Shown here: one piece after another, positions 1 through 64,000 of the stretch | How the letters are laid out: every line of letters starts with the position of its first letter | Position numbering within the stretch: the stretch's first letter is position 1 | Program-made: the position numbers and the translations under genes | From: Amoebophrya sp. A120 | Taxonomy: Eukaryota; Protista; Dinoflagellata | NCBI GenBank assembly: GCA_905178155.1 | Contig: CAJINV010000006.1 | Span: forward strand, 3,630,169-3,694,168 | Direction: 5' to 3' | Length of the DNA: 64,000 nucleotides | The notes under the pieces: generated by a model | Told to the model about the DNA's origin: nothing | Database searches by the model: none | Seen by the model: only the letters and a program-made list of their open reading frames with translations

Positions 1-3000
1 TCGCGTAGGTCCGCTGTTCTGACGGCTGGAACGACGAAAATGGAGAGAGCAAGAAGGAGAGCTGATGCAGCGAGGAATCCTTGGAAGTAGGCGGAAGTAG
101 TGCTAGTTGTGGTTGAAAGACGAGGGTTGACGATATGAGCCTCGAAGAGGATGAAGAAAACGACCACCAACACAAGGACGAAGATGCTAGCCAAACCGGT
201 TTTTCCTTTCCAGCACACCGGCGTGTAGTTACATGCTGGCAGCCGTGTTCTAGCCGCCATCAAATTGGTGTAGTCATCATCGTCCCCCCCGTTCAGCGGC
301 AAGAGCAAAAGTCTCTGCTCCCGCAGCGGTGCAATTTCATCACGTGCTGGTTGCCATGGGCGGGATTGGAACAACTCATCCTCGTAGTGCTGATCAAATA
401 CTTCTAGTCCTGCCTCGTCATGATCCTCTTCGTCGCCAATGTCCAAGTCTTTTGTCCTACTTTTGAAACCACGATCAGAGGCAGAGGAAGGGCCGTTTTT
501 CTGCGTCAGCAAGGTTTGCACAAAGGTGGAAATGTACATGTGTTGAGCAGTAGACGATGTAGCCAACGTCGATGGTCCTGCTGAAAAATCTTGCTTGTGT
601 TGCGCCGACGGCTCAACAACAATGTCAAGCTGCTGTCTGCGATGAAATTCGCTGGCATCCCCAAAGCGAGAAGCTCCGGCTCCTGAAGATTTCGTTCTCG
701 CGCTGTTCGTCTTCCTAGTCTTGATACTACTTTCCAAAACCCGCAGCGACACCACATCGCAGACACTCGCGGTTTCCTGCAACCAATAGAACGCTCGCCA
801 TTGCTGGAGCAACACCGTGGACGCTGCGATTATGAGGAGCAGGCAGGAAAATCGCACGGAGAATTTCGCAGAGAGCTGTCGTTGCTCGAATTCACTGTCG
901 CCGTAATTATCAACCAGGACATCGAGGAAAAGAAACCCAACAGCACCGAAAATCGCAATCGAAAATCCAACCACCCCGGCCTTCCCGTACCAACGGACTG
1001 GCTTTGCAACGGTTTGTGCGTAGATTCCGAAGAACTCGCGTAAAACCTGCTGTGGTGAATGATCTGCACCATTGCCGCTTGTTTTCTGGTACTGGTGTTG
1101 CTGCAGCGTTGTAGTTGTTCCAAGCCGTGGAAGTTCGATAGCGAAGGGTGACAGCTGCTTTTCCAGAATTCTCTCGCGCTGCTGCTGAAAAGAATTGGTC
1201 TTTGATGCCGAAGCGGAATCGACATGAGCAGCTTCTACTTGTTCTCTCCCAGTCAATTTTTGCTCTCGAAGACGTTGAAGTAGCTGGTCTTCTGGTCCTA
1301 CTTGTAGTTGTGCGTGCCGCCGCAGCGCACCCTCTTCATCTTCCAGCGCCAAAAAATCATCTCCCTCAGCCACCGAACGAATCTGGTCTGCTTTCGCAGC
1401 AATGACCTCTTTCATTCGCAGGAGATTGGCCGAAGTGGTGAACCGCACGTCAGACTCGTGAATGCTAGGCGGGACCACGACGTGATCGACGGAGGGTGCT
1501 GCAGTATAATCCCGTCCCTCTACAACTGCAGGAGCCAAAGGAACCGAAGATGGAACTTGCGGTTGCTGTGATGTTCTGGTCGACGCAGCCTTGTTCCGCG
1601 TTAGTTGTTTCTCCGGCGACGACGTCGACGCGCCAGCTGCGTCGGACTTCGTGTTGCGGGCTGCGTCATTCGACTTCACTTTTTTCCTGTCGTTCCCCAT
1701 ACTTCCTTCACGTTCACCACGATGTGCTGTGCGATTTAGCAGGTTGCCGCGTGGTGCAGGTTCTTGTTTTCCCGCGCCCTGTTGCAGCAATTCCGCATAC
1801 ATCAACTTCCGCCTTGCGTAGTACTCCTCTCTCGACATGCCCCGCAACGAATACGTACTGGAAGCCGCGGAGGATTTGCTGCCGGCTAATATTCCGCCAG
1901 GACCACCAGGAGGTGGCACGCTTGCAGTTCTCCTGCTCTTGCCTTCGCGGAGGACAGATGAAAAGTCTTCACTTGCAGCGAGATGAGGCTCTAGTAGTAC
2001 TCTTTGGTCTCGTGATGTTAGGCCCATGGGTCTTGATCTTTTCTTCATCTTCATACCGTCGTGGTCGTGACGTGCAGCCTGCTCTACAACCTGCAGCACA
2101 GATTCCTGATGATCCTGCTCGTACTCACTTCTCCTCTGCCGCGACGCCTTCGTTCTCCCACCATGAAGATCTGCGGACGATGTGCTCCTCGTGGATCTCT
2201 CAGTTTTAGCATGAGCTGCTGCTGCAAATGTACTGCTAGTGATCCTCCTGTTCGATCTTTCAAAGCGTGGATCTAGTTTAAACGTCCTGCGAGTTGCGGC
2301 GGCCTGCTGAAACTGGTCTTGATTTTGTTCGGGCCCCCGCAGCTTTTCGTCCCGTTGGTCCTCGTCAAATATGCGTCTGGCTCTGGTAGTTTTGTTCTGC
2401 CGTTCTATTAGTGGGGGCATGTTGGTGTCAGTTTCGCGGGCGCGAGGACTTACATCCACTCTGATCCTGCTGTTACGGCTCCGATCAACATGCTGTCGAC
2501 GTGTCACTGCACCATCTGCGCTGTGAGTCGAAGGCACTGAAGAAGACACGTGAAAGCGCCGCTCTTGCCATTTAGTCGCTCTTCCTTCGCGCGACTTCTT
2601 TGTAGGGGACCAGCTGCGAGGGCTTCTGGTGTGCACTCTAGCACTCGTTGTAGCACCTCGGCGTCGCTGACGCTGTTGATTGAATCCTGCAACGCTGTTT
2701 TTCAGAGAGGAAGCGGAAGCACTAGCTGCTACCGCTCGATTTTTTTTTCCTTTCGCCCCGTCAGAACCAGAAGTCGGACGGAAGTTGTAGGTCAAAGGTG
2801 GAGCTCGGTCTTCAGGCGGACTTCGTAGCAGGCTAGCATCCACAGTAGATGATCTCGTCCCGAGTTCATCTTGCCGGCTGCTACTCAGTGTCGTTCTGTT
2901 TTCTGCCGCGTCGATATCCTGGTCAAAATCATCTCCAGCTGTTTCTACGAACGAGTTTTCAAAGTAGTCCGACTGCTGCTGCGAAGCCAAGTCTACTCGC

Positions 3001-6000
3001 CGGAAAAAACTATTCGAGTGTTGTTTTTGATTCAGTAGTTGTCTTTTCTTCATTTGTGCTGTAGTATAAGATGGCTTTCGTTGCGGTTGTCTGAAAAATT
3101 CCGCTTCACCGTTCCTAGCGGACGCGGAGGTGCTGGGTAAAGCGCTAATATCTTCTTCCAGAGATGAGTGCGGCTTTGCAACAAGAGCCACAGACGTCGC
3201 CGTCATTTTTGCAGGGGGTGGTGGGATTGGAGCACCGCTGATCTTCGAAAAATTCAGTTGAAGAACTTGAGCCCCTAGAGAAGACGCGCTCGAAGAGAAC
3301 GCTGACGAAGAACTACTTCCAGTCCTCTGATGTTCCTTCTGCTCGTTCTCTGGATAAAAGCTGAAGGGCAGTGGAAAAAACGCTGGCACATGGCGGTCAC
3401 GGGGAGGCTCTTCTTGCTGTTCTGCACCTACACTTAGCACAACAGGCTGCATCATCTTCGGGCCGGAGTGCTCCCCGGCGTCACTCGTAGTTCTGGGTCG
3501 TTTGATCAAAGGCGACACGTTGGTGCTCGGACTGCGGATTCGCAGCACCGTCGCAAGAGAAGCAGTTTCTTGCCCATTATTCTCATGCAGCGCAGCAACA
3601 GAGATTCGATTCCCACGACTAGATTCCGGGGGCGGTTCTAATTCGTCTCCTGGAAATAAAGCTCCTCCGTCTACTTCGTTCCTTCGGAGGTGAGAGACGT
3701 CTTCTGGTCGTGTAGCCGCTGATGCGGTGGCGAGAGTTTCAGATTTCTTTGCCTCATTTTCCGTCGGAGGTGCACCCTGCAACGGTGGCGCGGAAAGTAG
3801 AAATTTTTGCTTCATCCCCTCCACGCCCGGTGTTGTTTGTTTCGGAAGATGATCCGCACTCCTTGCAGCGTTGGGTTGCGGCTTCGGTCCTGGCGTTTCC
3901 TCATCTTCACTATCGTTCTCCAGCATATCTAGCAAGACTTGCGCCGGGCGGCGGGATGAAGAAGAATTTGATGCTGCAGGAGCAGCTGCAGTTTCTGACT
4001 CAACTTGCTCCTGGCGTTGTATAGTTTCTTTCGAAGCAGAGTAAGTTCTTGCTCCACCGCCCAGACTATCTCCACCCGCTTTTGGCACCCGCTGCAGCAT
4101 GCTCAGCGACGACTGCTCCAACAAGGCTGCGACGCGGGCTTTCCGCTCTTGCTCTGATAAAGTTGCCAAGGACTTCGAAAAAGGTTCCTGCACGACACCG
4201 GCTGCAGCTGCACGGGTCGAGATTGTATGTGTATCTCGTTCCTCGGCAGCGCTTGTAACTCCCGGTGGTGTAGCATTTCCTCTAGCTACTGTCGCTGCTG
4301 GAAGGTAATCTTTCAGTTGCAGCTCTCGTTGATTTGCGGATTGCGCAGCGACGGCGATAGGAGGACTACTCGCGTTTCCGACCGAATCTGTCGTCGATTG
4401 CACCGGGAGCTGCAGCCCTGGAACCTCTACTTTCTGCTCCTTCACAAGATCGGCCATCGTCTTGCTCATCCCCTGCTCAACTACATCGGATACAGCAGGA
4501 AGCGGCTGCCTTCCCCCGGTGGTGGTGGAAGACTCTTCGTTCACCTTCGCATTCTCGCCTGAGAAGATCCTCGGAGTCACCGCGCTAGCCGACGCCGCGT
4601 TCAGAAGATTGCGCGTGAAGTTGAGAAGGGGAGGCGACTTTTTATTCGGCAGGACCGCAGTCGACGACGTCTCAGCACTCGTATTAGGCGCTGATGCGGA
4701 TGACGAGAGTCCTTGACCTCCAGGCGGTACGACGAAGTTCATGTTACTTTTCCCCACGGAGGCGCTGGCGTCGATTTCGCTGTTGTTATTTCTGCCGTCG
4801 AGTTGTACTCCATCACTTTTCGGACGAGCACCAGCGACTTGTGCCTGCTGTAAATGCCAATCTCCAGTCGACGATAAACTCTTCTCGTACTCAAACTTCA
4901 GTGCCCAGATATCAACCGGGTCTTCCTCCAACGAAGTTGTAGACGCAGATGAAGTCTTCTTTTGCTCGTGAGGATGTTGCGCCGCACTCGGAGTTGCAGC
5001 AGCAGCTCCTCCTCGCGCGCTAGAAGTGCGAATGCGTTTTTCGTTCTTATTTGTTTCATCTTCCACACTGCTGGCGCCAAACTTTTCCAGCTCCGAGTCT
5101 ACTTCTTCTTCATCAATTGCATCTTCAAAAACCAAGTCTGGGATCTTTTCGAAGGTTTTCCTACTAGAACAATCGACGATGTTCTTGGAGATCGAGATGG
5201 TGTTCGTCGTCTTCAAGTCGGAAGTCGCACTAGGCGAGGACCAAGCTTGTTTTCCTTCGTTTTTCTTCTTGGAACTCCCGTACAGAAAGTCCTCATACGG
5301 GTTTTCCCAGTTCGAAGCGTCTTCTTCAGAGACCTCCTCTAGTTGTCGTTCGGAACGAGTTATTCGATCTGAATCTTCATCTGCATGATCTGGCTGTTGT
5401 TGTGGTATCGCGGTACCGTCGGTGGTGCTTTTTCGATTGGTTTTCTGATCTTGATCATTTGCTGCAAATGCAGTTTCTTCGTAGTTGTAAAAATCTTCTT
5501 CCTGGTAGTAGTTCGAGTTGTCGTAATCCTGATTCTCCCAATCGTAATCCTCGTTCTTCCAATCGTCTTCAGCCCAATCGTGACCTTCAGTGGCTGGCGG
5601 CCAATCTTCGCTCCAGCCAACGTCTTCCTCAACGTCGATGATGTGATCCTGATTTTTGGAATGTCCATTTTCATCTTCCGCCTCGTCTACCACATCGTCT
5701 CTACTTCCACCCCAGAATTCCTCTTCCTCGCCTTCAAATCCGCTACAGTTCAACTTTTCCCACGGATTCGCGTAAATCCCGCTCGGACTGGCATCGAATG
5801 TCGTATCAGCAGGAGCGAACAAATCGTGGCTGTTACTCTGCGCTGCTGTATTCTTAGTTGTTCCCGTCCTGCCAGCACTAGGAGGAACTGACACCGAATC
5901 TGGTCCTGCTCCATTGTCCGCAGGACGCGCTGATCCTCTTTTACCCTCTCCTCCTGACGTTTCCCTTCTTCCACCGAAGCTTTTCTTCTGCTTCGACAAA

Positions 6001-6626
6001 TGATCCCTGTAATTCGCAGGAAGTCCGGTGAAAATGAAGTTCACGTCCTTCTTTGGCACATCTACAAGCTCATGTCCAACCTGGTCTGCTTGCTGCTCTT
6101 TGTCTTTAGTCGCATCAGATATACCACCCCGCCTGTCGTGTGCTGACGAAGAACTACTACTGGATGATGTGGCAGAAGACGCGGAAGATGAACTAGACGA
6201 ACTTGATGTCTTCGAAGACGCAGGTATGGTGAACGTCACGCGCTTTGTCGTGTTCTGTTGGGAAGAGTAAGGCTGCAAAGTGCTGGAGCGACCAGGTTGC
6301 TGTGGTGAGTGATGAAATTTTGCGTCGTGGTGCGATTCGTCGTGCTGCTTATCTTTCTTTTTTCCCAGCACTTCTGGGCGGAGAAGAAAACCGGAGTTCG
6401 AGTTGCTGCTGTTCACATGATCATGCTCGAAATTCACATGATTTCGCTTCGGTATGTCGTCCCAGGATTCAACGTCGTCAGGAAGTGGGTCGTCAGCACG
6501 TGGTCGTGCGTGTGGCCGCTCCGTCGTGGAAGTTTCAGAAGCGGGCTTCAGCAGAGAAAACCCTCGCCGGCGCGTCTCGGAGCCGTAGGCAGGAGGCGCG
6601 AAGGCGGAGGAGGACGAGGTAGGCAT
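1..6626 (-). CDS. Giant intronless low-complexity protein (>2200 aa) with transmembrane segments; 3' end lies outside the window
   Basis: ATG at 6626 (MPTSSSSAFAPP...). The same frame reads as protein wherever sampled (WENQDYDNSNYYQEED; GVVGFSIAIFGAVGFLFL; GLASIFVLVLVVVFFILF). The ORF track lists no terminated minus ORF in this frame, consistent with an ORF running off the edge. I did not check every codon. Confidence 0.75.
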   Translation of the reverse strand, partial: MPTSSSSAFAPPAYGSETRRRGFSLLKPASETSTTERPHARPRADDPLPDDVESWDDIPKRNHVNFEHDHVNSSNSNSGFLLRPEVLGKKKDKQHDESHHDAKFHHSPQQPGRSSTLQPYSSQQNTTKRVTFTIPASSKTSSSSSSSSASSATSSSSSSSSAHDRRGGISDATKDKEQQADQVGHELVDVPKKDVNFIFTGLPANYRDHLSKQKKSFGGRRETSGGEGKRGSARPADNGAGPDSVSVPPSAGRTGTTKNTAAQSNSHDLFAPADTTFDASPSGIYANPWEKLNCSGFEGEEEEFWGGSRDDVVDEAEDENGHSKNQDHIIDVEEDVGWSEDWPPATEGHDWAEDDWKNEDYDWENQDYDNSNYYQEEDFYNYEETAFAANDQDQKTNRKSTTDGTAIPQQQPDHADEDSDRITRSERQLEEVSEEDASNWENPYEDFLYGSSKKKNEGKQAWSSPSATSDLKTTNTISISKNIVDCSSRKTFEKIPDLVFEDAIDEEEVDSELEKFGASSVEDETNKNEKRIRTSSARGGAAAATPSAAQHPHEQKKTSSASTTSLEEDPVDIWALKFEYEKSLSSTGDWHLQQAQVAGARPKSDGVQLDGRNNNSEIDASASVGKSNMNFVVPPGGQGLSSSASAPNTSAETSSTAVLPNKKSPPLLNFTRNLLNAASASAVTPRIFSGENAKVNEESSTTTGGRQPLPAVSDVVEQGMSKTMADLVKEQKVEVPGLQLPVQSTTDSVGNASSPPIAVAAQSANQRELQLKDYLPAATVARGNATPPGVTSAAEERDTHTISTRAAAAGVVQEPFSKSLATLSEQERKARVAALLEQSSLSMLQRVPKAGGDSLGGGARTYSASKETIQRQEQVESETAAAPAASNSSSSRRPAQVLLDMLENDSEDEETPGPKPQPNAARSADHLPKQTTPGVEGMKQKFLLSAPPLQGAPPTENEAKKSETLATASAATRPEDVSHLRRNEVDGGALFPGDELEPPPESSRGNRISVAALHENNGQETASLATVLRIRSPSTNVSPLIKRPRTTSDAGEHSGPKMMQPVVLSVGAEQQEEPPRDRHVPAFFPLPFSFYPENEQKEHQRTGSSSSSAFSSSASSLGAQVLQLNFSKISGAPIPPPPAKMTATSVALVAKPHSSLEEDISALPSTSASARNGEAEFFRQPQRKPSYTTAQMKKRQLLNQKQHSNSFFRRVDLASQQQSDYFENSFVETAGDDFDQDIDAAENRTTLSSSRQDELGTRSSTVDASLLRSPPEDRAPPLTYNFRPTSGSDGAKGKKNRAVAASASASSLKNSVAGFNQQRQRRRGATTSARVHTRSPRSWSPTKKSREGRATKWQERRFHVSSSVPSTHSADGAVTRRQHVDRSRNSRIRVDVSPRARETDTNMPPLIERQNKTTRARRIFDEDQRDEKLRGPEQNQDQFQQAAATRRTFKLDPRFERSNRRITSSTFAAAAHAKTERSTRSTSSADLHGGRTKASRQRRSEYEQDHQESVLQVVEQAARHDHDGMKMKKRSRPMGLTSRDQRVLLEPHLAASEDFSSVLREGKSRRTASVPPPGGPGGILAGSKSSAASSTYSLRGMSREEYYARRKLMYAELLQQGAGKQEPAPRGNLLNRTAHRGEREGSMGNDRKKVKSNDAARNTKSDAAGASTSSPEKQLTRNKAASTRTSQQPQVPSSVPLAPAVVEGRDYTAAPSVDHVVVPPSIHESDVRFTTSANLLRMKEVIAAKADQIRSVAEGDDFLALEDEEGALRRHAQLQVGPEDQLLQRLREQKLTGREQVEAAHVDSASASKTNSFQQQRERILEKQLSPFAIELPRLGTTTTLQQHQYQKTSGNGADHSPQQVLREFFGIYAQTVAKPVRWYGKAGVVGFSIAIFGAVGFLFLDVLVDNYGDSEFEQRQLSAKFSVRFSCLLLIIAASTVLLQQWRAFYWLQETASVCDVVSLRVLESSIKTRKTNSARTKSSGAGASRFGDASEFHRRQQLDIVVEPSAQHKQDFSAGPSTLATSSTAQHMYISTFVQTLLTQKNGPSSASDRGFKSRTKDLDIGDEEDHDEAGLEVFDQHYEDELFQSRPWQPARDEIAPLREQRLLLLPLNGGDDDDYTNLMAARTRLPACNYTPVCWKGKTGLASIFVLVLVVVFFILFEAHIVNPRLSTTTSTTSAYFQGFLAASALLLALSIFVVPAVRTADLR

Positions 6627-9600
6627 TGTACTTAAGGTTGAAAGCAGGATACTTCTAGAACGTGCATCAACTCCATCGATTCATGGTGTCAACGACATGA
6701 TCGACAGTGTTTTGTTACTGTAATCAGATAATGCATTCTTTCCTTGCTGAGAAGACATCACACGACTCCTAGTGCAAGTCTCGATATAGAAGTGTTAATT
6801 ATGGCAAGTACGTGCTACTACTAAAGCATTCTATTCATTCTACTGATACCTCCAAGGGCGATCGTCTTACGAGCAGCATAACATATGAGTTTAAAAATCT
6901 TCGAATCCTTACCACCCCCTCAATCACCATCGCCAAGAACTTCGACATGAATCTTCAACGAACGATAACGATAACGATTGGTCGAGACTACACGATCTGA
7001 AAACGATAGCGATTGACTCTCCACCGCTGGTGAAGATGATGCAGAAGCGGGCCGTCGACCTCCACTAACGATCATCACGATAATACCCAAGACAAGGAGG
7101 CCAACGAGTACGGCACAAAATTAGAACAGGAAGAGGCCTCGCCCTACTTCGAGTAGAAGCTATTTTGACAATGTGTGCGATAAATCCGAGGAGATGCAGA
7201 CAGCCACAACGATGGATAACAGGAAAAAGAAGCAGCAACTGCAGGCCGACATGCAGCCAGGCGACACAAGAAGCGCCGCTTCAGGTGGCCTGGCGACGGG
7301 GACGAGAAGAGAAACGCTCACCACAATGCCCTGATGAGGACCGGACAAGCGCAAAATCACAACCATCCCACAACCAAACGCAGAATGAACAGACAATGCC
7401 TTTTCGGAGGCAATAGGACTGCGCGCGCACGGCTTCCGAACGGAACTGTTCCATCCAGGAGGCGGCGGCGGCCAAGGCGCCAACAATACAGAGAGCGAAG
7501 CACCGCGAGGGGAAACACGGGACCCGGGGGCGCGACGCCCCATGCAAACACACGAACGCACGATCGAGCACGACCGGCAGTAGCCTCACTTCGACGCCGG
7601 GGGGGCCCCCCGGCCGCCAAAAGGTGGGCGGCGCGGAGAAAATGCGCACAATTTTGCAGCAGGGCATCGAGAAACAGGCTGCGCGGCAACTCGGTCGGGG
7701 GCACCACGGAGGCGGGCCGATGGCCCCCCTATAAATTTTTCAACCGGGCCGCCCCCCCCGGCAGCAGCCAAGCGGCCCACGCAGGCACCGCGCGGGGGCC
7801 CGGCCGAAGCAAAATTAACACACGACCCACCCGACAAACGCGGCCGGCGGCGCGGGGGGGGGCGTGCTGAGGCGTGGCTGGGTGCCCCTCGCTCTGTCTG
7901 CGTGCCGGCCGGCCGGCCGCCCGGCGGGCCAGCCTACTGCCGGGCCGGCAGGGCAAACACAGGGCAGACGCCAAGGAAGGGGGGCGCCCCAGGCAGGATG
8001 GCCCGGGCAGGCGGGGCCTGCTCGGGTCGGTCGGGCGGGCGGGCGGCCTTTCCTCGGCCGGCCCGCAAGGAGTTGGCGAGCGGCGCGGGCACTCCCGGCG
8101 ACCACGCGCGCCCTTCTTCAGCTGCGTCAGCGCAGGAGCGAGGTTGCGCCGGCCGCGGCTCGCCCTCAAGGCTTTTTCGTACGCAGGTGCGGAGACAGAG
8201 CGTTGGAGCGCTCGTAGCTGTACCGCGACAGTTTACCGCGGCACCCCTGGACTCCTCTGATAAATCGGGTGAAAGCCGACACGTCAGGGGCCAAGAGATT
8301 GCGCATGGGTACCGGCGAACCCGACACGAAGAACGCCTCGAGTAATTCCGAATGGACCCTGGGCCATGGCTGCAGGCGCGCCCCCCCCCCGCTGCGGCGC
8401 GGAGCCGGTGGAAAGATTTGCGCAGCCGGGGCCGGGCCGGCGGGCGGGGCCGGCGCGCCACACCTCCGGCGGGGGCCGTCGCACGCCGCCCGCCTGCCTT
8501 CGGAGTCGGCGGAACCAGCCGGGTCAGGCGCGAAGCGGAAAGCGGTACCCGCTTCATCTTCCTCGGCCAAACCGAAGCGAGCACCTCAGAACACAGCGGG
8601 CGGGCCGCGACCGTTTTGGCGCGGCTCCGCGGGGAGGGTGCCCCGCCCGCAGCCAGCCCAGGCAGGGAGGGGGGGCCGGCCATCGGCGGCCATCCACAAG
8701 CGCCGCGCATTCCCTCCGCCTGTGCCTCTTCGCCTTGCCCCTCAGGAAGACCGACGCGGCCCGCCATTTTCTTCCCCTTTGCTTGTTTACCTGAGAAGCG
8801 CGCCGGGCTCGCGGCTTCCCTGGGCGCCGCGCCGTGCCGCGCCTGACGTCTGCAGGCTGGCACGGGGGGGGCGCCCCCCTTCGCGCTGACTGCAACACTT
8901 CGGAAGGTTCGCGCTCCGGAGCTGGTCGCACCGGTCCAAAACAAGAAGAACAGAACGGCATCTGATATTTCTAGAAGCTGCAAAACTAACACACAAAAGC
9001 GAACAAGAATGAGAATGCGGCAGCTCCCTTCTATATTCTTCATTTACTTGCACTCTATTGTGCCTCAGTGCAATCATCGCATTCGCTGTCAGGAGCAAAC
9101 AACTCCATAACCATATACATTTCTTGATGCCCTGTCAACGTGTAATAGTTGTACCACGTCCTGTGATATCGAAAAAGAGAAAGACTTGAGGATGACGTCT
9201 GCTCTGTGCGGCCATCCTTTCCGATCATGTACATATTCGTGCAGCTGCGACTCCTCGCCCACAGCTGCGTCATGCTCATGTTGCATATTTACGGTCGAGC
9301 AGCGACAGTATAGAAAATATACTAGAACAACAAGAAAGCAAAAGTAGTAAGGGCTCCTCCTGTGTGTGTATCATACAAGTCGTAGGTAAGTAAGTACTAG
9401 TACTAGAGTTAGAGTAAAATAGAGTTAGAGAGGTAGAGGTAGTGCGTCAGTTGGTATTGGTGAGCCGTGTCGGCCATCTTCCTAGCTGTAAACTTTACCT
9501 GGTCCTGGCCATTCTTCGGGCCGCAAGGTTTTCTCAATAGCTTTTTAATACGAGAAAAAATGTTGGAGACGAGCTGCACTTTATCGTAACTTTCGCGGAC

Positions 9601-10019
9601 GTAAGACCTATGAAATTTGTATATTGAAAAGTAAAATCCCAAAGGGAAGTCTGAAAATAAGCAGTGTAGCATAGCGAGCTGTAGCATAGCGAACTATGAA
9701 ATTTGTATAAATCTAATTGATTCTTCACCGCGTGACATCTTTCACTTCCCACCACTTCGTCTTTCTTTTTTTCCAGATCATCTTCAAGTGCAACTACTAG
9801 CATTGGACTGAGAAAGATCCCGAAACGAAGAGCACCGCTCGTTCTATTCTCTAAAAGCTAACTTTCAATAGCATCAATCTCAAATAATTTCTACTGTCAG
9901 AAGTGTCCAGTACAAACGTGAAGTTCAATTCTAATTCATATCAAAGTCTCTGTCTCATCGTGAAGTAGAACGTCTCGAATTCATCAGAATCTCCAAATAA
10001 CCGCCTGCTCCGAATCTGA

Positions 10020-13000
10020 TCAAGGTAGGTGAAAACCATCTCCCTGAAACGGCAGGCGAGGGCCCCGCTCAACACCTTGGTGCCGGCCAGCTTGCCGTGA
10101 AGTTGTTGTTCTTCGGAGCCCTCGAGTAGCCCTTGACGTTGTAGTTTCCATATCTCTTTCTTCTGTTGGTGCTAGTACTACATCTTGGTCGACGTGGTCT
10201 GCAGCGCCACGACCACTGCGCTGCTCATCAATATCATCTCCTGCGTCCCTGGCGTCTAGGCTTAGCAGTCCCATCCCCTGCGCCAAGCTCCGGTCCTGAT
10301 CTAGTAGGTGGTCTTCCGCTACTTGCTCTTGCCCGGGCGGGACTACGCCAACTTCTAGGAGTACTCCTTCTGCTGAAGATGAAGCAGCAACAATACCATG
10401 ATTACCACGACGCTCCTCCGCTCGTTCCTCTTCTCCGCGAGGACCGGAGGCCCTCATTTCATCCATTATTTGTTGCTGCGGCGGTCGACGTTCTTGCTGT
10501 ACTTCTAACGCGGTCGTGCTAGCCCGCCGTGCCCGCAGGGTTTCCACTATTCCCAGTGCATCCATCAGGAGTTCGCTGTCCGGGTCCTCTGTTCCAACAA
10601 ACATAATATTGCCGAGGCGGTTGATATGGAAGCGGGTCAGGATCGAAATCGACAAAGTCGAATGAATCTGCAATGCACACAAAATAAATGCGACGCAAAA
10701 TAAAGCGACTCTATTGCAGAGGATGCGAGGAAGGCGGATTATAGTCCTGGTAAGGGTCAAGAGCAGTTGGGCTGCTGACTAGCATAACAGACAGGAGCCC
10801 TTTTGTTGCCCTAAACCGCGCGACAGACTCGGTTCCAGGACGGGGAAGATTTGTCGCGCTGCGACTACACACTGTTGGTCTAAGAACTTTAACTGGCATC
10901 GATTTTGCGCATCACAAATTTTTCGATCTTGTCGAAGATTTCGATCCTGACGCTTTCATAGTTGATCTCCGCACGAGCCTCGTGGCGGTGCCGTTGGGTA
11001 ACAGTAAGCTCCGAGACCATCTCCTCCCAAACTCCGCGCGTCAATTCGTTTCCAAACACCACTTGTCTTCTTTCCACTCTTTTCTTCAAAAATCCGCGTC
11101 GCAGCAGGATGTCGTTCAAGAGGTACGTATAAGCGACGTCTTTGACGCACCCGGCGAAGAGACAGGCCACGCAGTTGGTGTTTAGTGCGGGTTCTGCCAC
11201 GATTTTGTCACAGGTAAGGTCCAAGCGGCATACCTCTGCTGCTTCGCACCCAAATCGCCAATTCTCCTTGCAATGCGAGGTACCAAGACCGTAGGAGTAA
11301 CAGGCGGGATGGTTATGGAATGGAAATTTCTATTGCCGTAGCTAGCCTAACAACGCAGACAAAATGGCAATGCAAATTCTGTCATTCTGTTTAGTACAAG
11401 CATGCTGTGGTTGAGACTTGTCATGCTGAGTGTTCTTTGGAATAGACCCAAAAGCGTCATGATATTTTTTATCAGTATTTACGTACGTCTGATGTCCTTG
11501 CTGTACGGTAAAAAATCTTCCTGCGGATAAGCGTGATTCCGCGCACAGCAGAGACTGCTGCAAGCACAATTGATGTTATCGCAGCAGGCAGAAGTGCACG
11601 GGCCGTGAGTGAGTTTCCTGCTTCCACAACCTTCGACTTCCTCGGAACAGTAGTGTCTGCAATTTGGGACGCGGGAGCCGCAACACCTGCTGCTCTGTTC
11701 TGCTCTTTCAATAGCTTCGCTTTCTAACTCCGAGAGTGTTTTTTCAAAGTTAGCGTCTTGACCTGCTTGATGTCCTTGCTCCCCGACCTCCTTTGATGAT
11801 GCGTCGTATCTTACACCGCTCAAACTTTCCGGCACGCAACAGAGCTTCTCAAAAATCTTCTTGTTTCCGCACGACAAACTCTCCGCACAACCTGTCACAT
11901 CGTCCCCCAAGAACCGAAACCGGAAGCTGTTCGCGGTCAATTGGAAGGTGAGCAGTGCCTCTAGTTCCTCGGTTAGCGCGAGCAATGCTGGCTGGAGCTG
12001 GTCGATTTGACGGTTTGTTAAAAGCCTACGCCCGTTTTGATGGTCGTGAGCCGGAGCTGTTCTTGTCGTGGCGTGGTCGTGGCTCTCTTGGTACTGTCGC
12101 TCGTCCCCTTGATGCGCGGCAGAAGATGCTGGTGGAGCAACAGTAGAAATACTAGCAGTAGGAGCAGATGACCACGCATCTGGGTCTTGTAATATTCTTG
12201 AAGCCTGCTCCGGCGTTGGCCATAAATCGAGAGCTTCTGTTGTGCTATCTGTTGATGGAGGCATTTCCTGACTTGAAGATGCGCGACCCCGAGGACCTCC
12301 TCCTGCTTCTGTCGAAGGAGGTGGTCTTGCTCTTCTTCCTCCACGACGAGATGCTCTTGAAAAACCTCTTCGTCTTCCAGCCAAGCTCCGCAACGATTCG
12401 TCCACATTTCCAGTCTGCCGGGAAGCAACATCCCGAATTAACACTTGTTCTCGTTCTCTCTCATCCACATATGCATTGCAAAAGCGTCTGGGTCTGGAAA
12501 GGTCGAACCTGTATTGCGTGTCTCGCATGTCTGAAAAATTTGTATTGCATAAGCAGCAAATCAAGCGCCGCACTTTCGTCATGCAGAAGCGCAGTTTGTA
12601 ATGCGTTCTGCGCATGAGAAAGTGTTTGAAAAATTTGTCATGCTGCGCTGCACTTAAAAGCACAGTCAATCATGACCATTCAGCATTACAAGTTTCCAGA
12701 CCCAGGCATATTTGCATTTGATACCACATGCGGGTACACGACTTTTCCCATCTCCAAGGTGTTCATTCTAGACACAACAGCCTTGTTCCCAAGATTCGGA
12801 GAACTGCAACAAGAACTGCTGCATCTTCCCTGTCCTTCGTTTTCTAAACAGTACAAATCCCTTCTTTCAATGTACTTCCAGTGATTGAGCCAGGAAAACG
12901 TATTTTCACCGTTCGAAGACGTGTATTTCCCCGGCTCGAAGAGCGGCGTCACGCACGCACAGAGGCAGCAAGCAAGTGGGCAGTCAGTGGACGAACACCA

Positions 13001-16000
13001 CGAGTCCTCGCCGTTAACCGGATGGTCGTTGCAAGGCGCTAGACACTGTTGCCGCAGGGAAATTTGCGGATCACTCTCCGTCGGCATCTCCGCGAAACCC
13101 GCGGCCGCCGCGTGGGCGTCATCAACGGCAGTCGAGGGCTTTAAAATAATTCCCGGGCAGCAGCTGGGACCGCTACAAACGCGGTCGCACCAGTTGTCTG
13201 GTAAGGCGGGTAGATGGTTCTCGACAGTAATCCGCTTTCGGGATTTCTCGCATTCATCTTTTTCCCTTTGGGTTAGAGATCTCGAGGTCCTGAACCGCTG
13301 CTCGCGCCGGCCCCGCTCCTCGTCATGGAGATGGCGAAAGTGGAGGCTTGTTATGGAACATTGCAAATATGTCCGGATCTTCATCTGGAAGATGAGTGCA
13401 GGAGGGTGTAGTTTCGGCCACACAGATGCTGAATGCCCCACCAGGACTGCTGGAATGCAGACTATCATGTTGGCATCACAGGTTTCATACATTCGCAGAA
13501 CTTTGCGATGCATATGTCGAATGAGACATACCGATCTTGCAGCAGGGCCAAAAAAAAGAGACATGTTGTGCTACCCGCGCAAGACAAATTTTTGTGCGTT
13601 CTAGTACAGGACGCATGACAAGTTGTAACCTTGCTTCGTGATGTTGACCCAGACATATTTGCAAAAATCCGTGGATACCCATGCCATCTGTGCTGTCGCA
13701 GGGAAACATGTGGCCGAACCCGGATTCGCGGTTAGACGAATGGTTTTGAAAAAGACGACGGCTTCGCCCTTGGCTGGCTTGGGAACCGAAGGAGAGGAGG
13801 TTAGTATCGGCTTGCTGGGAAGATGATGATAATCCTCTTCTTGTTGACCTCCGAGAAGATGATCTTGCTGAGGACTCCTCCCGTCGCCCAGTCTCGACCT
13901 GCTCACCACGACGAGAACCTTCAGAGTCGCTAAGAGTCCTGCTGCTTTGATGTTCCCCTTCTCGTTGCTCACCGTCACCCTGAAGACTGCGACGGCCTGG
14001 TCTTGCTCCGTTGCGCGAGGAGCTACTTCGCCGACGACGCGTACTAGTACTATGCGAAGATCTACTCCCGTGGTCTGCTGTTCGGCGACGGTCGTCAGCA
14101 CCAGCAGCACTCTCATCTGTAGGGCGTCCTACCACTGTACTTCTTGGCATCATTTCTACCTGCGCAGGAGCGGCTTCGACAGGTTCTTGTCGTGATGTTT
14201 CATCAGGAGTTTGTTGTCCAGAGCCCCCTGCTCTATTTTGTTGCGACAAAATTCGAAAACCTCCGTTATCTATCATCTCTTTCACCGCAGGCACCACACC
14301 GCAGCCGGTTTTTGCCATGTCGGCGATTTTCGCCACAACGTCGTCATTTTTCACCGTCAACCACAGTGCTTCCTGCAAGGACGGGCAGTCGAGGAGACCA
14401 GATCCCCGGACGGACGGCATTTTGGCGACGTCGGAAAGGCATGAACTGCAAGAGTATCGCACTCGTAGTAATCGCAGTCATGCATGACAGATCTCCATCC
14501 CAAGGTAAAACAGCATGACAGATCTCACTTGTCATGGTGGGCTAATTTGTCATGCGATTTCTACTAGTACGATACTTTTGCAGGTCGTAAAAGGAAAGCG
14601 CGGTCCTCGTCGTGGTGGTTGACGACGTGCTGTGTCCTTTGGGTGGAAAAAGCCCCTTCATCACGACCCTGCTGCTGTCCAACGGCCGGACCTGCAGCTT
14701 CGTCTTCTACTGGGCCTGCGCCTGCGGCCGACGATGCTACAACACGTACATCACTCCCCTCCAACTGCACCGCCAGCAGCTTTTTGATCAGTTGAACCCG
14801 TCTTAACAAGCGGACTAAGAATCTTTGCGAGTTCGCGAAATTCATCTCTTTCAGTGTGAATTTGGTGTGCTTTTTCACGTGTGGGTTCCTGTGTGGAGCA
14901 GAAGATGTTGTTGACCCGATTGTGTCCATGGTCTGTTGTGATGGCGCAGCGACTTCTACGCCGGCGGCTCTCGAGGACGATGGTCGTTGAGCAGGGTAGT
15001 TGCCGGTGCTAGAGTAGCTTGCCTCGTCGTACTCTTGTTCCCGGTCGGTCATGCCAACATCTTGTAGTAATGGACTGACGCTGCTAACGTGCTCCGACGA
15101 GGCAATCGAAGCTGAGCTGCGGTCAGTAGAAGCTCCTGCTGAGGACCTTGTATAATTTCCAGGAGGTTGTGTCTGATGCTGCTGTTGACCTCTCACCAAA
15201 CTTTCTTCCTCACAACTGACGTGGTCCTCCCGCGGCGTACCAGCCGTTCGCTTCCTCGTCTCCCGAAAATCGTCGTGGGTGACTGGATGTTGAAACAGCT
15301 CCAACACCCTACTCCGAAGATGTTGAGCTTCGCGTTGTTTGTCGTTGTCTGCATCCTGTTCTTCTAGCTCGTTTGTTGCAGCACGAGATGTACCTCTACG
15401 AGTCTCAACACCAGAAGCTCGCTGTGCAGCCTGTGCCACCCGCCCGGGGACCTCTGCCAAACCAGCACCTGCGACAGTAGAATGAAAGTGTGCTGCTCCC
15501 GTAATTTGAATTTCGTCACTTGACGCAGTAAAACTGGCCAGCATCTGCAGCATGGTCGAATACGCGTTTGTGTTGACCCAGTTCATCGGCTATCAAATGC
15601 AAATATGTCTGGGTCTGGAAGAATGCAAGTTTGTCATGCTTGTCTGGCATGACTCGAGTGTCTGTGTTGCATAGGCACGAAAAGGGACTCTTACCTGTCA
15701 TGCAAGAACGCAGTTTGCCGTGCGGGACACGTAACACATGACAGCCAGAAAATTTGTCATGCATAGCTGCGCATTGCAGTGCGTCTAGCATCCCTTTTTA
15801 GCATTACAAGTTTCCAGACCCAGACATATTTGCAGTGCATACTGGTGTGCTTACCAGCTCGTTCTTATGCACATCCTCCGTGTTCACCACATTGGCCGTC
15901 CGCGGCCCGCTCGAGCAAGGGGCCCAGTAGGCACGGTTTGTTCCGCAGAAAAAGTCCGAGGAAGCTTGCATGCAGGACTGCGTAGATGCACAACAAAAGG

Positions 16001-16889
16001 ATCCGTCGTCTCCTGTATTGCTAGATCTCCTTCTAGAAGATGATCCTCCTCTTCTTCTCGGGAGATCATCATTACTCGAGACCACGTTGGGCTCGTCGCT
16101 CGATGGTGAACCTGAAGGGCCACGAGATGCAGCTCCTGCACTTCTGCTCCTACTTCTACGTGCTGATGACCCAACACGACTCTGCGGCTCCGAGGATCCA
16201 ACACGACTCTGGCTTGTTCCCCCAGCCTGTACTTGCGTTTGTTCCCTTATTTGTGGTCTTCTCTGTCCCCGCGACCGCCGTTGTTCCCGCCTTTGCTGCC
16301 TCGCTAGAGATCTCTGTCTCTCTTGCTCTTCTCGCATCCACTGTCTTGTTTCGTGCCTCAGCCGCAATCGCTCCTGCGGGTCCGGGCCGTGCATTTCGAA
16401 GACTTTGTCCGCTTCGGCTGTTTTCACCACCAGCATGACCTCCCACATCAGGGTCGCTAGTTCCTGTCTTAAGTGGTTCAATCGCTGTTTATTCATCTTC
16501 TCTTTACCGTCAACATCTCGGCCTTGTGTAGTTTGCTGGGCCGCTGCTGCTCCTGCCAATCTCGCACCCTCAACCGCGTGCTGGATCCGAACTGTGGCCG
16601 CTGGCGCAGTTTCGTTATGACTATCCTGCTCCGGGAGCAGGCGTTGCCATCCCTGGTGCCCACGACTGGGGAATGGCACGGGAAGCCGTTCGCCACTGAT
16701 CAAGTACGAGGAGGCAGGAGGAGCAGCCTGTGTGCCGCAGATGTTGAGGGAGAGTTGTGTGGAAAAAATGATGTAGTTGAAAGTCGTGAGTAGCGCCAGG
16801 GTGGTGGTAGAGTAGTAGTTGCAGCTGCTCCGTCGCGGCCGCTGCCGACTGGGCGGCCCACGAGAGTGATTATTGCGCCGTACCAGCAT
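10020..16889 (-). CDS. Multi-exon Cys-rich protein with N-terminal hydrophobic signal/anchor, unknown function; paralog of 27140-34789
   Basis: ORF pieces join in frame after removing 5 elements (AFL|SDV, YPHV|DER, EIN|RLG, MG|LHF, STP|xNW). The junction near 11330-11490 is unresolved, so this could be two genes. Confidence 0.65.
10625..10960. mobile_element. Introner family C
   Basis: TIR TATGGAAGCGGGTCAGGATCGAAATC; DR GTTGA; in-frame join. Confidence 0.9.
12470..12723. mobile_element. Introner family A
   Basis: TIR core TGCAAA..GTCTGGGTCTGGAA; DR CCACA. Confidence 0.9.
13352..13677. mobile_element. Degenerate introner family A
   Basis: TGCAAATATGTC / GACATATTTGCA; DR lost; frame restored by removing 5 extra nt. 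Confidence 0.65.
14440..14589. mobile_element. Introner family B
   Basis: TIR core TGCAAAAGTATCGYACT; DR AAAGG. Confidence 0.9.
15591..15841. mobile_element. Introner family A
   Basis: TIRs clear; DR diverged (TCGGC/CTGGT). Confidence 0.85.
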
Positions 16890-17911
16890 CTTTTTCTGGC
16901 TTGCTTTTATTTGAATTTATATTTGTGTGACGATCTTCAAGATTGAGCCTCGCAGCGCTGTTCAGTTGTAAATTATCACAAGTTCTTGTGTTTGGTATCT
17001 ACCTTTTACAGGCCGTTGTTTCCTAGAATGGTGGTAGTAAACTTGTGCAGATCTTTGATGTCTTTCAGGTTTTACTTTTTTTGCTACGCTAACTTAAACT
17101 TATGTGAGAATGAAATTGCCGTAAGAAATGCAGAGCCTGGAAATTGCCGAATCAAGGGAAAAATCCTACTTTGGAAAATGCAGTTAGAAGCACTTCTTCA
17201 TGCGTAGTTTTATTGTTTTTGTTTTTGTAATTTGCTCGATGACCATCGCACCATTATCCTCTTAATTTTTTTTTTTTCTTCACGACCTGAATTTCCTCGA
17301 TCACCAACACACTAAAGAGCGAAGATTTTTAGCTGTCTGAACCTGATCCAAATTCATTTATCCGGACGATCATTTGTTTGGTGATCGCAAGCGACAAAAT
17401 CAGAACCAAGAAGACCGAGAGCTTGCTTCAAATTTTCATCGCAAAAATGTGAAACAAGAACCATGAAGATGTTGATGCGCTTTCTCAACACATTTTTTCC
17501 GAATTTACAAGCAGAGCCACGATGAGGACTAATCCCTGGATGCCGATTTATTAAACGCTAGTGTCTATTGGCACCGGGAGTGGTTTGGATCCAGATGAGA
17601 ACTTTGCTGCGCGTCAATACACGTGGTCTATAAAAACATGAGTACACGACACGTCGCACGGTCAGTCACGGGCTGTCTCTTTGTCCTTTTCATGACCCCA
17701 ACCGCATAAACATCTGCAAAAAGCAGGAAGTTGGTCTATTTTCTTCCTCATATCTTCTTCAATCGAACTTCAAGGAGCTCAACAACTTTGCATTTCTTTA
17801 TTCTTTGCTTACATTCCTTCGCTATCGACGTCCTCACGATTGGTTGTATAATAACTTGGTCGAATTACATTCTTGTAATACGCTAAAATTATAATATGAA
17901 GTTACTCTTAA

Positions 17912-20900
17912 TTAAACAACATCCTTGGGGGCGGAGGTGCTACTGTTCTTCTCTTCAATGTGCTGCTTCTCGATTTCGATTTCCTGTGGGTCAGGAAAGA
18001 TCCCACGCTCAATTTCTTCTTCCAGCACCTCAAATTCGATCTTTTTCTTCGTGGCCCGGTCAAAAAAGCTGGCAAAGGATTTCCATTCCTGCCCTTTGGG
18101 AACCTCTCCTTGGGCATAGGGACTGCGGTAGGCGTGCTCTTCGGTCGCGCCATACATGAAATCCCGCCGCACAAGCTTGTGTCTGTTCTCCTTGTGCCAA
18201 CCCTCGGCTCGGCCCCAGGCAATTATGCATTGCAAAAGCATCGCACTCGTTCTCGTAGTAATTGCAGTCACGCATTACAAATCTCGTCTCCCAGGCAAAT
18301 CAGCATGACAAATTCCATTAAGTCTCATGCTGAGCGAATTTGTATTGCAGTTACTTCTAGAAGTACTAGTACTCTTGCAAAGCATAGCGATGGACTGCTG
18401 CCAACTTGCGGAACTGGATTCACCGACGCTGTCAGGTGAGCGACTCGTCCGCGTCTCTCCCGACGGCCCTCGGTGGACGGTCGTCTTTGTGACATCTCGA
18501 AAAAAATTGCGCAGCTCGGCCCTTGCCCCGCGGAACGGCGCGACTGTGTTCATCCCCGACTGTGCGACGTCGTCTTCGACTTTCTTTTATGAATTGCAAA
18601 AATGTCTGGGTCTGGAAAAATGCCAGGTTTGTCATGCATATTGTCCATGACCCAGGATGTCTGTGATGCACGACCTAGCGTCACAGATTTTTAGAGGGGT
18701 TCCTGATGCGTATTCCGCTTAAATGCCCTCTCCGCGTAACACAAAGCGGACTTCTCTTGCGGGTCATGCAAGACAGATTTTTTTAGACTCCAGAGACAGC
18801 ATGACAAGTTGCAACCTTCCAGACCCAGACAAATTTGCACTTGATATCTTTTCCCCGCGGGGACCTCGAGATCCGAACTCTTCCACAATTCTGTCCACCT
18901 CCACCGGGCCGCCGCGGCGCACCGCATTAGAACGTATGCAAGAAAAAAAACTGTGTAAGTGTAAATTTGTGTTGCAGAACAACACGCAGCAGAGTTATAC
19001 CTGTCATGCCAGACAGCCATGAAGCCCTCTTTTCATGTGTGTTTTGCCTTGCAAGCCACGCATGACAGGTTTTCTCTGTCATGCAGAGCAAATTTGTGAT
19101 GCTGTTCCTGAAAGAAAGTTACACTTACACACTTTTTTTTCTGGATAGAACGGGGGCCACCACCACCACCACCACCGCCACGCTTGCTCTCACCCGGGGG
19201 AACAGAAGGGGTAATATCGCGTTCGCCACTGTGCAGATGGAAATCTGCGGGAATGTAAGTCACGGAACTGAAGTCCAGTGCCGCGACATTGTAATATGGA
19301 AGATGCTATGAACTGCAAAAGTATCGTACTCCTATAACATGCATTACAAATTCCCTCAGCATGAGAAATGAAATTTGTAATGCGGATTTACCTTAAGAAT
19401 GAGATTTGTAATGCATGATTGCAATACGAGTACGATACTTTTGCACAGGATAGATGCTCGTGAGGAGCAGCTGCACCACCAGCTTCCTCGCTTGTTCTTG
19501 TGATAACTTGCAGGTTGCCGGCGTGGCTATGGGAGTGTCAGGATCGAAATCGTCAAAGTTGAAATAGTTTGTCATGCATAAAATGCAACGCAGAGATTGC
19601 CTCTATTGCAGAGGACGCAAGGGAGGCAGATTGTAGTGCTGTTAAGGGTCGAGCATTGCCCGGCTGATTAGCATGACAGAGGGGAACCTCTTTTCCCTAA
19701 ACAGCATGACAAAGTGGCTTCCGGCACGGACAAAATTTGTCATGCGCCGACTAGAAACTGTGGGCCAAATTGGTATCGATTTTATGCATTACAAGTTATT
19801 TCAACTTTGACGATTTCAATCCTGACACTTCCATAGTGGCAGCCGGGAAAGTACAAGCCATTGCGATGCATCACGCGAAAGTGCCTCACAGAGTCCTTGT
19901 AGAGCCGTTATCCAAGAAAAAAACATTGTAGGTGTAACTTTTTTGGAGGAACAGCATTACAAATTTGCCTGGCATGACAGCAAAAACCTGTCATGCGCAG
20001 ATAGCACGTGAAAACGCCCTTTAAATAATGGACCCTACGATGCATGCCAAGCATGACAGACGCAATCATCTTGCATGTTGCGCATCACAAATTTACACTA
20101 ACAACGTTTTTTTCTTGCGATAGCCGTTTCATGAGGTCTACTAGCCCTTCGTCTGTGCTGTGCTCGTGCGCAAACTGCCACAACGGCTGGTGGTTGATCT
20201 GCGGAACCGCGGGCGCGAGCTCGAGTCTGCAGGACCATTGTTCATCTGAGACGTGCACAAGCGACGTTCCCAAAAGCGACACCGCTACAGGTGCCAAGTT
20301 CGGCTGGTAGAGGTCTTGGAAAAATTCGGCGTGTGTGTGCTGTGCCTCCGTCGCACGTGGTGCCGTCGCTGGCGTGTCGAGGTGCTCCTGGTTGGTAAGG
20401 GCCCGCGTGACAGCTGCAAATCCGAAGTACGACGTCTTGGCGATGGCGGTGACCTGTGCCGGAAACTCGCTCTCTGATGTTGGATCGCAAGGGCATTTAC
20501 CTTCACAGACCAAGTTGTACCAACAGTCTATGTTGTTGTCTCCGGTCGTGCCGTAAAGACCTTGCTCAAGGCCGATCTTTACGAAGACCGGCTCGCCGTC
20601 GTCTTGCTCCGTCGGGCCGCTCTGCCCTCGGGAGACCCGCTTCATACGTGCGCGTTGATGTGTCCACCCATACTGCTCGCTCGGGGCCGACGCCCCGTTC
20701 ACGTGAAAGCCCGGGCGACCTTCCTTGTTGCGAACCCGAAAGTCTGGCGGCCCGGTGAGCACCACGTGATAGTCCGTTGCGGGCGGGTAAAAGTCACTAG
20801 GTACCCCCGGAAACTCCCGCGGCCCCGCCTGCGCTTGGAAAATGACCTTCAGCTTGTGGTCCGACGGCCAATTCAGCATGTCTTCTGGTGCCTTGTTGCT

Positions 20901-21958
20901 CCTGATCACGGTTGTTCCGGGCGCAGCCGCAGCATCTTCAAAACCCGGGGTGTCCAGCCATGTGTGCGGGCTGCACAGGTCCAACTTCCATCGGTCCTGG
21001 CAGTCGTGAACGCACGAAGACGAAGTAGTTGCATCGTACTGCCCGGTATCCTGTGCAAAAGTATCGTACTAGTAGAAATCGCAATACAAAAAATTGGCTT
21101 AGCATTTCAAATGGAATTTGTAATGCTGATTTGCCTTAACAACTAGATTTGTAATGCCAATGCGTAACTGCAATTAGGACGAGTACGATACTTTTGCAAT
21201 GCATACCCGGTACCCGGCATCCCCTGAGCACCGACGTACTGTGCGAGCAGGCCCGCCTGGTCTTCCCGCGCCTTGATTGTAACAGTTTTCGTTGACGTCT
21301 CGTCGGAAGATTTTTGTAGTTCTACTTCTTGTCGCGCGTAGCTGATTTTCTTGTTTCTCTTCGTGGAAGTCCTGGTCCTCTCGGACACGGCGAGGAAGGA
21401 GGTCGTGAAGGGGTCGTGCACAAGGGAATGAGAAGTGGAAGTACTTCTAGAAGACCTGGTTGCCATTCTTGCCATCCTGCTCCGCGTATTATTCATCTTC
21501 GTCAAATTAAGAAAATCGTAGTCACCGCCTCCGAAGTCACTCGCGAGATGAGCATCTTCTTCATTTTTCATCCGGAAGGCAAATAAGTCATGAGAGGTTG
21601 GAAACATAATTTCATCACCTCCTCCTCCGTGCAACAAGGACAACTTCTCGCCACACCATGACCACACGACCCCGGCCAACATTTTTGTCCCTAACAACGA
21701 GCCACCGGCGCCAAGGACTTCATCTAGGTAAAACCAGAGGACCCACACGGCGAGGAGTAGAGTTAGAAACGACACTACGAGGCGGGCCCGTCTTGTGGAT
21801 CCTTCCACTGGTGCAGCAGCTTCTGCAACTCCGGGTACAGCCTTCAAGAGAAACATATAGTTGGTCTTCTTGGTATTATAATCAGGCGAAGGTGCTGCAG
21901 GACCTCCGACTTGCACTCGGTCCTCCTCGCGAAATTCTTTTATTCTTGGGGAATTCAT
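17912..21958 (-). CDS. 8-exon single-TM protein with degenerate protein-kinase-like motifs
   Basis: All 7 junctions are in frame from ATG 21958 to TAA 17912. TM segment LVVSFLTLLLAVWVLWFYL. Motifs VFVKIG, MHRNGLYFPGCHAGN, AALDFS. Confidence 0.75.
18224..18386. mobile_element. Introner family B
   Basis: DR GCAAT/GCGAT. Confidence 0.85.
18588..18846. mobile_element. Introner family A
   Basis: DR TCTTT. Confidence 0.92.
18935..19147. mobile_element. Introner family D
   Basis: TIR TATSCAAGAAAAAAA..TGTAAGTGTAA; DR GAACG. Confidence 0.92.
19307..19452. mobile_element. Introner family B
   Basis: DR GATGC. Confidence 0.92.
19528..19835. mobile_element. Introner family C
   Basis: DR GTGGC. Confidence 0.92.
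19909..20122. mobile_element. Introner family D
   Basis: DR GCCGT. Confidence 0.92.
21047..21205. mobile_element. Introner family B
   Basis: DR CCCGG. Confidence 0.92.
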
Positions 21959-21999
21959 CGCTACGGCTACTCTTGCTTGTGAGATCCTTATACAACTTA

Positions 22000-22826
22000 C
22001 TTAGCAGTTATAACTTGGAGGGGAACAAGTCGTTGTTTTTCTCGGGGATCATGGGACGATAAAGGGGTTTTTCATACATAGGTTGATGCCACCTGCCGAG
22101 ACGTTTACGATTTCACATGTGAGCAAGCTGGCGAGACGCAGGTCAAGAAACAAGAACCGAAACCGATGAAGATGTTGAACGCATTAATCACTAACAATGC
22201 GAGTAAAACAGCACCAACAACTACTTCACCATCACCGCCTCACGAAACCGACAACAGAGGTACTATTATTGAAAAGTAAAATGCCAAAAAGAAGTTTGAA
22301 TAGAGCACAACTGTACGGTTTGAATATACCACTCACGTGAACCGACACAAACATCTGAAGGTGATGAAGAAAGAATACCGAGAGGAGCATGACGACCACG
22401 AGAGGTTCTAGCACGATCAAATGCATGAACCAACACGTTAACTCAACCGAATTATAAATCTATTTTCACACACGAAACGGAAGACGTCGAACGGACCGAA
22501 TTGTGAACCTTCACACACATCACGATAGCGTGGTCCCCTGAAGACGTCGAAAGGACCGAACTGTGAACCTTCATGCACTTGATGAGGACCGAAGTAACTC
22601 TACCATTTTGTACTTGTTGTAGTGGCTCGCTGTAATTATACAAAAACTCGTTTTGTAATGGAGGACGCACGACGCTCATGCGGCGCGTCTTCACGGAAGA
22701 CCAAGGAAATCTGAACAGATAAGTACTTACTTCTTACACAAAGTGCGGCGACGGACTCTGTAGTTGTTTCTGCAGCGGCTATGTCTGACTGTCACACGAT
22801 TCGCATCAACACGACATCGATCTTGA
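22000..22826. repeat. Duplicated non-coding upstream block, copy 1
   Basis: Colinear with 24088-24868 (CTTAGCAGTTATAACTTGGAGGGGAA ... TCGCATCAACACGAC). Confidence 0.9.
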
Positions 22827-23429
22827 ACATACTCTTCTCTCCTGAGCAACGAGCTTCAGCTTTCCGTCACACGAAATCCGCTATAATGCATGCGGTCGAT
22901 GCGCAGCCACCAGTAGCAGGCGCGCCCTGTTGTAGAAATCATCGGGCGAGGACTCACAGAAGTCGCGTAGCGTACCTACGAACATTGGCTCATCGCAAGC
23001 GTCCACCGATAAAAACACTCACTACAGGACTTTAGCTACAAACCGCCGTAGAGTTGACACCACCAGCAGGGGCGTCCTGGTGAGAGGATTGCGCATTCGC
23101 CTCTCTAGTTAGGGTTAGTCTACTGATGAATTTACTCTGTTCGACATTATCGCCTTAGAATTCCCTTTTTCGACCCCTCAGTATCATGATCGCCTGGACT
23201 GGGAGACTTTCAACATTGCTGATGAAGGAAGATCTATCTATCTATCGCGCGAGGAGACTTTTAGAACTTTAGGTGGTGCGCCCCGCCCTTCGCAGCTCGC
23301 ACTTCTGATGGTGAGACGCGCGGGTTACGCAGCCTATGTTGCTGTTTCGCAGGCCAGAAATTACAATATAATGTAAAAAGACAGAAGGAGAGGGTAAAAA
23401 AATAAAAGGAAAGAAAAGGATCTAAAACG

Positions 23430-24032
23430 CTAATTGTTCATTTTCTTGTCTTTGCTTGCTTTCCTCGATGTAGAAGAAGTAGAGGCTGTTTGTCTTGCTG
23501 TGCCGTACCCGTAGCTGGCCTCGGTTACTATTTGTCGCGCGACTTGCATCAATAGCTTATGGTCAGGCTTAACCGGAATTTTCGTGTCCGGGGGTTTTAC
23601 ATCCTTATACGTGGTTGTACAAGCTAGGCCCAACACACTGCTCCAGCTCTCCAAGCAAGTCGTCGTTGTATCTCCCTCCTTCCTTTCGCGCAACTCACAG
23701 CGCGCCGGCTCTCCTCCCTTTTGTCCCGGAATGCACTTACACGGCCCCGCTGAAAGGATTCCCGGAGCCCAACACTTGTGGGGAGCGAAGGCGTCCGCCG
23801 GGGGCTGCTTCTGTGTAAACGCGCTCGCCGTCTTGTCGGCTTCGTTGTCACCCATCGGAGTGGAGCCGTCAGCGGATTGAGACCCGCGCCAGCTGCCGGC
23901 CTTGGCGTCCCCGTTCGCCAGGGTGTCCACCTCCGTGGTGCCCGCCACGCTGGACGGGTTAATCGCCTTCACCAAGGCGATCGGCCCCCCCCCCGCCACA
24001 AACAAGCTGGCCTTCTTCATCATCTGCGTCAT
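23430..24032 (-). CDS. Hypothetical 200-aa protein with a small Cys cluster
   Basis: ATG-TAA ORF with codon-like composition, same orientation as neighbours, and an upstream block shared with the previous gene. Confidence 0.55.
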   Translation of the reverse strand: MTQMMKKASLFVAGGGPIALVKAINPSSVAGTTEVDTLANGDAKAGSWRGSQSADGSTPMGDNEADKTASAFTQKQPPADAFAPHKCWAPGILSAGPCKCIPGQKGGEPARCELRERKEGDTTTTCLESWSSVLGLACTTTYKDVKPPDTKIPVKPDHKLLMQVARQIVTEASYGYGTARQTASTSSTSRKASKDKKMNN

Positions 24033-24087
24033 TTTGGAACGCGAAGGACAATAGGAGCTTGGTACTTACACAAGAAAGCGGCTACTT

Positions 24088-24868
24088 CTTAGCAGTTATA
24101 ACTTGGAGGGGAAGTTGTTGCTTTTCTCGGGGGGAAGTTGTTGCTTTTCTCGGGGATTTGGCACGAAAAGGTTTTTCATACATAGGTTTGCCTCCCGAGG
24201 CATTTAAGATCTCACATGTGTTCATCAAAAAACAAGAACCAAAACCGATGAATGCATCAAAAATGCAGCGAGTAAAACACCAAAAACAACTTCACCGCCG
24301 CACGAAACCGACAGCAGAGGTCGTACTATATTGAAAAGTAAATAAATCCCAAAGTGAAGTTTGCATATAGCACTGCACAGTTTGAGTATACCACTCTCAC
24401 TCACATGAACCGACACAAGAACCATCTGAAGGTGAAAGAATACCGAGAGGAGCACCACCACGTCGAGAGGTTCTTTCAGCATCAAATGCATGAACCAACA
24501 CGTTATTCTTATTATTAACTCGACCGAATTATAAATCTATCTTTACACACGATACGGAGTAGCGTGGTCCCCTGAGGACGTCGAAAGGACCGAATTGTGA
24601 ACCTTCATGCAATTTAATAAGTTTTTGATGAGGACCGACGAGAATAACTCTACCATGCTGTACTTGTAGCGGCTGTAATTCTACAAAAACTCGTCGTGTA
24701 ATGGAGGACGCAAGAAGCTCACGCGGCGCGTCTCCACAGGAAGCCACGGAATTATGAACAGATAAGTACTTACACAAAGTCAAAGTGCGGCGACTGACTT
24801 GGCAGTTGTTTCTGCAGCTGCTACGTCTGACTGTCGCACGACTCGCATCAACACGACGTCGATCTTGG
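24088..24868. repeat. Duplicated non-coding upstream block, copy 2
   Basis: Colinear with 22000-22826, with substitutions and indels. Confidence 0.9.
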
Positions 24869-25006
24869 ATGTGAATAGCTGCAAATAAAAATCAAGCAAG
24901 TGCAAGACAATAAGCAATTCGCTTTTCTTGATCATTCCAAGTTGATGCTACGTCACTCCTTCTTCTTGTTCACCTTCATGCCAGTGTTGGCAAAAGAACT
25001 AATTAT

Positions 25007-25127
25007 GCTAGCTGCATGTCAGATTGTCAGGAACGCCCTGATCTCAGTAAAAAAATGATTCGAACGTATTGCTAGCATGTCAGATTGTCAGGAGCGCCCT
25101 GATCTCAGTAAAAAATGATTTGAACGT
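25007..25127. repeat. Two-copy ~60-bp tandem repeat
   Basis: GCATGTCAGATTGTCAGGARCGCCCTGATCTCAGTAAAAAA twice. Confidence 0.85.
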
Positions 25128-26133
25128 CTATAGGTCGTAACTGCTTTTGATGTCCTCGTTGCATTAACAAACACGATGATGTTGATTTTTTTGGTTTTGT
25201 CCATATTCTGGTGTTGTCCATATTTTGGTCTTGTCCAGATTTTGTTGTTCTTGTTCAGGTCGTTAACATGAAATAATGACGCGGTATATGTTGCGTAGTT
25301 CATCCTTGAGGTCCTACAGGAGCGCTTTGTTCTTCTCAAGAAGGAACCACGTCCAGGTGGTCCAAAACGAAAAACAAAACTTCCGAAAAACAATAGACAA
25401 GCTGCTGACAATCTCCTAAAAATGCTTGTTTGACACCTGGGTGGTCATGTTGACAAAAAAGACCGTACATCTTCAATAGCGCCTCGTTGCGCTTGATTCG
25501 TATACGTATCTCATTTTCTCCTTGTCCTTCCGCTTTCAAAGTATAATGCTTTGATAATCAAACACATTCGTGCTCCTGCGCTCTACGTCTACAATTGGTG
25601 TTTTTAGTTTTACGTTCACTATGATAAATAAAAACGAGTTGATATTTGTGATTTTCTTCAAAAGACAACTTTAAAAAAGAGTTTTTTCGGCCGTGCCGGA
25701 ATAAAGCCACATATTGATATTCCTAAAAACGACCGACCCCAGCGCTCGCCAGCACGATGCTCGGTTTATTCCGAAGCATCCGTCAGGTTGTACGGTCGAC
25801 AAGCACCTGCAGCTCCCGCAAGTGGGGCCGGCCGTCTAGCTGCATGGCAAAGTGCAGCACTCGTATGAGTATCGGTTCTCCATGAAGCAGGTTCGGTCGC
25901 GTTGCAAGAGCATTCAAATTGGTAAGTCCTATTGGCCACACAATTACGGACGGCACGCCGTGGTCGCCGTCGCCACAACTACAAGCGTAGGGGCTTATCA
26001 TAGTACAACCCTCGACGCACCAGTAGCCGTTCTTACTTAAGGTTAACTACAACATTTCTGCCCCTACTCCCTGCACCATCCCGGCTAATTCTTCCATCAG
26101 CTGGTACTCTCTTTGCGACAGACGTCCCCCATC

Positions 26134-26456
26134 TATCAGAAGGAAAAATCCCCCCACCCCATATCGAAGTGGAAATCTGTGACGCGGGACTTGTGTACAC
26201 AAATCGGCTCTGTATTGCAGGAAGGCAACGCGGCTAGATCCCCAGGCTATGCAGGGGCGTATCGGGCTAGTTGCTCAGCATGGCAAACGGCCCCGCTTTA
26301 GGCCCAACAGCATGACCAATCACCTCCATAATGGGGGCGAAGCTTTTGCCCTTGTCTTCTAGCAAGACAGACGTGATTTGTGACCTCAAATCAGCAACAC
26401 AAATTTTCGGAAACATGCCTTTTCGATATGGAGAGGGGGGATTTTTCCTCTCAATA
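26134..26456. mobile_element. TIR element (family F, ends resemble G) between two ~82-bp direct repeats
   Basis: TATCAGAAGGAAAAATCCCCCC..CCATATCGAA / TTCGATATGG..GGGGGGATTTTTCCTCTCAATA. Confidence 0.75.
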
Positions 26457-27139
26457 TTTACATTTCTGCCCCCACTCCCTGCACCATCCCGGCTAATTCT
26501 TCCATCAGCTGGTGCTCTCTTTGCGACAGACGTCCCCCATCTGCCCCAAATTCTGTCCACCGCCTGGTGCGATCATAAAACCTTAACCACTCCCAGATCA
26601 GGCTGCGAAAGTGAGAGCGGTCCGGAGCAACCGGCGGAAGACGGCGTCCGTGGGGCGCACCGGGATCCACCTCCCCGTTAGCAATGTCCATTTCCGATGG
26701 CGGTAATATGCACGACAAAAACATGGAAGATCTTCTGCCGGGAAGAGGAGGTCCTCTGAGTTTGTCTTTCGATAGTTGACGCGAGGTTACAACATGATAC
26801 AACATGGACGACCAGCATGCGGGCACATCATAGAAGACATGATGGGCGGCTCCTGCGTTAACAATGTCACATGCAGCAAAAAAGCTGCGGGGGCGTCAAG
26901 ACAGCTCGTCTTTCTCATGCAATTATACACAGCGCGCAGAAGTGTTGTAGCCTTAGAGAGGACAAGCCTGCAATGCACGGCTCATGTCGTTCTCGTTGTA
27001 TTCGTAAGTACAAGAGGCCGAAACTTTGTCAGGACGCTTTATACAAAAAGAAGTAGACACAGCAATAGTACATCAACAGTACAACCGAAAATTATGATTT
27101 ATTTTCATCTCGTGCTGCTCTCTTCAATATCTTTGTCTT

Positions 27140-30100
27140 TCAGAGAACCCCCCAGGACGAGCTGCGGCCACATTTCTTCAAACGCATAAGCAGTATCAAG
27201 TGTAAAAGTGTCTGGGTCTGGAAGAATGCAACTTGTGATGCTGCATTTGGATTCCAAAAAAATCTGTATTGCATGAGTACCGAAGGAAATGCAGTTTTTG
27301 CTAGGCTGAGAAGGCATTTGTCATGCGGAATACGCATCAAGAAGCCCTCAAAAAATCTGTATTGCTAGGGTATGCATCACAGACATCATGGCTCATGCAA
27401 AACGTGCATGACAAGTGTCAGCATCTTCCAGACCCAGACACTTTTACAGTTGATAAGCAGAACGCTCCTGCCAATTTCGCCATTCCGCGCCTGGTATCGC
27501 TGAAGATCTTGCAGAGTTGGGTACAACAGCCATTGCAACGCAGCGTATGCTGGTTTCGATGATGAGCGCGGATCGGCATCGGTGGTTGAAGTACTTGGTC
27601 CTGAAGACGAAGAAGAAGGTCGTGATGGAGCGACGAGATGTTCTTGACCACCACGCGGCGCAGAATGACGAGCAGCTCCTTCGCCATCGCCGCTGGGCAG
27701 TGGTGCAACTTGATGCTGAGCTGCACTATCAAAACTCTCCATCACCTTCCGCAAAACGTCCCGCATGCGTTGCTGCCTCACCCCAATTTTCGAAATCAGC
27801 CGGGGCCCGAGGACGTCGATAAACAGGCCGTGCGCGCAACAGTCTTTCAACATACAGACCCCACACCGGGTTACACAACCTGCGGGGTCACACAAGGTGC
27901 CAAGGCCACCGTGCAGTACAGCGCAGGGAACCAAATAGCAGCTGCAATTTCGCCGGGACAGAAAAGTCTGAAACAGGCAGGTGTTTGCCAGGTCGGTGGT
28001 ACAGGCGTGGAGATCATTTTTGGAACAGCAGCCACCGTTAATATTTCGCAGACAATTCTTCTTCGGTAGTTGACCATTCGTATTTTCGACCGGGGTTCCA
28101 CTTTTCGGCTTTTCTTTTTCCAAAGATTCTTGCTCCGATTTATTTTTCCCAGCACTTCTAGCTGCGCAATACTTTCCACAGCTCGCCGCCTCTACACACC
28201 CCGGAACTGAGTCGCCGATAAAGCGCGAGAAAACCGCTCGCGCGGCCAGCTGGTACAGGATGATTGCCTATGAATGTGCACAACTCCCCCTCCGCCTCAT
28301 TTGTCATGCAAAATGCCCAATCCAGGCCGTGCCTCTTAGCACTGTTCGCACGACAAGTTCTGGCAGCCCGAATAGCACTACAATCCTGTGCAAGAAATCT
28401 CGCATGCAAAACCTGCATTCTGGCAGGCACTTGTATTGCCGTTCATGCTACACAAGTAAGGGGGAGGGGGACGAGTTGTGCACTGTCATATTGCCTTCAG
28501 CTCGTCCAGAAACGCGGTAAGGACAGGGGCCAGAACGATAATTTCCTCCTTTGTGAGATGAAGCTGCCGATCTTCACGATCTTGCCCTCCACCTTCGTGC
28601 CGAGTTTGCTCTCCAGCTCCATCAGGAGCAGGAGCTGCTGTTGCTGCAGCTCCCACCCCGCCTTGCACTTGTTCCCGCAGTCCGTCGCCCCGAGCAGAGT
28701 CTCCTTGTTGCGGTCTTTCGTCTCGTCCAGGTCGAGGTCGTCGCCTTTCACCAACATCATCCCCAACCCGATACCGCCAGCGATTTAATCCCTGCAACAC
28801 CTGGGCACTGTAGTTTGCGTTCTCGTCTGGGCGAAAGCACAAATGCGTCGGGCTGCATAACCTCCCCTCGCCCTCCGAATGACCATACAGCAGCTCACTC
28901 TGCGTGCCCCCGCAACACGGGGGGCTGAACACCGTCAAGAAACAGCAGTTATGCACCGGGTTTAAGCAACAGTGGCGGGCTACCGACTCGGCAGTTTCGT
29001 AGGTCTCCGGGACGCAGGCCGTTGGGGTTCCATCCAGGCCGGATGTGCGGCTGCGCGCCGGCGGCGTGCAGCCACATATTGTCGGTTCCATTTTGTAGTT
29101 CCAGACCCCCGCCAACCCTCCCCCATTCCGTTTTGACAAACAGAGCATTTCGCAGCAGGTAGTATGCTCCTCAAAAGCCTTGAAGGAGTTTGGTTCTCTC
29201 CGCTGCACTTCTTCGAACTGCTCTCGTCGCGCAGTCTCTTCTTTGGTTTGGAATTTTCGCTTGTGTAGAGAAAACCTTTGGGGGCCGTTAATCGGCCCTA
29301 CTTTTCGAATCGCTTGGACTGAGAAAAGACCACCGACGTATGCAATGCAAAAGTATCGTAGTAGTAGTAATTGCAATAGATACAAGTTAGCTGAGCATGA
29401 CAAATGGAATTTGTCATGGTCTTTTGCCTTGGGATGATAATGCAAGACTTGCATTTATACGAATACGATACTTTTGCACAGGATAAAACAGTGTTCTCCA
29501 CGATCCTTCCGCCGAACGGGTTGTCATCGAAAGTTTTTTGTCTCTGTGTGTCAAACCGAAGCATGCGACGCGCGTGTTTCTTTGCCGTTGCCATCATGCT
29601 GTCAGAAGTACCACTCGAGGAGAGAAGGTGGGACGTCGAGAACTCCTGGCGATGTTCCTGATCTCCTGCTTCGCTCATGGAAATCATCTCGACGTCGTCC
29701 GAAGGTCGCAGCTGCGAAGCTTCTGTTCTTGCAGTGGTATGACGTGCACCAGCAACTACCCGCTGTGTACTAGAGCCACCTGCTCTACTGGTCGTCTCCA
29801 TTCTGTGCTGCTGCGGAGCTGGTTCTCTCACTTGGGCAGTTGCAGCAGCTCGCGCGGTAGTAGAAGTACTGCGACGACGAAACGACGCACCAATTGGAAA
29901 AGTGTCGTCTTGCATTCCATCTTGCGAAGATCTCCGATCTACCGGAGCTCGTCGTTGCCTAGTAGAAGGACCTGCTGCCGCGGCCGGGGGTGCGGCTTTT
30001 GGTGTAGAAAGAGAAAGTGCAGACAAATCCGAGGATAAGGCATCAGCTTCTGCTCCCCCTCCTCCGTGGGCCGCTTCATGAATCAGCAGCACTTCATCAT

Positions 30101-33100
30101 CTTGGTGCGGAGAAGTAGTAGCTTGCCTGCGTCCTCTTCGCGCGGCTCCCCCCGAGCTCCTGCGGCGAGATGACCCGCGCGAAGATGTTCTTCTGGGCTG
30201 CAGTTGTTCATCTTCTGGTCCCCCCAGCCGCATCAAGCGGTCGGCTTCTCCGGTGGGGTTTTCTATGTCGTCTTCAAGCAGGAACGGGCCTCGCGTTCCG
30301 AATTTCTTCTCCTTAGCTCGGCGAGACCGCGAGGAAGACGAGGATCTTATGAAAGTGCACAACTCCCCCTCCCCCTCATTTGTGATGCAAAGTGCCTAAC
30401 TTACGCCTTGCCTCTGGGCACTGTTAGCATGACAAGTTCTGGCAGCCCAAATAGCACTACACTCCTGTCAAAATTTGTCTTGCAAAACCTGTATTCTTGC
30501 TGACGCTTGTATTGCTGTTCATGCAATACAAATGAGGGGGAGGGGGAGTTGTGCATTCTCATAGATCTGCTGCGGGGCCGCGAGGATGAGGAAGAGGAGG
30601 ATCTGCTCCTACTTCTGCTCGAAGAGGTAGAAGTTCTTGATGATTTAGAGCCTGGTGAGGTGGCCATTGTAGGACCTCCAGTGCTGGACACCATCGCAGG
30701 AGTACTAGAGGCTCCTTGTTCTGAAACGCCGCCGCCGTCGCCACGACCGAAGGGGCACCAAGAAGAGGCACTAAATAAGAGCTCCTTCAGCATCTTCTTC
30801 AGATCACTCACTCTCTCGCTTTCAATCACGGCCGTTGCCAGCTCCTTCTGTATATCAAATGCAAACATGTCTGGGTCTGGAAGAATGCAAGATTTGTAAT
30901 GCTGAACTCGCATACTCCCAAACTCTGTAATGCGTGTTGCGGAATAGCGGCGCAGGTGCTTCTGTGTCATGCAAAAACGCAGTTTCTCATGCGTGTTTAC
31001 ACATCACAGGACCGTTAAAAAATCTGTCATGCTCCTCGGCTGCACACTCTAGTAATTTTTTCATTCGTGTATTAGCATGACAAGTTTCCAGAACCAGACA
31101 TATTTGCATTTGATACTGTAATTTCGGACAGTCGAGGAAGCCGGAACCGTTGACAGATGATACAAAAGCGGCGGCATTTTGACTTTGACCACTCGGTGGC
31201 CGCTGCTGCCCAGCACGACTTGTTGCTTTAGCTTTTTCCTCGTCCCCTACGTCTAGGAGCTGCTGCTTCATCCACTCGACTTTCAAAAGCATCCGCAGAA
31301 ACAACCGCTGCTGTTCCGCGGAGGTGAGCTCCTTCACAGCACGCGCGGCAGGCAGGTCCTCGCGCGCCGGCGCAGCTCCTGGAAGATGATGCCGTAGTTC
31401 TTGCATCTCGTGCTGTTCTGGCACATCTTGTTTCTCAACATCTACCCCGGTTTTTACAACGGTTCTTCTCCCCCCGCCCGGCATAAAAGTAATCTCTTCC
31501 AAAAACCCCACCGTCCCCGCCAACACCTGTAACACCCCTTGGTAGGCATCGCCCCCCGCTATCGGGTCGGTCTTGTGCGGCCACGGGCAGTATCAAGTGC
31601 AAAAATGTCTGGGTCTGGAAGATTACTAGCAGGCTTCTCATGCATATTTCGCATAACCCATGATGCCCGTAATGCATGACCTAGCATCACAGATTTTCAA
31701 AGGGACTTCCGATGCGTATTCCGCATGAGAAACGCCCGCTCCGCGTAGCACAAACTGAACTCCTCTTGCTGGTCATGCAATACAGATTTTTTTTTCTTTC
31801 CAAAGACAGCATCACAAGGTGCAACCTTCCAGACCCAGACGTTTTTGCATTTGATAGGCAGAAATACTCGAAATCGCTTGCCGCACACATCCCGCACCCG
31901 GTGCATGGACTTCCACCAACTGCTGTGCGGATATGGATGTGTCAGGATCGAAATCGACAAAGTCGAAAAATTTGTGATGCATAAAATCGATACCAGTTGG
32001 AAGCCCAATTTCTAAGCGGTGCATGACAAATTTCGGCATCGCCTAAATCCAGTTTGTCATGCTGCTTAGGGAAAGAGGGCGCCTTTTGTCATGCTACTTT
32101 AGCATCTCTATCGCAGAGGACCCCAAACAGGCTGACAGTCGGCCTCGCTTGCCGTCCCTGCAAGCGAGGCACTTCATGCCTTGCAGTTTATGCATGGCAA
32201 ACTATTTCAACTTTGACGATTTCAATCCTGACACTTTCCATAGCTGGCACAGCCCAGATACGGCCGGTCGGGGTCCTCGTCCTTCATTTTGCGCAGATAA
32301 TTCCGGTACTCGTCGCTCTTTTTATCAAGTGCGAATATGTCCTCTGGGTCTGGAAGAGTGTAGTAAACTTGTCATGCAGGTTTTTCCATGACGATGACCC
32401 ATGAGGTCTGGAATTATGCGGGACCTAGCATGACAGAGTCTACTGTGAGGTCTCTGCCATCATGCCTATCCTGCATGAGAAACTCAGTCCAAACTTGGTC
32501 GAAAGTGGCGACGAGCTTTTGGCACCCATACAACACAGATTTCTGCATGATTCGGATTTAGCATAACAAGTTTCATCAATCTTCCAGACCCAAACATTTT
32601 TGCGAATCCATACTTTTTCGCCTTTTCCAAGTCAAATTGCGCGTCGTTGAGGAGGGGTAACTCTATCGCAAGAAAAAACTGCTTCACTGTGAACTTGTGA
32701 TGCAGAAAATGCATCACTGAAGTGCTTGTCTTGCTACATGATATCCAAGACAAGTTATTTTTAGCGGTGTTTTCCCTTAGGATCCTTGCATGGCAAGTCT
32801 TCTTTGTAATGTGTAGCGAACTTGTAATGCAAAACTTGCAAAGTCCTTAAAGTGAAACAGTTTTTTCTATACGATAAACTCATCTCGATCTTTATAGGCC
32901 GAATAGATTTCGTGGGCGGTCCGAAGCTCCTTTCTCTGCTTTCTGAGGTATCTAACCTCATTGTAGCTCAGCCTCCTGTGTTCATCTTCCCCGTCATCCG
33001 GCGGAGGCGGGGTGTTGCTAATTCTCTCACGTTCGTGAAACGTGAATCTGGGGTCTGTAGTCTCCTGAGTAAAAACGTCCCCACACCAGAGTCAGGATGG

Positions 33101-34789
33101 GGATTTTGCACCACAAAACTAGGAGTTTTGTGAGTCACGCATGAAAAGCTGCATTCCGCAGTGTAGTGCAGGTTAGCAAGTGCAGCCGCGTCACAGATTC
33201 ATCTGCTCATCCTGTTCACAGCATCAAAAATTCCAAACCACGATTGGAAATGGCTCTCATGGGGATGCGCATTACAAGTCTTCCTGTCTTTGCAAATCTG
33301 CATTACAACTCTGGTGTGGGGACGTTTTTCCTCAAAATATGTAGTTTCCCGAATCTGGGTGGGTGTCTGGAACGGGTGCCGGCGGTAGATGGTCGCTTGT
33401 TCTGGTCCGTTCCGGGCGTCCGCCCGATCATGGCTCCCGGGAGGACGGCGTCTCGCCCGGAGCTCCTCAGTCACCCTGTCCACCTCATACTTGTCGTGGA
33501 ACCGTCGCGCTATCCTGTGCAAAAGTATCGTAGACTCGTATTGCAGTCATGCATTACAAATTTTTTCCCTAAGGTGAATCCGCATTAGAAGTTTTTATTT
33601 TTCATCATGCTGAGGAAATTTGTAATGCATTTTTTTTACGAGTGCGATAATATTGCGGTTCATACGCGCGGCCAAGTTAAAACCCTCAGCGTACTTTTCT
33701 TTGATTTCCTTCTGCTCCCGCGGCAGCCGGACTTTCAAGCTGTGCTATCCTGTGCAAAAGTATCGCACTCGTAGTAATTGCAGTCATGCAAGACAAATTT
33801 CTTTTTCAAGCTAAATCAGCATGACAAACTCCATTTCTCATGCTGAGCTAATTTGTATTGCAATACTACGATTACGATACTTTTGCACAGGATATGTGCA
33901 GAGGATTCACAATGTCCGGGTCAATGGGCGGGCGAAGGGCTTGAAACTCTTCAGTCTCAGCTAGGACACTCGGCGGCCGGACTTTCCAGGCTTATGGAAG
34001 CGTCAGGTTTGAAATCGACAAAGTTGAAATGATTCGCCATGCATAAAATGCAAGGCATGAAGTGCCTGTCTTGCCGGGCTGGCAAGCGAGGCCGACTCTC
34101 AGCCTGTTTAGGGTTTGGAGTAGAGCTGCTAAAGTAGCATGACAAAAGCAGTCGTCTCTGCCCAAACAGCATGACAAATTGGATTCCGGTGCTCGGAAAA
34201 TTTGTCATGCACCGCTTGAAAATTGGGCTTCCAAGGGTATCGATTTTATGCATTGCAAGTTATTTCAACTTTGACGATTTCAATCCTGACGCTTCCATAA
34301 GGCTTCCATCGCCTGTATCTGAAAAAGGAGCTCGAGAAGGAGGGTCGCCGTTTCTCGACGATTTTTTTCTGTCAAATGCTGTTCCTGCTCGGACGATGCT
34401 GAATCTGCTGCGCCTCCGCTTCCTGCTGAACGACGAATCGTTCTGGTACTCGTACTACCAGTCGGGGGCGACTCTACTTGCCCTTGCACAACAGATGATG
34501 AAGGGCAAGGGTCAGCGGCTAGTAGCGGTTCCACCTGCGAATGATGAAATTCATCTCCACGGCGAGTGGACGACGACCTCGCTGAGTTTGATGAATTGCG
34601 CGGCGATAAAAGGCTAAGTCCACCTCCTTCGGACAGTGGTGTTGCGCCAGCTCCTGCTGCATTGCTTGTTGCGCTTATCAACACGAAGACGAGGCTTGTT
34701 GTAATGGCGAACACGTCAAACACACGAAGCAGTAGAAACCTCATGTCGACGCGTCCGCGTGGCAAAGTTAAAGTTTGCATTTTCTCCAA
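27140..34789 (-). CDS. 14-exon Cys-rich signal-peptide protein, unknown function; paralog of 10020-16889
   Basis: 13 elements removed, each join in frame (e.g. MEA|WKV, LH|SLK, ETT|DPR, KLQ|KEL, LKA|IIL). N-terminal FAITTSLVFVLISATSNA. Confidence 0.8.
27194..27455. mobile_element. Introner family A
   Basis: DR AGCAG. Confidence 0.92.
28269..28490. mobile_element. Introner family E
   Basis: TIR TATGA..GTGCACAACTCCCCCTCC; DR TTGCC. Confidence 0.92.
29339..29485. mobile_element. Introner family B
   Basis: TIRs clear; DR diverged (CGACG/AAACA). Confidence 0.85.
30348..30563. mobile_element. Introner family E
   Basis: DR GATCT. Confidence 0.92.
30853..31115. mobile_element. Introner family A
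   Basis: DR CTGTA. Confidence 0.92.
31591..31856. mobile_element. Introner family A
   Basis: DR GGCAG. Confidence 0.92.
31932..32242. mobile_element. Introner family C
   Basis: DR diverged (GCGGA/GCTGG). Confidence 0.88.
32323..32612. mobile_element. Introner family A (divergent)
   Basis: DR CTTTT. Confidence 0.85.
32664..32876. mobile_element. Introner family D
   Basis: DR AACTC. Confidence 0.88.
33061..33339. mobile_element. Introner family G
   Basis: IR AAAAACGTCCCCACACCAGAGT; DR TGTAG; in-frame join. Confidence 0.85.
33511..33664. mobile_element. Introner family B
   Basis: DR CGCGC. Confidence 0.9.
33746..33894. mobile_element. Introner family B
   Basis: DR TGTGC. Confidence 0.92.
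33993..34299. mobile_element. Introner family C
   Basis: DR AGGCT. Confidence 0.92.
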
Positions 34790-36186
34790 ACTACCGGTCG
34801 TTTCGAAGCTCGGACTTCGCTTCCTCTTGACGGCGCACAGGAGCTTCGTTCGATTGGTCTAGTACTCAAGTCTTAGTGATGTTGCCGAAAGTTAAATTTT
34901 TCACGACTAGCACACCAGAACTACATACGCAAGCGAAAATAATGATAGTAAAATTAGGTCGTAAAATATTTTTTTCGGGTTGAGTCTACACGTAGAAATG
35001 CACTTCGCAATCAATAAAAAAAGTGTATATTTGTACACAGAAGGGAAATTGTTAGCAATACCGTTAAGAATCCACGACGAGGAGCGCACGAATTGACTCT
35101 AAGGGCAAGAATCTAGGACGCACACAACCACCGTGGTGGATTTTCTTCAGCGAGTAAGTACCAAAATACCTGACAGCCTGAAACAGGGTGGGTTTACATC
35201 GTGACCGATCAGGTTCAGTGGGTGAAAGAATGTGCACCGAGCTAGTGTGGTAGTGTCATATGATCGTGGGATTTCAGATCATGGGACTTTTTACCAGCCA
35301 TTTGCATCATAGGGCCGCGGATTTGGAGCGATCCTCATTTCTTTGTAATTCTGATTTCATTCTCACCTGCAGAAATAAACAATAACAATTTCAAATACTG
35401 TAAACTCCTGAATTGAATCAGTAAGAAACGATCACGATGAGATCATTTCTTGAGCTGGCACAGGACCTCTTTTGCCACAGGTTACAGCACATCCAGTCCA
35501 CAAGGAAAAAGATGAAAATCACATGAGACAAGCGGTTAGTTCGTTGTTACTGTGTCTTTATCCTAGAAGGTGGACATCACTAGTGCTCTTTTCACAACTT
35601 CCCTCCAGGAGGTGAAGATGGGGCTTGAAGTCACGACATCTTGTTAGTGTTTTATTTCCTTTCGGGTGCTCATCTTGCGATTCATTTACTAGTACTAGAA
35701 CTACTTCACATGATTCTACTTTGTTCACATAAAATTCAAACCCTCCTATGGCACAGTTGCGGTCTTAGTTTTTTCATTTTGAACTGGCTATTGTTGTGGT
35801 CATCTGAAGGCTTTTCCTCGGAAAGCAGCCTTATTCTTGGTACTAGAAGTTCAATCAATATACACGGATGTTGAGAGCAACCCAGCTGCTACGAGGTTAT
35901 GGCTTTGACATTGAACCGCAAAAAAAATGGGCATTGAGGCGAGAGATGAGAGTGATGGGCTGTATAATCGTTTGAGCGTGAGCGTCGAGGTCGAGCCATG
36001 TACAACTTACATAGATGAAATTGAAAACAACTTTATCTGCAATATTACTGAGGTAAGCGTAAGACTCACCATGCCCACAAGAACTGAATCTTGTCGCAGG
36101 GGCTCTTGATTCTACACACGTTTGCTCATGCCTTCTCCACGAGTCACAGTTCGCCGTAAAGAAACTTTTCAGCCCTGAAGTTTTGT

Positions 36187-39100
36187 TCATTTCTCCGTGA
36201 CGAAGGCATTTTTGATTTTTTTCAACGTTTCTTCCGTGATACTTTTCTCCTTCTCTTCCTCTTCTTTCGCCTGCTTCGCTGCCGCCTCCGCCGCCCGGCG
36301 CGCCCGGGCCTTTGCTGCGAAGGGACAACCCCCGCCTGTGGGTTTGATTTCTTCTTTCTCGGAAGGAGGATCGTCTTTTTCTGAAGTTGATGACGGACAC
36401 GGACGACGATTCGCTACGCTGCTATTTCCGCCCGCTGTGCTGGTGCCCGCGGAGGTGGCGGCTTCGTTATTGTCGGACGAAGAAGATCCCCCTGCTGCAG
36501 AAGTTTCATCAACTTCTTCTTCGCCGTCCTTCGTCCCTTTCGTTGCCGAAACTGACACGGGCGGGGGTGGTACCCGCATCCGCACTGGCGTGCCAAATCC
36601 GGCTGGGACGTTACTATCGACCGCTTCTGCCTCATTCAACGTTTGTTCTGCCGTCGGTCCGGCCTGCTGTTCCACGCCCGTTTGGTGAACACCGAAGGCC
36701 GACTGTTGTAAAGGGATGATTATGCAGATCGAAAGTATCCACCTATCGCATTTTCTCATTACAACTACTTCTACTTTCTGTTTCTACATCTACTAGCTTT
36801 CAATTTGATAGCATTACAAATTTGCTAAAAAGGAGCGGAACCGGAATTTGTCATGCTGATCCAGGTATAGCAAGTGGATTTGTCATGCAGTTTTTTTTCT
36901 ATCACAATCAGTACGAGAACGACGAGTGCGAGGATACTTTTGCAATTCATACCCGAAGCGCCGAACGATTCGTCGAGTGCTGGGGGCCACTGAAAAGCCT
37001 TCAACCCGTATCCAAGAAAAAAAGATTGTAGGTGTAAAGTAACTTTTTTGCAGGAACAGCATTACAAATCTCTGTGGCATGAGAGCAAAACCTGTCATGC
37101 GCAGATAGTACCGGAAAACGCGGCCGAATGGACCCTACAACGCATTCCCAGCATGACAGACGCAATCATCTTGCATGTCGCGCATCACAAACTTACAGTA
37201 ACAACGTTTTTTTCTTGGATAACCCGACGAAAAACGGGCCAAGAGACTCGATGAATTCGGATGTGTGCCGGGTCTTCCGCATGTCCTGGATCACTTTGGC
37301 CAGGGGATGGAGCTGCTTTCCCACAAGCCCTATGACAAACTCGTTGTCCTTCTCATCGAGACCTGGTGTTTGATTTGTGTCTTTCAATTTGTTCATCTTC
37401 ATGCAATTTCAGCATGACAGGGCATGTTTTGTTCTGTGATACCGGAAATTGAAACTGCTCTAACTATGTCTGATGCTGATGCTGATCTTCTTCTTGTTCA
37501 CACGACTACAAAATAAATGTCAAAATCCAACTTCACCTGTAGCCTGCAGCCTGATATCATGCGCCAAGTTCTTTTCCCCGTAACTTCTGCCAATCAGCGT
37601 ATCAAATGCAAAAGTGTCTGGGTCTGGAAGGATGCAACTTGTGATGCTACTTTTGGACTCTACATGAAATCTGTATTGCATGAACAGGAAATAAAGAGGC
37701 GCAATTTGTGCTACGCGGAGAGGGTATTTCTCATGCGGCATGAGCATTAGAAAGCCCTCGCAGAATCTCTGATGCTGGGGCATGCATCACAGACCTCGTG
37801 GGCCCTGCAAAATCTGCACGACAAACTTCTGCACTCTTCCAGACCCAGACATTTTTGCATTTGATACAGCGCGTGCTCCAACAACATCTCGCACTGCGCT
37901 TCCGGCTCCTCTAGATAGAATTTTCCGCACCTTCGCAGCGGTATACAGTGCAAAAGTATCGCACACGCACTAGTATAAATTGCATGACAAATTTGATCAG
38001 CATTACAAATGAAATTTCTCATGCTGATTCACCTTGAGTAGAAAGAGATTTGTCATGCATAATTGCAATTACTACGAGCACGATACTTTTGCAGTGGATA
38101 AGCGGGTACCAGATGCAATACTCGTGCTCCTTTTTCATCGCCATCTTCACCGGCTTTTGCAACAACGCGTAATCCAAATCTTGTTTTTGAGGGTGCACAA
38201 CTCCCCCTCCCCCTCATTTGTCTGGTATGAACAGCAACACAAGCAACAGCAGGATAGGGGCTTTCGCATGACAAATCTGCGCGCAGATTGTAGTACTATT
38301 TGAGGTTCCAAAATTTGTCATGGTAGCAGTGCTTACGAGCAAGGTGTGAGTTTGGTACTTTGCATTACGAATGACGGGGAGGGGCAGTTGTGCACTCTCA
38401 TATTGTTCGTGGCCGTTGGAGTAGGTTTTGCCGAACATGGTGTGCAGCAACCGCGCTTTCGTGTTATGCAATGCAAAAGCATCGGACGTAGTACAAATTG
38501 CAATACGAATTGTATGTTCCAGAGGGAAAGTTGGAATTTGTAATGCCACACCAGATGGAATGCCAAATCTCTCATGGATAATATGCCATTACCACGGGCG
38601 CGATGAAGATGCTTTTGCGATGCATACGTGTCCCCGTGTTGCAACAATGGATTTACGTGCTTCACGAAGTACGACGGGTCTTGGGACCAGAAGAGCAGCC
38701 CAACTTGCGTCGGGTGGTAAATGTGGGAGTACAGGACGTGCGGGATTTTCTTGCTGGTCAAAATCAGGTGGAATTGACGTAAAGTTTCTTCCGAGGAGAG
38801 CTGGTTTGCCGCAGTGAAGTGGTCTGGAGTGCTCGCGCCATGTAGGTCGTAGACCAGCAGCTGCATCCAGAGTCTGGGTTGATAATGATGGTAGTATAAG
38901 TTGACGTTGATGAACTTGAAATACATAGACCAATATTAGCTGCGTGGTGAAAGAAAAAAACTTCAAACCAAAGGCTACCACTGAGCGATCATTCAACTAC
39001 ATCTTCAGATCGACGATGATCAGCTACAACGGAAGTAGAACGTACTTCTAGTTCCACCTACTACCTGTAGTCTACCGCATCCCCGTTCCCGCCCCGCTCT

Positions 39101-39381
39101 TTCACGTCAATCTTGTGCTTTCCCCGCATGATTTCCGCAGCCGTCCTGTGTTTTTTCTGCTGTATCTGCCCCCCTCCTCGCAGCATCAGCGCGTTGGCTA
39201 GGCGCTCGTAAAACCGGGCGGGGCCCGCGGGGGCGGTGCTAGTAGCACTTGTTGGTCGGCTCTTTTTGTGGATGACCCAGACGGTTAGTACCATCGTAAT
39301 GAAGGTGACCGCGAGGAGCTTCGGATTCTTTTCGATCGACGAGTCGAAAAGTTGGAACGGTTCTAGTTGGTTGCCCGACAT
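36187..39381 (-). CDS. Multi-exon protein, tentatively IDO/PrnB-like heme dioxygenase fold, with N-terminal TM and a C-terminal GGCPF motif
   Basis: 6 TIR elements and 2 GT-AG introns (38874-39064, 37363-37536) give one frame. Segments ARLLHTMFGKTY, QATGLDEKDNEF and IQDMRKTRHTSEFIESLGPFFVGLK...FGASGPLQ recall the family by eye only. Confidence 0.55.
36721..36951. mobile_element. Degenerate introner family B
   Basis: Right TIR clear, left decayed; DR lost; frame restored by removing 5 extra nt. Confidence 0.65.
37009..37221. mobile_element. Introner family D
   Basis: DR ACCCG; close relative of 19909-20122. Confidence 0.92.
37600..37866. mobile_element. Introner family A
   Basis: DR CAGCG. 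Confidence 0.92.
37942..38100. mobile_element. Introner family B
   Basis: DR AGCGG. Confidence 0.9.
38186..38402. mobile_element. Introner family E
   Basis: DR TTGTT. Confidence 0.9.
38465..38626. mobile_element. Introner family B
   Basis: DR CGTGT. Confidence 0.88.
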
Positions 39382-42300
39382 CTTGATGAAGGAGGTGGTG
39401 CTTCTTCCTTTATTCGGTAGGAGGAGGATTTGCTGTGCTAGTGAAAAATCTGCGCCAGTGATAAAATCTTGGGTAGCGACGATGAAAAGCGAAAACATAC
39501 AACAATGCAGAAGGAAATGAACAACAAAGGATGGACGTGAGCCCTGAGATAGATACGATGAAGTAGAAGACAAACACGGAGGTAGTTCGAGCTTGCAGGG
39601 CGGCAATCGGCTCAACTATCTCACAACACCACCGCGACGATTGAAGGCGCAACACGGACAAAAAGCAAAACGGCAACGCTTCTTGCCTCTAGCACTAAGA
39701 GTATGAGTAGAGCGATCTCGACGTGTCTCTGGAAAGGCAGCGCCTGTGGATTGTCGGGTCCTTGCACGAACAAGATGAAGATCAAGAAGATGCAGGGCGC
39801 CAACGTATAACTGTTTCACCCTGCCCCAATGCGGGCATATGCCGGGTAGACGTGCGGGCTCACTGACGAGGGCAACGGCCCTCGCGGATCGATGCATGGA
39901 CTGACAAACTAACATACACAAAGCGGCGAGCGGCAGCGGGCTCTGAATCTGTCGCCGCGCCATGCCCAAAAAAGAAAGCGCCGCCCGCGAGGGGGCGTGC
40001 GGAGGATCGGTGGGAAGCGAACCAGGGCGGGGGGCACGCCTGCGACAGAGAGGGCGCCCGACCGAACTAGACGAGCCAACCGGGCCGCCGACGGACGGAC
40101 CAGCCACAGCGGCCAGCCGGCGCGCCAAGGAAGCAAACCCCGAACCCCCAGCCGGGCGCGGGCCTTCTGCGCTAGGTAGAGCCTGCGCTGGCCGGCGGAG
40201 CGCGAACAGGCGCGGGGGGCGCTTGCACGGCGGAGAGAACAGCTGCGGCTGCCGAGAGATGCGCGCTGGCGCCGCCCGCCTGTGCCTTACTTAGGGGCGT
40301 GCGCCTCGGCGCCCGCGGGCGCCAAAGAACCCCGCGCGGAACTGGTCGGCGCTGTCCAAGTCGATGTCCCGGAGCATCGGGGCCGCCTTGTTTATGTTCC
40401 TCATCTGCGTCATCAAGTGCGAGGGCCCGCCGGCCCATTTCCTTGGGCCCGGGCATGGGCGCAGAGAGAAAGATAGAGCCAGGGCCGCCGCGGCCTAGGT
40501 TGCGGCTTTTTTGCGCGGGGCCCTGCCCCACTGCCCGCACGACCGAGAATGGAAGCGCCGGCCCGCGCCCGATGACCGCCACAAATGGATACAGAAAAAC
40601 GAACGCGCGGGCGAAAACACAGCGAGCGGGAGAATGGGAAGCCGGCACGCCAATACATCGCGACCAATGCCTTGGGCCTGAGCGACACATCGGCCGTCAG
40701 CTCACACACTGCGCAAACATGCGGCCGGGCCCAATCGCCCAAACAAAGAGCCACGCCCCGGGAAGGCCTGCAGGATGGAAATCGACCGCCCACAGGCGCC
40801 ACAACCCAAGCAGCTCGCACTTTGCCGGCGCTAAGAACTGCCCCTCTGACTTGTATGCGCGCCGACCCAAATCCCTGGGCAACCTCCTTGGGAACCCTGG
40901 GACCCCCTTCCGGTCGTCTCGGCGGAAGCGGATCCACGTCGTTCCATCGTCTACGAACTGGACAGCCCCGCGCCCAGCCATCGCGGGGAGTAAGGTCGCG
41001 CCGCCGTTTATCATGGCACACACGTGCCCCGGCGGCAGCATTTCGGCCGGGCCCGGCAAGGCCCAGCGGGCGGCAAACACGCCCGGGACGGCGACAATCC
41101 TGGGCCCTCGGTCGCGCCGTCGTATATTTTGGGCGCGGGCGGGCGCCAAACATGTGGCCGCCCCGACCCGGGCCAGCTGGCAACGCAAGGCAACAACGGA
41201 CGGCACAGGTCTCCTGCGCTAAACCTAGCCGAGTTTTGCCATGGTTCCACAACAAGAACGAACGAAGCCCACACGCAGGACATACAATGGCCGACCAGTA
41301 CGATGCTGATCCTTCAGGAGAACAACAAACCGTCGAAAGGTCGACGACTTGAGTGTCGTCGCAGGAAGGGTGAAAAACAGTAGCAGTTCCCTCGTCTTGC
41401 TTTATTGCTTTATTTCCAATAAAGTCGTGGCAATTATTTCTCGTATTTCGATTCGTGGTTCGGGGGCCTTCAAAGGGTACTTTTTTCGTAGACACAACGG
41501 TTATCGGACGACCAGCGCCAAATATGGGAAAATCGGTTGCAAAAAAAGCGGAGCGCGAGACACGAATCTATTTGCAAGAAGGAATACAGCAGAATCTCGG
41601 TTGTGCCGCCTTCTGTCATAATACGACAAACAACAACATCTAGCGTACATAACATCTATGCCTCGAAGTCGAATCATATGATCAGAGTTATAATTAATGT
41701 CGGTTCGATGTAAACTATCAATTGCAAGGTACAGGTTATTGTTGTATATCAAGATGAAACAAGTTGAAGTTTTTTGCAGCTTCTATATTTCAGTCGAAAA
41801 CAAGAAGGCCCTGGTGCTCGCTATCCTGTCATCTACTCGTTCTCTGCGTCAGCTGCTGCTTCTAGCCAACTATGTTCTATTCAAACGGGGTGGCCTTCGC
41901 CTTTCGCATGACTGCCACTAAAATTTGTACCCGTCTGAAATGTTCGGAAACCACTCGAAAAATACGTCGTAAGATTGGACTGAGGCATGATATCGTCGAG
42001 GCGGTCTGTGAACACTCCCTGTGCTGGCAAAACAGAGGTAAAAGAATGTAGGGCTTACTTGGCTAAAATCTAGAAAGTCATGGAGAAAACAGTGGCTACC
42101 TAGTTCGAGATATATGCGTGGTTGATATTATCTGTTTCGTTGTCCCGAAGAAGTATAGTAATGGTTGGCCTAATTTCATACTGGTGTGCTCATAGGATTC
42201 TGAAAGTCATTTTCTATCTACGGAACGAACCGACTTCGTTCTCTGGATGCGATTTCTCTCGTCTTGCTGCGGTGGTCATGTGGTAGTGTATGAACCGTGA

Positions 42301-43117
42301 AATTTGAAACAGCAGAAACAGATGCGCTTGAGAAGATGAAACAAGAAAAAGTGACAAAAGAATCTTCGAGAAGGGTTAAAAATTTGAATCATACAAGACA
42401 AACTTTTGCGTCGCTCCTTTTCGAGTAAGTATATCAGTTATTTTCAAGTGTCGTGATATTCCGCAAGCGTTGCATTTGTAGCGTCTCCAGCTGCTCGCAT
42501 CCGCCGCTAGACTTTTCAAAATATCCAATGGGCAGTTCAACAAGATTCAAAAACTCTACTCCTAAATCGGACGCTTTCATTCAACATCGAAGCATATCCA
42601 TATCTCGCATACACGCGTAACTACTAAAAGCTCACTGGGCAGCTGCACCAGCATCGGCAGCTGTTCTAAGAGCTTCAAATTTATTCCTTGTCATGAAACA
42701 GATCGAATGAATCCGTGAAGGTGAATTATGCTAGTATGTGGAGGCGAGAAAAAGTACTTAAAAGTATACACTTGAGCGGATGTTTTGGGTCCCGCATGAC
42801 CTTGCGATAGAAGCAAAGACGCAGAGACCTGCTATAATTTTCGCCAATGTTTATTGTTATTCAAGATTCATGATCTCAATATAAATGCATACAATGGGAG
42901 ATAGAGACGCGGCACTCTTTAGCACCGATGAAAAGCTCTATACGTGCGAATAATACATCATGATGTAGTCGAAGGCAATTGTTCATAAGAGGTGAAGGCT
43001 TTATTTCATCCGATTGATATTGAAAAAGTCTACTTCATTTGTCGTTGTACCCGTGATTTTGTGGTCCCCACCACCACCACCACCTTTTATCTTATTACAA
43101 CCTAGTATTTATTCATC

Positions 43118-46100
43118 TCACAGAAACATCTTCTTGATCGCATCCCAGTTTTCCAGCACCAGTTATGGCGTTCTCAACTGTTACATTCTCAACTGTTACA
43201 TGAATTTGTGATGCAAGAATGGGAAAAGTGATAGGAGAGATCTTGCGCGTCTTGCATGACAGGTTTGGCGCCGATTATCAGCCTGCTTGGCCCTCTGCGA
43301 ATTTGTCATGCGAAGCAGCTTGATGGTGTAGATTATGAAGGCAATTCTGCATGACAAACCATGTAACAGTTGAGAATGTAACGTTTGAGAGCCCCATACC
43401 AGTGTCATTTTCCGCAGCAGGATGTGGTCCTATCCTGTGCAAAAGTATCGCAGTCGTGTAAGTGCAAGTCTTGCATTACAAATCTTTCTCTGAAGGCAAA
43501 TCCGCATTACAAATTCTATTCCTCATGCTGAGGAAATTTGTAATGCATGACGTCGCCTCGGTAGTGTCGTGGCCTCGGTACGCCACTACAAGTTGGCGCA
43601 CCGAGGCTAGAAGAGGGCTCTTTAGGACGCGCATACAAAATGGCGCACCGAGGCCAAAAATGCCCGTTTTTCGGAATGGCCGCCTCGGTGCACCGAGGCG
43701 GACGGCCTCGGTGCGCCAAATTGTAGTCGGGAACAAAGCAGCAGACGGGCGGAACACAACAGCAGAAATGGAAAAAAGCGCTCGGGGCGCGGCGGTGCCA
43801 AGATTGTTTTTTTTGGGGTGAGACGGTGAGACACGTGAAACAAATTCGATGCTGTTGCCGTGCGTTCGAGGTAGTGCTCGTCGCGCGACGCCGCGAGCAG
43901 AAGCTCCCGCGGAAGGCAAGGGGCGACGCAGGCGCGGGCGTGTGCGAAGCGAAAAAACGCACGCGAAATCGCGAAGCACGCGAGCGCAGAGAAAATGGGG
44001 GGGGGCGGGGGGGGGGAGGACCGGGGGCCCATCGGCTAATTCGCGAGGTCACGCCGCGGGCCTTGATGGTGGGCAGAAAAACAAAACCCGTACCCTTGCC
44101 CGCGTCCGAGGGCAAGGTAAAAATAAAACGCAGGAGGCGAAGGCGCCTGCGCCACCTGGGACAGGTGTGCGATGGGACGTTTTTGCGCGCCGCCTCGGTG
44201 CGCCAAAATGTATTGTGAAGGCGCGCCGCTACAATACCAATTTTGTAGGTGGGCAAAAAGACATATTTGGGCGGGCTCGGTGCTGCCATACGTTACAAAC
44301 CGCACCGGGCTCGGTGCTGCTTTTTGGCGGGTTTTCTCAATGAAAAAAGCGCGAAAATTGTAACGCCCCACATACGATTTGGCGTACCGAGTCGTATGTG
44401 CGTACCTAGGCCACGTCATGCATTTATACGAGTACGATACTTTTGCAATGCATAGGTCCGACCGGGAAACCAAATCCACGATCCGCGGCACCTATCAAAT
44501 GCAAATATCTCTGGGTGTGGAAGATTGCTAGGTTTGTCATGCATATTTTGCATGACCCAAGAAGTAGACGCCTGTAATGCATTATCCAGCATCACAACAT
44601 TTGAGAGGGCTTCCTGATGCTCATTCCGCATGAGAAATGCCACCTCCGCGTATTACAAACTAGACTGTTCTTGCTGGTCACGCAATACAGATTTTTTCAG
44701 AATCCAAAAGCAGCATCACAAGTTGCAACCTTCCAGACCCAGACACATTTGCATTTGATAGCACCCCGTTGCCCGACTCCAGATCGGCGATTGGTAATCG
44801 CTTCACCTTCTCACTGACCCAGTACACCAGTGGCGCGCCGATCGTCACCCGAATCACCGTCAACGCATGTTTGTTGTCCCAATTCGGCTGGAGTTGCACC
44901 GGCTGCGCGATGTAGCACTTGGAGGCGAGAATGTCGGAAAGGTTTTCGATCACGTGTGAACCGTAGGGGCCGGGTAAAATCACCGTGGTGTCGTTTAGGG
45001 TGGATTTCTGCTCGTCGGTCAGGGAAAGCTCGAACTTGGACAAGTCCATCGACATCAGTTTGTGCAATTTTTTCAACTCATCTAACCCCAACCGTTGCTT
45101 GTTCGAGACGGAGTTCTTCACGGGACCGCGGCAAATCAACGAAATGATCGTGTTGCACCACATCATGCCCTGATAGAAGTTTAGTATAGCATTTATGCAT
45201 CACAAACGGGTATCATAGGTTTCTCATCATCTTCATCTTCAGTAGTACTTACTGCAGCATGATCACAAAGTCATGCTCTATTTGCAGCAGATTGCTACTT
45301 CTACTCATTCAGACTGGGTGGATACGCAGGCGCAGTAAAGAAAACATAATTACTAAACAATACCGCGTCCTGTTCTTTCGTGGTCTCCGTTCCCTCATTC
45401 TCCCCGTTAGTACAAGCAACCCCAGCTGTGCCACTAGTTGCCCCAGCTCCTACCGCCAACTGTCCACTCCTGGGCCTCGGTAGGAACATGTTGTGACCAC
45501 CACCACTACTGTGAAAATCTCCCCGGGGGGAATTCGACACAAACTCCCTTTCCTCTTCGACGCACTCCAGAAACGGCGATTTCAAACCCTTCACGATTTC
45601 GCGGACGGACTCCACCCAGGTTTTCAGGATGTTGTCGCGCAAGGGTTCCGGAATTGCGTGGTACAGTTTGATTTCGTTCAGCGCCATCTTCCACCGCAGC
45701 ACCACTCCCCAATTCAGCATGCGGGCGACCCCGGTCGTGGTCTTCTTGATGCAAGACCGCATCTTCGGCAAATCAGTATGCAGTGCAAAAGCATCGCACT
45801 CGTACCAATCGCGTTTATGCATTACAAATCTTTTTGGAAAGGCAAATCCGCATGACAAATTCAATTTGTAATGCTAAGTCAATTTGTAATGCAATTTATA
45901 CTAGTACGATAACTTTTGCAATTCATAATCAGTAGATAATAGTGATTCGTCCATGAAGAGCGGGAAGTGCTTCAACTGGAACCGCAAATCTTCGTCGTTT
46001 TTTCCGCTGTGCTCACCCCAAATATCCTCGCACGATTCCAATTCCTTGCTGTAGCACAAGGGCAACAGCACCGCACCGGAGAACGGCGGACCGCCGTAGA

Positions 46101-49100
46101 ACTTGCTGCCCGTGGTGAGGACGATGTATTCCTGGTCGAGAAACGCTCTCAACGCGCCCTCCTGCATATGAAAGTGCACAACTACTCCCCGTCCACCTCA
46201 TTAGTGATGCGAAAACCCAAATCCACACTGTGCCTGCTGTTGCTGTTGGCACTGTTTGCATGACAAGTTCTGGCAGGAGCACAAATGGCACTACAACGCT
46301 GTGCAAATTTGTCATGCAAAGCCTGCATTTTTGCTGACGGTTGTATTGCTGTTCATGCCATACAAATGAAGGGGAGGGGGAGCTATGTGCACTCTCATAC
46401 TGCAACCTCCCCTGGCACGCGTCAATCACCGGGATGATCTTCTCCCGGTATGCAAGAAAAAAACTGCGTAAGTGTAACTTTGTGCTGTAGACGATGCAAG
46501 ACATTTACAGCTGTCATGCTGGACATGCATCAGAGGCTGTTTTCGTACGTGTTTTCACTGATACTAGCTACGCATGACAGATTTCCTCTGGCATGCAGAG
46601 CAAACTTGTGATGCTGTTCCTCCAAGAAAGTTACTTACACTTACTGTTACTATACACAGTTTTTTCTTTGCATACCCGGCCGAACGTCTCGATTAGTTCC
46701 TCCACGATGGATATCACAAGAAAAAAGTGCTACAGTTACACATTTGTTGTAAATTCAGCATCACAGAGTTGCTCTGCATGGCGAAGAAAACTTGTAATGC
46801 GCAGACTATAAGGGAAAACACGCACGATCACGAAATAATCAGGCTGGCAAGCATTTCCTGAATGACAGAGGTTGTCTGTCTTGCTGGTATTGCATCAGAG
46901 TGTGTAACCGTAACACTTTTTTCTCGCGATAATCGACAACGAGGGAATCAAATGGCCGGTTTTCGAGCCAGCGACCACGTGGACGATGACACACTGGAAA
47001 TTTTGCTCGATCAACGCGTTGGACACACAGTGTTTCACTTCCTCGTCCATTTCCTTCTGCGTGAGCAAATGCCCGCCGCGGTTCCGCATGTAGACCTCCA
47101 TGGCCTCGACCTTCGGGAAGGATTCCGGCAGCTGAAACACGTTGTTGCCCGTTTTCACGACGGAGACCGACCCTGACTGCTTCGAGGCAGAAGGACTGTT
47201 GTTGTTCGCGAAAAGAGCACTGGTCTGTTTCGTGCTGTTCCCACCAAGAGCTGGTAACCGGACTTCTTTTGGACTGATGTTGGAAAAGAATTTCCCCTTC
47301 GCGGCGTTCAACGTGCCGGAGCCGACCTCCCCCGCGCCGGACACGATCGTCAGAATTCCGTTGCCGAGGTCGAACTCGTTTTCGTTCTCCTTCTTCTTCT
47401 TCAACAACCGGCAGATCGCGATTAACAAGGGAAGGTACTCCGCGTCGGAACCCGAGGGGCAAAGGGTGATACTGTTCGAAAACTTCGGCAACTTCCAGAT
47501 GGACCGCATTTGGTCCCGAATGGAGTCAATCATTTCCATGTACTTCGTCCTGCCCTCGGAAGAATTCTCGTCCATCTGGGCTTCGAGCATATCAAATGCA
47601 AAAGTGTCTGGGTCTGGAAGAATGCAACTTGTCATGCTGTTTTTGGACTCTAAAAAAATTTGTATTGCATGACCAGCAAGACGGGTCCGGTTTGTGCTAC
47701 ACGGACAGGACATTTCTCATGCGGAAGGTGCATCAGAAAGCCCTCTAAAAGTCTGTGACGCTAGGTCATGCATTACAGGCATCATGGATCATGAGAAATA
47801 TGCATGACAAACCCGGCAATCTCCCAGACCCAGACATTTTTGCACTTGATAGAGCAGCTCCGCGACTAATGATTCCCCGACTTGGAACGTGTAATCCGTG
47901 ACGCAATTGCTCGTGCACGAGCTCCGGTGAATCCCGCGCGGTTGCGGAATTGCGGGCGTGTTGTACTTGTTCACCCCCTCTTTCGTCAGAATCAGACGAT
48001 CATCTCCCCCAGACACCAGGAAGTCCAAGGTGATTCGCTTGGACAACGACGGCGTTGTGTTGTTGATGTTGTAACTGGGCGCCCGGTATCCTGTGCAAAA
48101 GTATAGTACTCCTCGTAGTCATGCATTACAAATCTCGTTCCCACGGCAAATCAGCATGACAAATTGCATTTGTCATGATGAGGAAATTTGTAATGCAATT
48201 CATACTACTAGTATGATGCTTTTGCAGGTCATACCCGGTTCAAGTGCTCCACCAGCAGATTCTCCTGCGGGGGCACAATGGTCAAATGTTCTTGCGGTAG
48301 CCTTTGCGGTGCGGGAAGGGAATTCAAGTACCGGTCCAACATTGGGGCGATAGGGACTTGTTGCCCGACATTGTTGTCTTGCTGATCTGCAGGGGTGGTT
48401 ACTCCCCGTTGAATGTTATTCATCGCCCCCGAAGTGTCGCAGTAGAAGAAGTTGGTTTCTAACGCAGGTGGATTGGCGGCGTTGTTGTTGTTTTTTGAAT
48501 CAGATAATTCCTGTTTCTCTTTCTCAACCGCCCCACCGCCCGGAGTGGTCACTGTCACATCCGGACTCGAGCTCTGCAGCCGGAGCAACCCTGCTTCCGA
48601 TGGCATTATGCATTACAAAAGTGCCGTACTAGTATGAATTGCATGAGACATTTTTTCAAGAAGAAAACTGGAATTTGTAATGCCGGTTCAGGTAAAAAGA
48701 AACAAGGTTTGTCATGCGTAGCTGCAATCTATACGAGTACGATACTTTTGCATTTCATAGGCGTGGTGTTTTCGCTGTTGCTGAAATTGGAGGAATCTGC
48801 CGTGTGGAGCAACGAAGCCGTCTCCAGAGACTGAAACTGATTTACATCCTGCTTCTTCTGCTCTTCCAGAAACCTCCGTCGGAACCAGCTATGCATTCCA
48901 AATCTGTCTGGGTCTGGACGGTTGGAACTTGTCATGCTAGCTTTCCATACCTAGGAGACCTGTATTGCATACTTAACCAACAGAAGTCGCAGCCTCTTTT
49001 GTACGGGAAGCCACGCAGTTTCTCATGCGGATTGCCAATGAGAAAGCGTTCTGGAAAGTTGTCATGCTAGGTTGTATTCGGAGCGGTTTCCATCATCCAC

Positions 49101-49457
49101 ATTTTAGCATCACAAGTTTCCAGACCCAGACAAATTTGCATTTGATACCCGCCCGGGGTTTTCAAATCCGACATTTTGTTGTTCGCGAAGGTGCAGTATG
49201 AACTGCAAAAGTACCATCGCACTCGTAGTAATTGCAGTCACGCATTGGAAATCTTTTTTTTAAGGTAAATCCGCATTACAAATTTTATTTCTCATCATGC
49301 TGAGGAAATCTGTAATGCATTTCGACGAGTACGATACTTTTGCATTTCATATGCAGCTGCCATCGTTCGCCGTCGTCGTGCCAAAAAGCTCCTGCTGCCG
49401 GCCCAGCGAGGGGCAGGAGGGCGACCGCTTCAAAGCCGAGGACTTGCGGATCGTCAT
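43118..49457 (-). CDS. PLP-dependent transferase-like (fold type I) protein, multi-exon
   Basis: Joined motifs GGDDRL..GVNKY, SGSDAEY, GEVGSGT, HVVAGSKTG, IDACQGR, TGSKFYGGPPFSGAVL, NWGVVLRW; ends KMTLVLENWDAIKKMFL*. 12 TIR elements plus one likely GT-AG intron (45170-45363). Start uncertain (possible extra exon near 49599). Confidence 0.8.
43164..43398. mobile_element. Introner family H
   Basis: TIR TATGG..TCTCAA..GTTACATTCTCAACTGTTACATG; DR CCAGT. Confidence 0.9.
43431..44454. mobile_element. Introner family B containing a nested MITE
   Basis: DR GGTCC; family-B ends intact. Confidence 0.9.
43548..44418. mobile_element. 871-bp GC-rich non-autonomous TIR transposon (MITE) nested in an introner
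   Basis: TIR TGACGTCGCCTCGGTA / TACCTAGGCCACGTCA, TGCA duplicated on both sides, many subterminal GCCTCGGTGCGCC repeats. Confidence 0.85.
44493..44760. mobile_element. Introner family A
   Basis: DR GCACC. Confidence 0.92.
45777..45927. mobile_element. Introner family B
   Basis: DR ATCAG. Confidence 0.9.
46167..46399. mobile_element. Introner family E
   Basis: DR CTGCA; join DACQGRLQ|EGAL. Confidence 0.92.
46449..46674. mobile_element. Introner family D
   Basis: DR CCCGG. Confidence 0.9.
46712..46931. mobile_element. Introner family D
   Basis: DR ATGGA/ATCGA. Confidence 0.88.
47590..47851. mobile_element. Introner family A
   Basis: DR GAGCA. Confidence 0.92.
48087..48233. mobile_element. 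Introner family B
   Basis: DR CCCGG. Confidence 0.9.
48607..48759. mobile_element. Introner family B
   Basis: DR GGCAT/GGCGT. Confidence 0.88.
48890..49147. mobile_element. Introner family A
   Basis: DR CCAGC/CCCGC. Confidence 0.85.
49197..49351. mobile_element. Introner family B
   Basis: DR TGCAG. Confidence 0.9.
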
Positions 49458-52400
49458 TTTTACGAGATCGTGGTTGTGGTTCGGCGTCGTCCACCTATTT
49501 ATCTAGTGCTCGAAGCCAGAAAAATCTATCCGGCAGCAGGTCGTGCTACAACGAACTTCTATTCTGGGAGTAGTATATCCTATTGAATTTGTCGAGCATG
49601 ACAGGCGTCCGATGACATCAACATCTAGAAAGACCTTTAATATTAGGTCTAGTGGTCTGTGAAAACCAAAACTGAAACTTGTTGCTTAGGCTAATGCTGT
49701 TCCAGAAAATCTTTATGCCTTAAGCTTGCTAGAGATGGAGTAGACACAGCTATCCCCAGCAACGGTACCAATTATTTACAGAGTTGAGGTTTCTCATGAA
49801 GATCGTGAACTTCCGCGTGTAGACGACAACAGATGAAAGAAATGCTGCATTCTCTAAACGTAAATCAATACTTGTCGTCGATACACTTACACCACAACAC
49901 AACACCACCACTAGAAAAGCTGGAAAAAATGTTGCGTGTTGATATCGAGATAAACCACTACCGCAAAGAACAAAATTGAAAGCGGAACAAGCACATGGGA
50001 GATCTAGTACGTCTACGTACTCCTACAATGCGCGGGGTAGAAAAAGGGATTGGATAAATATGGCCAGAGGATGTTAGTTATGGATTGGGTAGTGTCAGTG
50101 TGTCACTTTCGTAGTTGCAGAAAAATCATGCACAAGTAGAATCTTCCATGGACCACTACAATTCGCTCAATTTCTTTACGTCGATGGACAATGTTCTTCA
50201 AGTTCATGCAGCTCGTCTCTCATCGATCCTTATCGAAGCAAAGCGAAAACTACGTAAATAAAAATAGGCCGATCATGATATTGTCTTCCTACTCATGTTC
50301 AAATGAAACCGAACAATCAAAGCACGGTAGCTTTTCTTTAATTTCATACACGACAGAATCAACTTGAAGCCTTCCTGCTCCATAACACACGACCGCTGTA
50401 GTAAAATTCGTTTTTTTTTCGAAGTCAAGTTCAACTTATTTCCTGTCTGAGGCAAAAAAGAAGCCCTTCGACAAATAGAATCCACCTCAATTATAAAGCT
50501 TCACTTTCTTATTTCTCCGCTCGTCGGCCGAATGGCTTACTTGTTCCTCAACACCGATCATGAAAAATACAATTTCCATTTCGAAATTTTTAAAATTACT
50601 GAAGCCGAATAGATTGCACTTGCAGAAGATCTAGCAAGGAGTTGTTGGAGGTCTCTACTGTCGAGCGCGTCGCTGACACGAAACTCTGGCGGGGCTCTCG
50701 AACAAGAACTACTTACCCTTGCTCACTTCCACATGGAATCATACTTAAAACGCACATGATCTACACAATAAACCGAGTTCACTCATCTACTCGGTTCATG
50801 TTTCGTCAATATTCTTTATTGCGGTAGTCCTAGTCGTAGGTAGTGCAGTGTGGTGCGGTAGCCGCGGCAGTCGCAGGCACGACAGGACTAGTACTTACAG
50901 AGCGTTTGCTAATGCAAATGCTATCGCTAACGGATAATCAAAACGGAAATCGCTGTCCAAAAGATGTCTATGACTAAGACTTCAGCTCATTTTTAATTAG
51001 TATTGGTCTGCATCAAATTCATACTCGCAAAGCGCACAACAAGTATACTTAATTAGTCCCTCAACATTTTTAATATTTTTAATTTTTTCTGAAATTGCGA
51101 CGCTCGCCATCATCTGGCGCGGCCAACCAAGAAAATTAATTGATGACAGCGATTGTATAAAATTTTTCCCAAAATTTAACATAGGCGTCGTGTAGTCAGA
51201 GTTAGACTCGACAAAATTCAAACCACGACTATAAAGCTTGGAGGTGGAGTTATTTTGCAGACTGATGTAGAAAGAGGAGCTACAACACTTATCTAGTGTT
51301 TTTACAACGACGAACCGCGCTGGGACCAACACCCGCAAAAACAAAGTGAAGCTATAACACAGTCAGCAGCCCCCAACTAGAATACAATATCCGCTGCCCC
51401 CCTGCCGCAAAATCAAAAAGCTGTACCAAACAAGCGGAAAACACAGATGCAAAAGAAGAGAACTAAAACTCCAGACTAGAACAATCCAAAATAGGGGGTA
51501 ACAACTGCAGCAAAATTTAGAAAGTGAAACTACAGGAAGGCGAGCACGTAGTGAAACTACAGAAAGTAGAACTGCTTCTGCTCCGCCTCAATTTCACTCA
51601 GCATTGAGTTTTTTGGTAGATTTTACCTAAAGCAACCCCAAGAATCTTCAAGCGTATTCATTGAGAAGATGATGACCGCTCTATTTTTCCTGTGTTTCAA
51701 CGTAGAAACTAGTAACCAACAGGACAATAAAGTAGAAAAGAACCTCCAGAGCGGCGCTACAGCAGCACCTACACAGGAAAGTGTTACGTTTTGCTTTTCC
51801 CCTATAATTTCAACGCTTTTTTACTATTGCTTTATTATCCTTTTGGTCTTTCATTTCAAGAAGATATCACTACGCAAAAAAACCCATTGTGGTCTGACGG
51901 CATTTTTAATCATGATTGGCAGTAAGGTAACATAATTACCCCTCGTCGCCCTATTTCCAAATATTTGTTTCATGTGGCCTACTGCCCAAGTGAAAATAGA
52001 AGAACCTTCCACCCAGCTTCATAATCATAGTATTTTTCAGTTTTCATTTTTCCTGTTATGCTATTCAAGACCATGATCCCCAGCCCGTAAAGAATCCGTA
52101 TAGACTTTTTTTTATTCCTGCTGTGTCGTGTACTTTACAAAACAGGGAAGCCATGATCCTCGCTTAAGGATAATGCTGCTCCCTCGAATATTTTTTTCTG
52201 TAGCTACCAAAAGAGTCTCTTTAGTGCGACTCATCGCACACCCTCGTCGCTGATAAAAAAGTAGAGAAGCAGCGTCTCAATGCTACCGATTAAAAAGTAG
52301 AGAAGCAGAAGCAGTACATTAGCGTCAATTCTATAGATTGATAGAGATAGTGATAATTATCTTTTACACCCTCCTTGCAAGTCGTTCAATGTTTAAAGAC

Positions 52401-52684
52401 TTTTGTCTTCTGAAGACCTAGTGTCGCGCGGAGTCTGGAAGAAGAACAACCTATTTCTGCTATAAGCATACGTATAAAGAAGAAGAAAAAACAATACAAG
52501 AGTAATTCGTATTAGTTGCAATCAGATGTAGTTGTTGAGAACTTACTTAACATTGCCAGTCCTCATTTGATAGAAGCATTTAGTATAAAGATAAACAAAA
52601 TCCAAGTAGGTTCTAAATAAAAGATTCGAGAATTCATAAATTTCATATTGATTTTTACGGCCAGCATTTGCATTCTTTCAGTTT

Positions 52685-55600
52685 TTACTGATGAAAGTAC
52701 GACTGATCCCGATTCTTGTCCCGATTGCTCCCCCGCGGCGTGCAAGCTCCGGATACGTTGCTTCTGGGCATCATGCTGTTTTCGGAGTTGTAATTTTTGC
52801 CGTTCCAATTTTGCTCCTGTTGCTGCCTGCTTGTTTCTTGGTAGTACGAGAATTGTGGTCCACCACGACCTCCACCTCCAAACGTAGGGCTATTTTTCGC
52901 ACGACCTCCTTTATAATTTTTCCCGACACTGTAAAAATTGGAATCCAACTCCGAGGTGCTGCACGATACTCCTTTGTAGTAATGATGTGCAGTAGACGTC
53001 GCCCGCCCTACAGCTGGTTGTGGATGTAGTTCTTGTGAAACAAAATTATTCAGGGGCCGCACTCCTGTTGGTCGTGGAGCAGTACTAGTAGAATTAGAAG
53101 CCATGTAATTATTCCGATCGTCGTAAAAATTGTCAACATCGCGCGACTGCTGCTTAGAACTCGTCGTCCACGACGGCTGCTGATAGAAGTGGTTGTCCTG
53201 GTCATGGTGGTACTGCTGCTGCTTGTTCATCTGGTCATGCCCCTGGTCGTGTCCCTGCCGCCCCCCGAATCCACCTGGATAGTTGTTCACATGATCATCC
53301 AACGGCGCCGCCATCGCAACTCCTGCCGCGCTATGTTGGGTATTCTCATTTCCATATGGTGTCGAGGGTACTGCTTGTTGTATGATCGGGTAATTTGAAC
53401 ATACTGGCCCACCACGACCCTTGTTCAACATCTGGGGCCCGACGAGATGGTCGGTTTGCAGCTTGTGCATGTGCAGCCCACCGCGCCAATATTCCGCACT
53501 TCCACGTGGCTGTGCCATGACTGCGACACGGTCGGCGAAGGATGGTCGTGCTCTTGGCAGAGATATGGATTCATCAGAGTTGAAATCGACAAAGTTGAAA
53601 TAATTTGCCATGCATAAAATGGATGCCAGTTGGAACCCAGTTTCCAAGTGGCGCATGACAAATTTCGGCGGTCCCTAAATCCAGTTTGTCATGCTGTTTA
53701 GGCAAAGAATAGTGATTTAGATTTTCTCATGCTACTTTAGCAGCTCGAGCTGTAACCCCAAACAGGCTTACAATCGGCCTCACTTGCCTGCTCTGCAACA
53801 CACGTACCTCGGGTCATGCATTTTATGCATTACAGATTATTTCAACTTTGACGATTTCAAACCTGACAGTTCCATAAGAGAAGGATCAGAAGTATCTGCT
53901 GTACCACGAGGACCGTCGTGTATGGAGGTGTCAGAGTTGAAATCCGCAAAGTTGAAATGATTTGTCATGCATAAAATGCGACACAAAGACTGACTCTATT
54001 GCTGAAGGCGCAAGGGAGGCAGATTCTAGTGCTGGTAAGGGTCAAGAATTGGGCTGCTGACTAGCATGACAGGGAGCAGCCATCTTGCCCTAAACAGCAT
54101 GACAGACGTGCTTCAGAGGCCAGGAAAATTTGTCATGCACCGATTGGAAACTGTGGGTCGAACTGGTATAGATTTTATGCATCACAAATTATTTCAACTT
54201 TGTCGATTTCAACTCTGACACATCCATATCGTGGTCTTCCCCGCTACAAGTCTGTAGTTGTCCCGGAAGATGATGTTCATGATGCAGTTGTCCCGGATCT
54301 TGCTCTTGGTGCACGACCGCGTTTTTGTTTTTGAGCAGGTTGTCGTCCTGTTGGAGGTAAGAAGTACTAGACTGTGGAGCTCCTCCTGCGGCCATCGCCA
54401 TGTTGTCCCCGCCGCGCGGCACGCCATCTCGTCGCCCAGCATCTTCGCGGACGACGACAGCAGGTCGTGCTGTGGGGGCAGCAGCAGCTCCTGTGCTGGC
54501 ACAAGAACCGCCTCCTCCACTAGAAGCGGGAGCAGGAGATGAACACACCTTCTTCACTGCGGCGGCCGGAGGTGGACAAGAAGTAGGTGGGGAACAGGAA
54601 TTCGCATGATCGGCATCCCGGAGCATCCGCTCCACCAAGTTTCTTTTGCTGGAAGAGATATTCTCCGGGTGGGCACCAGTACCAGCCGGTAGTTCCAGCT
54701 CGTGAGTTCCCTCAAATAACTGCTTGCTGCCTGATACTTGATTTTCGTTTCCTGGATTATTTTCGAGGTCGATTTTCAGCCTATTTGATGTTCCTCGCGG
54801 CCCAGGTCTCCATCTCATCTGCTGGCTCGTCCCGGCACGCACAACCTGCTCCGCATCGTATTCCACCAGCGTTTCGACCCGATCCAGCAGCTCCGTGACC
54901 GCTTTGTGCACGGTGAAGCTGAGTAAATGCTGGTTCCTATTCAGTTCTTCAACAGTCCGGGTTGGTGGGGACGACGACGACGAGGTGCTTAAAATTGTTC
55001 CAGGAACTCCCGCCGCATTGGGGGTCGACGTCGTCGTAGCCGTGGTGGATGTTGTTGTAATACCCTTGTCTACAACAACTGGCGCAGCAGCAGCAGCGGT
55101 TCTAACCGGCTCCCCAAACCGGTCGAATTGCGAAGTCAAAACGACGTCCGACACGGCAACGCGCTTCTTGTTCGAAATCTGCGCGCCCAGCCTGTTTTCG
55201 GCCTGCTCCTGCGTGATGTGTATCCAAGAAAAAAACTGCGTATAGTGTAACTTTCTTTGGCTGACAGCATCACAAATTTGCTCTACGTGTTGACAGAGAA
55301 AACCTGTCATGCGTGGCTCGAAAGGGAAAACACACACGAAAAGAGGACTTCATGGTTGTCTGGCATGACAGGTGTAACTCTGTTGCATGGTCTGCATTAC
55401 AGAGTTACACTTACACAGTTTTTTTCTTGCATAATGTGATCCCGTGCCATAATCCGCTCCACCTGCACCTCCCGGTTACAGAAGACCGACCAGATATGAG
55501 AGTGCGCAACTACTCCCCCTACAACTGCCCCTCATTTGTCATGCAAAAACCCAAATCCAGTTGTTACCTATACCTCCTTGTGGCACCGCGTGGATGACAA

Positions 55601-56897
55601 ATTCCGCCGATGGAACAAGTTCCAAACAGTACTACACTCGGCGTATGAATTTGTCATGCAGCACCGGGTCCACCTGTACTGGTTTATTCTTTTTGTCATG
55701 CTCTTCATGCAATACAACATATCAGGGGGAGCGGGAGCAGTTCTTGTGCACTCTCATACCAGACTTCGTCACAGGGCCACTGGGCCTCCAGCAACACAGC
55801 AGCGTCCAGAACCGCGACAACTATGCATTGCAAAACTACTCGTACAAATCGTATTTATGCATCACAAATTTCTTTGTCAAGTTAAACCCGCACTACAAAT
55901 TCCATTTTTAATGCTGAGAAAATTTGTAATGCAATTTATACTAGTACGATTATAGTACTTTTGCATTGCATAACAATGCGATTGCTGCAAAACTGGAGTG
56001 CGGTTTTCCAGTTGCGTTTATTCTTCTTGGTGTTCGCCGATGTTGCAGACGGCTGATTGCTTTCATCATCGACTGTTATTTCCGGCGCAGCGTCCTGTTG
56101 CCCTCCTTTGTTAACGGCAACAGTTACATTCCTCGCAAGCGCTTCCGCTTTTCCCAGCGCTGCTTCTGCGACCTGCATATTATCTTTGTTTATCGTGTGC
56201 AAAAGTATCGCACTCGTATAAATGCATTACAAATTTCCTCAGCATGAGAAAAAAAATTTGTAATGCGGATCGACCATAAGAAAAGGATTTGTAATGCATG
56301 ATTGCAATACGAGTACGATACTTTTGCACAGGATATTGTTGCTCTTCGACCGACTCCGTTGCTTGCTGGTGCCACGTATCAAGTGCAAATATGTCTGGCT
56401 CTGGAAGATGATTGCGAGATTTGTCATGCTTGTCTAGCATGACCAAAAAGTTTGTGACGCGTGTCAAAGAAGAGACCCTTTTGCCTGTCATGCAAAAACG
56501 CAGTTTGTCATGCGAAACACGCAACACAAAGAAGCGCAGATATTTTTCATGCTTGGCTGTGCAACATTACAGAGCGTTCACTATTCCCAACGCAGCATTA
56601 CAAGTTTCCAGACCCAGACACTTTTGCATTTGATACCACGGTTGCGGTCAGTAACCAGGGAATTCCGTTGGGAAGCGGATTTTTCTTCTTGCAGCTGCCT
56701 GTAGGCACACTCAAACTCTTCGACCTGTGGTGAAGTTTTTGAATTTTATCAAGGTCTGTCATGCAGAGCCGGCATTAATATCAAAAAATGCGGTTGGAGG
56801 TTGAGGTTGTGATGCAAACATAGCTACTTGATGTACTACTCTCTATGCAGAACATCAAAGCTTTTTCCATCCGTACCTCCTCTGCGATCTGCAGACA
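52685..56897 (-). CDS. Dephospho-CoA kinase (CoaE/COASY-type) domain protein with long low-complexity C-terminus; 5' part lies beyond the window
   Basis: Joined exons read VLDAAVLLEAQWPCDEVWSVFCNREVQVERIMARDHITQEQAENRLGAQISNKKRVAVSDVVL, the typical C-terminal half of DPCK. Confidence 0.85.
53564..53876. mobile_element. Introner family C
   Basis: DR AGAGA. Confidence 0.92.
53921..54228. mobile_element. Introner family C
   Basis: DR TCGTG. Confidence 0.92.
55221..55433. mobile_element. Introner family D
   Basis: DR ATGTG; join ARDH|ITQE. Confidence 0.92.
55495..55758. mobile_element. Introner family E
   Basis: DR CCAGA; join DEVW|SVF. Confidence 0.9.
55822..55972. mobile_element. Introner family B
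   Basis: DR ACAAC/ACAAT. Confidence 0.88.
56191..56335. mobile_element. Introner family B
   Basis: DR TTGTT. Confidence 0.92.
56377..56635. mobile_element. Introner family A
   Basis: DR CCACG. Confidence 0.92.
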
Positions 56898-57040
56898 TAT
56901 CAAATGCAAAAATGTCTGGGTCTGGAAAGAATGAAATTTGTGATGCTAACTTTCGATGATTCAAAAACCTGTATTGCATGAGGAGCAGCCGGCACTCAGA
57001 TTTTTGCTATTCCGAGAAGGCATTTCTCATGCAGTATAGG

Positions 57041-57399
57041 TGTGAAGTTTCCTGTAAATGTGGCGAACAACAAATTTGGAAACTTTCATAGAGGTTACGA
57101 TCCTCAAGCGTATTGGGGTGTTACCAATTGTGAATTCCAGTATTGCGCGTATATTGGGTTCACAAACAAGCCTGACATCGTTCCATTCAAAAATCCACAT
57201 CGGTCTTCTTTTCATCTGTATCGTTTCTCATCGTCATTGCATTCAGATTAGCACGCTATGCTAGAAGCTAGTATAGTGTGTACGATACTACAACGATAGG
57301 TGTACGATGGTCCGAATAAATATGCTCTGAACGAATACCGATAGTAGTAATGATTTTTGCATTCAGACAGAAACTGGGTGTACGTCAATACCGATGACA
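57041..57399 (-). repeat. 3' LTR
   Basis: Direct repeat of 63578-63936; two mismatches seen by eye. Confidence 0.97.
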
Positions 57400-57413
57400 T
57401 TCCCCCGTCTCCA
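57400..57413 (-). promoter_or_regulatory. Polypurine tract
   Basis: GGAGACGGGGGAA immediately before the 3' LTR on the minus strand. Confidence 0.8.
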
Positions 57414-57959
57414 TTTGAAATAGCATGTAAAATAGTATAAAATAGTAATTCTAGTAAATATTTTAGGTGCTATTTCGAAGATGAAATTAGAAAATCATAA
57501 TGGGATACAGGCTCCTGAAATAAAAGTAAATCTGTATTGCGCATGGGATACAGCATGATAAACTTGGAGGTCAAAATAAATCTACCGTGAACAAAAATGG
57601 ACGCAAAGATAAACAAGGACACTACTACAAAATCAATGGGTTTAACAGATACCCTCTATTGGTTGCGTAATAGCAGCGAGCTTCGCTGCAGACATACAAA
57701 AGTGTGCAAATGAAAACCAGAAAAAACAACAGCATGATGCGTGGAAAAACACGAGAAACAAAGGGGGTCTTAGGCAAAAAATTGAAGCAAAAAGTCTCAC
57801 GGAGGGATGTGCACAAAAGAAAAAAAATCTTCAGGCAAAAAGAGTGCGGGTGAGCTTGCAACAAAAAGTGAAAAATCACAACAAAAATTGCCAAAAAACG
57901 AAAAGAAATTGTCTCAAAAAACTTACCCGCATCCGAACCATTCAGCTCAAGGCTTGGAT

Positions 57960-60900
57960 TTAGGTGCTGACTTGGATGCGGCCAGTTGCAAACGCTTTAA
58001 TGATCATCCTGGGATAGGACGCCATATGCGTGAGCTCGTCAGCAATATTGATTTCGCGCGGAATGTGGCGCACATCAATAAGCTTTTCTTTTTGTTCTTG
58101 GCGTAGCATCGCAGCATCAGACATCAAGTTCGTTTCGCGCTTCATCTTGTGCGTAGTGCCGGCTGTGCTAACGTTATCGGATGAATCGGTTAGACACAGG
58201 ATAGGCGTACTAGCATCAAGAGTTCCGACTTCGACAAGCATACCCTGCAGATACTTTGCATCAGCATGCGCACCGCGCAACGCTAACAACTCAGAACCTG
58301 CGGGCGATGACGACCGCCGCGCTTGCTTGATCGATTGCCAACGCATCGGAATAGCGCGCCTAGATGGGCCCGGAGTCATCTCGCTGAGAAAAATGATAAA
58401 TCCAGTCTGAGACTCGCCATCTGGTCGGCCTTTAAACGAACTGTCGCTGAAAGAGACTAGCTGAAGGGGTCCTTGCAGCTTGAAAAAATTAGTGCTAAAA
58501 TCCAACCTGTGTGCTACTGTGCGCGCGACTTTGTTCAGCTTGTGGATGTCCGACCAGGTCGGATGCTCCATGACTGAACTCAAAATCGACAATGGGCATG
58601 CGATATCAGGGCGCGAACGCGTGGCCCATCGCAAATTGCCGATAAGTGCGCGGTAGGGGCACTTGCCGTCTTTGTTCTTCTGTGTGAACGGCTCACGCGA
58701 TTCCGCATCAACACCATGCGGAATTGGAATTTCGACGATCTTAGAAGTGTAGTGCTCCTGCGAAAGTCGAAAACTGTGGTCGGTGTTCAGCGCGAGCTTT
58801 TGCCCGACGTAGTTCACAGGGTTGGAAAACGTCAAATCCTCTTTGGAACCAAACGAAAAAGTTTCTTCCAGGGGTGCCAGTACTAACTTTTTGAAAAGTT
58901 CACCGCCAGAATACAGCAAATCATCAACAAAAACGCACATAGTTCCAATGATACGACCGCCCTGCGGGGGCTCGTGCCGAAAGGTCGGGTCGGATTGGAT
59001 TTGTGCTGCTGTGTCTTCTGTGTAAACTGGGCGGGGTGGTGGGATTAGATTGTTGTTTTGGTCCACAACAAAATAAAGCAGATTCTGGTCAGCTGTCACA
59101 GACCAGGCGCAGAGTTCTTTTAACCGCTTGAACAGAGCTGCCTGCCAGCGTTCGGGTGCGTCGATTAAACCATAGAGTCACTTTTTCAGCCTAATGACAG
59201 GCGCCTCAATGATTTTGCACTTGCGAACCGCTGCGGGTACTGTGATGTAGAGCGGCTTTTCGTTGGGGTCGAAATAGAAACCACGCAGAAACGCAGTCTC
59301 GATATCGCCACTCCCGATGTCCAATCCATGTTGCTTGGAAAAGACAAGGAACGTCTTCAAGCCTGCTTCGCTGATCATGCTGCTGTCCGTTCTTATGTCC
59401 TCAGAACCTTTTCGTGGGTCCTGAAAACCGCGAACAACCCACCTTGCTTTCACACGCTTTAGCGTGCCTTTTATCGTGTCTATTTTTAATGTCCACACGA
59501 TTCGCGACTCCATGGCTCGACTTTGATCCACATCTCCCTGCGGCAACTCGTAGACATCATTGTCTTTGATGCTACCAGTTTCCTTGTTCAACGCCTTGAA
59601 CGCTTCGGGCTGTAGACCATGGTCGATCAAGAAGTTGTAGGACACTTCGACATTGCCAGATTTGATCTCCTCCGGCTTAAGGGAAAGAGTCACACTGGGC
59701 AAGTCGACGCGGCGTAGACAGGCTAGCGAAAAGACAAAATCATATCCACTAACCTTGTCGCCGTGCTTCTTTCTGCTGAAAAAACCGTCTTTGGTCAAAA
59801 CAAAGTGAAAAACATCGTAGCGCTTTTTCCAGTTCAAATCACTTTTGACCGTGTAGCAGTTTTTGTTGATTTTCATCAACGCAATCTCCCTGCTGGTTTG
59901 CGCTGCGAAAAACTGAAAAACTTCCTGCCCTTTGTCAACTATCACCCGATGCCCTGAGTGGTGTTCGTAGCGCTCTTTTGTCAACCTAGAAAGCAAATCT
60001 TTTTGGCTCTCATCAAGTGAAAACGAAATGTCTCCACCTGATTCCGCCGCAAGAAAAGCTTGCGCCCATCGCGCTTCGCGCTCACGGCGCCTACGTTCCG
60101 CGCGTAGCGTGCGCGGGTCGGGCTCTTCGTCCTCCTCTTCCTCAGAAGTTGCGGGAGGTGACTCAGGGGCTTGGGGCGGGGCTTTTGCTTTTGCTTTGGG
60201 TGGTGCTTGTGCTTTTGCTTTTGGTGCTTCAGCACCTTGCGGAACTGTCAAATTTTTAGTGCTAGTCGTACTGGTAGTAGTGGTAGTAGCATGCTGATCT
60301 GCGACATTCGGACTGTTACTTGAACTAGAACTAGAGGCGTTTTTAGAAAAATGAATCGACTGACTTTCGGATTGAAGATTTGCATGAGCATGCGGATTTA
60401 GTACTTGCGCATGCGATACGGACTTTGCTTTTGCTACACTGTGAGGGGCTCCCTCTTTTGGTACTGCGCTGCTGTTGGGTAGTGCTTTTGCAGCTTGTTG
60501 CCGTGCGTAGTGCTGGTAAATTGGATGCGCTGAAAACTCTAGCGATGGGATGACTCGCAACTGAGAACCACTCTTCCTCACATGATATCCAGTCGATTTC
60601 CCGTAAAGCAGGTAGATCGGTCTGCCTGCGTGTCCTTCCTCCAGCCCGATTATTTTGGTCCCTAACCAGGCTCGATCGACTTCGGAATAGTATTCCACTG
60701 CTGCTCCCGGAGTTAGTTCATCTTCCTTCGGTTTCCGGCGAATTTCCAAACGCTTCAGAAACTCCTTGTCAACTGCAACTTGTTCCAACATCTGGCGGAT
60801 TTGCAACCGCTCGCGAAACTCTTCCAGAAAGGACGACTTTTCCGGAATTTGTTCCGTTTGTTGGTCCAGAAACGTGCGAACATTACTAGGCGTCCTACAG

Positions 60901-63212
60901 AATTCAGCCTCGAAAGGAGAAATCTTGTCGGGTAGAACGCTACTGCTCTGCAGGTTGACTGCGTTTATGACCTTTTTCAGAAGTTCGGTTCCGTTTCTCG
61001 TGTTGCCCAGGCGTCTGAGCCGAAACGTAACTTCTCGGAAAACCTTGTGTCTGCGCTCACAGATTCCGTTTTCCCAGTGCTCCTCGCTGGGAAGAAGATG
61101 GAGACTGACTCCTTCTTGCTTGCAGAAATCTCGGAGCTCGGTCGAGATGAACTGTCTTCCAGGGTCGGCCATCAAATTGCGCGGAAGAAATCCCTTTTCC
61201 TTCAGCTCCTTGAGGAAAGTGATAACATCCGCCGTTTTGACGTTTTTGGAGGGGGGCTTGTGACCTCGGGAATATCTCGAGTGGAGATCGATAGCATGCA
61301 ACATCTCATTCTCTTTTGGTGCTCCGAGAAATACCGACTGAGAATAGTAATAGATGTCGAGGGCCATCCATTCTCCTACTTTTGTGGAAACGAAGGTGGC
61401 TGCTCGTGGTCTACGTGGTGCGTAGCGTGTTCGCGCCATTGTAGTTGCTATCATCCTCGCCATTGCTAGGGCTTCTACGTCTGACAGTATTCTCCAGGAT
61501 ACGATACCGGAACTATCTTTATCTGGAAATCCTTTACTTTCGAGAATTGCGAAACTCGTGGCGAATTTGTCTTGTCTTTGTGGCGTGTCCGGTTTTCCAG
61601 TGCTCGACAAATATTTCTTGTAAAGTGATTCCAGAATCCTCGCTCCACTGCCTTAGACGCAAGTCTGGTCGCCCTTGACGACCAGGATTCCTTTTTCCTT
61701 TTGCAACTGCTTCGGGGTTTTGCAGTTTTTCAGCTTGCAAGTTTTGTTGACAACATCGACCGCCTCGAGATCGCTGCACCCTAACAGGAACGGGGTCGCT
61801 CCCTGAACCACTCGGAAGGTTCTGGATGCTCCGAACACGAAGCAAGCGGCTTTCTGCGTGCTGGTGCTGTTGTTGCCGTCGGCAAACGCAAACTTGACCG
61901 GACTAGCCTCCTGCAAGTCGTAAGCCAGCTTGCTAGCATCCAACGTTTCTTGTCCCACCAGGCTGCTAGCGCAGCCCGTATCCACCGCCATAGACTGGGG
62001 CGATTCGAACGACAAGAAAGCAGCAGAAACTTTTTCGGTCTCTTGTTCTTCCTTCGGCTGTTCCTGTTCTTCCTCGGGGTAGTAGTCGTAGTCGTCGTTG
62101 TGGTCGTACTCACCATCCCACTCTTCGTAGGGATAGTCGTTTTCGTACTCGTCATCTTCGCCGACAGCCCCTGCTGCGTAGCGCGAAGATTTTCCTTTCC
62201 ACCCGAAACGCGACTTGCCTCCTTTGCCTTTCCCCGGTCCTGGGCGGTTCGGGGTGTACGTTTTTCCTTTGGCCTTGCTGTTGTTCTTGCCGCTCGGCTT
62301 CCCGTGGTGGGCGCTCGACGACGGAGAACCTGAACCGTAGGTCAACCCGCGATAATTGGCATAGTTCGGATACCATCGCTGTTTTCCTTTTCCTGCTGCG
62401 GCTGTGGCGCTTTCCTCCCGGCCTGCAAACGACGCAAGACACTTGACAACTTGCTTGTCAATGTCCTTGAACGCGTAGGACGCGGAAGCGCCCAAAATTT
62501 GTCCCGTCTGCAGCTGAGTTAATCCGAACGATCTTAAGTACAGAAGACCTAAAAACTCTTCTCGTGGAAGATGCGCCAGCGCCTGCGCGCTCTGCTGGAA
62601 GCGCGCGCGCGCCGTCACCAGGTCCCCGGTGTCGCTGTTTCTTTCCACCAACCGACACACTTCCGAAAACAGATGCATCTGGAGATCGCCGAACAGAGCC
62701 TCCCTAATCTGTTCCAGCATGGTATCGTAGGTTAACGATTCCGCCACTGTTGGCGTAGCCAGATGCGTATGCACTGCCTGCAACGAAATTGCTTGCTTGA
62801 TTTGTGGAAGGCCTAAGCTTTCCTCGATCCCGTATTTTCGCAAATTAGAAAGATAGCCCACAAGGTCCCGGCTGTAGGCGTTAAACTGCCCGAGTTCTTG
62901 CAACTTGGGGGCGGCTTTCTGATAGTCCCAGCGGCTGAGCGGGGGCGAAGCTGTGGCCGGGGCCTGCATGTTCGGCATGGCGTTCCCCGGCTGGGGCGGC
63001 GTCGTTCCCGCTGTATTTGCTTGGCCGAGGAGATGCCGCGCGATCGGCTCGATCATTTGGGTCAGCTGTCCGAGTCTTCTCATGGTCTCCCGAAACTCTT
63101 CGGGCGTAATCGGCTGCGTTTCGCCTGCCATTGGACTCGGTCCCGCTGCGTGTTGTCCTGTTGGATGTGGCGGAGGAGGGTACTCCGCACCGGAATCGAA
63201 AGGATTGAACAT
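57960..63212 (-). pseudogene. Copia gag-pol polyprotein in a single frame with two in-frame stops (TAA 61653-61655, TGA 59178-59180)
   Basis: Protease AVDTGC; integrase MALD/ADPG/GICERRH; RT KARWVVRGF, LKK*LYGL, FVDDLL; RNase H FSDSSF, LTDS, IADELT. The three ORF pieces share a frame. Confidence 0.85.
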
Positions 63213-63567
63213 TTTTGGGGTTGTTAAGATGGAAAATTTGTAATGTTAAGTAAGGGATTTTTACTTAGAATTAAGGTGATGCGATATAAGAACTTGTAAT
63301 GCGAAACACGAGCTAACTACTTAAAAATAGGCATGTTTTTCAAAAAAGTTGTATGTGGAAAATTATATGATTTACATGGAGATTAGAAGTATACTATACT
63401 TGATTTATGCGTTTTTACTTGTGTTATTTTGAATTTGTGATGCTGCTTCTGTATAAAACTGTTGAGTTATGTATTTTGTTTTTTATGCTATGTAAAAAAC
63501 TGTAACTATTTATTTTTCGAATTTGTCATGCTACTATAAAAATTTTAAAGTGAAGAAAGAAATAAAA

Positions 63568-63577
63568 TCCGCTACCA
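63568..63577 (-). promoter_or_regulatory. Primer-binding site, probably initiator tRNA-Met
   Basis: TGGTAGCGGA directly after the 5' LTR, complementary to a tRNA 3' end ...GCTACCA. Confidence 0.75.
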
Positions 63578-63936
63578 TGTGAAGTTTCCTGTAAATGTGG
63601 TGAACAACAAATTTGGAAACTTTCATAGAGGTTACGATCCTCAATCGTATTGGGGTGTTACCAATTGTGAATTCCAGTATTGCGCGTATATTGGGTTCAC
63701 AAACAAGCCTGACATCGTTCCATTCAAAAATCCACATCGGTCTTCTTTTCATCTGTATCGTTTCTCATCGTCATTGCATTCAGATTAGCACGCTATGCTA
63801 GAAGCTAGTATAGTGTGTACGATACTACAACGATAGGTGTACGATGGTCCGAATAAATATGCTCTGAACGAATACCGATAGTAGTAATGATTTTTGCATT
63901 CAGACAGAAACTGGGTGTACGTCAATACCGATGACA
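63578..63936 (-). repeat. 5' LTR
   Basis: TGTGAAG...GATGACA, followed by ATAGG. Confidence 0.97.
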
Positions 63937-64000
63937 ATAGGCATGAGAGAGCCTTCACACAACCTGTAATGCTAAAGCATGCATCATCGACATCGTAGGT

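What the first reader, a model, noticed from the sequence alone, without database searches (positions are those of the whole stretch)
10625..57040. Multi-family system of TA..TA TIR elements that act as frame-perfect non-canonical introns
Seen: about 52 elements in at least 7 families with unrelated TIR sequences share one design (TA ends, 20-40-bp TIRs, 5-bp DR of free sequence). Deleting element plus one DR rebuilds recognisable proteins across the junctions, including the DPCK and PLP-enzyme motifs. Known: inverted/direct-repeat introner elements forming non-canonical introns have been reported in Amoebophrya, so the class is not wholly new; to my knowledge the removal machinery and mobilising transposase are unresolved. 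Inference: one removal mechanism recognises the shared geometry rather than the sequence.
Basis: partly seen in the sequence, partly recalled or inferred. Interest (0 to 1): 0.9.

Follow-up and report, generated by a model that had tools for sequence, protein, structure and literature searches.

The report
Amoebophrya introners with fixed splice register
These are the already published transposon-derived introns of the marine parasite Amoebophrya A120, cut out of the RNA exactly although they lack GT-AG ends, and damaged copies show a fixed cut position (one base before the opening TAT, four bases after the closing ATA) that is likely read by a modified spliceosome.

Summary
There are 51 TAT..ATA elements in 7 families, 40 with a perfect 5-bp direct repeat (DR). 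The window is Amoebophrya sp. A120: two exons match named A120 proteins at 100%. Contigs of presumed RNA runs skip exactly element+5 nt at 11 of 11 element joints shown, none GT-AG, while DNA contigs keep the elements. The class is published (Farhat 2021; Gozashti 2025 lists one family with '5-bp TSD, TA/TA termini').

The 'geometry, not sequence' inference is only partly right. (1) The DR is not needed: copies with 3-5 of 5 mismatches are still spliced. (2) Those copies fix the cut: intron = N-TAT...ATA-N4 at 3 of 3 unambiguous joints. (3) One donor also joins a non-partner GCATA+4 acceptor 487 nt further on. (4) The families are not unrelated: all 51 carry an internal GCATNACAAA motif, often 31 bp apart, a likely shared transposase site.

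Best model: MITEs of one integrase-type transposase (inferred, not found), removed by a relaxed spliceosome (inferred). A Euglena-like hairpin machinery is the main rival. RNA support comes from one sample.

The parts
10625..10960 (.). Introner, family C, perfect 5-bp DR
12470..12723 (.). Introner, family A, perfect DR; RNA joint 12464>12724
13352..13677 (.). Introner, divergent A-like, DR 3 mismatches; RNA joint allows register k=4 or 5
14440..14589 (.). Introner, family B, perfect DR, both termini mutated (transcript TAC...ATG)
15591..15841 (.). Introner, family A, DR 3 mismatches; RNA joint 15586>15843 fixes register k=4 (ends GT-CG)
18224..18386 (.). Introner, family B, DR 1 mismatch
18588..18846 (.). 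Introner, family A, perfect DR
18935..19147 (.). Introner, family D, perfect DR
19307..19452 (.). Introner, family B, perfect DR
19528..19835 (.). Introner, family C, perfect DR
19909..20122 (.). Introner, family D, perfect DR
21047..21205 (.). Introner, family B, perfect DR
26134..26456 (.). Introner, family F, DR 4 mismatches, flanked by an ~85-bp duplication; RNA joint 26129>26458 fixes k=4 (ends AT-TG)
26703..26711 (-). Alternative acceptor: GCATA followed by 4 nt, joined to the donor at 27456 (joint 26702>27457, 2 of 4 runs)
27194..27455 (.). Introner, family A, perfect DR; RNA joint 27185>27453
28269..28490 (.). Introner, family E, perfect DR; RNA joint 28262>28490
29339..29485 (.). Introner, family B, DR 3 mismatches; RNA joint 29334>29487 fixes k=4 (ends TT-TC)
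30348..30563 (.). Introner, family E, perfect DR; RNA joint 30342>30564
30853..31115 (.). Introner, family A, perfect DR; RNA joint 30847>31116
31591..31856 (.). Introner, family A, perfect DR; RNA joint 31585>31857
31932..32242 (.). Introner, family C, DR 2 mismatches; RNA joint allows k=3-5
32323..32612 (.). Introner, family A, perfect DR
32664..32876 (.). Introner, family D, perfect DR
33061..33339 (.). Introner, family F, perfect DR, transcript 3' end AGA instead of ATA; removal keeps the 1524-aa frame
33511..33664 (.). Introner, family B, perfect DR
33746..33894 (.). Introner, family B, perfect DR
33993..34299 (.). Introner, family C, perfect DR
36721..36951 (.). Introner, B-like, DR 5 of 5 mismatched; an RNA contig piece ends at 36716, 4 nt from the element (acceptor side of k=4 only)
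37009..37221 (.). Introner, family D, perfect DR
37600..37866 (.). Introner, family A, perfect DR
37942..38100 (.). Introner, family B, perfect DR
38186..38402 (.). Introner, family E, perfect DR, transcript 3' end AAA instead of ATA
38465..38626 (.). Introner, B-like, perfect DR
43164..43398 (.). Introner, family G, perfect DR; removed in P0001
43431..44454 (.). Introner, family B, perfect DR, with a nested ~870-bp insert; removed whole in P0001
44493..44760 (.). Introner, family A, perfect DR; removed in P0001
45777..45927 (.). Introner, family B, perfect DR; removed in P0001
46167..46399 (.). Introner, family E, perfect DR; removed in P0001
46449..46674 (.). Introner, family D, perfect DR; removed in P0001
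46712..46931 (.). Introner, family D, DR 1 mismatch (silent in P0001)
47590..47851 (.). Introner, family A, perfect DR; removed in P0001
48087..48233 (.). Introner, family B, perfect DR; removed in P0001
48607..48759 (.). Introner, family B, DR 1 mismatch; P0001 needs k>=2
48890..49147 (.). Introner, family A, DR 1 mismatch; P0001 needs k>=3
49197..49351 (.). Introner, family B, perfect DR; removed in P0001
53564..53876 (.). Introner, family C, perfect DR; removed in P0036
53921..54228 (.). Introner, family C, perfect DR; removed in P0036
55221..55433 (.). Introner, family D, perfect DR; inside the DPCK domain region of P0036
55495..55758 (.). Introner, family E, perfect DR; inside the DPCK domain region
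55822..55972 (.). Introner, family B, DR 1 mismatch; P0036 needs k>=1
56191..56335 (.). Introner, family B, perfect DR; removed in P0036
56377..56635 (.). Introner, family A, perfect DR; removed in P0036
56898..57040 (.). Left part of a family-A element split by a Copia-like LTR element; resumes at 63937
11482..16916 (-). Host gene, 1478-aa frame after removing 4 elements; function unknown
17915..22000 (-). Host gene, 863-aa frame after removing 7 elements; little RNA cover
27143..34858 (-). Host gene, 1524-aa frame after removing 13 elements; alternative C-terminus to 26461
36190..38935 (-). Chlorite-dismutase/HemQ-like gene (weak PF06778 hit, below cut-off) and the downstream frame, with 6 elements and one GT-AG intron; gene limits not settled
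43121..49457 (-). Host gene of A120 protein P0001 (917 aa): 12 elements and one GT-AG intron
52688..56727 (-). 3' part of A120 protein P0036 (PF01121, dephospho-CoA kinase), 7 elements

Best explanation
The elements are short inverted-repeat insertions with a 5-bp target duplication that Amoebophrya A120 removes from its RNA at a fixed position, likely with a relaxed version of its ordinary spliceosome, and that likely spread as non-autonomous DNA transposons of one shared transposase.

Steps: (1) Shown: TAT[GC]...[GC]ATA ends, 5-bp DR of free sequence, both orientations in genes, very high copy depth in the DNA run. (2) Inferred: one integrase-type DDE transposase (IS3EU/GingerRoot-like) binds the internal GCATNACAAA repeats that all families share, and makes the 5-bp duplication. 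(3) Shown at 11 joints: the RNA lacks exactly element+5 nt, so a perfect DR restores the original exon. (4) Shown at 3 joints and consistent at 4 more: the intron starts 1 nt before TAT and ends 4 nt after ATA, i.e. N-U-A-U-S ... S-A-U-A-N-N-N-N; the DR itself is not read. (5) Inferred: the symmetric TIR supplies a donor in either orientation that keeps the spliceosomal U+2/A+3 but frees G+1; the closing AUA sets the acceptor by distance (A-7 or A-5 may be the branch point) without an AG; the long hairpin helps but is not required for joining a given donor and acceptor.
For: RNA-like contigs X3-X6 skip element+5 at 11 of 11 element joints shown, none GT-AG; registers allowed are k=4 only at 15591, 26134 and 29339, k=4/5 at 13352, k=3-5 at 31932. 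An X3 piece ends 4 nt from element 36721, whose DR is fully decayed. The donor at 27456 also joins GCATA+4 at 26703 in 2 of 4 runs; [GC]ATA occurs at 0.35% of non-element positions and predicted pairing to that donor is 0. +2 T, +3 A and -7 A are invariant in 51 of 51, while +1 and -1..-4 are free. A GT-AG intron in the same gene as 12 introners starts GTATTG. Farhat Table S4: all 18 predominant non-canonical classes of A25 and A120 have T at +2, and nearly all spliceosome proteins are present. Shared motif: 167 hits in 12,415 element bases, 51 of 51 elements, against 14 in 51,378 outside; 950 hits in 315 elements of the fetched loci against 10 after shuffling, commonest same-strand spacing 31 bp. 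253 of 356 high-scoring TIR candidates in those loci have an exact 5-bp DR. DNA-like run X1: unitigs run from inside one element across the exon into the next.
Against: No lariat, circle or splicing-factor data were obtained, so the spliceosome step is inference. The terminal pair +4:-7 is predicted in 42 of 50 introns and all 49 folded are far more stable than shuffles (z -2.9 to -20.8), as a hairpin-guided non-spliceosomal route would want. There is no AG and no clear branch-point consensus. The invariance of TA/ATA may reflect transposase needs and my TA-anchored detection. The register rests on 3 unambiguous joints from one sample, in contigs labelled only 'RNA?'; one of them (26134) lies in an 85-bp duplication and is marked 'between: not known', as is the alternative joint, which has a 29-nt side. 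The alternative acceptor may be the end of a decayed element (inverted partner near 27142, p=0.004). The T+2 excess in Table S4 may come from aligner preference. No transposase was found, and Farhat found none in A120.
Confidence: 0.6

Rival explanations
1. Same transposon origin and same fixed cut, but removal is by a separate hairpin-guided endonuclease/ligase, as proposed for Euglena nonconventional introns: it measures 1 nt and 4 nt from the base of the TAT:ATA stem.
For: Strong whole-intron hairpins; terminal pair +4:-7 predicted in 42 of 50; no AG or branch consensus; U1 snRNA not detected in A120. Euglena has an analogous code, 5'-N3CDG...CH'GN5-6, and its introns are reported to leave as circles (review).
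Against: A donor joins an acceptor it is not predicted to pair with. 13352, 12470 and 15591 splice with weak predicted terminal pairing. The kept U+2/A+3 matches spliceosomal donors (general knowledge; one search shows GTATTG in a GT-AG intron).
Confidence: 0.3
2. One reading: removal reads only the geometry (TIR plus DR), not any sequence.
For: Seven families with different TIR bodies share one layout and one removed length.
Against: The DR is dispensable: 3-5 of 5 mismatches at 13352, 15591, 26134, 29339 and 36721. Terminal bases are shared by all families. The alternative acceptor has the terminal sequence without pairing to the donor.
Confidence: 0.06
3. The elements are excised from DNA in some stage, like ciliate TA-bounded IESs, and the joined contigs are DNA.
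For: TA ends resemble IES ends (recalled). X3-X6 are only guessed to be RNA, and the check for the joined form in DNA runs was not given.
Against: X3-X6 have zero depth in whole bins where X1 is flat at about 25-30x. X1 unitigs cross exon-element borders without branching. The cut is asymmetric with respect to the transcribed strand. Farhat validated these introns with RNA-seq.
Confidence: 0.03
4. The elements are spliced through nearby ordinary GT-AG sites.
For: Position +1 is G in 17 of 51.
Against: 0 of 11 RNA joints can be placed as GT-AG; only 1 of 51 elements has any GT-AG register within the DR.
Confidence: 0.01

Closest known systems
Amoebophrya sp. A120 introner elements (Farhat et al. 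2021, PMC7789003; sections 10-12, 16, 25 and supplement Tables S4-S6 read, figures not held)
   Same: Same organism. IR starting TAT + 7 nt + AAA, 3-5 nt DRs, hairpins, non-canonical ends, about 29,850 copies reported.
   Different: The paper calls the splice position variable or unknown and finds no clear splicing signature or family-specific IR motif. Here the register is fixed at k=4, the DR is shown dispensable and an internal motif is shared across families. Its Table S4 (all top classes N-T) and its '4 nt upstream' DR remark may already reflect this register.
A120 introner families of Gozashti et al. 2025 (PMC12130899; passages, and 40 of 58 A120 rows of supplement file 8 read)
   Same: TIR DNA families of about 150, 210, 260, 280 and 305-320 bp; fam38 is annotated 'Ginger; 5-bp TSD, TA/TA termini'.
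   Different: Most rows read are 'TIR DNA, Unknown' with mixed TSD and splice-site calls; I saw no common register or shared motif stated in what I read.
IS3EU/GingerRoot DNA transposons (PMC10045372, passages read)
   Same: TA..TA termini, TIRs, TSD of free sequence.
   Different: Their TSD is usually 6 bp, here 5; no transposase was found here.
Euglena nonconventional introns (Nomura et al. 2025, PMC12501133; abstract and Discussion read)
   Same: MITE-like origin, non-GT-AG ends, short complementary motifs at fixed distances from both cuts, machinery unknown.
   Different: Euglena: N3-CDG ... CH'G-N5-6 with a purine after the cut. Here: N1-TATS ... SATA-N4 with no exon preference. Unrelated lineage.
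Fritillaria borealis MITE-derived non-canonical introns (seen only through the review PMC11282704, section 6)
   Same: TIR/TSD introns reported to be removed by an adapted spliceosome.
   Different: AG-AC/AG-AT ends and a TAC target preference there; free TSD and N-T starts here.

Membership tests
Amoebophrya A120 introner elements | Lies in the A120 genome | tested here: met
   Exons 100% identical to named A120 proteins P0001 and P0036
Amoebophrya A120 introner elements | IR starts with TAT, followed about 7 nt later by AAA | tested here: met
   TAT in 50 of 51 donors; A at +12..+15 in 37-43 of 51; families C, E and G lack the A run
Amoebophrya A120 introner elements | 3-5 nt DR at the exon-intron border | tested here: met
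   40 of 51 perfect 5-bp DR
Amoebophrya A120 introner elements | Repeated, RNA-supported non-canonical intron | tested here: met
   11 of 11 joints; element depth up to about 1e5 against about 25 in X1
MITE (non-autonomous TIR DNA transposon) | Short, TIR-bounded, constant-length TSD, high copy, both orientations | tested here: met
MITE (non-autonomous TIR DNA transposon) | Cognate autonomous transposase | tested here: inconclusive
   None in 80 ORFs from 141 loci or in 7 longer TIR-bounded candidates; no whole genome was available
IS3EU/GingerRoot | TA..TA termini | tested here: met
IS3EU/GingerRoot | 6-bp TSD | tested here: not met
   TSD is 5 bp: 253 of 356 candidates, none at 6
IS3EU/GingerRoot | Integrase-like DDE transposase | not testable with these tools
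   No autonomous copy in hand
U2-type spliceosomal intron | GT (or GC) donor and AG acceptor | tested here: not met
   0 of 11 joints; only T+2 and A+3 are kept
U2-type spliceosomal intron | Lariat intermediate, U2/U6 dependence | not testable with these tools
   Contigs only; raw-read run X9 laid 26 reads, on repeats
Euglenid nonconventional intron | N3CDG...CH'GN5-6|R signature | tested here: not met
   Ends are N-TATS...SATA-N4
Euglenid nonconventional intron | Terminal stem joining both ends | tested here: met
   42 of 50 predicted
Ciliate-type IES | Removed from DNA | tested here: not met
   DNA-like unitigs keep the borders; one run only, rare variants not seen

The most novel reading that the evidence does not exclude
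The roughly 30,000 'variable' non-canonical introns of Amoebophrya A120 follow one splice code, N-UAUS ... SAUA-N4, written entirely in the transposon's symmetric ends. A spliceosome without detectable U1 has dropped G+1 and the AG and reads that code, so any insertion of the shared transposase, in either orientation and at any 5-bp site, is a perfect intron at birth. Strain A25 (TTA ends, TT donors) would share the N-U-A donor rule. All families descend from one unfound TA..TA, 5-bp-TSD transposase that binds GCATNACAAA repeats three helical turns apart.
Probability: 0.5. Interest if true: 0.75.

Novelty: already known. Interest (0 to 1): 0.45.

Why it matters
The elements are published, but how they are spliced and what moves them is still open in the papers read. 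A fixed cut rule turns that question into direct tests: look for lariats at A-7/A-5 versus circles, mutate U+2/A+3 versus the stem, and re-place tens of thousands of ambiguous junctions in the annotation. If a spliceosome does it, it has given up both G+1 and the terminal AG, beyond what the review read reports for Fritillaria. If not, it is a second independent origin of a Euglena-like splicing code. The shared 10-bp motif gives a handle for finding the missing transposase.

Tried and rejected
No whole genome was held, so there was no genome-wide clustering or transposase search. Two viral-contig scans with TIR patterns found 0.

The look-up of sequencing runs listed no holder on record as RNA. 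The joints table was swamped by repeat-to-repeat joints from X1 (15 of 2229 shown). One search showed 15 of 16 joints: 11 element joints, 1 alternative joint and 3 repeat or paralogue artefacts (two 15653/15655>30965, one 22300>12301), which I dropped. 40 of the 51 elements have no RNA joint seen, because they were outside the two lays, poorly covered or not shown.

A mutational-asymmetry test of the register on 21 degenerate-DR elements in the fetched loci was inconclusive. The 'in-register pairs' column had an indexing bug; one search replaces it.

Seven longer TIR-bounded candidates (457-6197 bp) were examined. L037 and L073 look like chance pairings; the rest are short elements with inserts. 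The 815-bp family-G copy in L109, similar in size to Gozashti's fam38/fam196, gave no Pfam, Atlas or Copia-protein match. Pfam on 80 locus ORFs found host genes only. An hAT5 origin (recalled: 5-bp TSD, subterminal repeats) was considered; one search gave no usable paper, so it stays untested.

The 141 loci share no unique sequence with the window, so no empty-site comparison was possible. Literature searches found no paper stating the register or the motif; figures of PMC7789003 (Fig. 3, S19-S25), 18 A120 rows and files 13-14 of PMC12130899, and Roy 2023 were not seen and may bear on this. Earlier scan notes held nothing relevant.

Full report
Observation. A scan for an exact 5-bp direct repeat (DR) flanking TAT...ATA with a terminal inverted repeat found 37 elements, against 0 in each of 20 block shuffles. 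Adding decayed copies by homology and inspection gave 51 complete elements from 10625 to 56635. 40 have a perfect DR, always exactly 5 bp. They fall into seven families of about 150 (B, 17), 213 (D, 7), 216-264 (E, 5), 235 (G, 1), 260 (A, 13), 279-323 (F, 2) and 310 bp (C, 6). Element+5 is out of frame in 33 of 51, so the genes need exact removal. Removing it builds minus-strand frames of 1478, 863, 1524, 783 and 790 aa.

Organism and genes. Exon 46934-47584 is identical to a protein named Amoebophrya sp. A120 (P0001), and exon 54231-55214 to P0036, which carries PF01121, dephospho-CoA kinase. The deposited proteins agree with element+5 removal at 12 of 12 and 7 of 7 elements, including the 1024-bp nested one. 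These models come from the same public data, so they are not independent of the RNA below. P0001 aligns with its A25 orthologue across the junctions; its PLP-enzyme label got no Pfam support.

RNA test. Run X1 behaves as DNA: about 25-30x on unique sequence, up to about 1e5 summed depth on elements, and unitigs that run from inside one element across the exon into the next. X1 may be the sample the window came from. Runs X3-X6 (one sample, RNA by guess) have empty bins and uneven depth. Their contigs skip exactly element+5 at 11 of 11 element joints shown, and none can be placed as GT-AG.

The cut position. With a perfect DR the junction can slide over six registers (k = DR bases kept in the upstream exon). 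Decayed DRs remove the ambiguity. At 15591, 26134 and 29339 only k=4 fits; 13352 allows 4-5 and 31932 allows 3-5. An X3 piece stops at 36716, four bases from element 36721, whose DR is mismatched at 5 of 5. P0001 and P0036 need k>=3, >=2 and >=1 at three more. In transcript sense the intron is N-TAT[GC]...[GC]ATA-NNNN: +2 T, +3 A and -7 A in 51 of 51, with +1 and -1..-4 free. The DR is therefore not read; it only makes a new insertion silent. Caveats: three unambiguous joints, one sample, contigs not reads, and one joint inside an 85-bp duplication.

An informative exception. The donor at 27456 also joins an acceptor at 26703, 487 nt beyond its own, in 2 of 4 runs. That site reads GTGCATA followed by four bases. 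[GC]ATA occurs at 0.35% of non-element positions, and the site is not predicted to pair with the donor. It may be the end of a decayed element, but either way donor and acceptor come from different hairpins. The joint has a 29-nt side and a one-base ambiguity. Three RNA-confirmed introns also have weak predicted terminal pairing. Against this, 42 of 50 introns are predicted to pair +4 with -7, and all 49 folded fold far better than shuffles.

The families are related. All 51 carry GCA[TA]NACA[AG][AG]-type repeats: 167 hits in 12.4 kb against 14 in 51.4 kb outside (the pattern was derived from these elements). A metagenome scan returned 141 stored loci (700 kb, all JACKZZ01 contigs) with all seven families at 72-93% identity. 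There, 253 of 356 high-scoring candidates have an exact 5-bp DR, the DR has no strong base bias, and 315 perfect copies hold 950 motif hits against 10 after shuffling, most often 31 bp apart. Families B, C, D and E lie in both orientations to the transcript, and the deposited proteins remove both for B, C and D. Three-turn spacing on either strand suggests DNA-binding sites of one transposase (inference). No autonomous copy was found.

Mechanism. Most likely these are MITEs of one integrase-type transposase whose symmetric ends double as a splice code for a relaxed U2-type spliceosome (0.6). U+2 and A+3 are the kept core of a donor, a GT-AG intron in the same gene starts GTATTG, and Farhat report nearly all spliceosomal proteins but no U1 snRNA. 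The main rival is a hairpin-guided non-spliceosomal route as proposed for Euglena (0.3). Geometry-only recognition, DNA excision and nearby GT-AG use are unlikely.

What is known. Farhat et al. 2021 (PMC7789003; sections 10-12, 16, 25 and Tables S4-S6 read, figures not held) describe these elements in this strain: IRs starting TAT, 3-5 nt DRs, 29,850 copies, with the border 'unknown'. All 18 predominant non-canonical classes in their Table S4 have T at +2, so their annotation may already sit mostly on this register. Gozashti et al. 2025 (PMC12130899; passages and 40 of 58 A120 rows read) list the families, one as '5-bp TSD, TA/TA termini'. IS3EU/GingerRoot share TA..TA ends but make 6-bp TSDs (PMC10045372, passages). 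Euglena has an analogous but different code (PMC12501133, abstract and Discussion). Two reviews were read in passages (PMC11282704 also section 6; PMC11453091). Searches found no statement of the register, the dispensable DR or the shared motif.

Verdict. The feature is real and already known. The added value is a sharper, testable rule for its removal and a handle on its transposase. Interest 0.45; 0.75 if the single-code, relaxed-spliceosome reading holds genome-wide.

Noticed in passing
window 57041-63936: Copia-like LTR retroelement (359-bp LTRs, 99.4% identical, 5-bp TSD, weak rve and RVT_2 hits below cut-off, two in-frame stops) inserted into a family-A introner; recent insertion.
   Followed up: partly
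window ~43549-44415: About 870-bp GC-rich insert with its own GACGT...ACGTC inverted ends and 6-bp flanks, nested in family-B intron 43431-44454; no other copy in the window or the 141 loci.
   Followed up: partly
L039:821-1792, L109:1438-2252, L008:505-1608, L039:5723-6218: Longer introner copies carry foreign DNA ending beside the subterminal motif about 50 nt from one end; a 190-bp piece is shared at 98% between a family-G and a family-F long copy. Possible capture or insertion hot spot.
   Followed up: partly
window 26050-26541: Element 26134-26456 is flanked by an ~85-bp direct duplication instead of a 5-bp one; in the alternative isoform the stop codon ends exactly at the donor.
   Followed up: partly
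window 11482-16916 and 27143-34858: Two long Cys-rich genes share a GSG(F/L)LDCP motif and look paralogous, with introners at different places; no Pfam family above cut-off.
   Followed up: no
window 3-6680: A 2226-aa uninterrupted minus-strand frame with no introner, next to genes carrying up to 13.
   Followed up: no
window 22000-24900: An ~900-bp stretch appears twice in direct orientation (about 22000-22830 and 24070-24870), low RNA cover.
   Followed up: no
window 7000-9100 and 40100-41600: GC-rich stretches with overlapping low-complexity ORFs on both strands; may be other repeats.
   Followed up: no
run X9 on window 18798-18830 and 31591-31625: A 2026 RNA run under the same species label holds only a few family-A-like reads at 90-99% identity and no exon reads; trace carry-over or a related strain.
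   Followed up: no

Follow-up and report, generated by a model that had tools for sequence, protein, structure and literature searches.

A conserved octamer at fixed spacings in the introner families of Amoebophrya sp. A120

Introners and Other Features of the Locus

We analyzed a 64,000-nt stretch of the genome of Amoebophrya sp. A120, a marine parasite (GCA_905178155.1, CAJINV010000006.1:3630169-3694168; hereafter "the window"). The window holds 51 introner elements (47 automatic calls, 7 of them dropped as false or nested, plus 11 added by hand), and a wider set comprises 420 elements. Eleven families have four or more members, with 24 of the 420 elements falling outside them; the family letters A-H of an earlier, first-pass annotation do not map onto these families. 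Introners are short and multicopy, with TIRs and a target duplication but without coding capacity, i.e., they have the features of MITEs or non-autonomous TIR DNA transposons. The TIR begins with TAT, followed by a variable middle and then an A-run, and a direct repeat is present at the junction. In the window, element ends read TAT...ATA and the target duplication is 5 bp, the TAT start being also a detection criterion and not only an outcome. Among 521 HMM-found copies, all five duplicated bases match in 368 and four of five in 91; 20 copies that scored <60 bits were dropped before substitutions were counted. All families have in common their TAT ends, 5-bp target duplications, and a block rich in A at positions 11-14; A occupies TIR positions 11-13 in 86-93% of element ends. 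Inner TIRs differ between families, and TIR positions ~15-30 carry family-specific repeats. Strand was inferred for all but 91 of the 420 elements.

Family 0 introners (~260 bp) lie at 12470-12723, 15591-15841, 18588-18846, 27194-27455, 30853-31115, 31591-31856, 32323-32612, 37600-37866, 44493-44760, 47590-47851, 48890-49147, and 56377-56635, with a degenerate relative at 13352-13677. Family 1 introners (~150 bp) lie at 14440-14589, 18224-18386, 19307-19452, 21047-21205, 29339-29485, 33511-33664, 33746-33894, 37942-38100, 43431-44454 (interrupted by a foreign element), 45777-45927, 48087-48233, 48607-48759, 49197-49351, 55822-55972, and 56191-56335; two singletons, at 36721-36951 and 38465-38626, are look-alikes of this family. 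Family 2 (~213 bp) is found at 18935-19147, 19909-20122, 32664-32876, 37009-37221, 46449-46674, 46712-46931, and 55221-55433; family 6 (~308 bp) at 10625-10960, 19528-19835, 31932-32242, 33993-34299, 53564-53876, and 53921-54228; and family 5 (~220 bp) at 28269-28490, 30348-30563, 38186-38402, 46167-46399, and 55495-55758. Families 3, 4, and 8 have one introner each in the window, at 33061-33339, 26134-26456, and 43164-43398, respectively.

The gene for protein P0001 (917 aa) occupies 43121-49457 on the minus strand, with 14 exons, 12 TIR introners, and one GT-AG intron; the window-encoded host gene is 100% identical to A120 protein P0001 over 217 aa. Two larger elements are nested within introners. 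A foreign TIR element with its own CCTCGGT-type repeats (43548-44421) sits in a family 1 introner. A Copia-like LTR retrotransposon (57041-63936, minus strand) splits a family-0-type introner (56898-57040, and 63937 to the window end). The retrotransposon has a 5-bp target duplication, 359-bp LTRs that are 99.4% alike, an AT-rich leader (63225-63573, minus strand), and weak rve and RVT_2 matches below Pfam cut-offs. An integrase-region query had no match among the shorter proteins, and neither the retroelement nor the foreign TIR element had relatives in the loci examined. Pfam matches were found for just one of ten ORFs in all, and Rfam gave no match in the window. No cognate autonomous element, transposase, or binding protein was found in the 546 kb searched; two long TIR pairs considered as autonomous elements (L073 and L016) both proved to be nested insertions. 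The TIR pattern had no matches in viral contigs.

Distribution of the Motif

The first-pass annotation had claimed that one octamer recurs in both orientations in otherwise unrelated element families, and that it is scarce in exons and in a 6.6-kb ORF. Recurrence and scarcity are both borne out. The exact octamer, TGTNATGC/GCATNACA, matches 159 times in the window, the N in the GCATNACA reading being G in 79 cases, T in 46, C in 28, and A in 6. TIR elements (11,731 bp) contain 148 of these matches (12.6 per kb), with 1.5 expected from base composition; 146 octamers lie wholly inside elements, whereas 200 order-2 Markov shuffles averaged 4.75 and never exceeded 12. The remaining matches are distributed as follows: none in the 6,678-bp ORF, one in the 6,513 bp with transcript-contig coverage, three in the nested LTR element, none in the 874-bp foreign TIR element (where only 0.05 are expected, making the absence weak), and seven, against 3.6 expected, in the other 31,297 bp. 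An exact copy is present in 50 of the 51 window elements. In the wider set, 419 of 420 elements carry a site, 355 of them in both orientations. The fuller consensus is an 11-bp word, GCAWNASARRT, longer and looser than the octamer. The variant TGTATTGC/GCAATACA is inside elements in 19 of 21 cases.

Outside elements, the word occurs hardly more often than chance predicts (18 versus 7, 7, and 3 at at least 15 bits in 318 kb). This speaks against a host chromatin/silencing protein or base-modification enzyme that uses the word, with the word kept for reasons unrelated to transposition or splicing. Such a mark would suit a word that is strand-independent and also occurs in an unrelated retroelement, but an element gains nothing from conserving a silencing mark, and we consider the explanation highly improbable.

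The claim that the families are otherwise unrelated holds in part. With the motif and the first 14 bases masked, a single weak inter-family match remained (E 0.036), in a comparison whose power is limited by the amount of sequence lost; against full independence stand the common TAT ends, A-rich block, and 5-bp duplications.

Sequence Constraint

Modal-base fractions are 0.87-0.97 at the seven core positions, compared with 0.73 both at N and in the background; these fractions are inflated because sites were chosen by motif match. Private substitutions in 473 copies have rates of 0.034 in the core, 0.083 at N, and 0.089 in the background (families 7-10 were too small for the substitution and covariation tests and were excluded). 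Whatever the divergence bin, the core rate stays at 0.33-0.42 of background and the N rate at 0.85-1.07; overall, the core changes at ~0.35-0.5 times the background rate and N is free. Motifs cover 31% of internal columns but contain 58% of the most conserved fifth. The motif core is under purifying selection.

Because the core is slow while N is free, the motif is not explained by common ancestry with neutral decay. The families do share their ends and some cassettes, such as a +18/+17 triplet common to families 1, 2, and 10, and ancestry may explain where the cassettes came from. However, families have diverged in their spacers and inner TIRs while the core has not kept pace with the background, and as a full explanation neutral descent is refuted, with next to no probability left to it.

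Constraint applies to both orientations (0.49 and 0.39 of neutral), and no orientation bias is consistent across families. On the transcript strand, sites with the UGUNAUGC reading are marginally better preserved, but not significantly (OR 1.17, p 0.13; difference interval -0.000 to 0.019). In family 3, all six conserved strong sites face one way, and on the transcript most of its one-way sites have the GCAUNACA reading (25 versus 12, p 0.047 uncorrected).

Inverted copies could in principle base-pair, folding the intron RNA to bring its ends together. Hairpins have been proposed for A120 introns in the text of PMC7789003, and roughly half of all sites are base-paired to an inverted one when families 1 (30/56), 4 (48/92), and 6 (56/94) are folded in silico. 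By contrast, families 3 and 7 are almost without pairing (4/94 and 0/28), interior fold z-scores are merely -0.6 to -2.8, and TIR arms have no excess of G-U over A-C. Complementarity at N between inverted pairs (476 of 1258 versus 541 expected) reveals no covariation, and pairing would not need a common word across families. RNA folding is largely refuted and has very little probability. A structured RNA element was likewise rejected, there being no compensatory changes between paired copies and no Rfam match.

Comparisons of locus with locus and of loci with the window yielded no orthologous insertions, and post-insertion change was therefore estimated from target-site mismatches alone, by comparing 97 copies with such mismatches with 315 without (412 of the 473 copies have well-defined ends). 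The age-linked substitution excess is 0.017 [0.005-0.028] in the core, 0.020 [0.003-0.036] in the background, and 0.024 in the inner TIR. Motif decay after insertion looks near-neutral, although the intervals are wide, continued constraint (~0.007 expected) is barely excluded, and the comparison is blind to redundancy among four to six sites. A core/background ratio of 0.50 in old copies had been read as retention after insertion; this reading was dropped after the excess analysis. We lean toward selection of the motif at transposition rather than at splicing, without regarding the comparison as decisive.

Spacing of Sites within Elements

Copies had been described as often ~30 bp apart, with sites near 37640 and 37672 as an example. 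The example is right, and the spacing can be refined to 31-33 bp: in the module at 37640-37679 (plus strand), the TGT-first sites TGTGATGC at 37640 and TGTATTGC at 37672 are 32 bp apart. Among adjacent direct pairs, 15 of 25 have this 31-33-bp spacing, in 9 of 11 families. Twelve of 18 such modules hide a degenerate inverted copy, the best inverted match lying 15 bp before the second site, where ~1 is expected. Conserved sites of family 0 are at ~42, 73, 127, 166 (TGT first), and 215 (GCA first), and those of family 1 at 35, 53 (GCA first), 70, and 102 (TGT first).

Part of this geometry follows the helix. The ten divergent pairs, at 16, 36, 45-48, 58, 68, and 70 bp, are spaced in steps of about one helix turn (R 0.85, p 0.0017). 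The 14 outermost TGT-inward sites are also phased (R 0.71, p 0.002; p 0.048 with one per family), the first such site being mostly 33-34 or 42-45 bp from the element end. Two subfamily differences are jumps of about one turn, at the right end of family 0 (34 bp in 56 copies versus 43 bp in 66) and in family 4 (45 bp in 8 copies versus 56 bp in 22). By contrast, convergent pairs (16-17, 34-36, and 50-51 bp) and the eight outermost GCA-inward sites show no 10.5 periodicity (p 0.30 and p 0.11, respectively), and the right end of family 1 differs by 4 bp between copies (43 in 40 of them, 39 in 13). Families may share cassettes by descent, and the spacing values are therefore not fully independent. 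The TIR itself is a motif copy only at some ends of families 0 and 1, and this was rejected as a general description.

Splicing, Relic Introns, and Nested Elements

The first-pass annotation suggested that the motif marks removable DNA. Introners are kept in DNA contigs but skipped in transcript-like contigs, and removal is therefore at the RNA level, although the RNA status of the contigs is a guess. The P0001 gene model agrees with skipping, while a set of raw RNA reads aligned in just 12 cases and was uninformative. At the family 4 introner, positions 26130-26457 are missing from a transcript contig, so that on the minus strand one cut falls 1 nt ahead of TAT and the other 4 nt past ATA. 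The cut register tracks the TIR ends, and there is no preference for AG at the inferred 3' cut.

A spliceosomal branch point has a UNAC core, lies on a single strand, and is close to the 3' splice site. The motif was rejected as a branch point: both strands are constrained, sites occur throughout the element, and A is the rarest base at N.

Exact copies remain in relic introns. The GT-AG intron of the P0001 gene (45169-45362, minus strand) lacks an intact TIR pair but begins G-TAT, has an exact motif at 45197, and is likely an old introner. A degenerate introner at 11309-11529 (minus strand), skipped in a transcript contig, has one at 11419. A crude gene finder predicts non-TIR introns at 56699-56853 (minus strand, boundaries uncertain), with exact motifs at 56757 and 56808, and, similarly, at 37381-37536, with a motif at 37412. 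In the Copia-like leader, strong sites at 63295, 63436, and 63524 and a weaker one at 63239 all face one way, where 0.05 are expected at at least 10 bits; further sites are in the 3' UTR of this element. Another nested insert (L073) has one strong copy, in its AT-rich part. A purely transposase-borne site does not explain the copies in relic introns and in the Copia-like element.

One alternative is that the word is a mark imposed by the host, where a host protein on transcribed DNA or pre-mRNA recruits a U1-less spliceosome to the TIR ends. U1 was not detected in A120, according to the text of PMC7789003. The mark would account for near-universal sites across families with differing inner TIRs (in both orientations because insertion goes either way), for the relic copies, and for sites in the non-coding parts of a retrotransposon that resides inside an intron; the slight strand tilt, though non-significant, points the same way. 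However, family 3 contradicts the tilt, post-insertion decay is indistinguishable from background, DNA offers an easier explanation for phasing to the element ends, and the cut register follows the TIR. Furthermore, 20 of 24 predicted GT-AG introns have no site, although most of these crude predictions are unreliable. We regard an intron mark as fairly unlikely.

A second alternative is that the word is a packaging or integration signal common to Copia-like retrotransposons, on whose machinery introners hitch-hike. The four one-way leader copies lie just downstream of the primer-binding site, the 5-bp duplications of retroelement and introners alike are of the integrase type, TAT...ATA is one transition from TGT...ACA, L073 has its strong copy, and passages of PMC12130899 report Copia-like homology for an A120 TIR family. 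Against this, the case comes from one retroelement, whose leader spacings (56, 141, and 88) do not obey the spacing rules of introners; neither a primer-binding site nor an LTR is present in introners, and their conserved family-specific TIRs are typical of DNA transposons. Such a shared retrotransposon signal is improbable.

Proposed Mechanism and Implications

We favor, with moderate confidence, a phased array of sites on double-stranded DNA to which one common factor, required for mobilization, would bind, by analogy with the subterminal repeats of Ac and CACTA. A common binding factor had been suggested before; a constrained core with a free N, fixed and partly helix-phased spacing, constraint on both strands, and the lack of covariation support it indirectly. 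The octamer is the core of the 11-bp GCAWNASARRT word, set at fixed spacings in nearly every A120-type introner examined. The putative array would be bound cooperatively by a protein common to all families that aids assembly of the transposition complex. Family-specific transposases would read the family-specific repeats in TIR positions ~15-30, while the shared array would be recognized by a shared accessory protein, which may be a DNA-binding protein of the host or a second protein of transposon origin and would sit on one helix face with the end complex. Without the array, a copy would no longer spread but would still splice, the TIR ends setting the cut.

A bolder and rather doubtful version would give one host protein both roles. 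It would polymerize on a 16/32-bp alternating array in every introner, scaffolding many transposases and, during transcription, flagging the element for a U1-less spliceosome that cuts at a fixed register from the ends. If so, it would be the missing license that lets any transposon become an Amoebophrya intron, and the Copia-like retrotransposon would have acquired sites to live inside such introns.

Amoebophrya moves and splices tens of thousands of non-canonical introns. A single conserved word with strict geometry is a concrete bait for pull-downs and a target for mutagenesis, makes transposition versus splicing testable with existing genomes, and provides a simple marker for old, decayed introners.

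Comparison with Known Systems

A120 introners were described by Farhat et al. 2021 (PMC7789003). As here, the inverted repeats in that account start with TAT, followed by ~7 variable bases and an A run, with short direct repeats (3-5 nt) and non-canonical intron ends with T at +2; Table S4 lists GT, CT, AT, and TT starts. The text covers terminal repeats alone and gives no family-specific IR motifs in the MITE families. It also states that no transposase was found in A120 and that mobilization and splicing of its introns are open questions. In Gozashti et al. 2025 (PMC12130899), many A120 families count as TIR DNA elements whose superfamily is unknown, and their lengths agree with ours. Neither a shared internal word nor a spacing rule appears in the text and supplement text of the former, nor does an internal motif in the passages and 12 of 14 supplementary files of the latter. 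The introners are already published; the shared motif was not found in the literature examined.

Further parallels, as far as the cited passages go, are found among other DNA transposons. In maize Ac/Ds and Ds1 (PMC3260210), dissimilar short non-autonomous elements likewise share TIRs and a repeated internal word, the subterminal AAACGG, which is bound cooperatively by a transposition protein; binding to the introner word is inferred. Ac/Ds, a hAT system, has an 8-bp duplication and one 11-bp TIR, whereas introners have a 5-bp duplication and many family-specific TIRs, and their word, found almost universally and in a fixed geometry, extends across the whole element. CACTA elements (PMC4219821) carry a reiterated direct and inverted subterminal motif read by a TNPA-like accessory protein, much as is proposed for the array here, and subterminal binding can affect splicing. 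However, introners lack CACTA ends and the 3-bp duplication, and CACTA motifs vary by subfamily while the introner word spans all families. Lastly, IS3EU/GingerRoot elements (PMC10045372) share TA..TA termini with introners and transpose in an integrase-like manner, but usually with 6-bp rather than 5-bp duplications.

Introners and splice register

Short elements break up the minus-strand genes of the window; each has inverted TAT...ATA ends and lies between 5-bp target duplications, and they match the introner elements of Amoebophrya in the accessible portions of Farhat et al. 2021 (PMC7789003). We curated 51 window elements, 40 retained from 47 automatic calls and 11 added by hand; gene strand was inferred from codon scores, and 45 of the 51 scored minus. 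The elements are skipped precisely at the RNA level: exons join across them without extra letters in contigs from X4 and X5, presumed RNA runs, unlike contigs from run X1, where elements are retained. One exon of 217 aa matches P0001 with 100% identity; this 917-aa protein carries the name Amoebophrya sp. A120, and its gene (43121..49457, minus strand) maps as 14 exons with 12 introners and one GT-AG intron between them. At 43548-44421 an introner houses a GC-rich foreign TIR element, which carries short repeats of its own close to each end; the P0001 gene model lacks the resulting 1-kb composite.

Elements whose two target copies no longer agree show where the cut lies on the transcribed strand: 1 nt before TAT and 4 nt after ATA, unambiguously at 15587-15842 and 26130-26457, and compatibly at two more joints (11309-11529 and 13347-13677). 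Splice sites thus seem to be set by the element ends (TIRs), irrespective of bases, and TAT[GC] would be the source of intron positions +2 to +5. Under this TIR-fixed register, the first intron base across 320 copies is G in 111, C in 75, A in 70 and T in 64, in agreement with the GT, CT, AT and TT starts in Farhat Table S4 (PMC7789003); the same copies have no AG preference at the intron end. Some intact-looking elements (29339-29485; metagenome loci L018, L050 and L042) have wholly unmatched flanks (0-1 of 5 bases), which suggests recombination between copies rather than ageing.

A word shared across families

A TIR-pattern scan yielded 135 metagenome loci (482 kb once overlaps were removed) carrying the same families. 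Window and loci together hold 420 elements, and 11 families with at least four members account for 396; family 0 is over-represented because its pattern was used to select loci. The first-pass annotation had proposed that one octamer recurs in both orientations in several element families and is scarce in exons and the 6.6-kb ORF. Indeed, 148 of the 159 exact octamers in the window lie in TIR elements; the ORF has none, a nested retrotransposon three and the 6.5 kb covered by transcript contigs a single one, with seven elsewhere. Elements wholly contain 146, compared with a mean of 4.75 and a maximum of 12 in shuffled element sequence, and the proposed example pair is confirmed at 37640 and 37672. 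The widened word is GCAWNASARRT. At least one internal site of at least 9 bits occurs in 419 of the 420 elements, and both orientations occur in 355. The word occurs at roughly chance level in sequence outside the elements, with 18 strong hits versus 7, 7 and 3 in three shuffles (~318 kb). Similarity between families nearly disappears when motif sites and the initial 14 bases are masked, and the conserved short repeats at TIR positions ~15-30 differ family by family.

Several other regions were noted. The low-complexity ORF (3-6680; >2,200 codons) is intronless and has neither introner nor exact motif, and GC-rich intergenic islands (63-70%) at 7000-9000 and 39900-41300 lack the motif. Regions upstream of two minus-strand genes (21995-22825 and 24084-24867) are duplicated, being 71% alike over ~900 bp. 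Small motif clusters in AT-rich DNA at L035 396-519 and ~2998-3206 of the non-overlapping part of L061, without clear family match, are possibly very old introners.

Selection on the word

In family alignments, modal fractions are 0.87-0.97 at the seven core positions, 0.73 at the free position N and 0.73 in background, values inflated by the manner of site selection. Differences from the three nearest relatives (473 copies) amount to 0.034 at the core, compared with 0.083 for N, 0.089 for background and 0.061 for the inner TIR. Neutral decay from a common ancestor, the competing explanation named in the first-pass annotation, is rejected by these substitution rates, because core/background is 0.33-0.42 in each of five divergence bins and N is near background. 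At TIR positions 4-8, across all families, the two ends of an element are often non-complementary (43-79%), and substitution there is as fast as in background or faster.

Spacing and geometry

Among family-level adjacent same-direction pairs, 15 of 25 are spaced 31-33 bp, in 9 of 11 families. The spacers of these pairs contain an inverted copy in degenerate form; in 12 of 18 modules the best match to it precedes the second site by 15 bp. The unit thus runs forward, then inverted at +16 or 17, then forward again at +31 to 33. Divergent pairs (16, 36, 45-48, 58, 68 and 70) are periodic (R 0.85, p 0.0017; period scanned from 9.5 to 11.5), and convergent pairs (16-17, 34-36 and 50-51) show no 10.5 periodicity (p 0.30). 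Measured from the element end, the outermost TGT-inward site is 33-34, 42-45, 48 or 56 bp away (R 0.71, p 0.002, or p 0.048 when each family counts once), with subfamily shifts of 9 bp in family 0 (34 vs 43) and 11 bp in family 4 (45 vs 56). A 4-bp shift in 13 copies of family 1 counts against phasing, GCA-inward end distances are non-significant (p 0.11), and cassettes shared by descent lower the independence of the spacing values.

Mobilization or splicing

Complementarity at N between inverted copies is not maintained (476 of 1258 vs 541 expected). About half of sites are paired in predicted folds in families 1, 4 and 6; in families 3 and 7, strong sites are essentially one-way and seldom paired. 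Both orientations are constrained relative to the inferred gene strand (0.49 and 0.39 of neutral). The tilt toward UGUNAUGC on the transcript is non-significant (OR 1.17, p 0.13), and family 3 leans the opposite way (25 vs 12, uncorrected p 0.047). With target-site mismatch as the clock for copy age, the excess of substitutions in older copies is 0.017 for the core, 0.020 for background and 0.024 for the inner TIR; the intervals are wide. Since core and background excesses are similar, decay of the sites after insertion seems close to neutral, a pattern that points to selection when elements are mobilized. A splicing role could be hidden by redundancy among four to six sites. In the inferred mechanism, a candidate protein would bind the motif array on DNA and assist mobilization alongside end-bound, family-specific transposases.

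Sites beyond introners

A Copia-like LTR retrotransposon (57041-63936) nested in an introner is young, with LTRs 99.4% alike. Its leader has four same-direction sites, of which three are strong and one is weaker (0.05 expected), and its 3' UTR has two (0.14 expected). Exact motif copies are also kept in relic introns with transcript-contig support (45169-45362 and 11309-11529) and in predicted ones (37381-37536 and, with more than one copy, 56699-56853). Together, these sites argue for a factor, possibly host-encoded, that reaches beyond one transposon family; a plain transposase site does not fit them. Nesting of such a retrotransposon in introners may account for the rve/RVT_2 domains that file 8 of PMC12130899 gives for an A120 introner family of 3,852 copies. 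Inserts are also nested within family-0 introners at L073 476-2934 and L016 632-1465, the former with an ORF of 415 aa and, in an AT-rich stretch, one strong motif copy.

Comparison with known systems

The motif is a real, selected cis-element within the known introner system, apparently undescribed so far; its binding protein and step are putative. The accessible text of PMC7789003, PMC12130899, PMC9860276, PMC11282704, PMC11453091 and bioRxiv 10.1101/2020.10.14.339549 does not mention it, although figures could still show it. Wider literature searches did not find it either; the journal version of Roy et al. 2023, theses and the rest of the PMC12130899 supplement could mention it. As described in the portions available of the sources cited, introners differ from Ac/Ds (PMC3260210) and CACTA (PMC4219821) in ends and duplication length, and from IS3EU (PMC10045372) in duplication length. 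In its working, the array would nonetheless most closely resemble the AAACGG repeats of Ac/Ds and the subterminal repeats of CACTA elements.

Follow-up and report, generated by a model that had tools for sequence, protein, structure and literature searches.

Inverted-repeat introner elements of Amoebophrya sp. A120 are very probably removed from RNA, in either orientation and probably at a fixed register

We have studied insertions of the form TAT...ATA in a 64,000-nt stretch of Amoebophrya DNA, here called the window. The elements are very probably removed at the level of RNA, and the cut probably has a fixed position, 1 nt ahead of TAT on the one side and 4 nt past ATA on the other, such that every intron would have the form N-U-A-U...A-U-A-N-N-N-N. 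Removal occurs in both orientations, and an intact target-site duplication (TSD) is not needed for it.

The window contains 52 such elements with 5-nt TSDs, in seven families. Statistics per element refer to 51 of these, the 52nd (11314-11529) having been missed by the scan and recovered via protein P0039. Perfect 5-nt repeats are present at both flanks of 40 of the 51 elements, compared with a mean of 0.94 and a maximum of 7 in 20,000 shuffles, and flanking repeats of 4 or 6 nt were found in none (0/51 for each). Decayed repeats were also observed at elements 31932, 36721, 55822 and 26134. The last of these (26134-26456, family F, not within an ORF) has, as read from the sequence, a duplication of ~80 nt at its flanks in place of a 5-nt TSD. 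The 5′ end is TAT in 50/51 elements, and positions 11, 12 and 13 are A in 37, 43 and 42 of the 51 respectively; families C, E and G lack this A run in their terminal inverted repeat (TIR). Changed bases number 4/306 in the terminal triplets and 21/250 in the TSD pairs, and in 109 copies of family A the triplet (10/327 changed) is kept no better than the inner repeat. Within loci L001-L129, copies of the elements reach 94.7% identity. A Pfam scan of 28 ORFs gave no match for 27 and recognized a transposase in none, and no locus orthologous to the window was found among the loci compared in a second assembly.

They are the transposon-derived introner elements known from A120, a parasite of algae, and a hairpin model for them has been published (Farhat et al., 2021; PMC7789003). 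That paper gives a TIR of TAT + 7 nt + AAA, direct repeats of 3-5 nt, a length of ~240 nt and 29,850 members. The window elements lie in A120 genes (the organism being the same by the identity of P0001 and P0003), for the most part show the published TIR, with TAT followed after 7 nt by at least three A, and a direct repeat within the published range of 3-5 nt (a perfect 5-mer in 40/51), and form repeated families; they are non-GT-AG (2/51 with a canonical register), and 12 are missing from transcript-like contigs, the RNA status of which is guessed. We see no difference in kind. In the sections consulted the border is left unknown and orientation is not discussed; the refinements proposed here are a register fixed at −1/+4, removal in either orientation and a TSD that can be dispensed with.

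When each element is taken out together with 5 nt, minus-strand ORFs of 1524, 1478, 863, 790 and 783 aa are recovered, where the longest ORF of the unspliced region is 396 aa. Removal of the element plus 2 or 8 nt retains the same frame and the same ORFs; all other offsets give 476 aa or less. The 1524-aa ORF (27143-34858, minus strand) requires removal of 13 elements, including those at 32323, 32664, 33061, 33511, 33746 and 33993, and its residues 816-1524 are P0001 (709/709 identical). The 863-aa ORF (17915-22000, minus strand, stop to stop) is supported by X3 record 9 and has seven elements removed, as does the 790-aa ORF (52688-56745, minus strand; elements 53564, 53921, 55221, 55495, 55822, 56191 and 56377). 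Further minus-strand host ORFs lie at 10023-16916 (elements 10625, 11314-11529, 12470, 13352, 14440 and 15591), and there are minus-strand ORF segments of 255 and 204 aa at 36190-38996 (elements 36721, 37009, 37600, 37942, 38186 and 38465). The gene of P0003 (43121-49502, minus strand) contains 12 elements and one GT-AG intron (45170-45363); one of the 12, a 1024-nt element with a nested insert (43431-44454, minus strand), is removed in P0003. P0001 and P0003, both named Amoebophrya sp. A120, are identical to the spliced products, P0003 over 748/748 and 169/169 residues. Homologs align without gaps across elements 45777, 46167 and 46712, the register at 46712 being uninformative (synonymous). 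One further homolog search gave no match.

Transcript-like coverage is available for positions 14200-34199 of the window, where there are 23 elements; the raw RNA reads of X9 add two reads, too few to count as evidence. The RNA status of the contigs (X3 and X6) is a guess, and molecules, lariats and strand are not visible in them. Twelve of the 23 elements are missing from X3 record 9 and X6 records 17-18, where precisely one copy of the repeat remains, and piece ends tested at eight elements agree with the predicted joints in 13/13 cases. X3 record 9 lacks, by length arithmetic, the minus-strand elements 18588-18846 (family A, TSD TCTTT/TCTTT; 570 = 570 nt) and 19528-19835 (family C, TSD GTGGC). 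X6 record 17 stops at 27185, the predicted joint of 27194-27455 (family A, minus strand, TSD AGCAG), with 34 nt left over, and P0001 spans this element. The joint 21041|21206 of element 21047-21205 (family B, minus strand) was observed directly, and transcript-like contigs also give evidence on the minus-strand elements 19909-20122 (family D), 28269-28490 and 30348-30563 (family E) and 30853-31115 (second subfamily of A). For the minus-strand elements 31591-31856 (family A, TSD GGCAG) and 31932-32242 (family C, decayed TSD GCGGA/GCTGG) removal is deduced from ORF restoration only.

The earlier note had left open whether the elements depart from RNA or from DNA. The data strongly favor RNA, and we conclude that the A120 elements are very probably cut from RNA rather than DNA. 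Developmental DNA excision, in the manner of ciliate internal eliminated sequences (IESs), now seems very improbable. It would account for the TA at both ends and for the anatomy of TIR and direct repeat, and contigs drop rare variants (the joints listed leave 1043 others). Yet the X1 contigs, from one DNA-like run of no given stage, enter the elements by 22-58 nt at all 12 ends crossed in the eight pieces listed, at genomic depth (40-47, compared with 44-51 in element-free bins), and so these boundaries show no branch; the elements are thus not absent from this DNA as an IES is from somatic DNA. In three of the bins covered by X1 the element-free contigs drop to a depth of zero, which is unlike DNA. 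The TA-IESs of Paramecium are likewise short, numerous, TA-ended and interrupt ORFs; they leave somatic DNA with one TA retained, whereas Amoebophrya DNA keeps the elements, both TA are removed, and the junction is a variable 5-mer. We know of no germline-soma nuclear split in Amoebophrya, so that excision from DNA would be permanent. Template switching by reverse transcriptase across hairpins at direct repeats would create false introns, and the pairing of a hairpin with a direct repeat is its usual recipe; a literature search on this artefact yielded nothing relevant. Against this most remote of the explanations, element 29339 is removed exactly despite mismatches at 3/5 repeat positions, 33/51 removals have a length that is not divisible by 3, and the ORFs appear only after removal.

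Removal is seen for both orientations in families A, B and D, consistent with the earlier claim that it is orientation-independent. With 35 nt trimmed from each end, elements 18588 and 31591 align with 27194 in reverse (scoring 200 and 192.5, as against 25 and 19.5 in the forward direction), as does 19528 with 31932 (reverse 218, forward 18), so the reversals that had been noted in families A and C are real. All five elements lie in minus-strand genes as claimed, the ORFs appearing only on removal; removal was seen in the transcript-like contigs for 18588, 19528 and 27194. Also on the minus strand, 18224-18386 (family B) is reversed relative to 19307-19452 (family B, TSD GATGC), and 18935-19147 (family D) relative to 19909. 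In the second assembly no orientation bias was found (56:49), a count of 105 out of 334 elements in loci, the remainder being 218 whose orientation could not be assigned and 11 without a family. The earlier note also held that removal cannot be GT-AG. This is correct for the direct repeats that it cited (GTTGA, GATGC and TTGTT) and for the five elements, none of which offers a GT/GC...AG register, but not for every element: 28269-28490 (family E, minus strand) has a GC-AG register and 44493 a GT-AG register. These 2/51 compare with 5/50 in an antisense control, and such registers occur at chance level.

The register is read from seven junctions with decayed repeats. The minus-strand family B element 29339-29485 has a non-slidable joint (29334|29487) that puts the sense-strand cut 1 nt upstream of TAT and 4 nt downstream of ATA (k = 1), and is the single junction that fixes the register unaided. 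The contigs limit 18224, with one TSD mismatch, to k ≤ 2 (registers 0-2), and protein models give k ≤ 1 for 13352, k ≥ 1 for 15591, k ≤ 3 for 48607, k ≤ 2 for 48890 and k ≤ 1 for 11314. Five of the seven limits thus rest on protein models (P0003, named A120; P0038 and P0039) that possibly derive from the same transcripts. P0038 has a frame change upstream of 15591, and P0039 is short of three residues at a place clear of the elements. The seven junctions agree with one another at k = 1 alone, i.e., N-TAT...ATA-NNNN; by our arithmetic, if registers were random, the other six would all allow k = 1 with a probability of 0.015. A cut sliding within the duplication and differing among elements would agree with the Figure 3 legend of PMC7789003, which speaks of variable splice sites and a border unknown, and with 29339 being alone in fixing the register. 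We regard it as improbable, given that the seven junctions intersect at one register and that, even where the TSD has 2-3 mismatches, neither more nor less than the element and 5 nt is lost. In PMC7789003 Table S4, 9/9 predominant A120 non-canonical splice-site types start N-T; these types are aligner-dependent, and 8/9 also end A-N, the mirror register. A cut fixed at k = 1 places U/A at +2/+3, the bases that spliceosomal donors have there, and the first and last intron bases are unconstrained in the position counts.

The earlier note had the stem bringing the ends together for a non-standard splicing reaction. The non-GT-AG removal at RNA level is supported; the stem's role was inference, and the wobble test lends it no support. 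A terminal stem is predicted in 42/50 elements on the sense strand and likewise in 42/50 on the antisense, with no folding preference (sense lower in 30/50). On the sense strand there is no clear excess of G-U over A-C in the window (50:36, p 0.16), in the loci (65:95, p 0.02, in the opposite direction) or pooled (115:131). The suggested search for compensation between left and right TIRs gave a divided answer: in families A, C, D, E and F2 the two arms of an element fit each other better than shuffled arms do, an excess that subfamily structure would account for just as well, and families A2, B, F and G do not show it. Donor and acceptor arms differ at p < 0.05 in 2/50 positions in the window; pooled, they do so at flank positions −7, −6, −4 and −2 and at arm position 15, and the flank positions look like the A-over-T bias of coding strands. 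The proposal that conventional lariats would argue against a hairpin route draws too hard a line, since an intron defined by a hairpin could still form a lariat; the orientation bias named beside it is not seen among the 105 elements counted.

We suggest that the insertion and one duplication copy's worth likely leave the pre-mRNA together, and that a U1-less, spliceosome-derived machinery likely does this by reading nothing but the ends, with its cuts at a constant distance from them. Orientation would be irrelevant because the inverted repeat presents identical ends on either strand, and neither interior length nor TSD identity would matter. The donor would be N-UAU(G/C), with a relaxed +1 position. 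U1 and the recognition of AG would both give way to the terminal stem, and the distance to the 3′ cut would be counted from the end of that stem, possibly via a branch A at −7 or −5. Of the possible catalysts we prefer the U1-less spliceosome, and lean slightly toward a spliceosome being responsible. U1 is reported as not detected in A25 or A120, yet 35-40% of introns are GT-AG; the organism retains nearly all spliceosomal proteins, and its spliceosome apparently works without detectable U1 (PMC7789003). A strain with canonical introns has U1, and Giardia spliceosomal introns read [G|C]TATGT and have their branch and 3′ motifs fused. Against a spliceosome, a stem of 20-30 bp would bury the donor and any branch A, and the terminal intron bases are unconstrained. 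The elements do not have the GT/GC...AG ends of U2-type introns above chance level. The main rival is a structure-specific endonuclease with an RNA ligase acting at the same ends, independently of the spliceosome; it would cut at the base of the stem, leaving a 3-nt 3′ stagger, and release a linear or circular intron. It would tolerate any base at either intron end and use the stem predicted on either strand, and the Euglena nonconventional introns (PMC12501133) pair CAG/CTG with 3-nt and 5-nt spacers, with circular release reported. It seems to us rather unlikely: there is no candidate enzyme, U/A at +2/+3 and the retained spliceosome speak for spliceosomal removal, and no wobble signature is evident. 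As a complete code, paired TAT...ATA ends cut at −1/+4 irrespective of orientation, interior, length and flanks by a spliceosome without U1, G+1 or AG recognition is a proposal that we make tentatively, at rather less than even confidence.

Other systems offer partial parallels. In an unrelated lineage, the Euglena introns (PMC12501133) share the lack of GT-AG, a paired trinucleotide at the stem base, slidable repeats and asymmetric spacers (here 1/4, inferred, with the stem predicted in 42/50). They differ by CAG/CTG, by spacers of 3 and 5 nt and by favoring a purine as the base that begins the exon, where Amoebophrya has TAT/ATA, 1/4-nt spacers and no clear purine preference; at k = 1 the position counts give neither CAG at +4 nor CTG at −8. 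Introner-like elements of Polarella and Aureococcus (bioRxiv 2020.10.14.339549; PMC9860276) share TIR and TSD, and some classes are introns either way, but their G(T/C/A)-AG sites are carried by or co-opted from the element or TSD; in Amoebophrya such registers are at chance. Diplonemid noncanonical introns (PMC12621601) are also MITE-derived, non-GT-AG and paired at their ends, differing by G/C-rich ends, and Fritillaria introns (via PMC11282704) are MITE-derived and non-GT-AG, differing by AG-AN ends.

The question of how splicing occurs here concerns about 60% of the introns of Amoebophrya A25 and A120. A fixed register would turn 'no splice signal' into a defined consensus, testable genome-wide on existing RNA reads, would indicate where a branch point or circle junction should be sought, and would explain the harmlessness of a class of TIR transposons in exons in either direction. 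Gene models should improve; P0001, for example, starts in the middle of the 1524-aa ORF. If the symmetric ruler code is true, it would be a geometric convergence with the NNN-CAG...CTG-NNNNN of Euglena, and if in addition the A25 introns (TT starts and TTA repeats according to PMC7789003) place TA at +2/+3 and −6/−5, one rule, N-TA...TA-NNNN, would serve both strains.

A scan for TAT...ATA pairs, supplemented by a BLAST search for overlooked copies, gave 51 inverted-repeat elements in seven families that occupy 19% of the window, mostly ~145-336 nt in length with a single element of 1024 nt. A 52nd (11314-11529) was recovered after this set, via a protein match, and a 53rd runs off the end of the window. 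Of the 51, 40 are flanked by perfect 5-nt direct repeats (target-site duplications, TSDs; shuffled mean 0.94), and none by 4-nt or 6-nt repeats. The family-F element at 26134-26456 has instead an ~80-nt direct duplication (26058-26540), in non-coding sequence downstream of the 1524-aa ORF. Two GC-rich stretches (7001-9000 and 40001-41600; 63-70% GC) contain ORFs overlapping in several frames.

Removal of each element plus 5 nt creates minus-strand ORFs of 1524, 1478, 863, 790 and 783 aa. The frame is also kept at offsets +2 and +8; no other offset opens more than 476 aa, compared with 396 aa in the unspliced region. Gapless alignment of homologs, an A25 protein included, at 45777, 46167 and 46712 favors +5 over +2 or +8. 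Two database proteins named as A120 agree with the spliced sequence. P0003 is identical over 748/748 residues spanning nine elements and over 169/169 spanning a further three, one of them the whole 1024-nt element, and its gene also carries an ordinary GT-AG intron (45170-45363). P0001, found by exon search, corresponds to residues 816-1524 of the 1524-aa ORF (27143-34858), with 709/709 matching across three elements; a transcript-like contig (X6 record 18) extends 5′ to 31489, and thus the public P0001 annotation is probably truncated or split. Homologs of the host gene at 43121-49502 occur in A25 and other protists, and the distant matches include Orn/DAP/Arg decarboxylase-fused proteins.

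The earlier note left open whether removal occurs in RNA or in DNA. We compared four sequencing runs across 14200-34199. Run X1 behaves as genomic DNA, with even depth (~44-51 in element-free bins). Among its eight pieces listed, 12/12 ends reaching an element continue 22-58 nt inside, so that the contigs, which would lose rare variants, show no branching toward an element-free site at these 12 boundaries. Runs X3 and X6, taken as a guess to be RNA, have uneven depth that falls to zero in three bins covered by X1. X3 record 9 has a joint at 21041|21206, and 570 nt between other pieces, as predicted if six elements are each removed with 5 nt. X6 record 18 lacks four elements, and X6 record 17 terminates at the predicted joint of the element starting at 27194. 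Each of the 13 piece ends tested agrees with a predicted joint, and at least 12 of the 23 elements in this region are absent from X3/X6 contigs. There is good support for removal at the RNA level, with the two ends defining what is removed, and DNA excision is very unlikely.

Removal is also indifferent to orientation. The reversal of family A at 18588 and 31591 relative to 27194, and of family C at 19528 relative to 31932, was borne out with the terminal 35 nt trimmed. Both orientations occur in the window (A 8/4, B 6/9, C 4/2, D 4/3, E 4/1; 48 of 51 elements called), and X3/X6 contigs lack both in families A (18588 and 27194), D (18935 and 19909) and B (18224 against 19307, 21047 and 29339); within family C transcript support is confined to 19528. 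As the note had claimed, no GT/GC...AG register fits any element that it named; overall one is available in 2/51, compared with 5/50 on the antisense control. A family-A terminal motif search of a metagenome collection gave 129 loci, the 80 listed being JACKZZ01 contigs (assembly GC 48.8%). They contain the same families, at most 94.7% identical, in 334 unique elements (116 oriented by ORF, 105 with family too). Canonical registers number 5/105 on either strand, and by strand the 105 divide 56 vs 49. None of the loci is orthologous to the window; were orthologs found, this assembly could supply empty-site alleles.

Perfect repeats allow the junction to slide, while decayed repeats pin it. If k bases are removed ahead of the sense-strand TAT and 5-k beyond ATA, contig junctions fix 29339 at k=1 and confine 18224 to k≤2. 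From protein models the limits are k≤1 for 13352 and k≥1 for 15591 (P0039, P0038; 100% identical to window exons, with blemishes elsewhere), k≤3 for 48607, k≤2 for 48890 and k≤1 for 11314, where an exhaustive search left two solutions. Only k=1 is compatible with all seven. The calculated probability that the six looser limits would all allow k=1 under random registers is 0.015, although the limits may not be independent, as A120 gene models were constructed from transcript alignments (PMC7789003, section 25) and may share transcripts with the contigs. A fixed -1/+4 register, resting on these seven junctions, is probable. The intron is then N-T-A-T-(G/C)...A-T-A-N-N-N-N, with all four bases seen at both +1 and -1. 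In Table S4 of PMC7789003, 9/9 predominant A120 site types begin N-T and 8/9 also end A-N; the N-T starts agree with k=1, though site types depend on the aligner. Removal at decayed repeats indicates that an intact TSD is dispensable, and argues against template switching or microhomology repair.

Constraint seems to act on the element ends once they have inserted, since in the window terminal triplets changed less (4/306 bases) than TSDs (21/250). Across 109 family-A copies the contrast is less clear (10/327 vs 33/545, summed), and inner repeat positions are conserved equally to the triplets. Three elements within ORFs have a changed triplet (14440, 33061 and 38186, with sense 3′ ends ATG, AGA and AAA, and 5′ TAC at 14440); 3/4 changes lie on the 3′ side, and removal still restores frame.

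The earlier proposal that a stem brings the ends together gained no support from tests of folding and pairing. A terminal stem is predicted on either strand in 42/50 elements, as expected of any terminal inverted repeat, and on the sense strand G-U pairs show no excess over A-C mismatches (50:36 in the window, 65:95 in the loci, 115:131 pooled). The suggested test for left-right compensation divided the groups, own-arm matching exceeding shuffles in 5/9 and failing to do so in four.

A modified spliceosome is our preferred catalyst. With k=1, the U at +2 and A at +3 are donor-like, which we count toward it; published work describes Giardia introns that use [G|C]TATGT together with a fused branch/3′ motif (PMC10711314), and A25 and A120 as retaining almost the full set of spliceosomal proteins, with 35-40% of introns GT-AG and U1 not detected (PMC7789003), while U1 is present in a strain with canonical introns (PMC12005148). 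Against it, both intron end bases are free, and a stem would conceal signals. The main rival is removal by an endonuclease and ligase, as suspected for Euglena introns, in which a paired CAG/CTG is set off by spacers of 3 and 5 nt (PMC12501133).

Some elements are themselves interrupted. A Copia-like LTR retroelement (57041-63936; 359-nt LTRs, 99.4% identical, TG...CA, TSD ATAGG; rve and RVT_2 matches weak, under Pfam cut-offs) sits in the family-A element starting at 56898, whose halves match 27194 (76.7% over 196 nt). This nesting could account for the A120 family of 'Copia ORFs flanked by TIRs' mentioned in PMC12130899. The 1024-nt family-B element (43431-44454; perfect TSD GGTCC), absent in full from P0003, carries an ~870-nt insert that has inverted ends of its own as well as GGCGCACCGAGGC repeats.

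These insertions are real and have already been described as the introner elements of Amoebophrya A120. PMC7789003 describes them with a TAT + 7 + AAA repeat, 3-5 nt direct repeats, a hairpin and a border given as unknown; passages matching 'orientation' there deal with gene order, and its main text does not contain the word 'excision'. Our literature search, covering few subscription journals, listed no later paper on the Amoebophrya splicing mechanism. Either-orientation introners have also been described from Polarella and Aureococcus (bioRxiv 2020.10.14.339549). To the known system we add removal in both orientations, a TSD that need not be intact and a -1/+4 register that is probably fixed.

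Follow-up and report, generated by a model that had tools for sequence, protein, structure and literature searches.

A predicted bifunctional PPAT-DPCK gene split by an enlarged introner

The window, the whole 64,000-nt stretch of Amoebophrya sp. A120 DNA that was analyzed, ends within a gene on the minus strand, the exon past 64000 being upstream; a plus-strand host gene was considered and rejected. In-silico splicing of the 3' part of the gene (52685-56897) gave one open frame encoding residues 977-1766 of the host protein P0001 (1,766 aa, with long low-complexity stretches). Matches above cut-off were obtained for CTP_transf_like (22.7 bits, cut-off 21), CoaE (99.2 bits, cut-off 27) and TIGR00152, and a match to PRK00777 (E=5.6e-15) was under its cut-off. 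The best PDB match was COASY (2f6r, E=1.2e-14), with which the host protein shares a cytidylyltransferase-like PPAT domain followed by DPCK. P0001 is predicted to be a bifunctional CoA synthase (PPAT-DPCK). A reading made from the DNA letters (the sequence-only reading) had taken the gene for one encoding DPCK; that domain is present, but the protein is not a plain DPCK. Compared to COASY it is distinguished by its length, its low-complexity stretches and an introner-split DPCK domain.

The enlarged introner falls between residues 976 and 977 and so interrupts the DPCK domain. Directly downstream of it is a 21-nt micro-exon (56877-56897, minus strand, residues 977-983 of P0001), followed by a canonical GT-AG intron of 152 nt (56725-56876, minus strand). 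The possibility that this intron is a decayed introner was rejected as no good match to introners was found. Seven further introners are found in the host gene on the minus strand, at 53564-53876, 53921-54228, 55221-55433, 55495-55758, 55822-55972, 56191-56335 and 56377-56635.

A copia-type retrotransposon nested in a family-A introner

The visible part of the enlarged introner is a 143-bp arm (56898-57040, minus strand) at the 3' end of the intron on the transcribed strand, which includes a TIR of approximately 31 bp (56898-56928; 30/31 match to the paralogue at 56605-56635) and one copy of the TSD. The inverted repeat from 56898 onward has a TAT start, seven nucleotides and AAA, and it is bordered by a 5-bp direct-repeat copy (AGACA on the plus strand, 56893-56897); other introners are likewise flanked by 5-bp repeats. 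The introner sequence breaks at ATAGG (57036-57040) and continues after a second ATAGG (63937-63941) for the 59 bp seen up to the end of the window (63942-64000, minus strand). A further 62-65 bp, including the second TIR, is predicted past the window, which would place the far TIR at approximately 64062-65 with the partner direct repeat just beyond it; this length prediction leaves out the copy at 12477-12723, whose sequence was truncated by 7 bp in the alignment. A metagenome scan for the right flank of the introner gave no matches.

Between the two ATAGG copies lies a 6.9-kb copia-type retrotransposon (57041-63936, minus strand) with a 359-bp 3' LTR (57041-57399) and a 359-bp 5' LTR (63578-63936), which differ from each other at 2/359 sites and have TG...CA ends. 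A polypurine tract (PPT, 57400-57412) adjoins the 3' LTR, and a PBS-like sequence with a TGG start (63560-63577) directly follows the 5' LTR; the window contains no tRNA against which the latter could be compared. The computed probability of an exact 5-bp flank match by chance is approximately 0.001. When the element and one ATAGG were removed in silico the alignment was restored across the break (76.6% over 197 nt with the introner at 27194-27455). Eleven family-A copies in the window were aligned and were 48-75% identical, the five closest 70-75%. An assembly artefact as the cause of the nesting was rejected on the TSD, the TG...CA ends and the register with the paralogues. The sequence-only reading, in which a young copia element interrupts a family-A introner between two ATAGG copies, is co-oriented with the host gene and enlarges an intron of about 260 bp to more than 7 kb, was borne out on each of these points: the element ORFs share the minus strand with the host gene, and the introner measures approximately 265 bp without the element and 7.17 kb with it (approximately 27-fold), the far end being predicted. 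In run X1, which is DNA-like, the LTR contig had a depth of 317 compared to 37-42 for single-copy contigs, which hints at several copies of the element though it gives no copy number.

In the predicted introner fold the TSD maps to an internal loop, and the left copy falls in the 7-nt loop of the central hairpin. Folding energies of six intact paralogues range from -88 to -119 kcal/mol, and a long terminal stem closes each of the six minus-strand paralogue folds shown. No register of the target introner yields AG at its 3' end. For six of the seven further introners of the host gene, those with perfect repeats, none of the six cut registers is GT-AG, the one with an imperfect repeat being left out; provided that the target has a perfect repeat, the same holds there. 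There is no usable GT-AG pair at the visible introner end.

Coding frames and decay of the retrotransposon

All frames of the element are on the minus strand. A Gag-like and aspartic protease frame (61656-63203, 516 aa from the first Met) carries a DTG motif at residue 408, with a weak Pfam match to Asp_protease_2 (E=0.19); a Pfam search for a Gag domain in a 400-aa frame at the Gag position gave no match. Beyond an in-frame TAA (61653-61655) is an 824-aa frame (59181-61652) with the integrase core and the N-terminal part of the RT, for which Pfam gave rve (E=4.2e-5) and RVT_2 (E=1.2e-4), both under the curated cut-off, the direct RVT_2 match because the domain is split between frames. Following an in-frame TGA within a conserved RT motif (59178-59180), protein matches and motifs identified the C-terminal part of the RT (FVDD) and RNase H in a 405-aa frame (57960-59177). 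This frame matched 4,940 representatives at E<=0.001, and RVT_2 was above cut-off in five of the six top relatives scanned. Reading through with X at the stops, the order is PR (408), IN (about 590-770), RT FVDD (1425) and RH (1585-1721).

The gag-pol frame is broken by the two in-frame stops and the copy does not count as autonomous. At the position of the TGA the residue is C, S, T, P, A, V, H, G or L in 114 aligned relatives and W in none, and the TGA is likely a nonsense mutation. Eleven alignments of relatives continue across the TAA site as one ORF, and programmed readthrough at this TAA found no support. Stop-codon reassignment, which is known in another Amoebophrya (PMC11453091), was rejected on the lack of W in the relatives, the occurrence of only two stops in 1,747 codons and the TAA that ends the host gene. 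The element appears to be recent but broken, the copy having likely died since by two nonsense mutations. From the LTR age 0.63 stops would be expected (P(>=2)=0.13, range 0.003-0.66), with which the two stops are compatible.

The element has TG...CA LTRs, a 5-bp TSD, a PBS-like sequence and a putative PPT, PR-IN-RT-RH order and an RVT_2-type RT in its relatives in common with Ty1/Copia (Pseudoviridae type), and differs in its two in-frame stops and in the lack of an HHCC zinc-binding motif ahead of the integrase core. This motif was also absent from the three closest relatives checked (P0149, P0009, P0010) and was present in 5/5 more distant relatives checked. Its absence looks like a lineage trait, and the filing as copia-type rests on domain order and the RT. 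The best relatives are 31-37% identical over the RT-RH frame, with one fragment at 53%. No intact close pol copy was found in the protein database, where five distant matches among longer proteins and none among those of similar length are weak evidence. A metagenome scan gave 95 pattern matches and no confirmed relative.

RNA evidence for removal of the introner

Six of the 11 runs listed were aligned (X1, X3, X4, X6, X9 and X10; X2, X5, X7, X8 and X11 were left out). None is recorded as RNA; X3, X4 and X6 were treated as such, X3 and X6 skipping introns and X4 being from the same sample as X3. A contig does not represent a single molecule, and neither a splicing rate nor a measure of expression can be taken from it.

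A 5,937-nt record of X6 skips all seven further introners, leaving one direct-repeat copy each, and removes the 152-nt GT-AG intron. After the GT-AG joint only 23 letters match (56875-56897), and the contig leaves the window exactly at 56897. Minus-strand translation of the loose end gave residues 967-976 of P0001, in frame into the upstream exon, and exactly one direct-repeat copy is retained at the junction. Of four AG dinucleotides within the following 21 nt, none serves as the acceptor in this contig. The source annotation joins the same residues (976/977) and spans the filled locus. These data support expression of the host gene. The sequence-only reading had proposed that RNA crossing the introner be looked for, and the contig of X6 shows such a junction, exact and in frame; the view in that reading of the locus as a natural test of long-range removal is supported.

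The spliced junction was present in one of the three contig runs covering exons with splicing (X6, not X3 or X4), and in X4 none of five partly aligned contigs contained it. Raw reads from X9 and X10 (80 and 1, respectively) were all TIR-like with foreign flanks and none were on exons. The junction at 57040/41, filled or empty, was in no run. Depth was 0 over 56946-57064 in X6, X4 and X1; this hole likely reflects pruning by the assembly of short links between high-depth repeats and in itself proves nothing.

Proposed mechanism and alternatives

The best explanation, which we consider well favored, is a copia element nested in an introner with the whole intron of approximately 7.2 kb likely removed as one unit via its paired ends. 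The retrotransposon occupies the central loop of an introner of the TIR/direct-repeat type in the Amoebophrya PPAT-DPCK gene. Recognition of the intron ends likely depends on TIR pairing together with the 5-nt direct repeat, and terminal pairing, or a factor binding it, may set the cut, in which case length and interior fold would be irrelevant. The unseen far TIR is presumed intact, and an insertion point away from the termini may explain why the element has survived selection. In certain conditions removal of the introner probably slows down or stays incomplete, such that the neighboring GT-AG intron would be held back across the 21-nt exon. The exact joining of exons in RNA suggests that this non-standard splicing likely needs only the intron ends and likely works across 7 kb.

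Introners had also been put forward as safe landing sites in the sequence-only reading. A second nested insert (871 bp, 4-bp TSD), in the introner at 43431-44454, whole removal of which in silico keeps the frame, points to tolerance of cargo; the word safe is weakened by the unspliced form in X3 and X4. We lean somewhat to the view that introners are not special and that LTR elements land in them only as often as the amount of non-coding DNA they occupy would predict, which would hold for any intron. TIR/repeat elements make up approximately 17% of positions 1-56897 (42 calls, 9,977 bp; shuffles gave 0-6 calls, so a few are by chance) and 17% of the A120 assembly (PMC7789003), and two nested cases per 64 kb require no targeting. 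Against this, both clear inserts found in the window sit in introners, inserts elsewhere in the window being uncounted.

The insertion may be tolerated and yet not neutral, a reading that would add to the main one and that we regard as possible though short of probable. Either transcription would begin in the co-oriented 3' LTR and read into the downstream half of the gene, or one life stage would detain the long introner, with one sample having mostly unspliced or truncated RNA. In X3 and X4 (one sample) the sole contig over 56640-56925 retains the 152-nt intron and continues into the TIR, despite X3 skipping all seven downstream introners with one direct repeat left, and X3 coverage within the element is patchy and low (depth 3.5-5.5 compared to 24 for the gene contig). 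However, the retention may be general to the sample, the 152-nt intron being the only GT-AG intron checked there; moreover contig depth is not expression, holes prove nothing and contigs cannot show RNA starts.

A wider reading, which we put forward tentatively and as rather doubtful, treats introners as length-independent splice-out cassettes set by paired ends and reused as mobile-element landing sites in essential genes. Some published 'retrotransposon-derived' A120 families would then be TIR introners with nested cargo, and the co-oriented LTR here would subject the CoA synthase mRNA to a block that depends on conditions, or to an RNA that starts in the LTR and is possibly joined in trans.

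It is improbable that the spliced RNA came from cells or a sister lineage with an empty 265-bp introner, in which case removal of 7 kb would be unshown. The filled junction is in neither X6 nor any other run, and the RNA and DNA runs are different samples. However, X6 agrees with the window at every position of 2,259 nt (three long pieces), and because of this we infer that its RNA is from insertion-bearing cells. Approximately four differences would be expected at unconstrained sites had the alleles split before insertion (calculated by hand from the 2/359 LTR differences), a soft dating argument as LTR differences can arise during retrotransposition. The element copy is old enough for two LTR differences and two stops, the two best runs contain fractions of 0.82 and 0.77 of the words from 52500-62000, a region that is half element, no empty-site loose end at 57040 was among the alignments listed, and the annotation spans the filled locus.

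Stepwise removal, in which the retrotransposon or part of it leaves first via cryptic sites (nested or recursive) and the TIRs never act across 7 kb, we consider equally improbable. The end product alone is seen, and nested two-step introns (stwintrons) exist elsewhere; however, there are no introner-type ends within the element (no TIR-like start and one weak TIR-like end on the sense strand of its interior) and no joint inside it among the 15 of 18 joints listed. Co-oriented LTRs normally carry promoter and 3'-end signals, and an upstream RNA ending at one LTR might be joined in trans to a downstream RNA starting at the other through pairing of complementary TIR arms between molecules; X3 and X4 do contain downstream RNA beginning with introner sequence and the element interior is little covered, but fast intron decay or contig filtering would lower the coverage as well, and we consider this the least probable reading.

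Comparison with known systems

The introner has the TAT start, seven variable bases, A run, direct repeats, non-canonical ends and repeated families of the A120 introner elements (PMC7789003). These average approximately 240 nt, and the copy here is approximately 27 times longer through its nested LTR element; Farhat et al. 2021 analyzed only introns of 40-1000 bp, although one of 35,152 bp is entered for A120 in a table of that paper. Copia-derived introners of Panicum virgatum (PMC12130899) likewise involve a multi-kb Copia element removed from the host transcript. There the LTR element is itself the intron, whereas here the cut falls at 56897, at the edge of the TIR element that surrounds it and 143 nt away from the LTR, and the splice sites are not at the LTR element's own ends.

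A120 families 38, 3 and 9 (Dataset S2, PMC12130899) are also TIR-type introns with Copia or other RT homology. Family 38 (approximately 810 bp) has no LTR pair, unlike the element here. Family 3 (3,852 copies), filed as non-LTR, has PF07727 and cd09272 at least twice each and PF00665 at least once, and family 9 (2,231 copies, a 278-bp TIR element) has PF00078 four times. Nesting is not described in the main text or SI of that paper. Judged from table entries and not from sequences, the domain matches of families 3 and 9 may represent nested cargo.

According to a review (PMC11282704), euglenid non-conventional introns share TIR-paired ends, TSD-like repeats, non-canonical borders and lengths to several thousand nt, and their mechanism of removal is given as unknown. 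The euglenid type is reported to be removed after conventional introns, whereas here one sample retains both the neighboring GT-AG intron and the long introner.

Implications

That transposable elements nest within introns is nothing unusual; the literature searched contained no case of a non-GT-AG introner that is removed exactly after a 27-fold enlargement. Amoebophrya has tens of thousands of non-GT-AG introns, no U1 snRNA was detected and the mechanism of removal is open (PMC7789003). The locus amounts to a ready-made insertion mutant, in which an unchanged cut with a 27-fold longer interior argues that the termini alone matter; it speaks against models that require the whole intron to fold compactly or the next AG to be found by scanning. 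The locus offers an assay in the form of junction counts, the excised 7-kb RNA and the order of removal relative to the neighboring GT-AG intron. Nested cargo may cause introner families to be misclassified, and for the organism such nesting is a route for large retrotransposons to persist within a core metabolic gene.

Anatomy of the nested insertion

The element (57041-63936, minus strand) is bounded by two 359-bp direct repeats (LTRs, 57041-57399 and 63578-63936) which differ at 2 positions and have TG...CA ends, and ATAGG flanks it on both sides. In silico excision of the 6,896-bp element with one ATAGG restored a 202-bp sequence which could be aligned across the break to family-A introners, with 76.6% identity over 197 nt to the introner at 27194-27455. 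The LTR pair, the ATAGG flanks and this alignment confirmed that the break in family-A sequence described in the sequence-only reading is real. Eleven copies in the window were aligned, and since the five closest (70-75%) each keep 62-65 bases past the last aligned base, the far end of the enlarged introner, whose visible edge is at 56898, is predicted at about 64062-64065, outside the window; the intron would thereby have been enlarged from some 265 bp to roughly 7.17 kb. In predicted folds the TSD falls in a central hairpin, within its 7-nt loop, distant from the terminal stem of intact paralogues.

The element coding sequence is a single minus-strand frame of 1,747 codons broken by two stops. 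Pfam returned rve followed by RVT_2, both as weak matches. The RT-RNase H part, used as query in a full HMMER search, gave 4,940 representatives, with RVT_2 above cut-off in five of the six top matches scanned. A PBS-like TGG follows the 5' LTR and a purine tract is present; from these features and the PR-IN-RT-RH order, the element is classed as copia-type. In relatives a single frame continues across both stops, and at the TGA position W never occurs among 114 aligned relatives, which have C, S, T, P, A and other residues, so both stops are most simply read as nonsense mutations, in agreement with the LTR divergence. Judged by its sequence, this copy is recent and not autonomous. The HHCC motif was absent from the integrase (61300-61655) and also from the three closest relatives checked (P0149, P0009 and P0010), possibly marking a copia lineage without the integrase zinc finger. 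One contig of RNA run X3 was 99% like the LTR region 57060-57459, differing from it at 3 letters and by 1 gap. Other contigs were about 90% alike, so additional members of the family are probably transcribed.

Host gene

A scan for inverted repeats of the form TAT...ATA, bordered by 5-bp repeats, identified seven further introners (53564-56635), and in silico removal of each with one repeat gave an open minus-strand frame ending at a stop at 52685. The element and host gene are therefore co-oriented, as had been claimed. The largest exon was 100% identical to one database protein, P0001, which has 1,766 aa and is named by its source as Amoebophrya sp. A120. P0001 carries a PPAT-like domain (about 446-590) and a DPCK domain (about 834-1165); its best solved relative is a bifunctional CoA synthase. 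The enlarged introner interrupts the DPCK domain between residues 976 and 977, and host exons past 64000 lie upstream of it. The C-terminal region of about 600 residues (52685-55220) is of low complexity, rich in Q, N, G and S, and had no Pfam match.

RNA evidence for the probable removal of the enlarged introner

Six of the eleven listed sequencing runs were set against the window; contigs tell of presence and are uninformative on absence or rates. A single contig from each of X3 (4,721 nt) and X6 (5,937 nt) skipped all seven short introners, leaving one repeat copy. The X6 contig also skipped a 152-nt GT-AG intron (56725-56876), went on matching for 23 nt as far as 56897, which directly precedes the TIR, and there departed from the window with about 1,290 nt remaining. 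Since the minus-strand translation of this loose end is P0001 residues 967-976, in frame with the 21-nt micro-exon (56877-56897), the exons flanking the enlarged introner are joined exactly. The proposed joining of the exon ending at 56897 to one beyond 64000 was thus found in one RNA assembly. No cut register gives AG at the visible intron end, and the X6 RNA retains the four AG dinucleotides that lie in the next 21 nt. At the introner 55822-55972, which has an imperfect direct repeat, the RNA still contains the opening base of the upstream copy, which places the cut one base or more within the repeats.

We consider it probable that the enlarged intron is removed whole, with ends set by the TIR pair and direct repeat regardless of the interior. 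The anatomy and end product were observed; beyond these we infer that the far TIR is intact, that TIR pairing acts in setting the ends, that removal would occur in one step and that the insertion could become fixed because it avoided the termini. Both orientations are represented among the family-A introners (12470-56635), although both genes examined lie on the minus strand, as would be expected if removal depends on symmetric ends.

X3 and X4 both derive from a sample other than that of X6; in each, the only contig over 56640-56925 retains the 152-nt GT-AG intron and extends into the TIR to 56925. This unspliced form suggests slow removal delaying the neighbouring GT-AG intron across the micro-exon, or a co-oriented 3' LTR transcript, a tentative account which is compatible with whole removal. 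All five partly placed X4 contigs were inspected and none held the spliced junction. The GT-AG intron is gone in X6 and retained in X3 and X4, though X3 removes all downstream introners; retention may be linked either to the long introner or to life stage. Neither the filled nor the empty junction appeared in any run (depth 0 at 56946-57064 in X6, X4 and DNA-like X1), so it is judging from 0 differences in 2,259 nt, versus 2 in 359 between the LTRs, that X6 cells would carry the insertion. Spliced RNA from an empty allele is improbable. Stepwise removal is about equally improbable, and trans-joining of the exons slightly more so.

Introners as landing sites

A second nested case is an 871-bp insert (43548-44418, 60% GC) inside a 149-bp introner. 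It begins TG, ends CA, carries 6-bp terminal inverted repeats, has a 4-bp TSD and would represent a solo LTR or a Ginger-like element. In silico removal of the whole 1,024 bp (43431-44454) with one repeat leaves the frame open. Introners make up about 17% of the window and, according to PMC7789003, also about 17% of the A120 assembly, so the nested cases support tolerance of inserts in introners, not preference. In raw reads of X9, another sample with the same species label, 80 reads carried a TIR near-identical to 56897-56927 with foreign flanks, most of them with one flank, and none of the 80 was on host exons; another strain may thus have the same family-A ends.

Significance

Retrotransposons inside ordinary introns are common, and the nested introner, which is real and well supported, combines known parts. 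Literature searches outside subscription journals yielded no description of an Amoebophrya introner with an LTR element nested in it, and 'nested' had 0 occurrences in the available portion of the Roy et al. 2023 preprint. Farhat et al. (PMC7789003) analysed only introns of 40-1000 bp, a range that would leave such cases out. Dataset S2 (PMC12130899), covered for all 58 A120 rows with each cell to about 400 characters, assigns in that extent Copia domains to family 3 and RT to family 9, from domain scans that took in all family copies; these are likely nested cargo. Lengths of several kb are already on record for the non-conventional introns of euglenids (PMC11282704). Introners with imperfect direct repeats can map the true splice register, and the present locus is of value because it naturally tests a splicing mechanism that is still unexplained.
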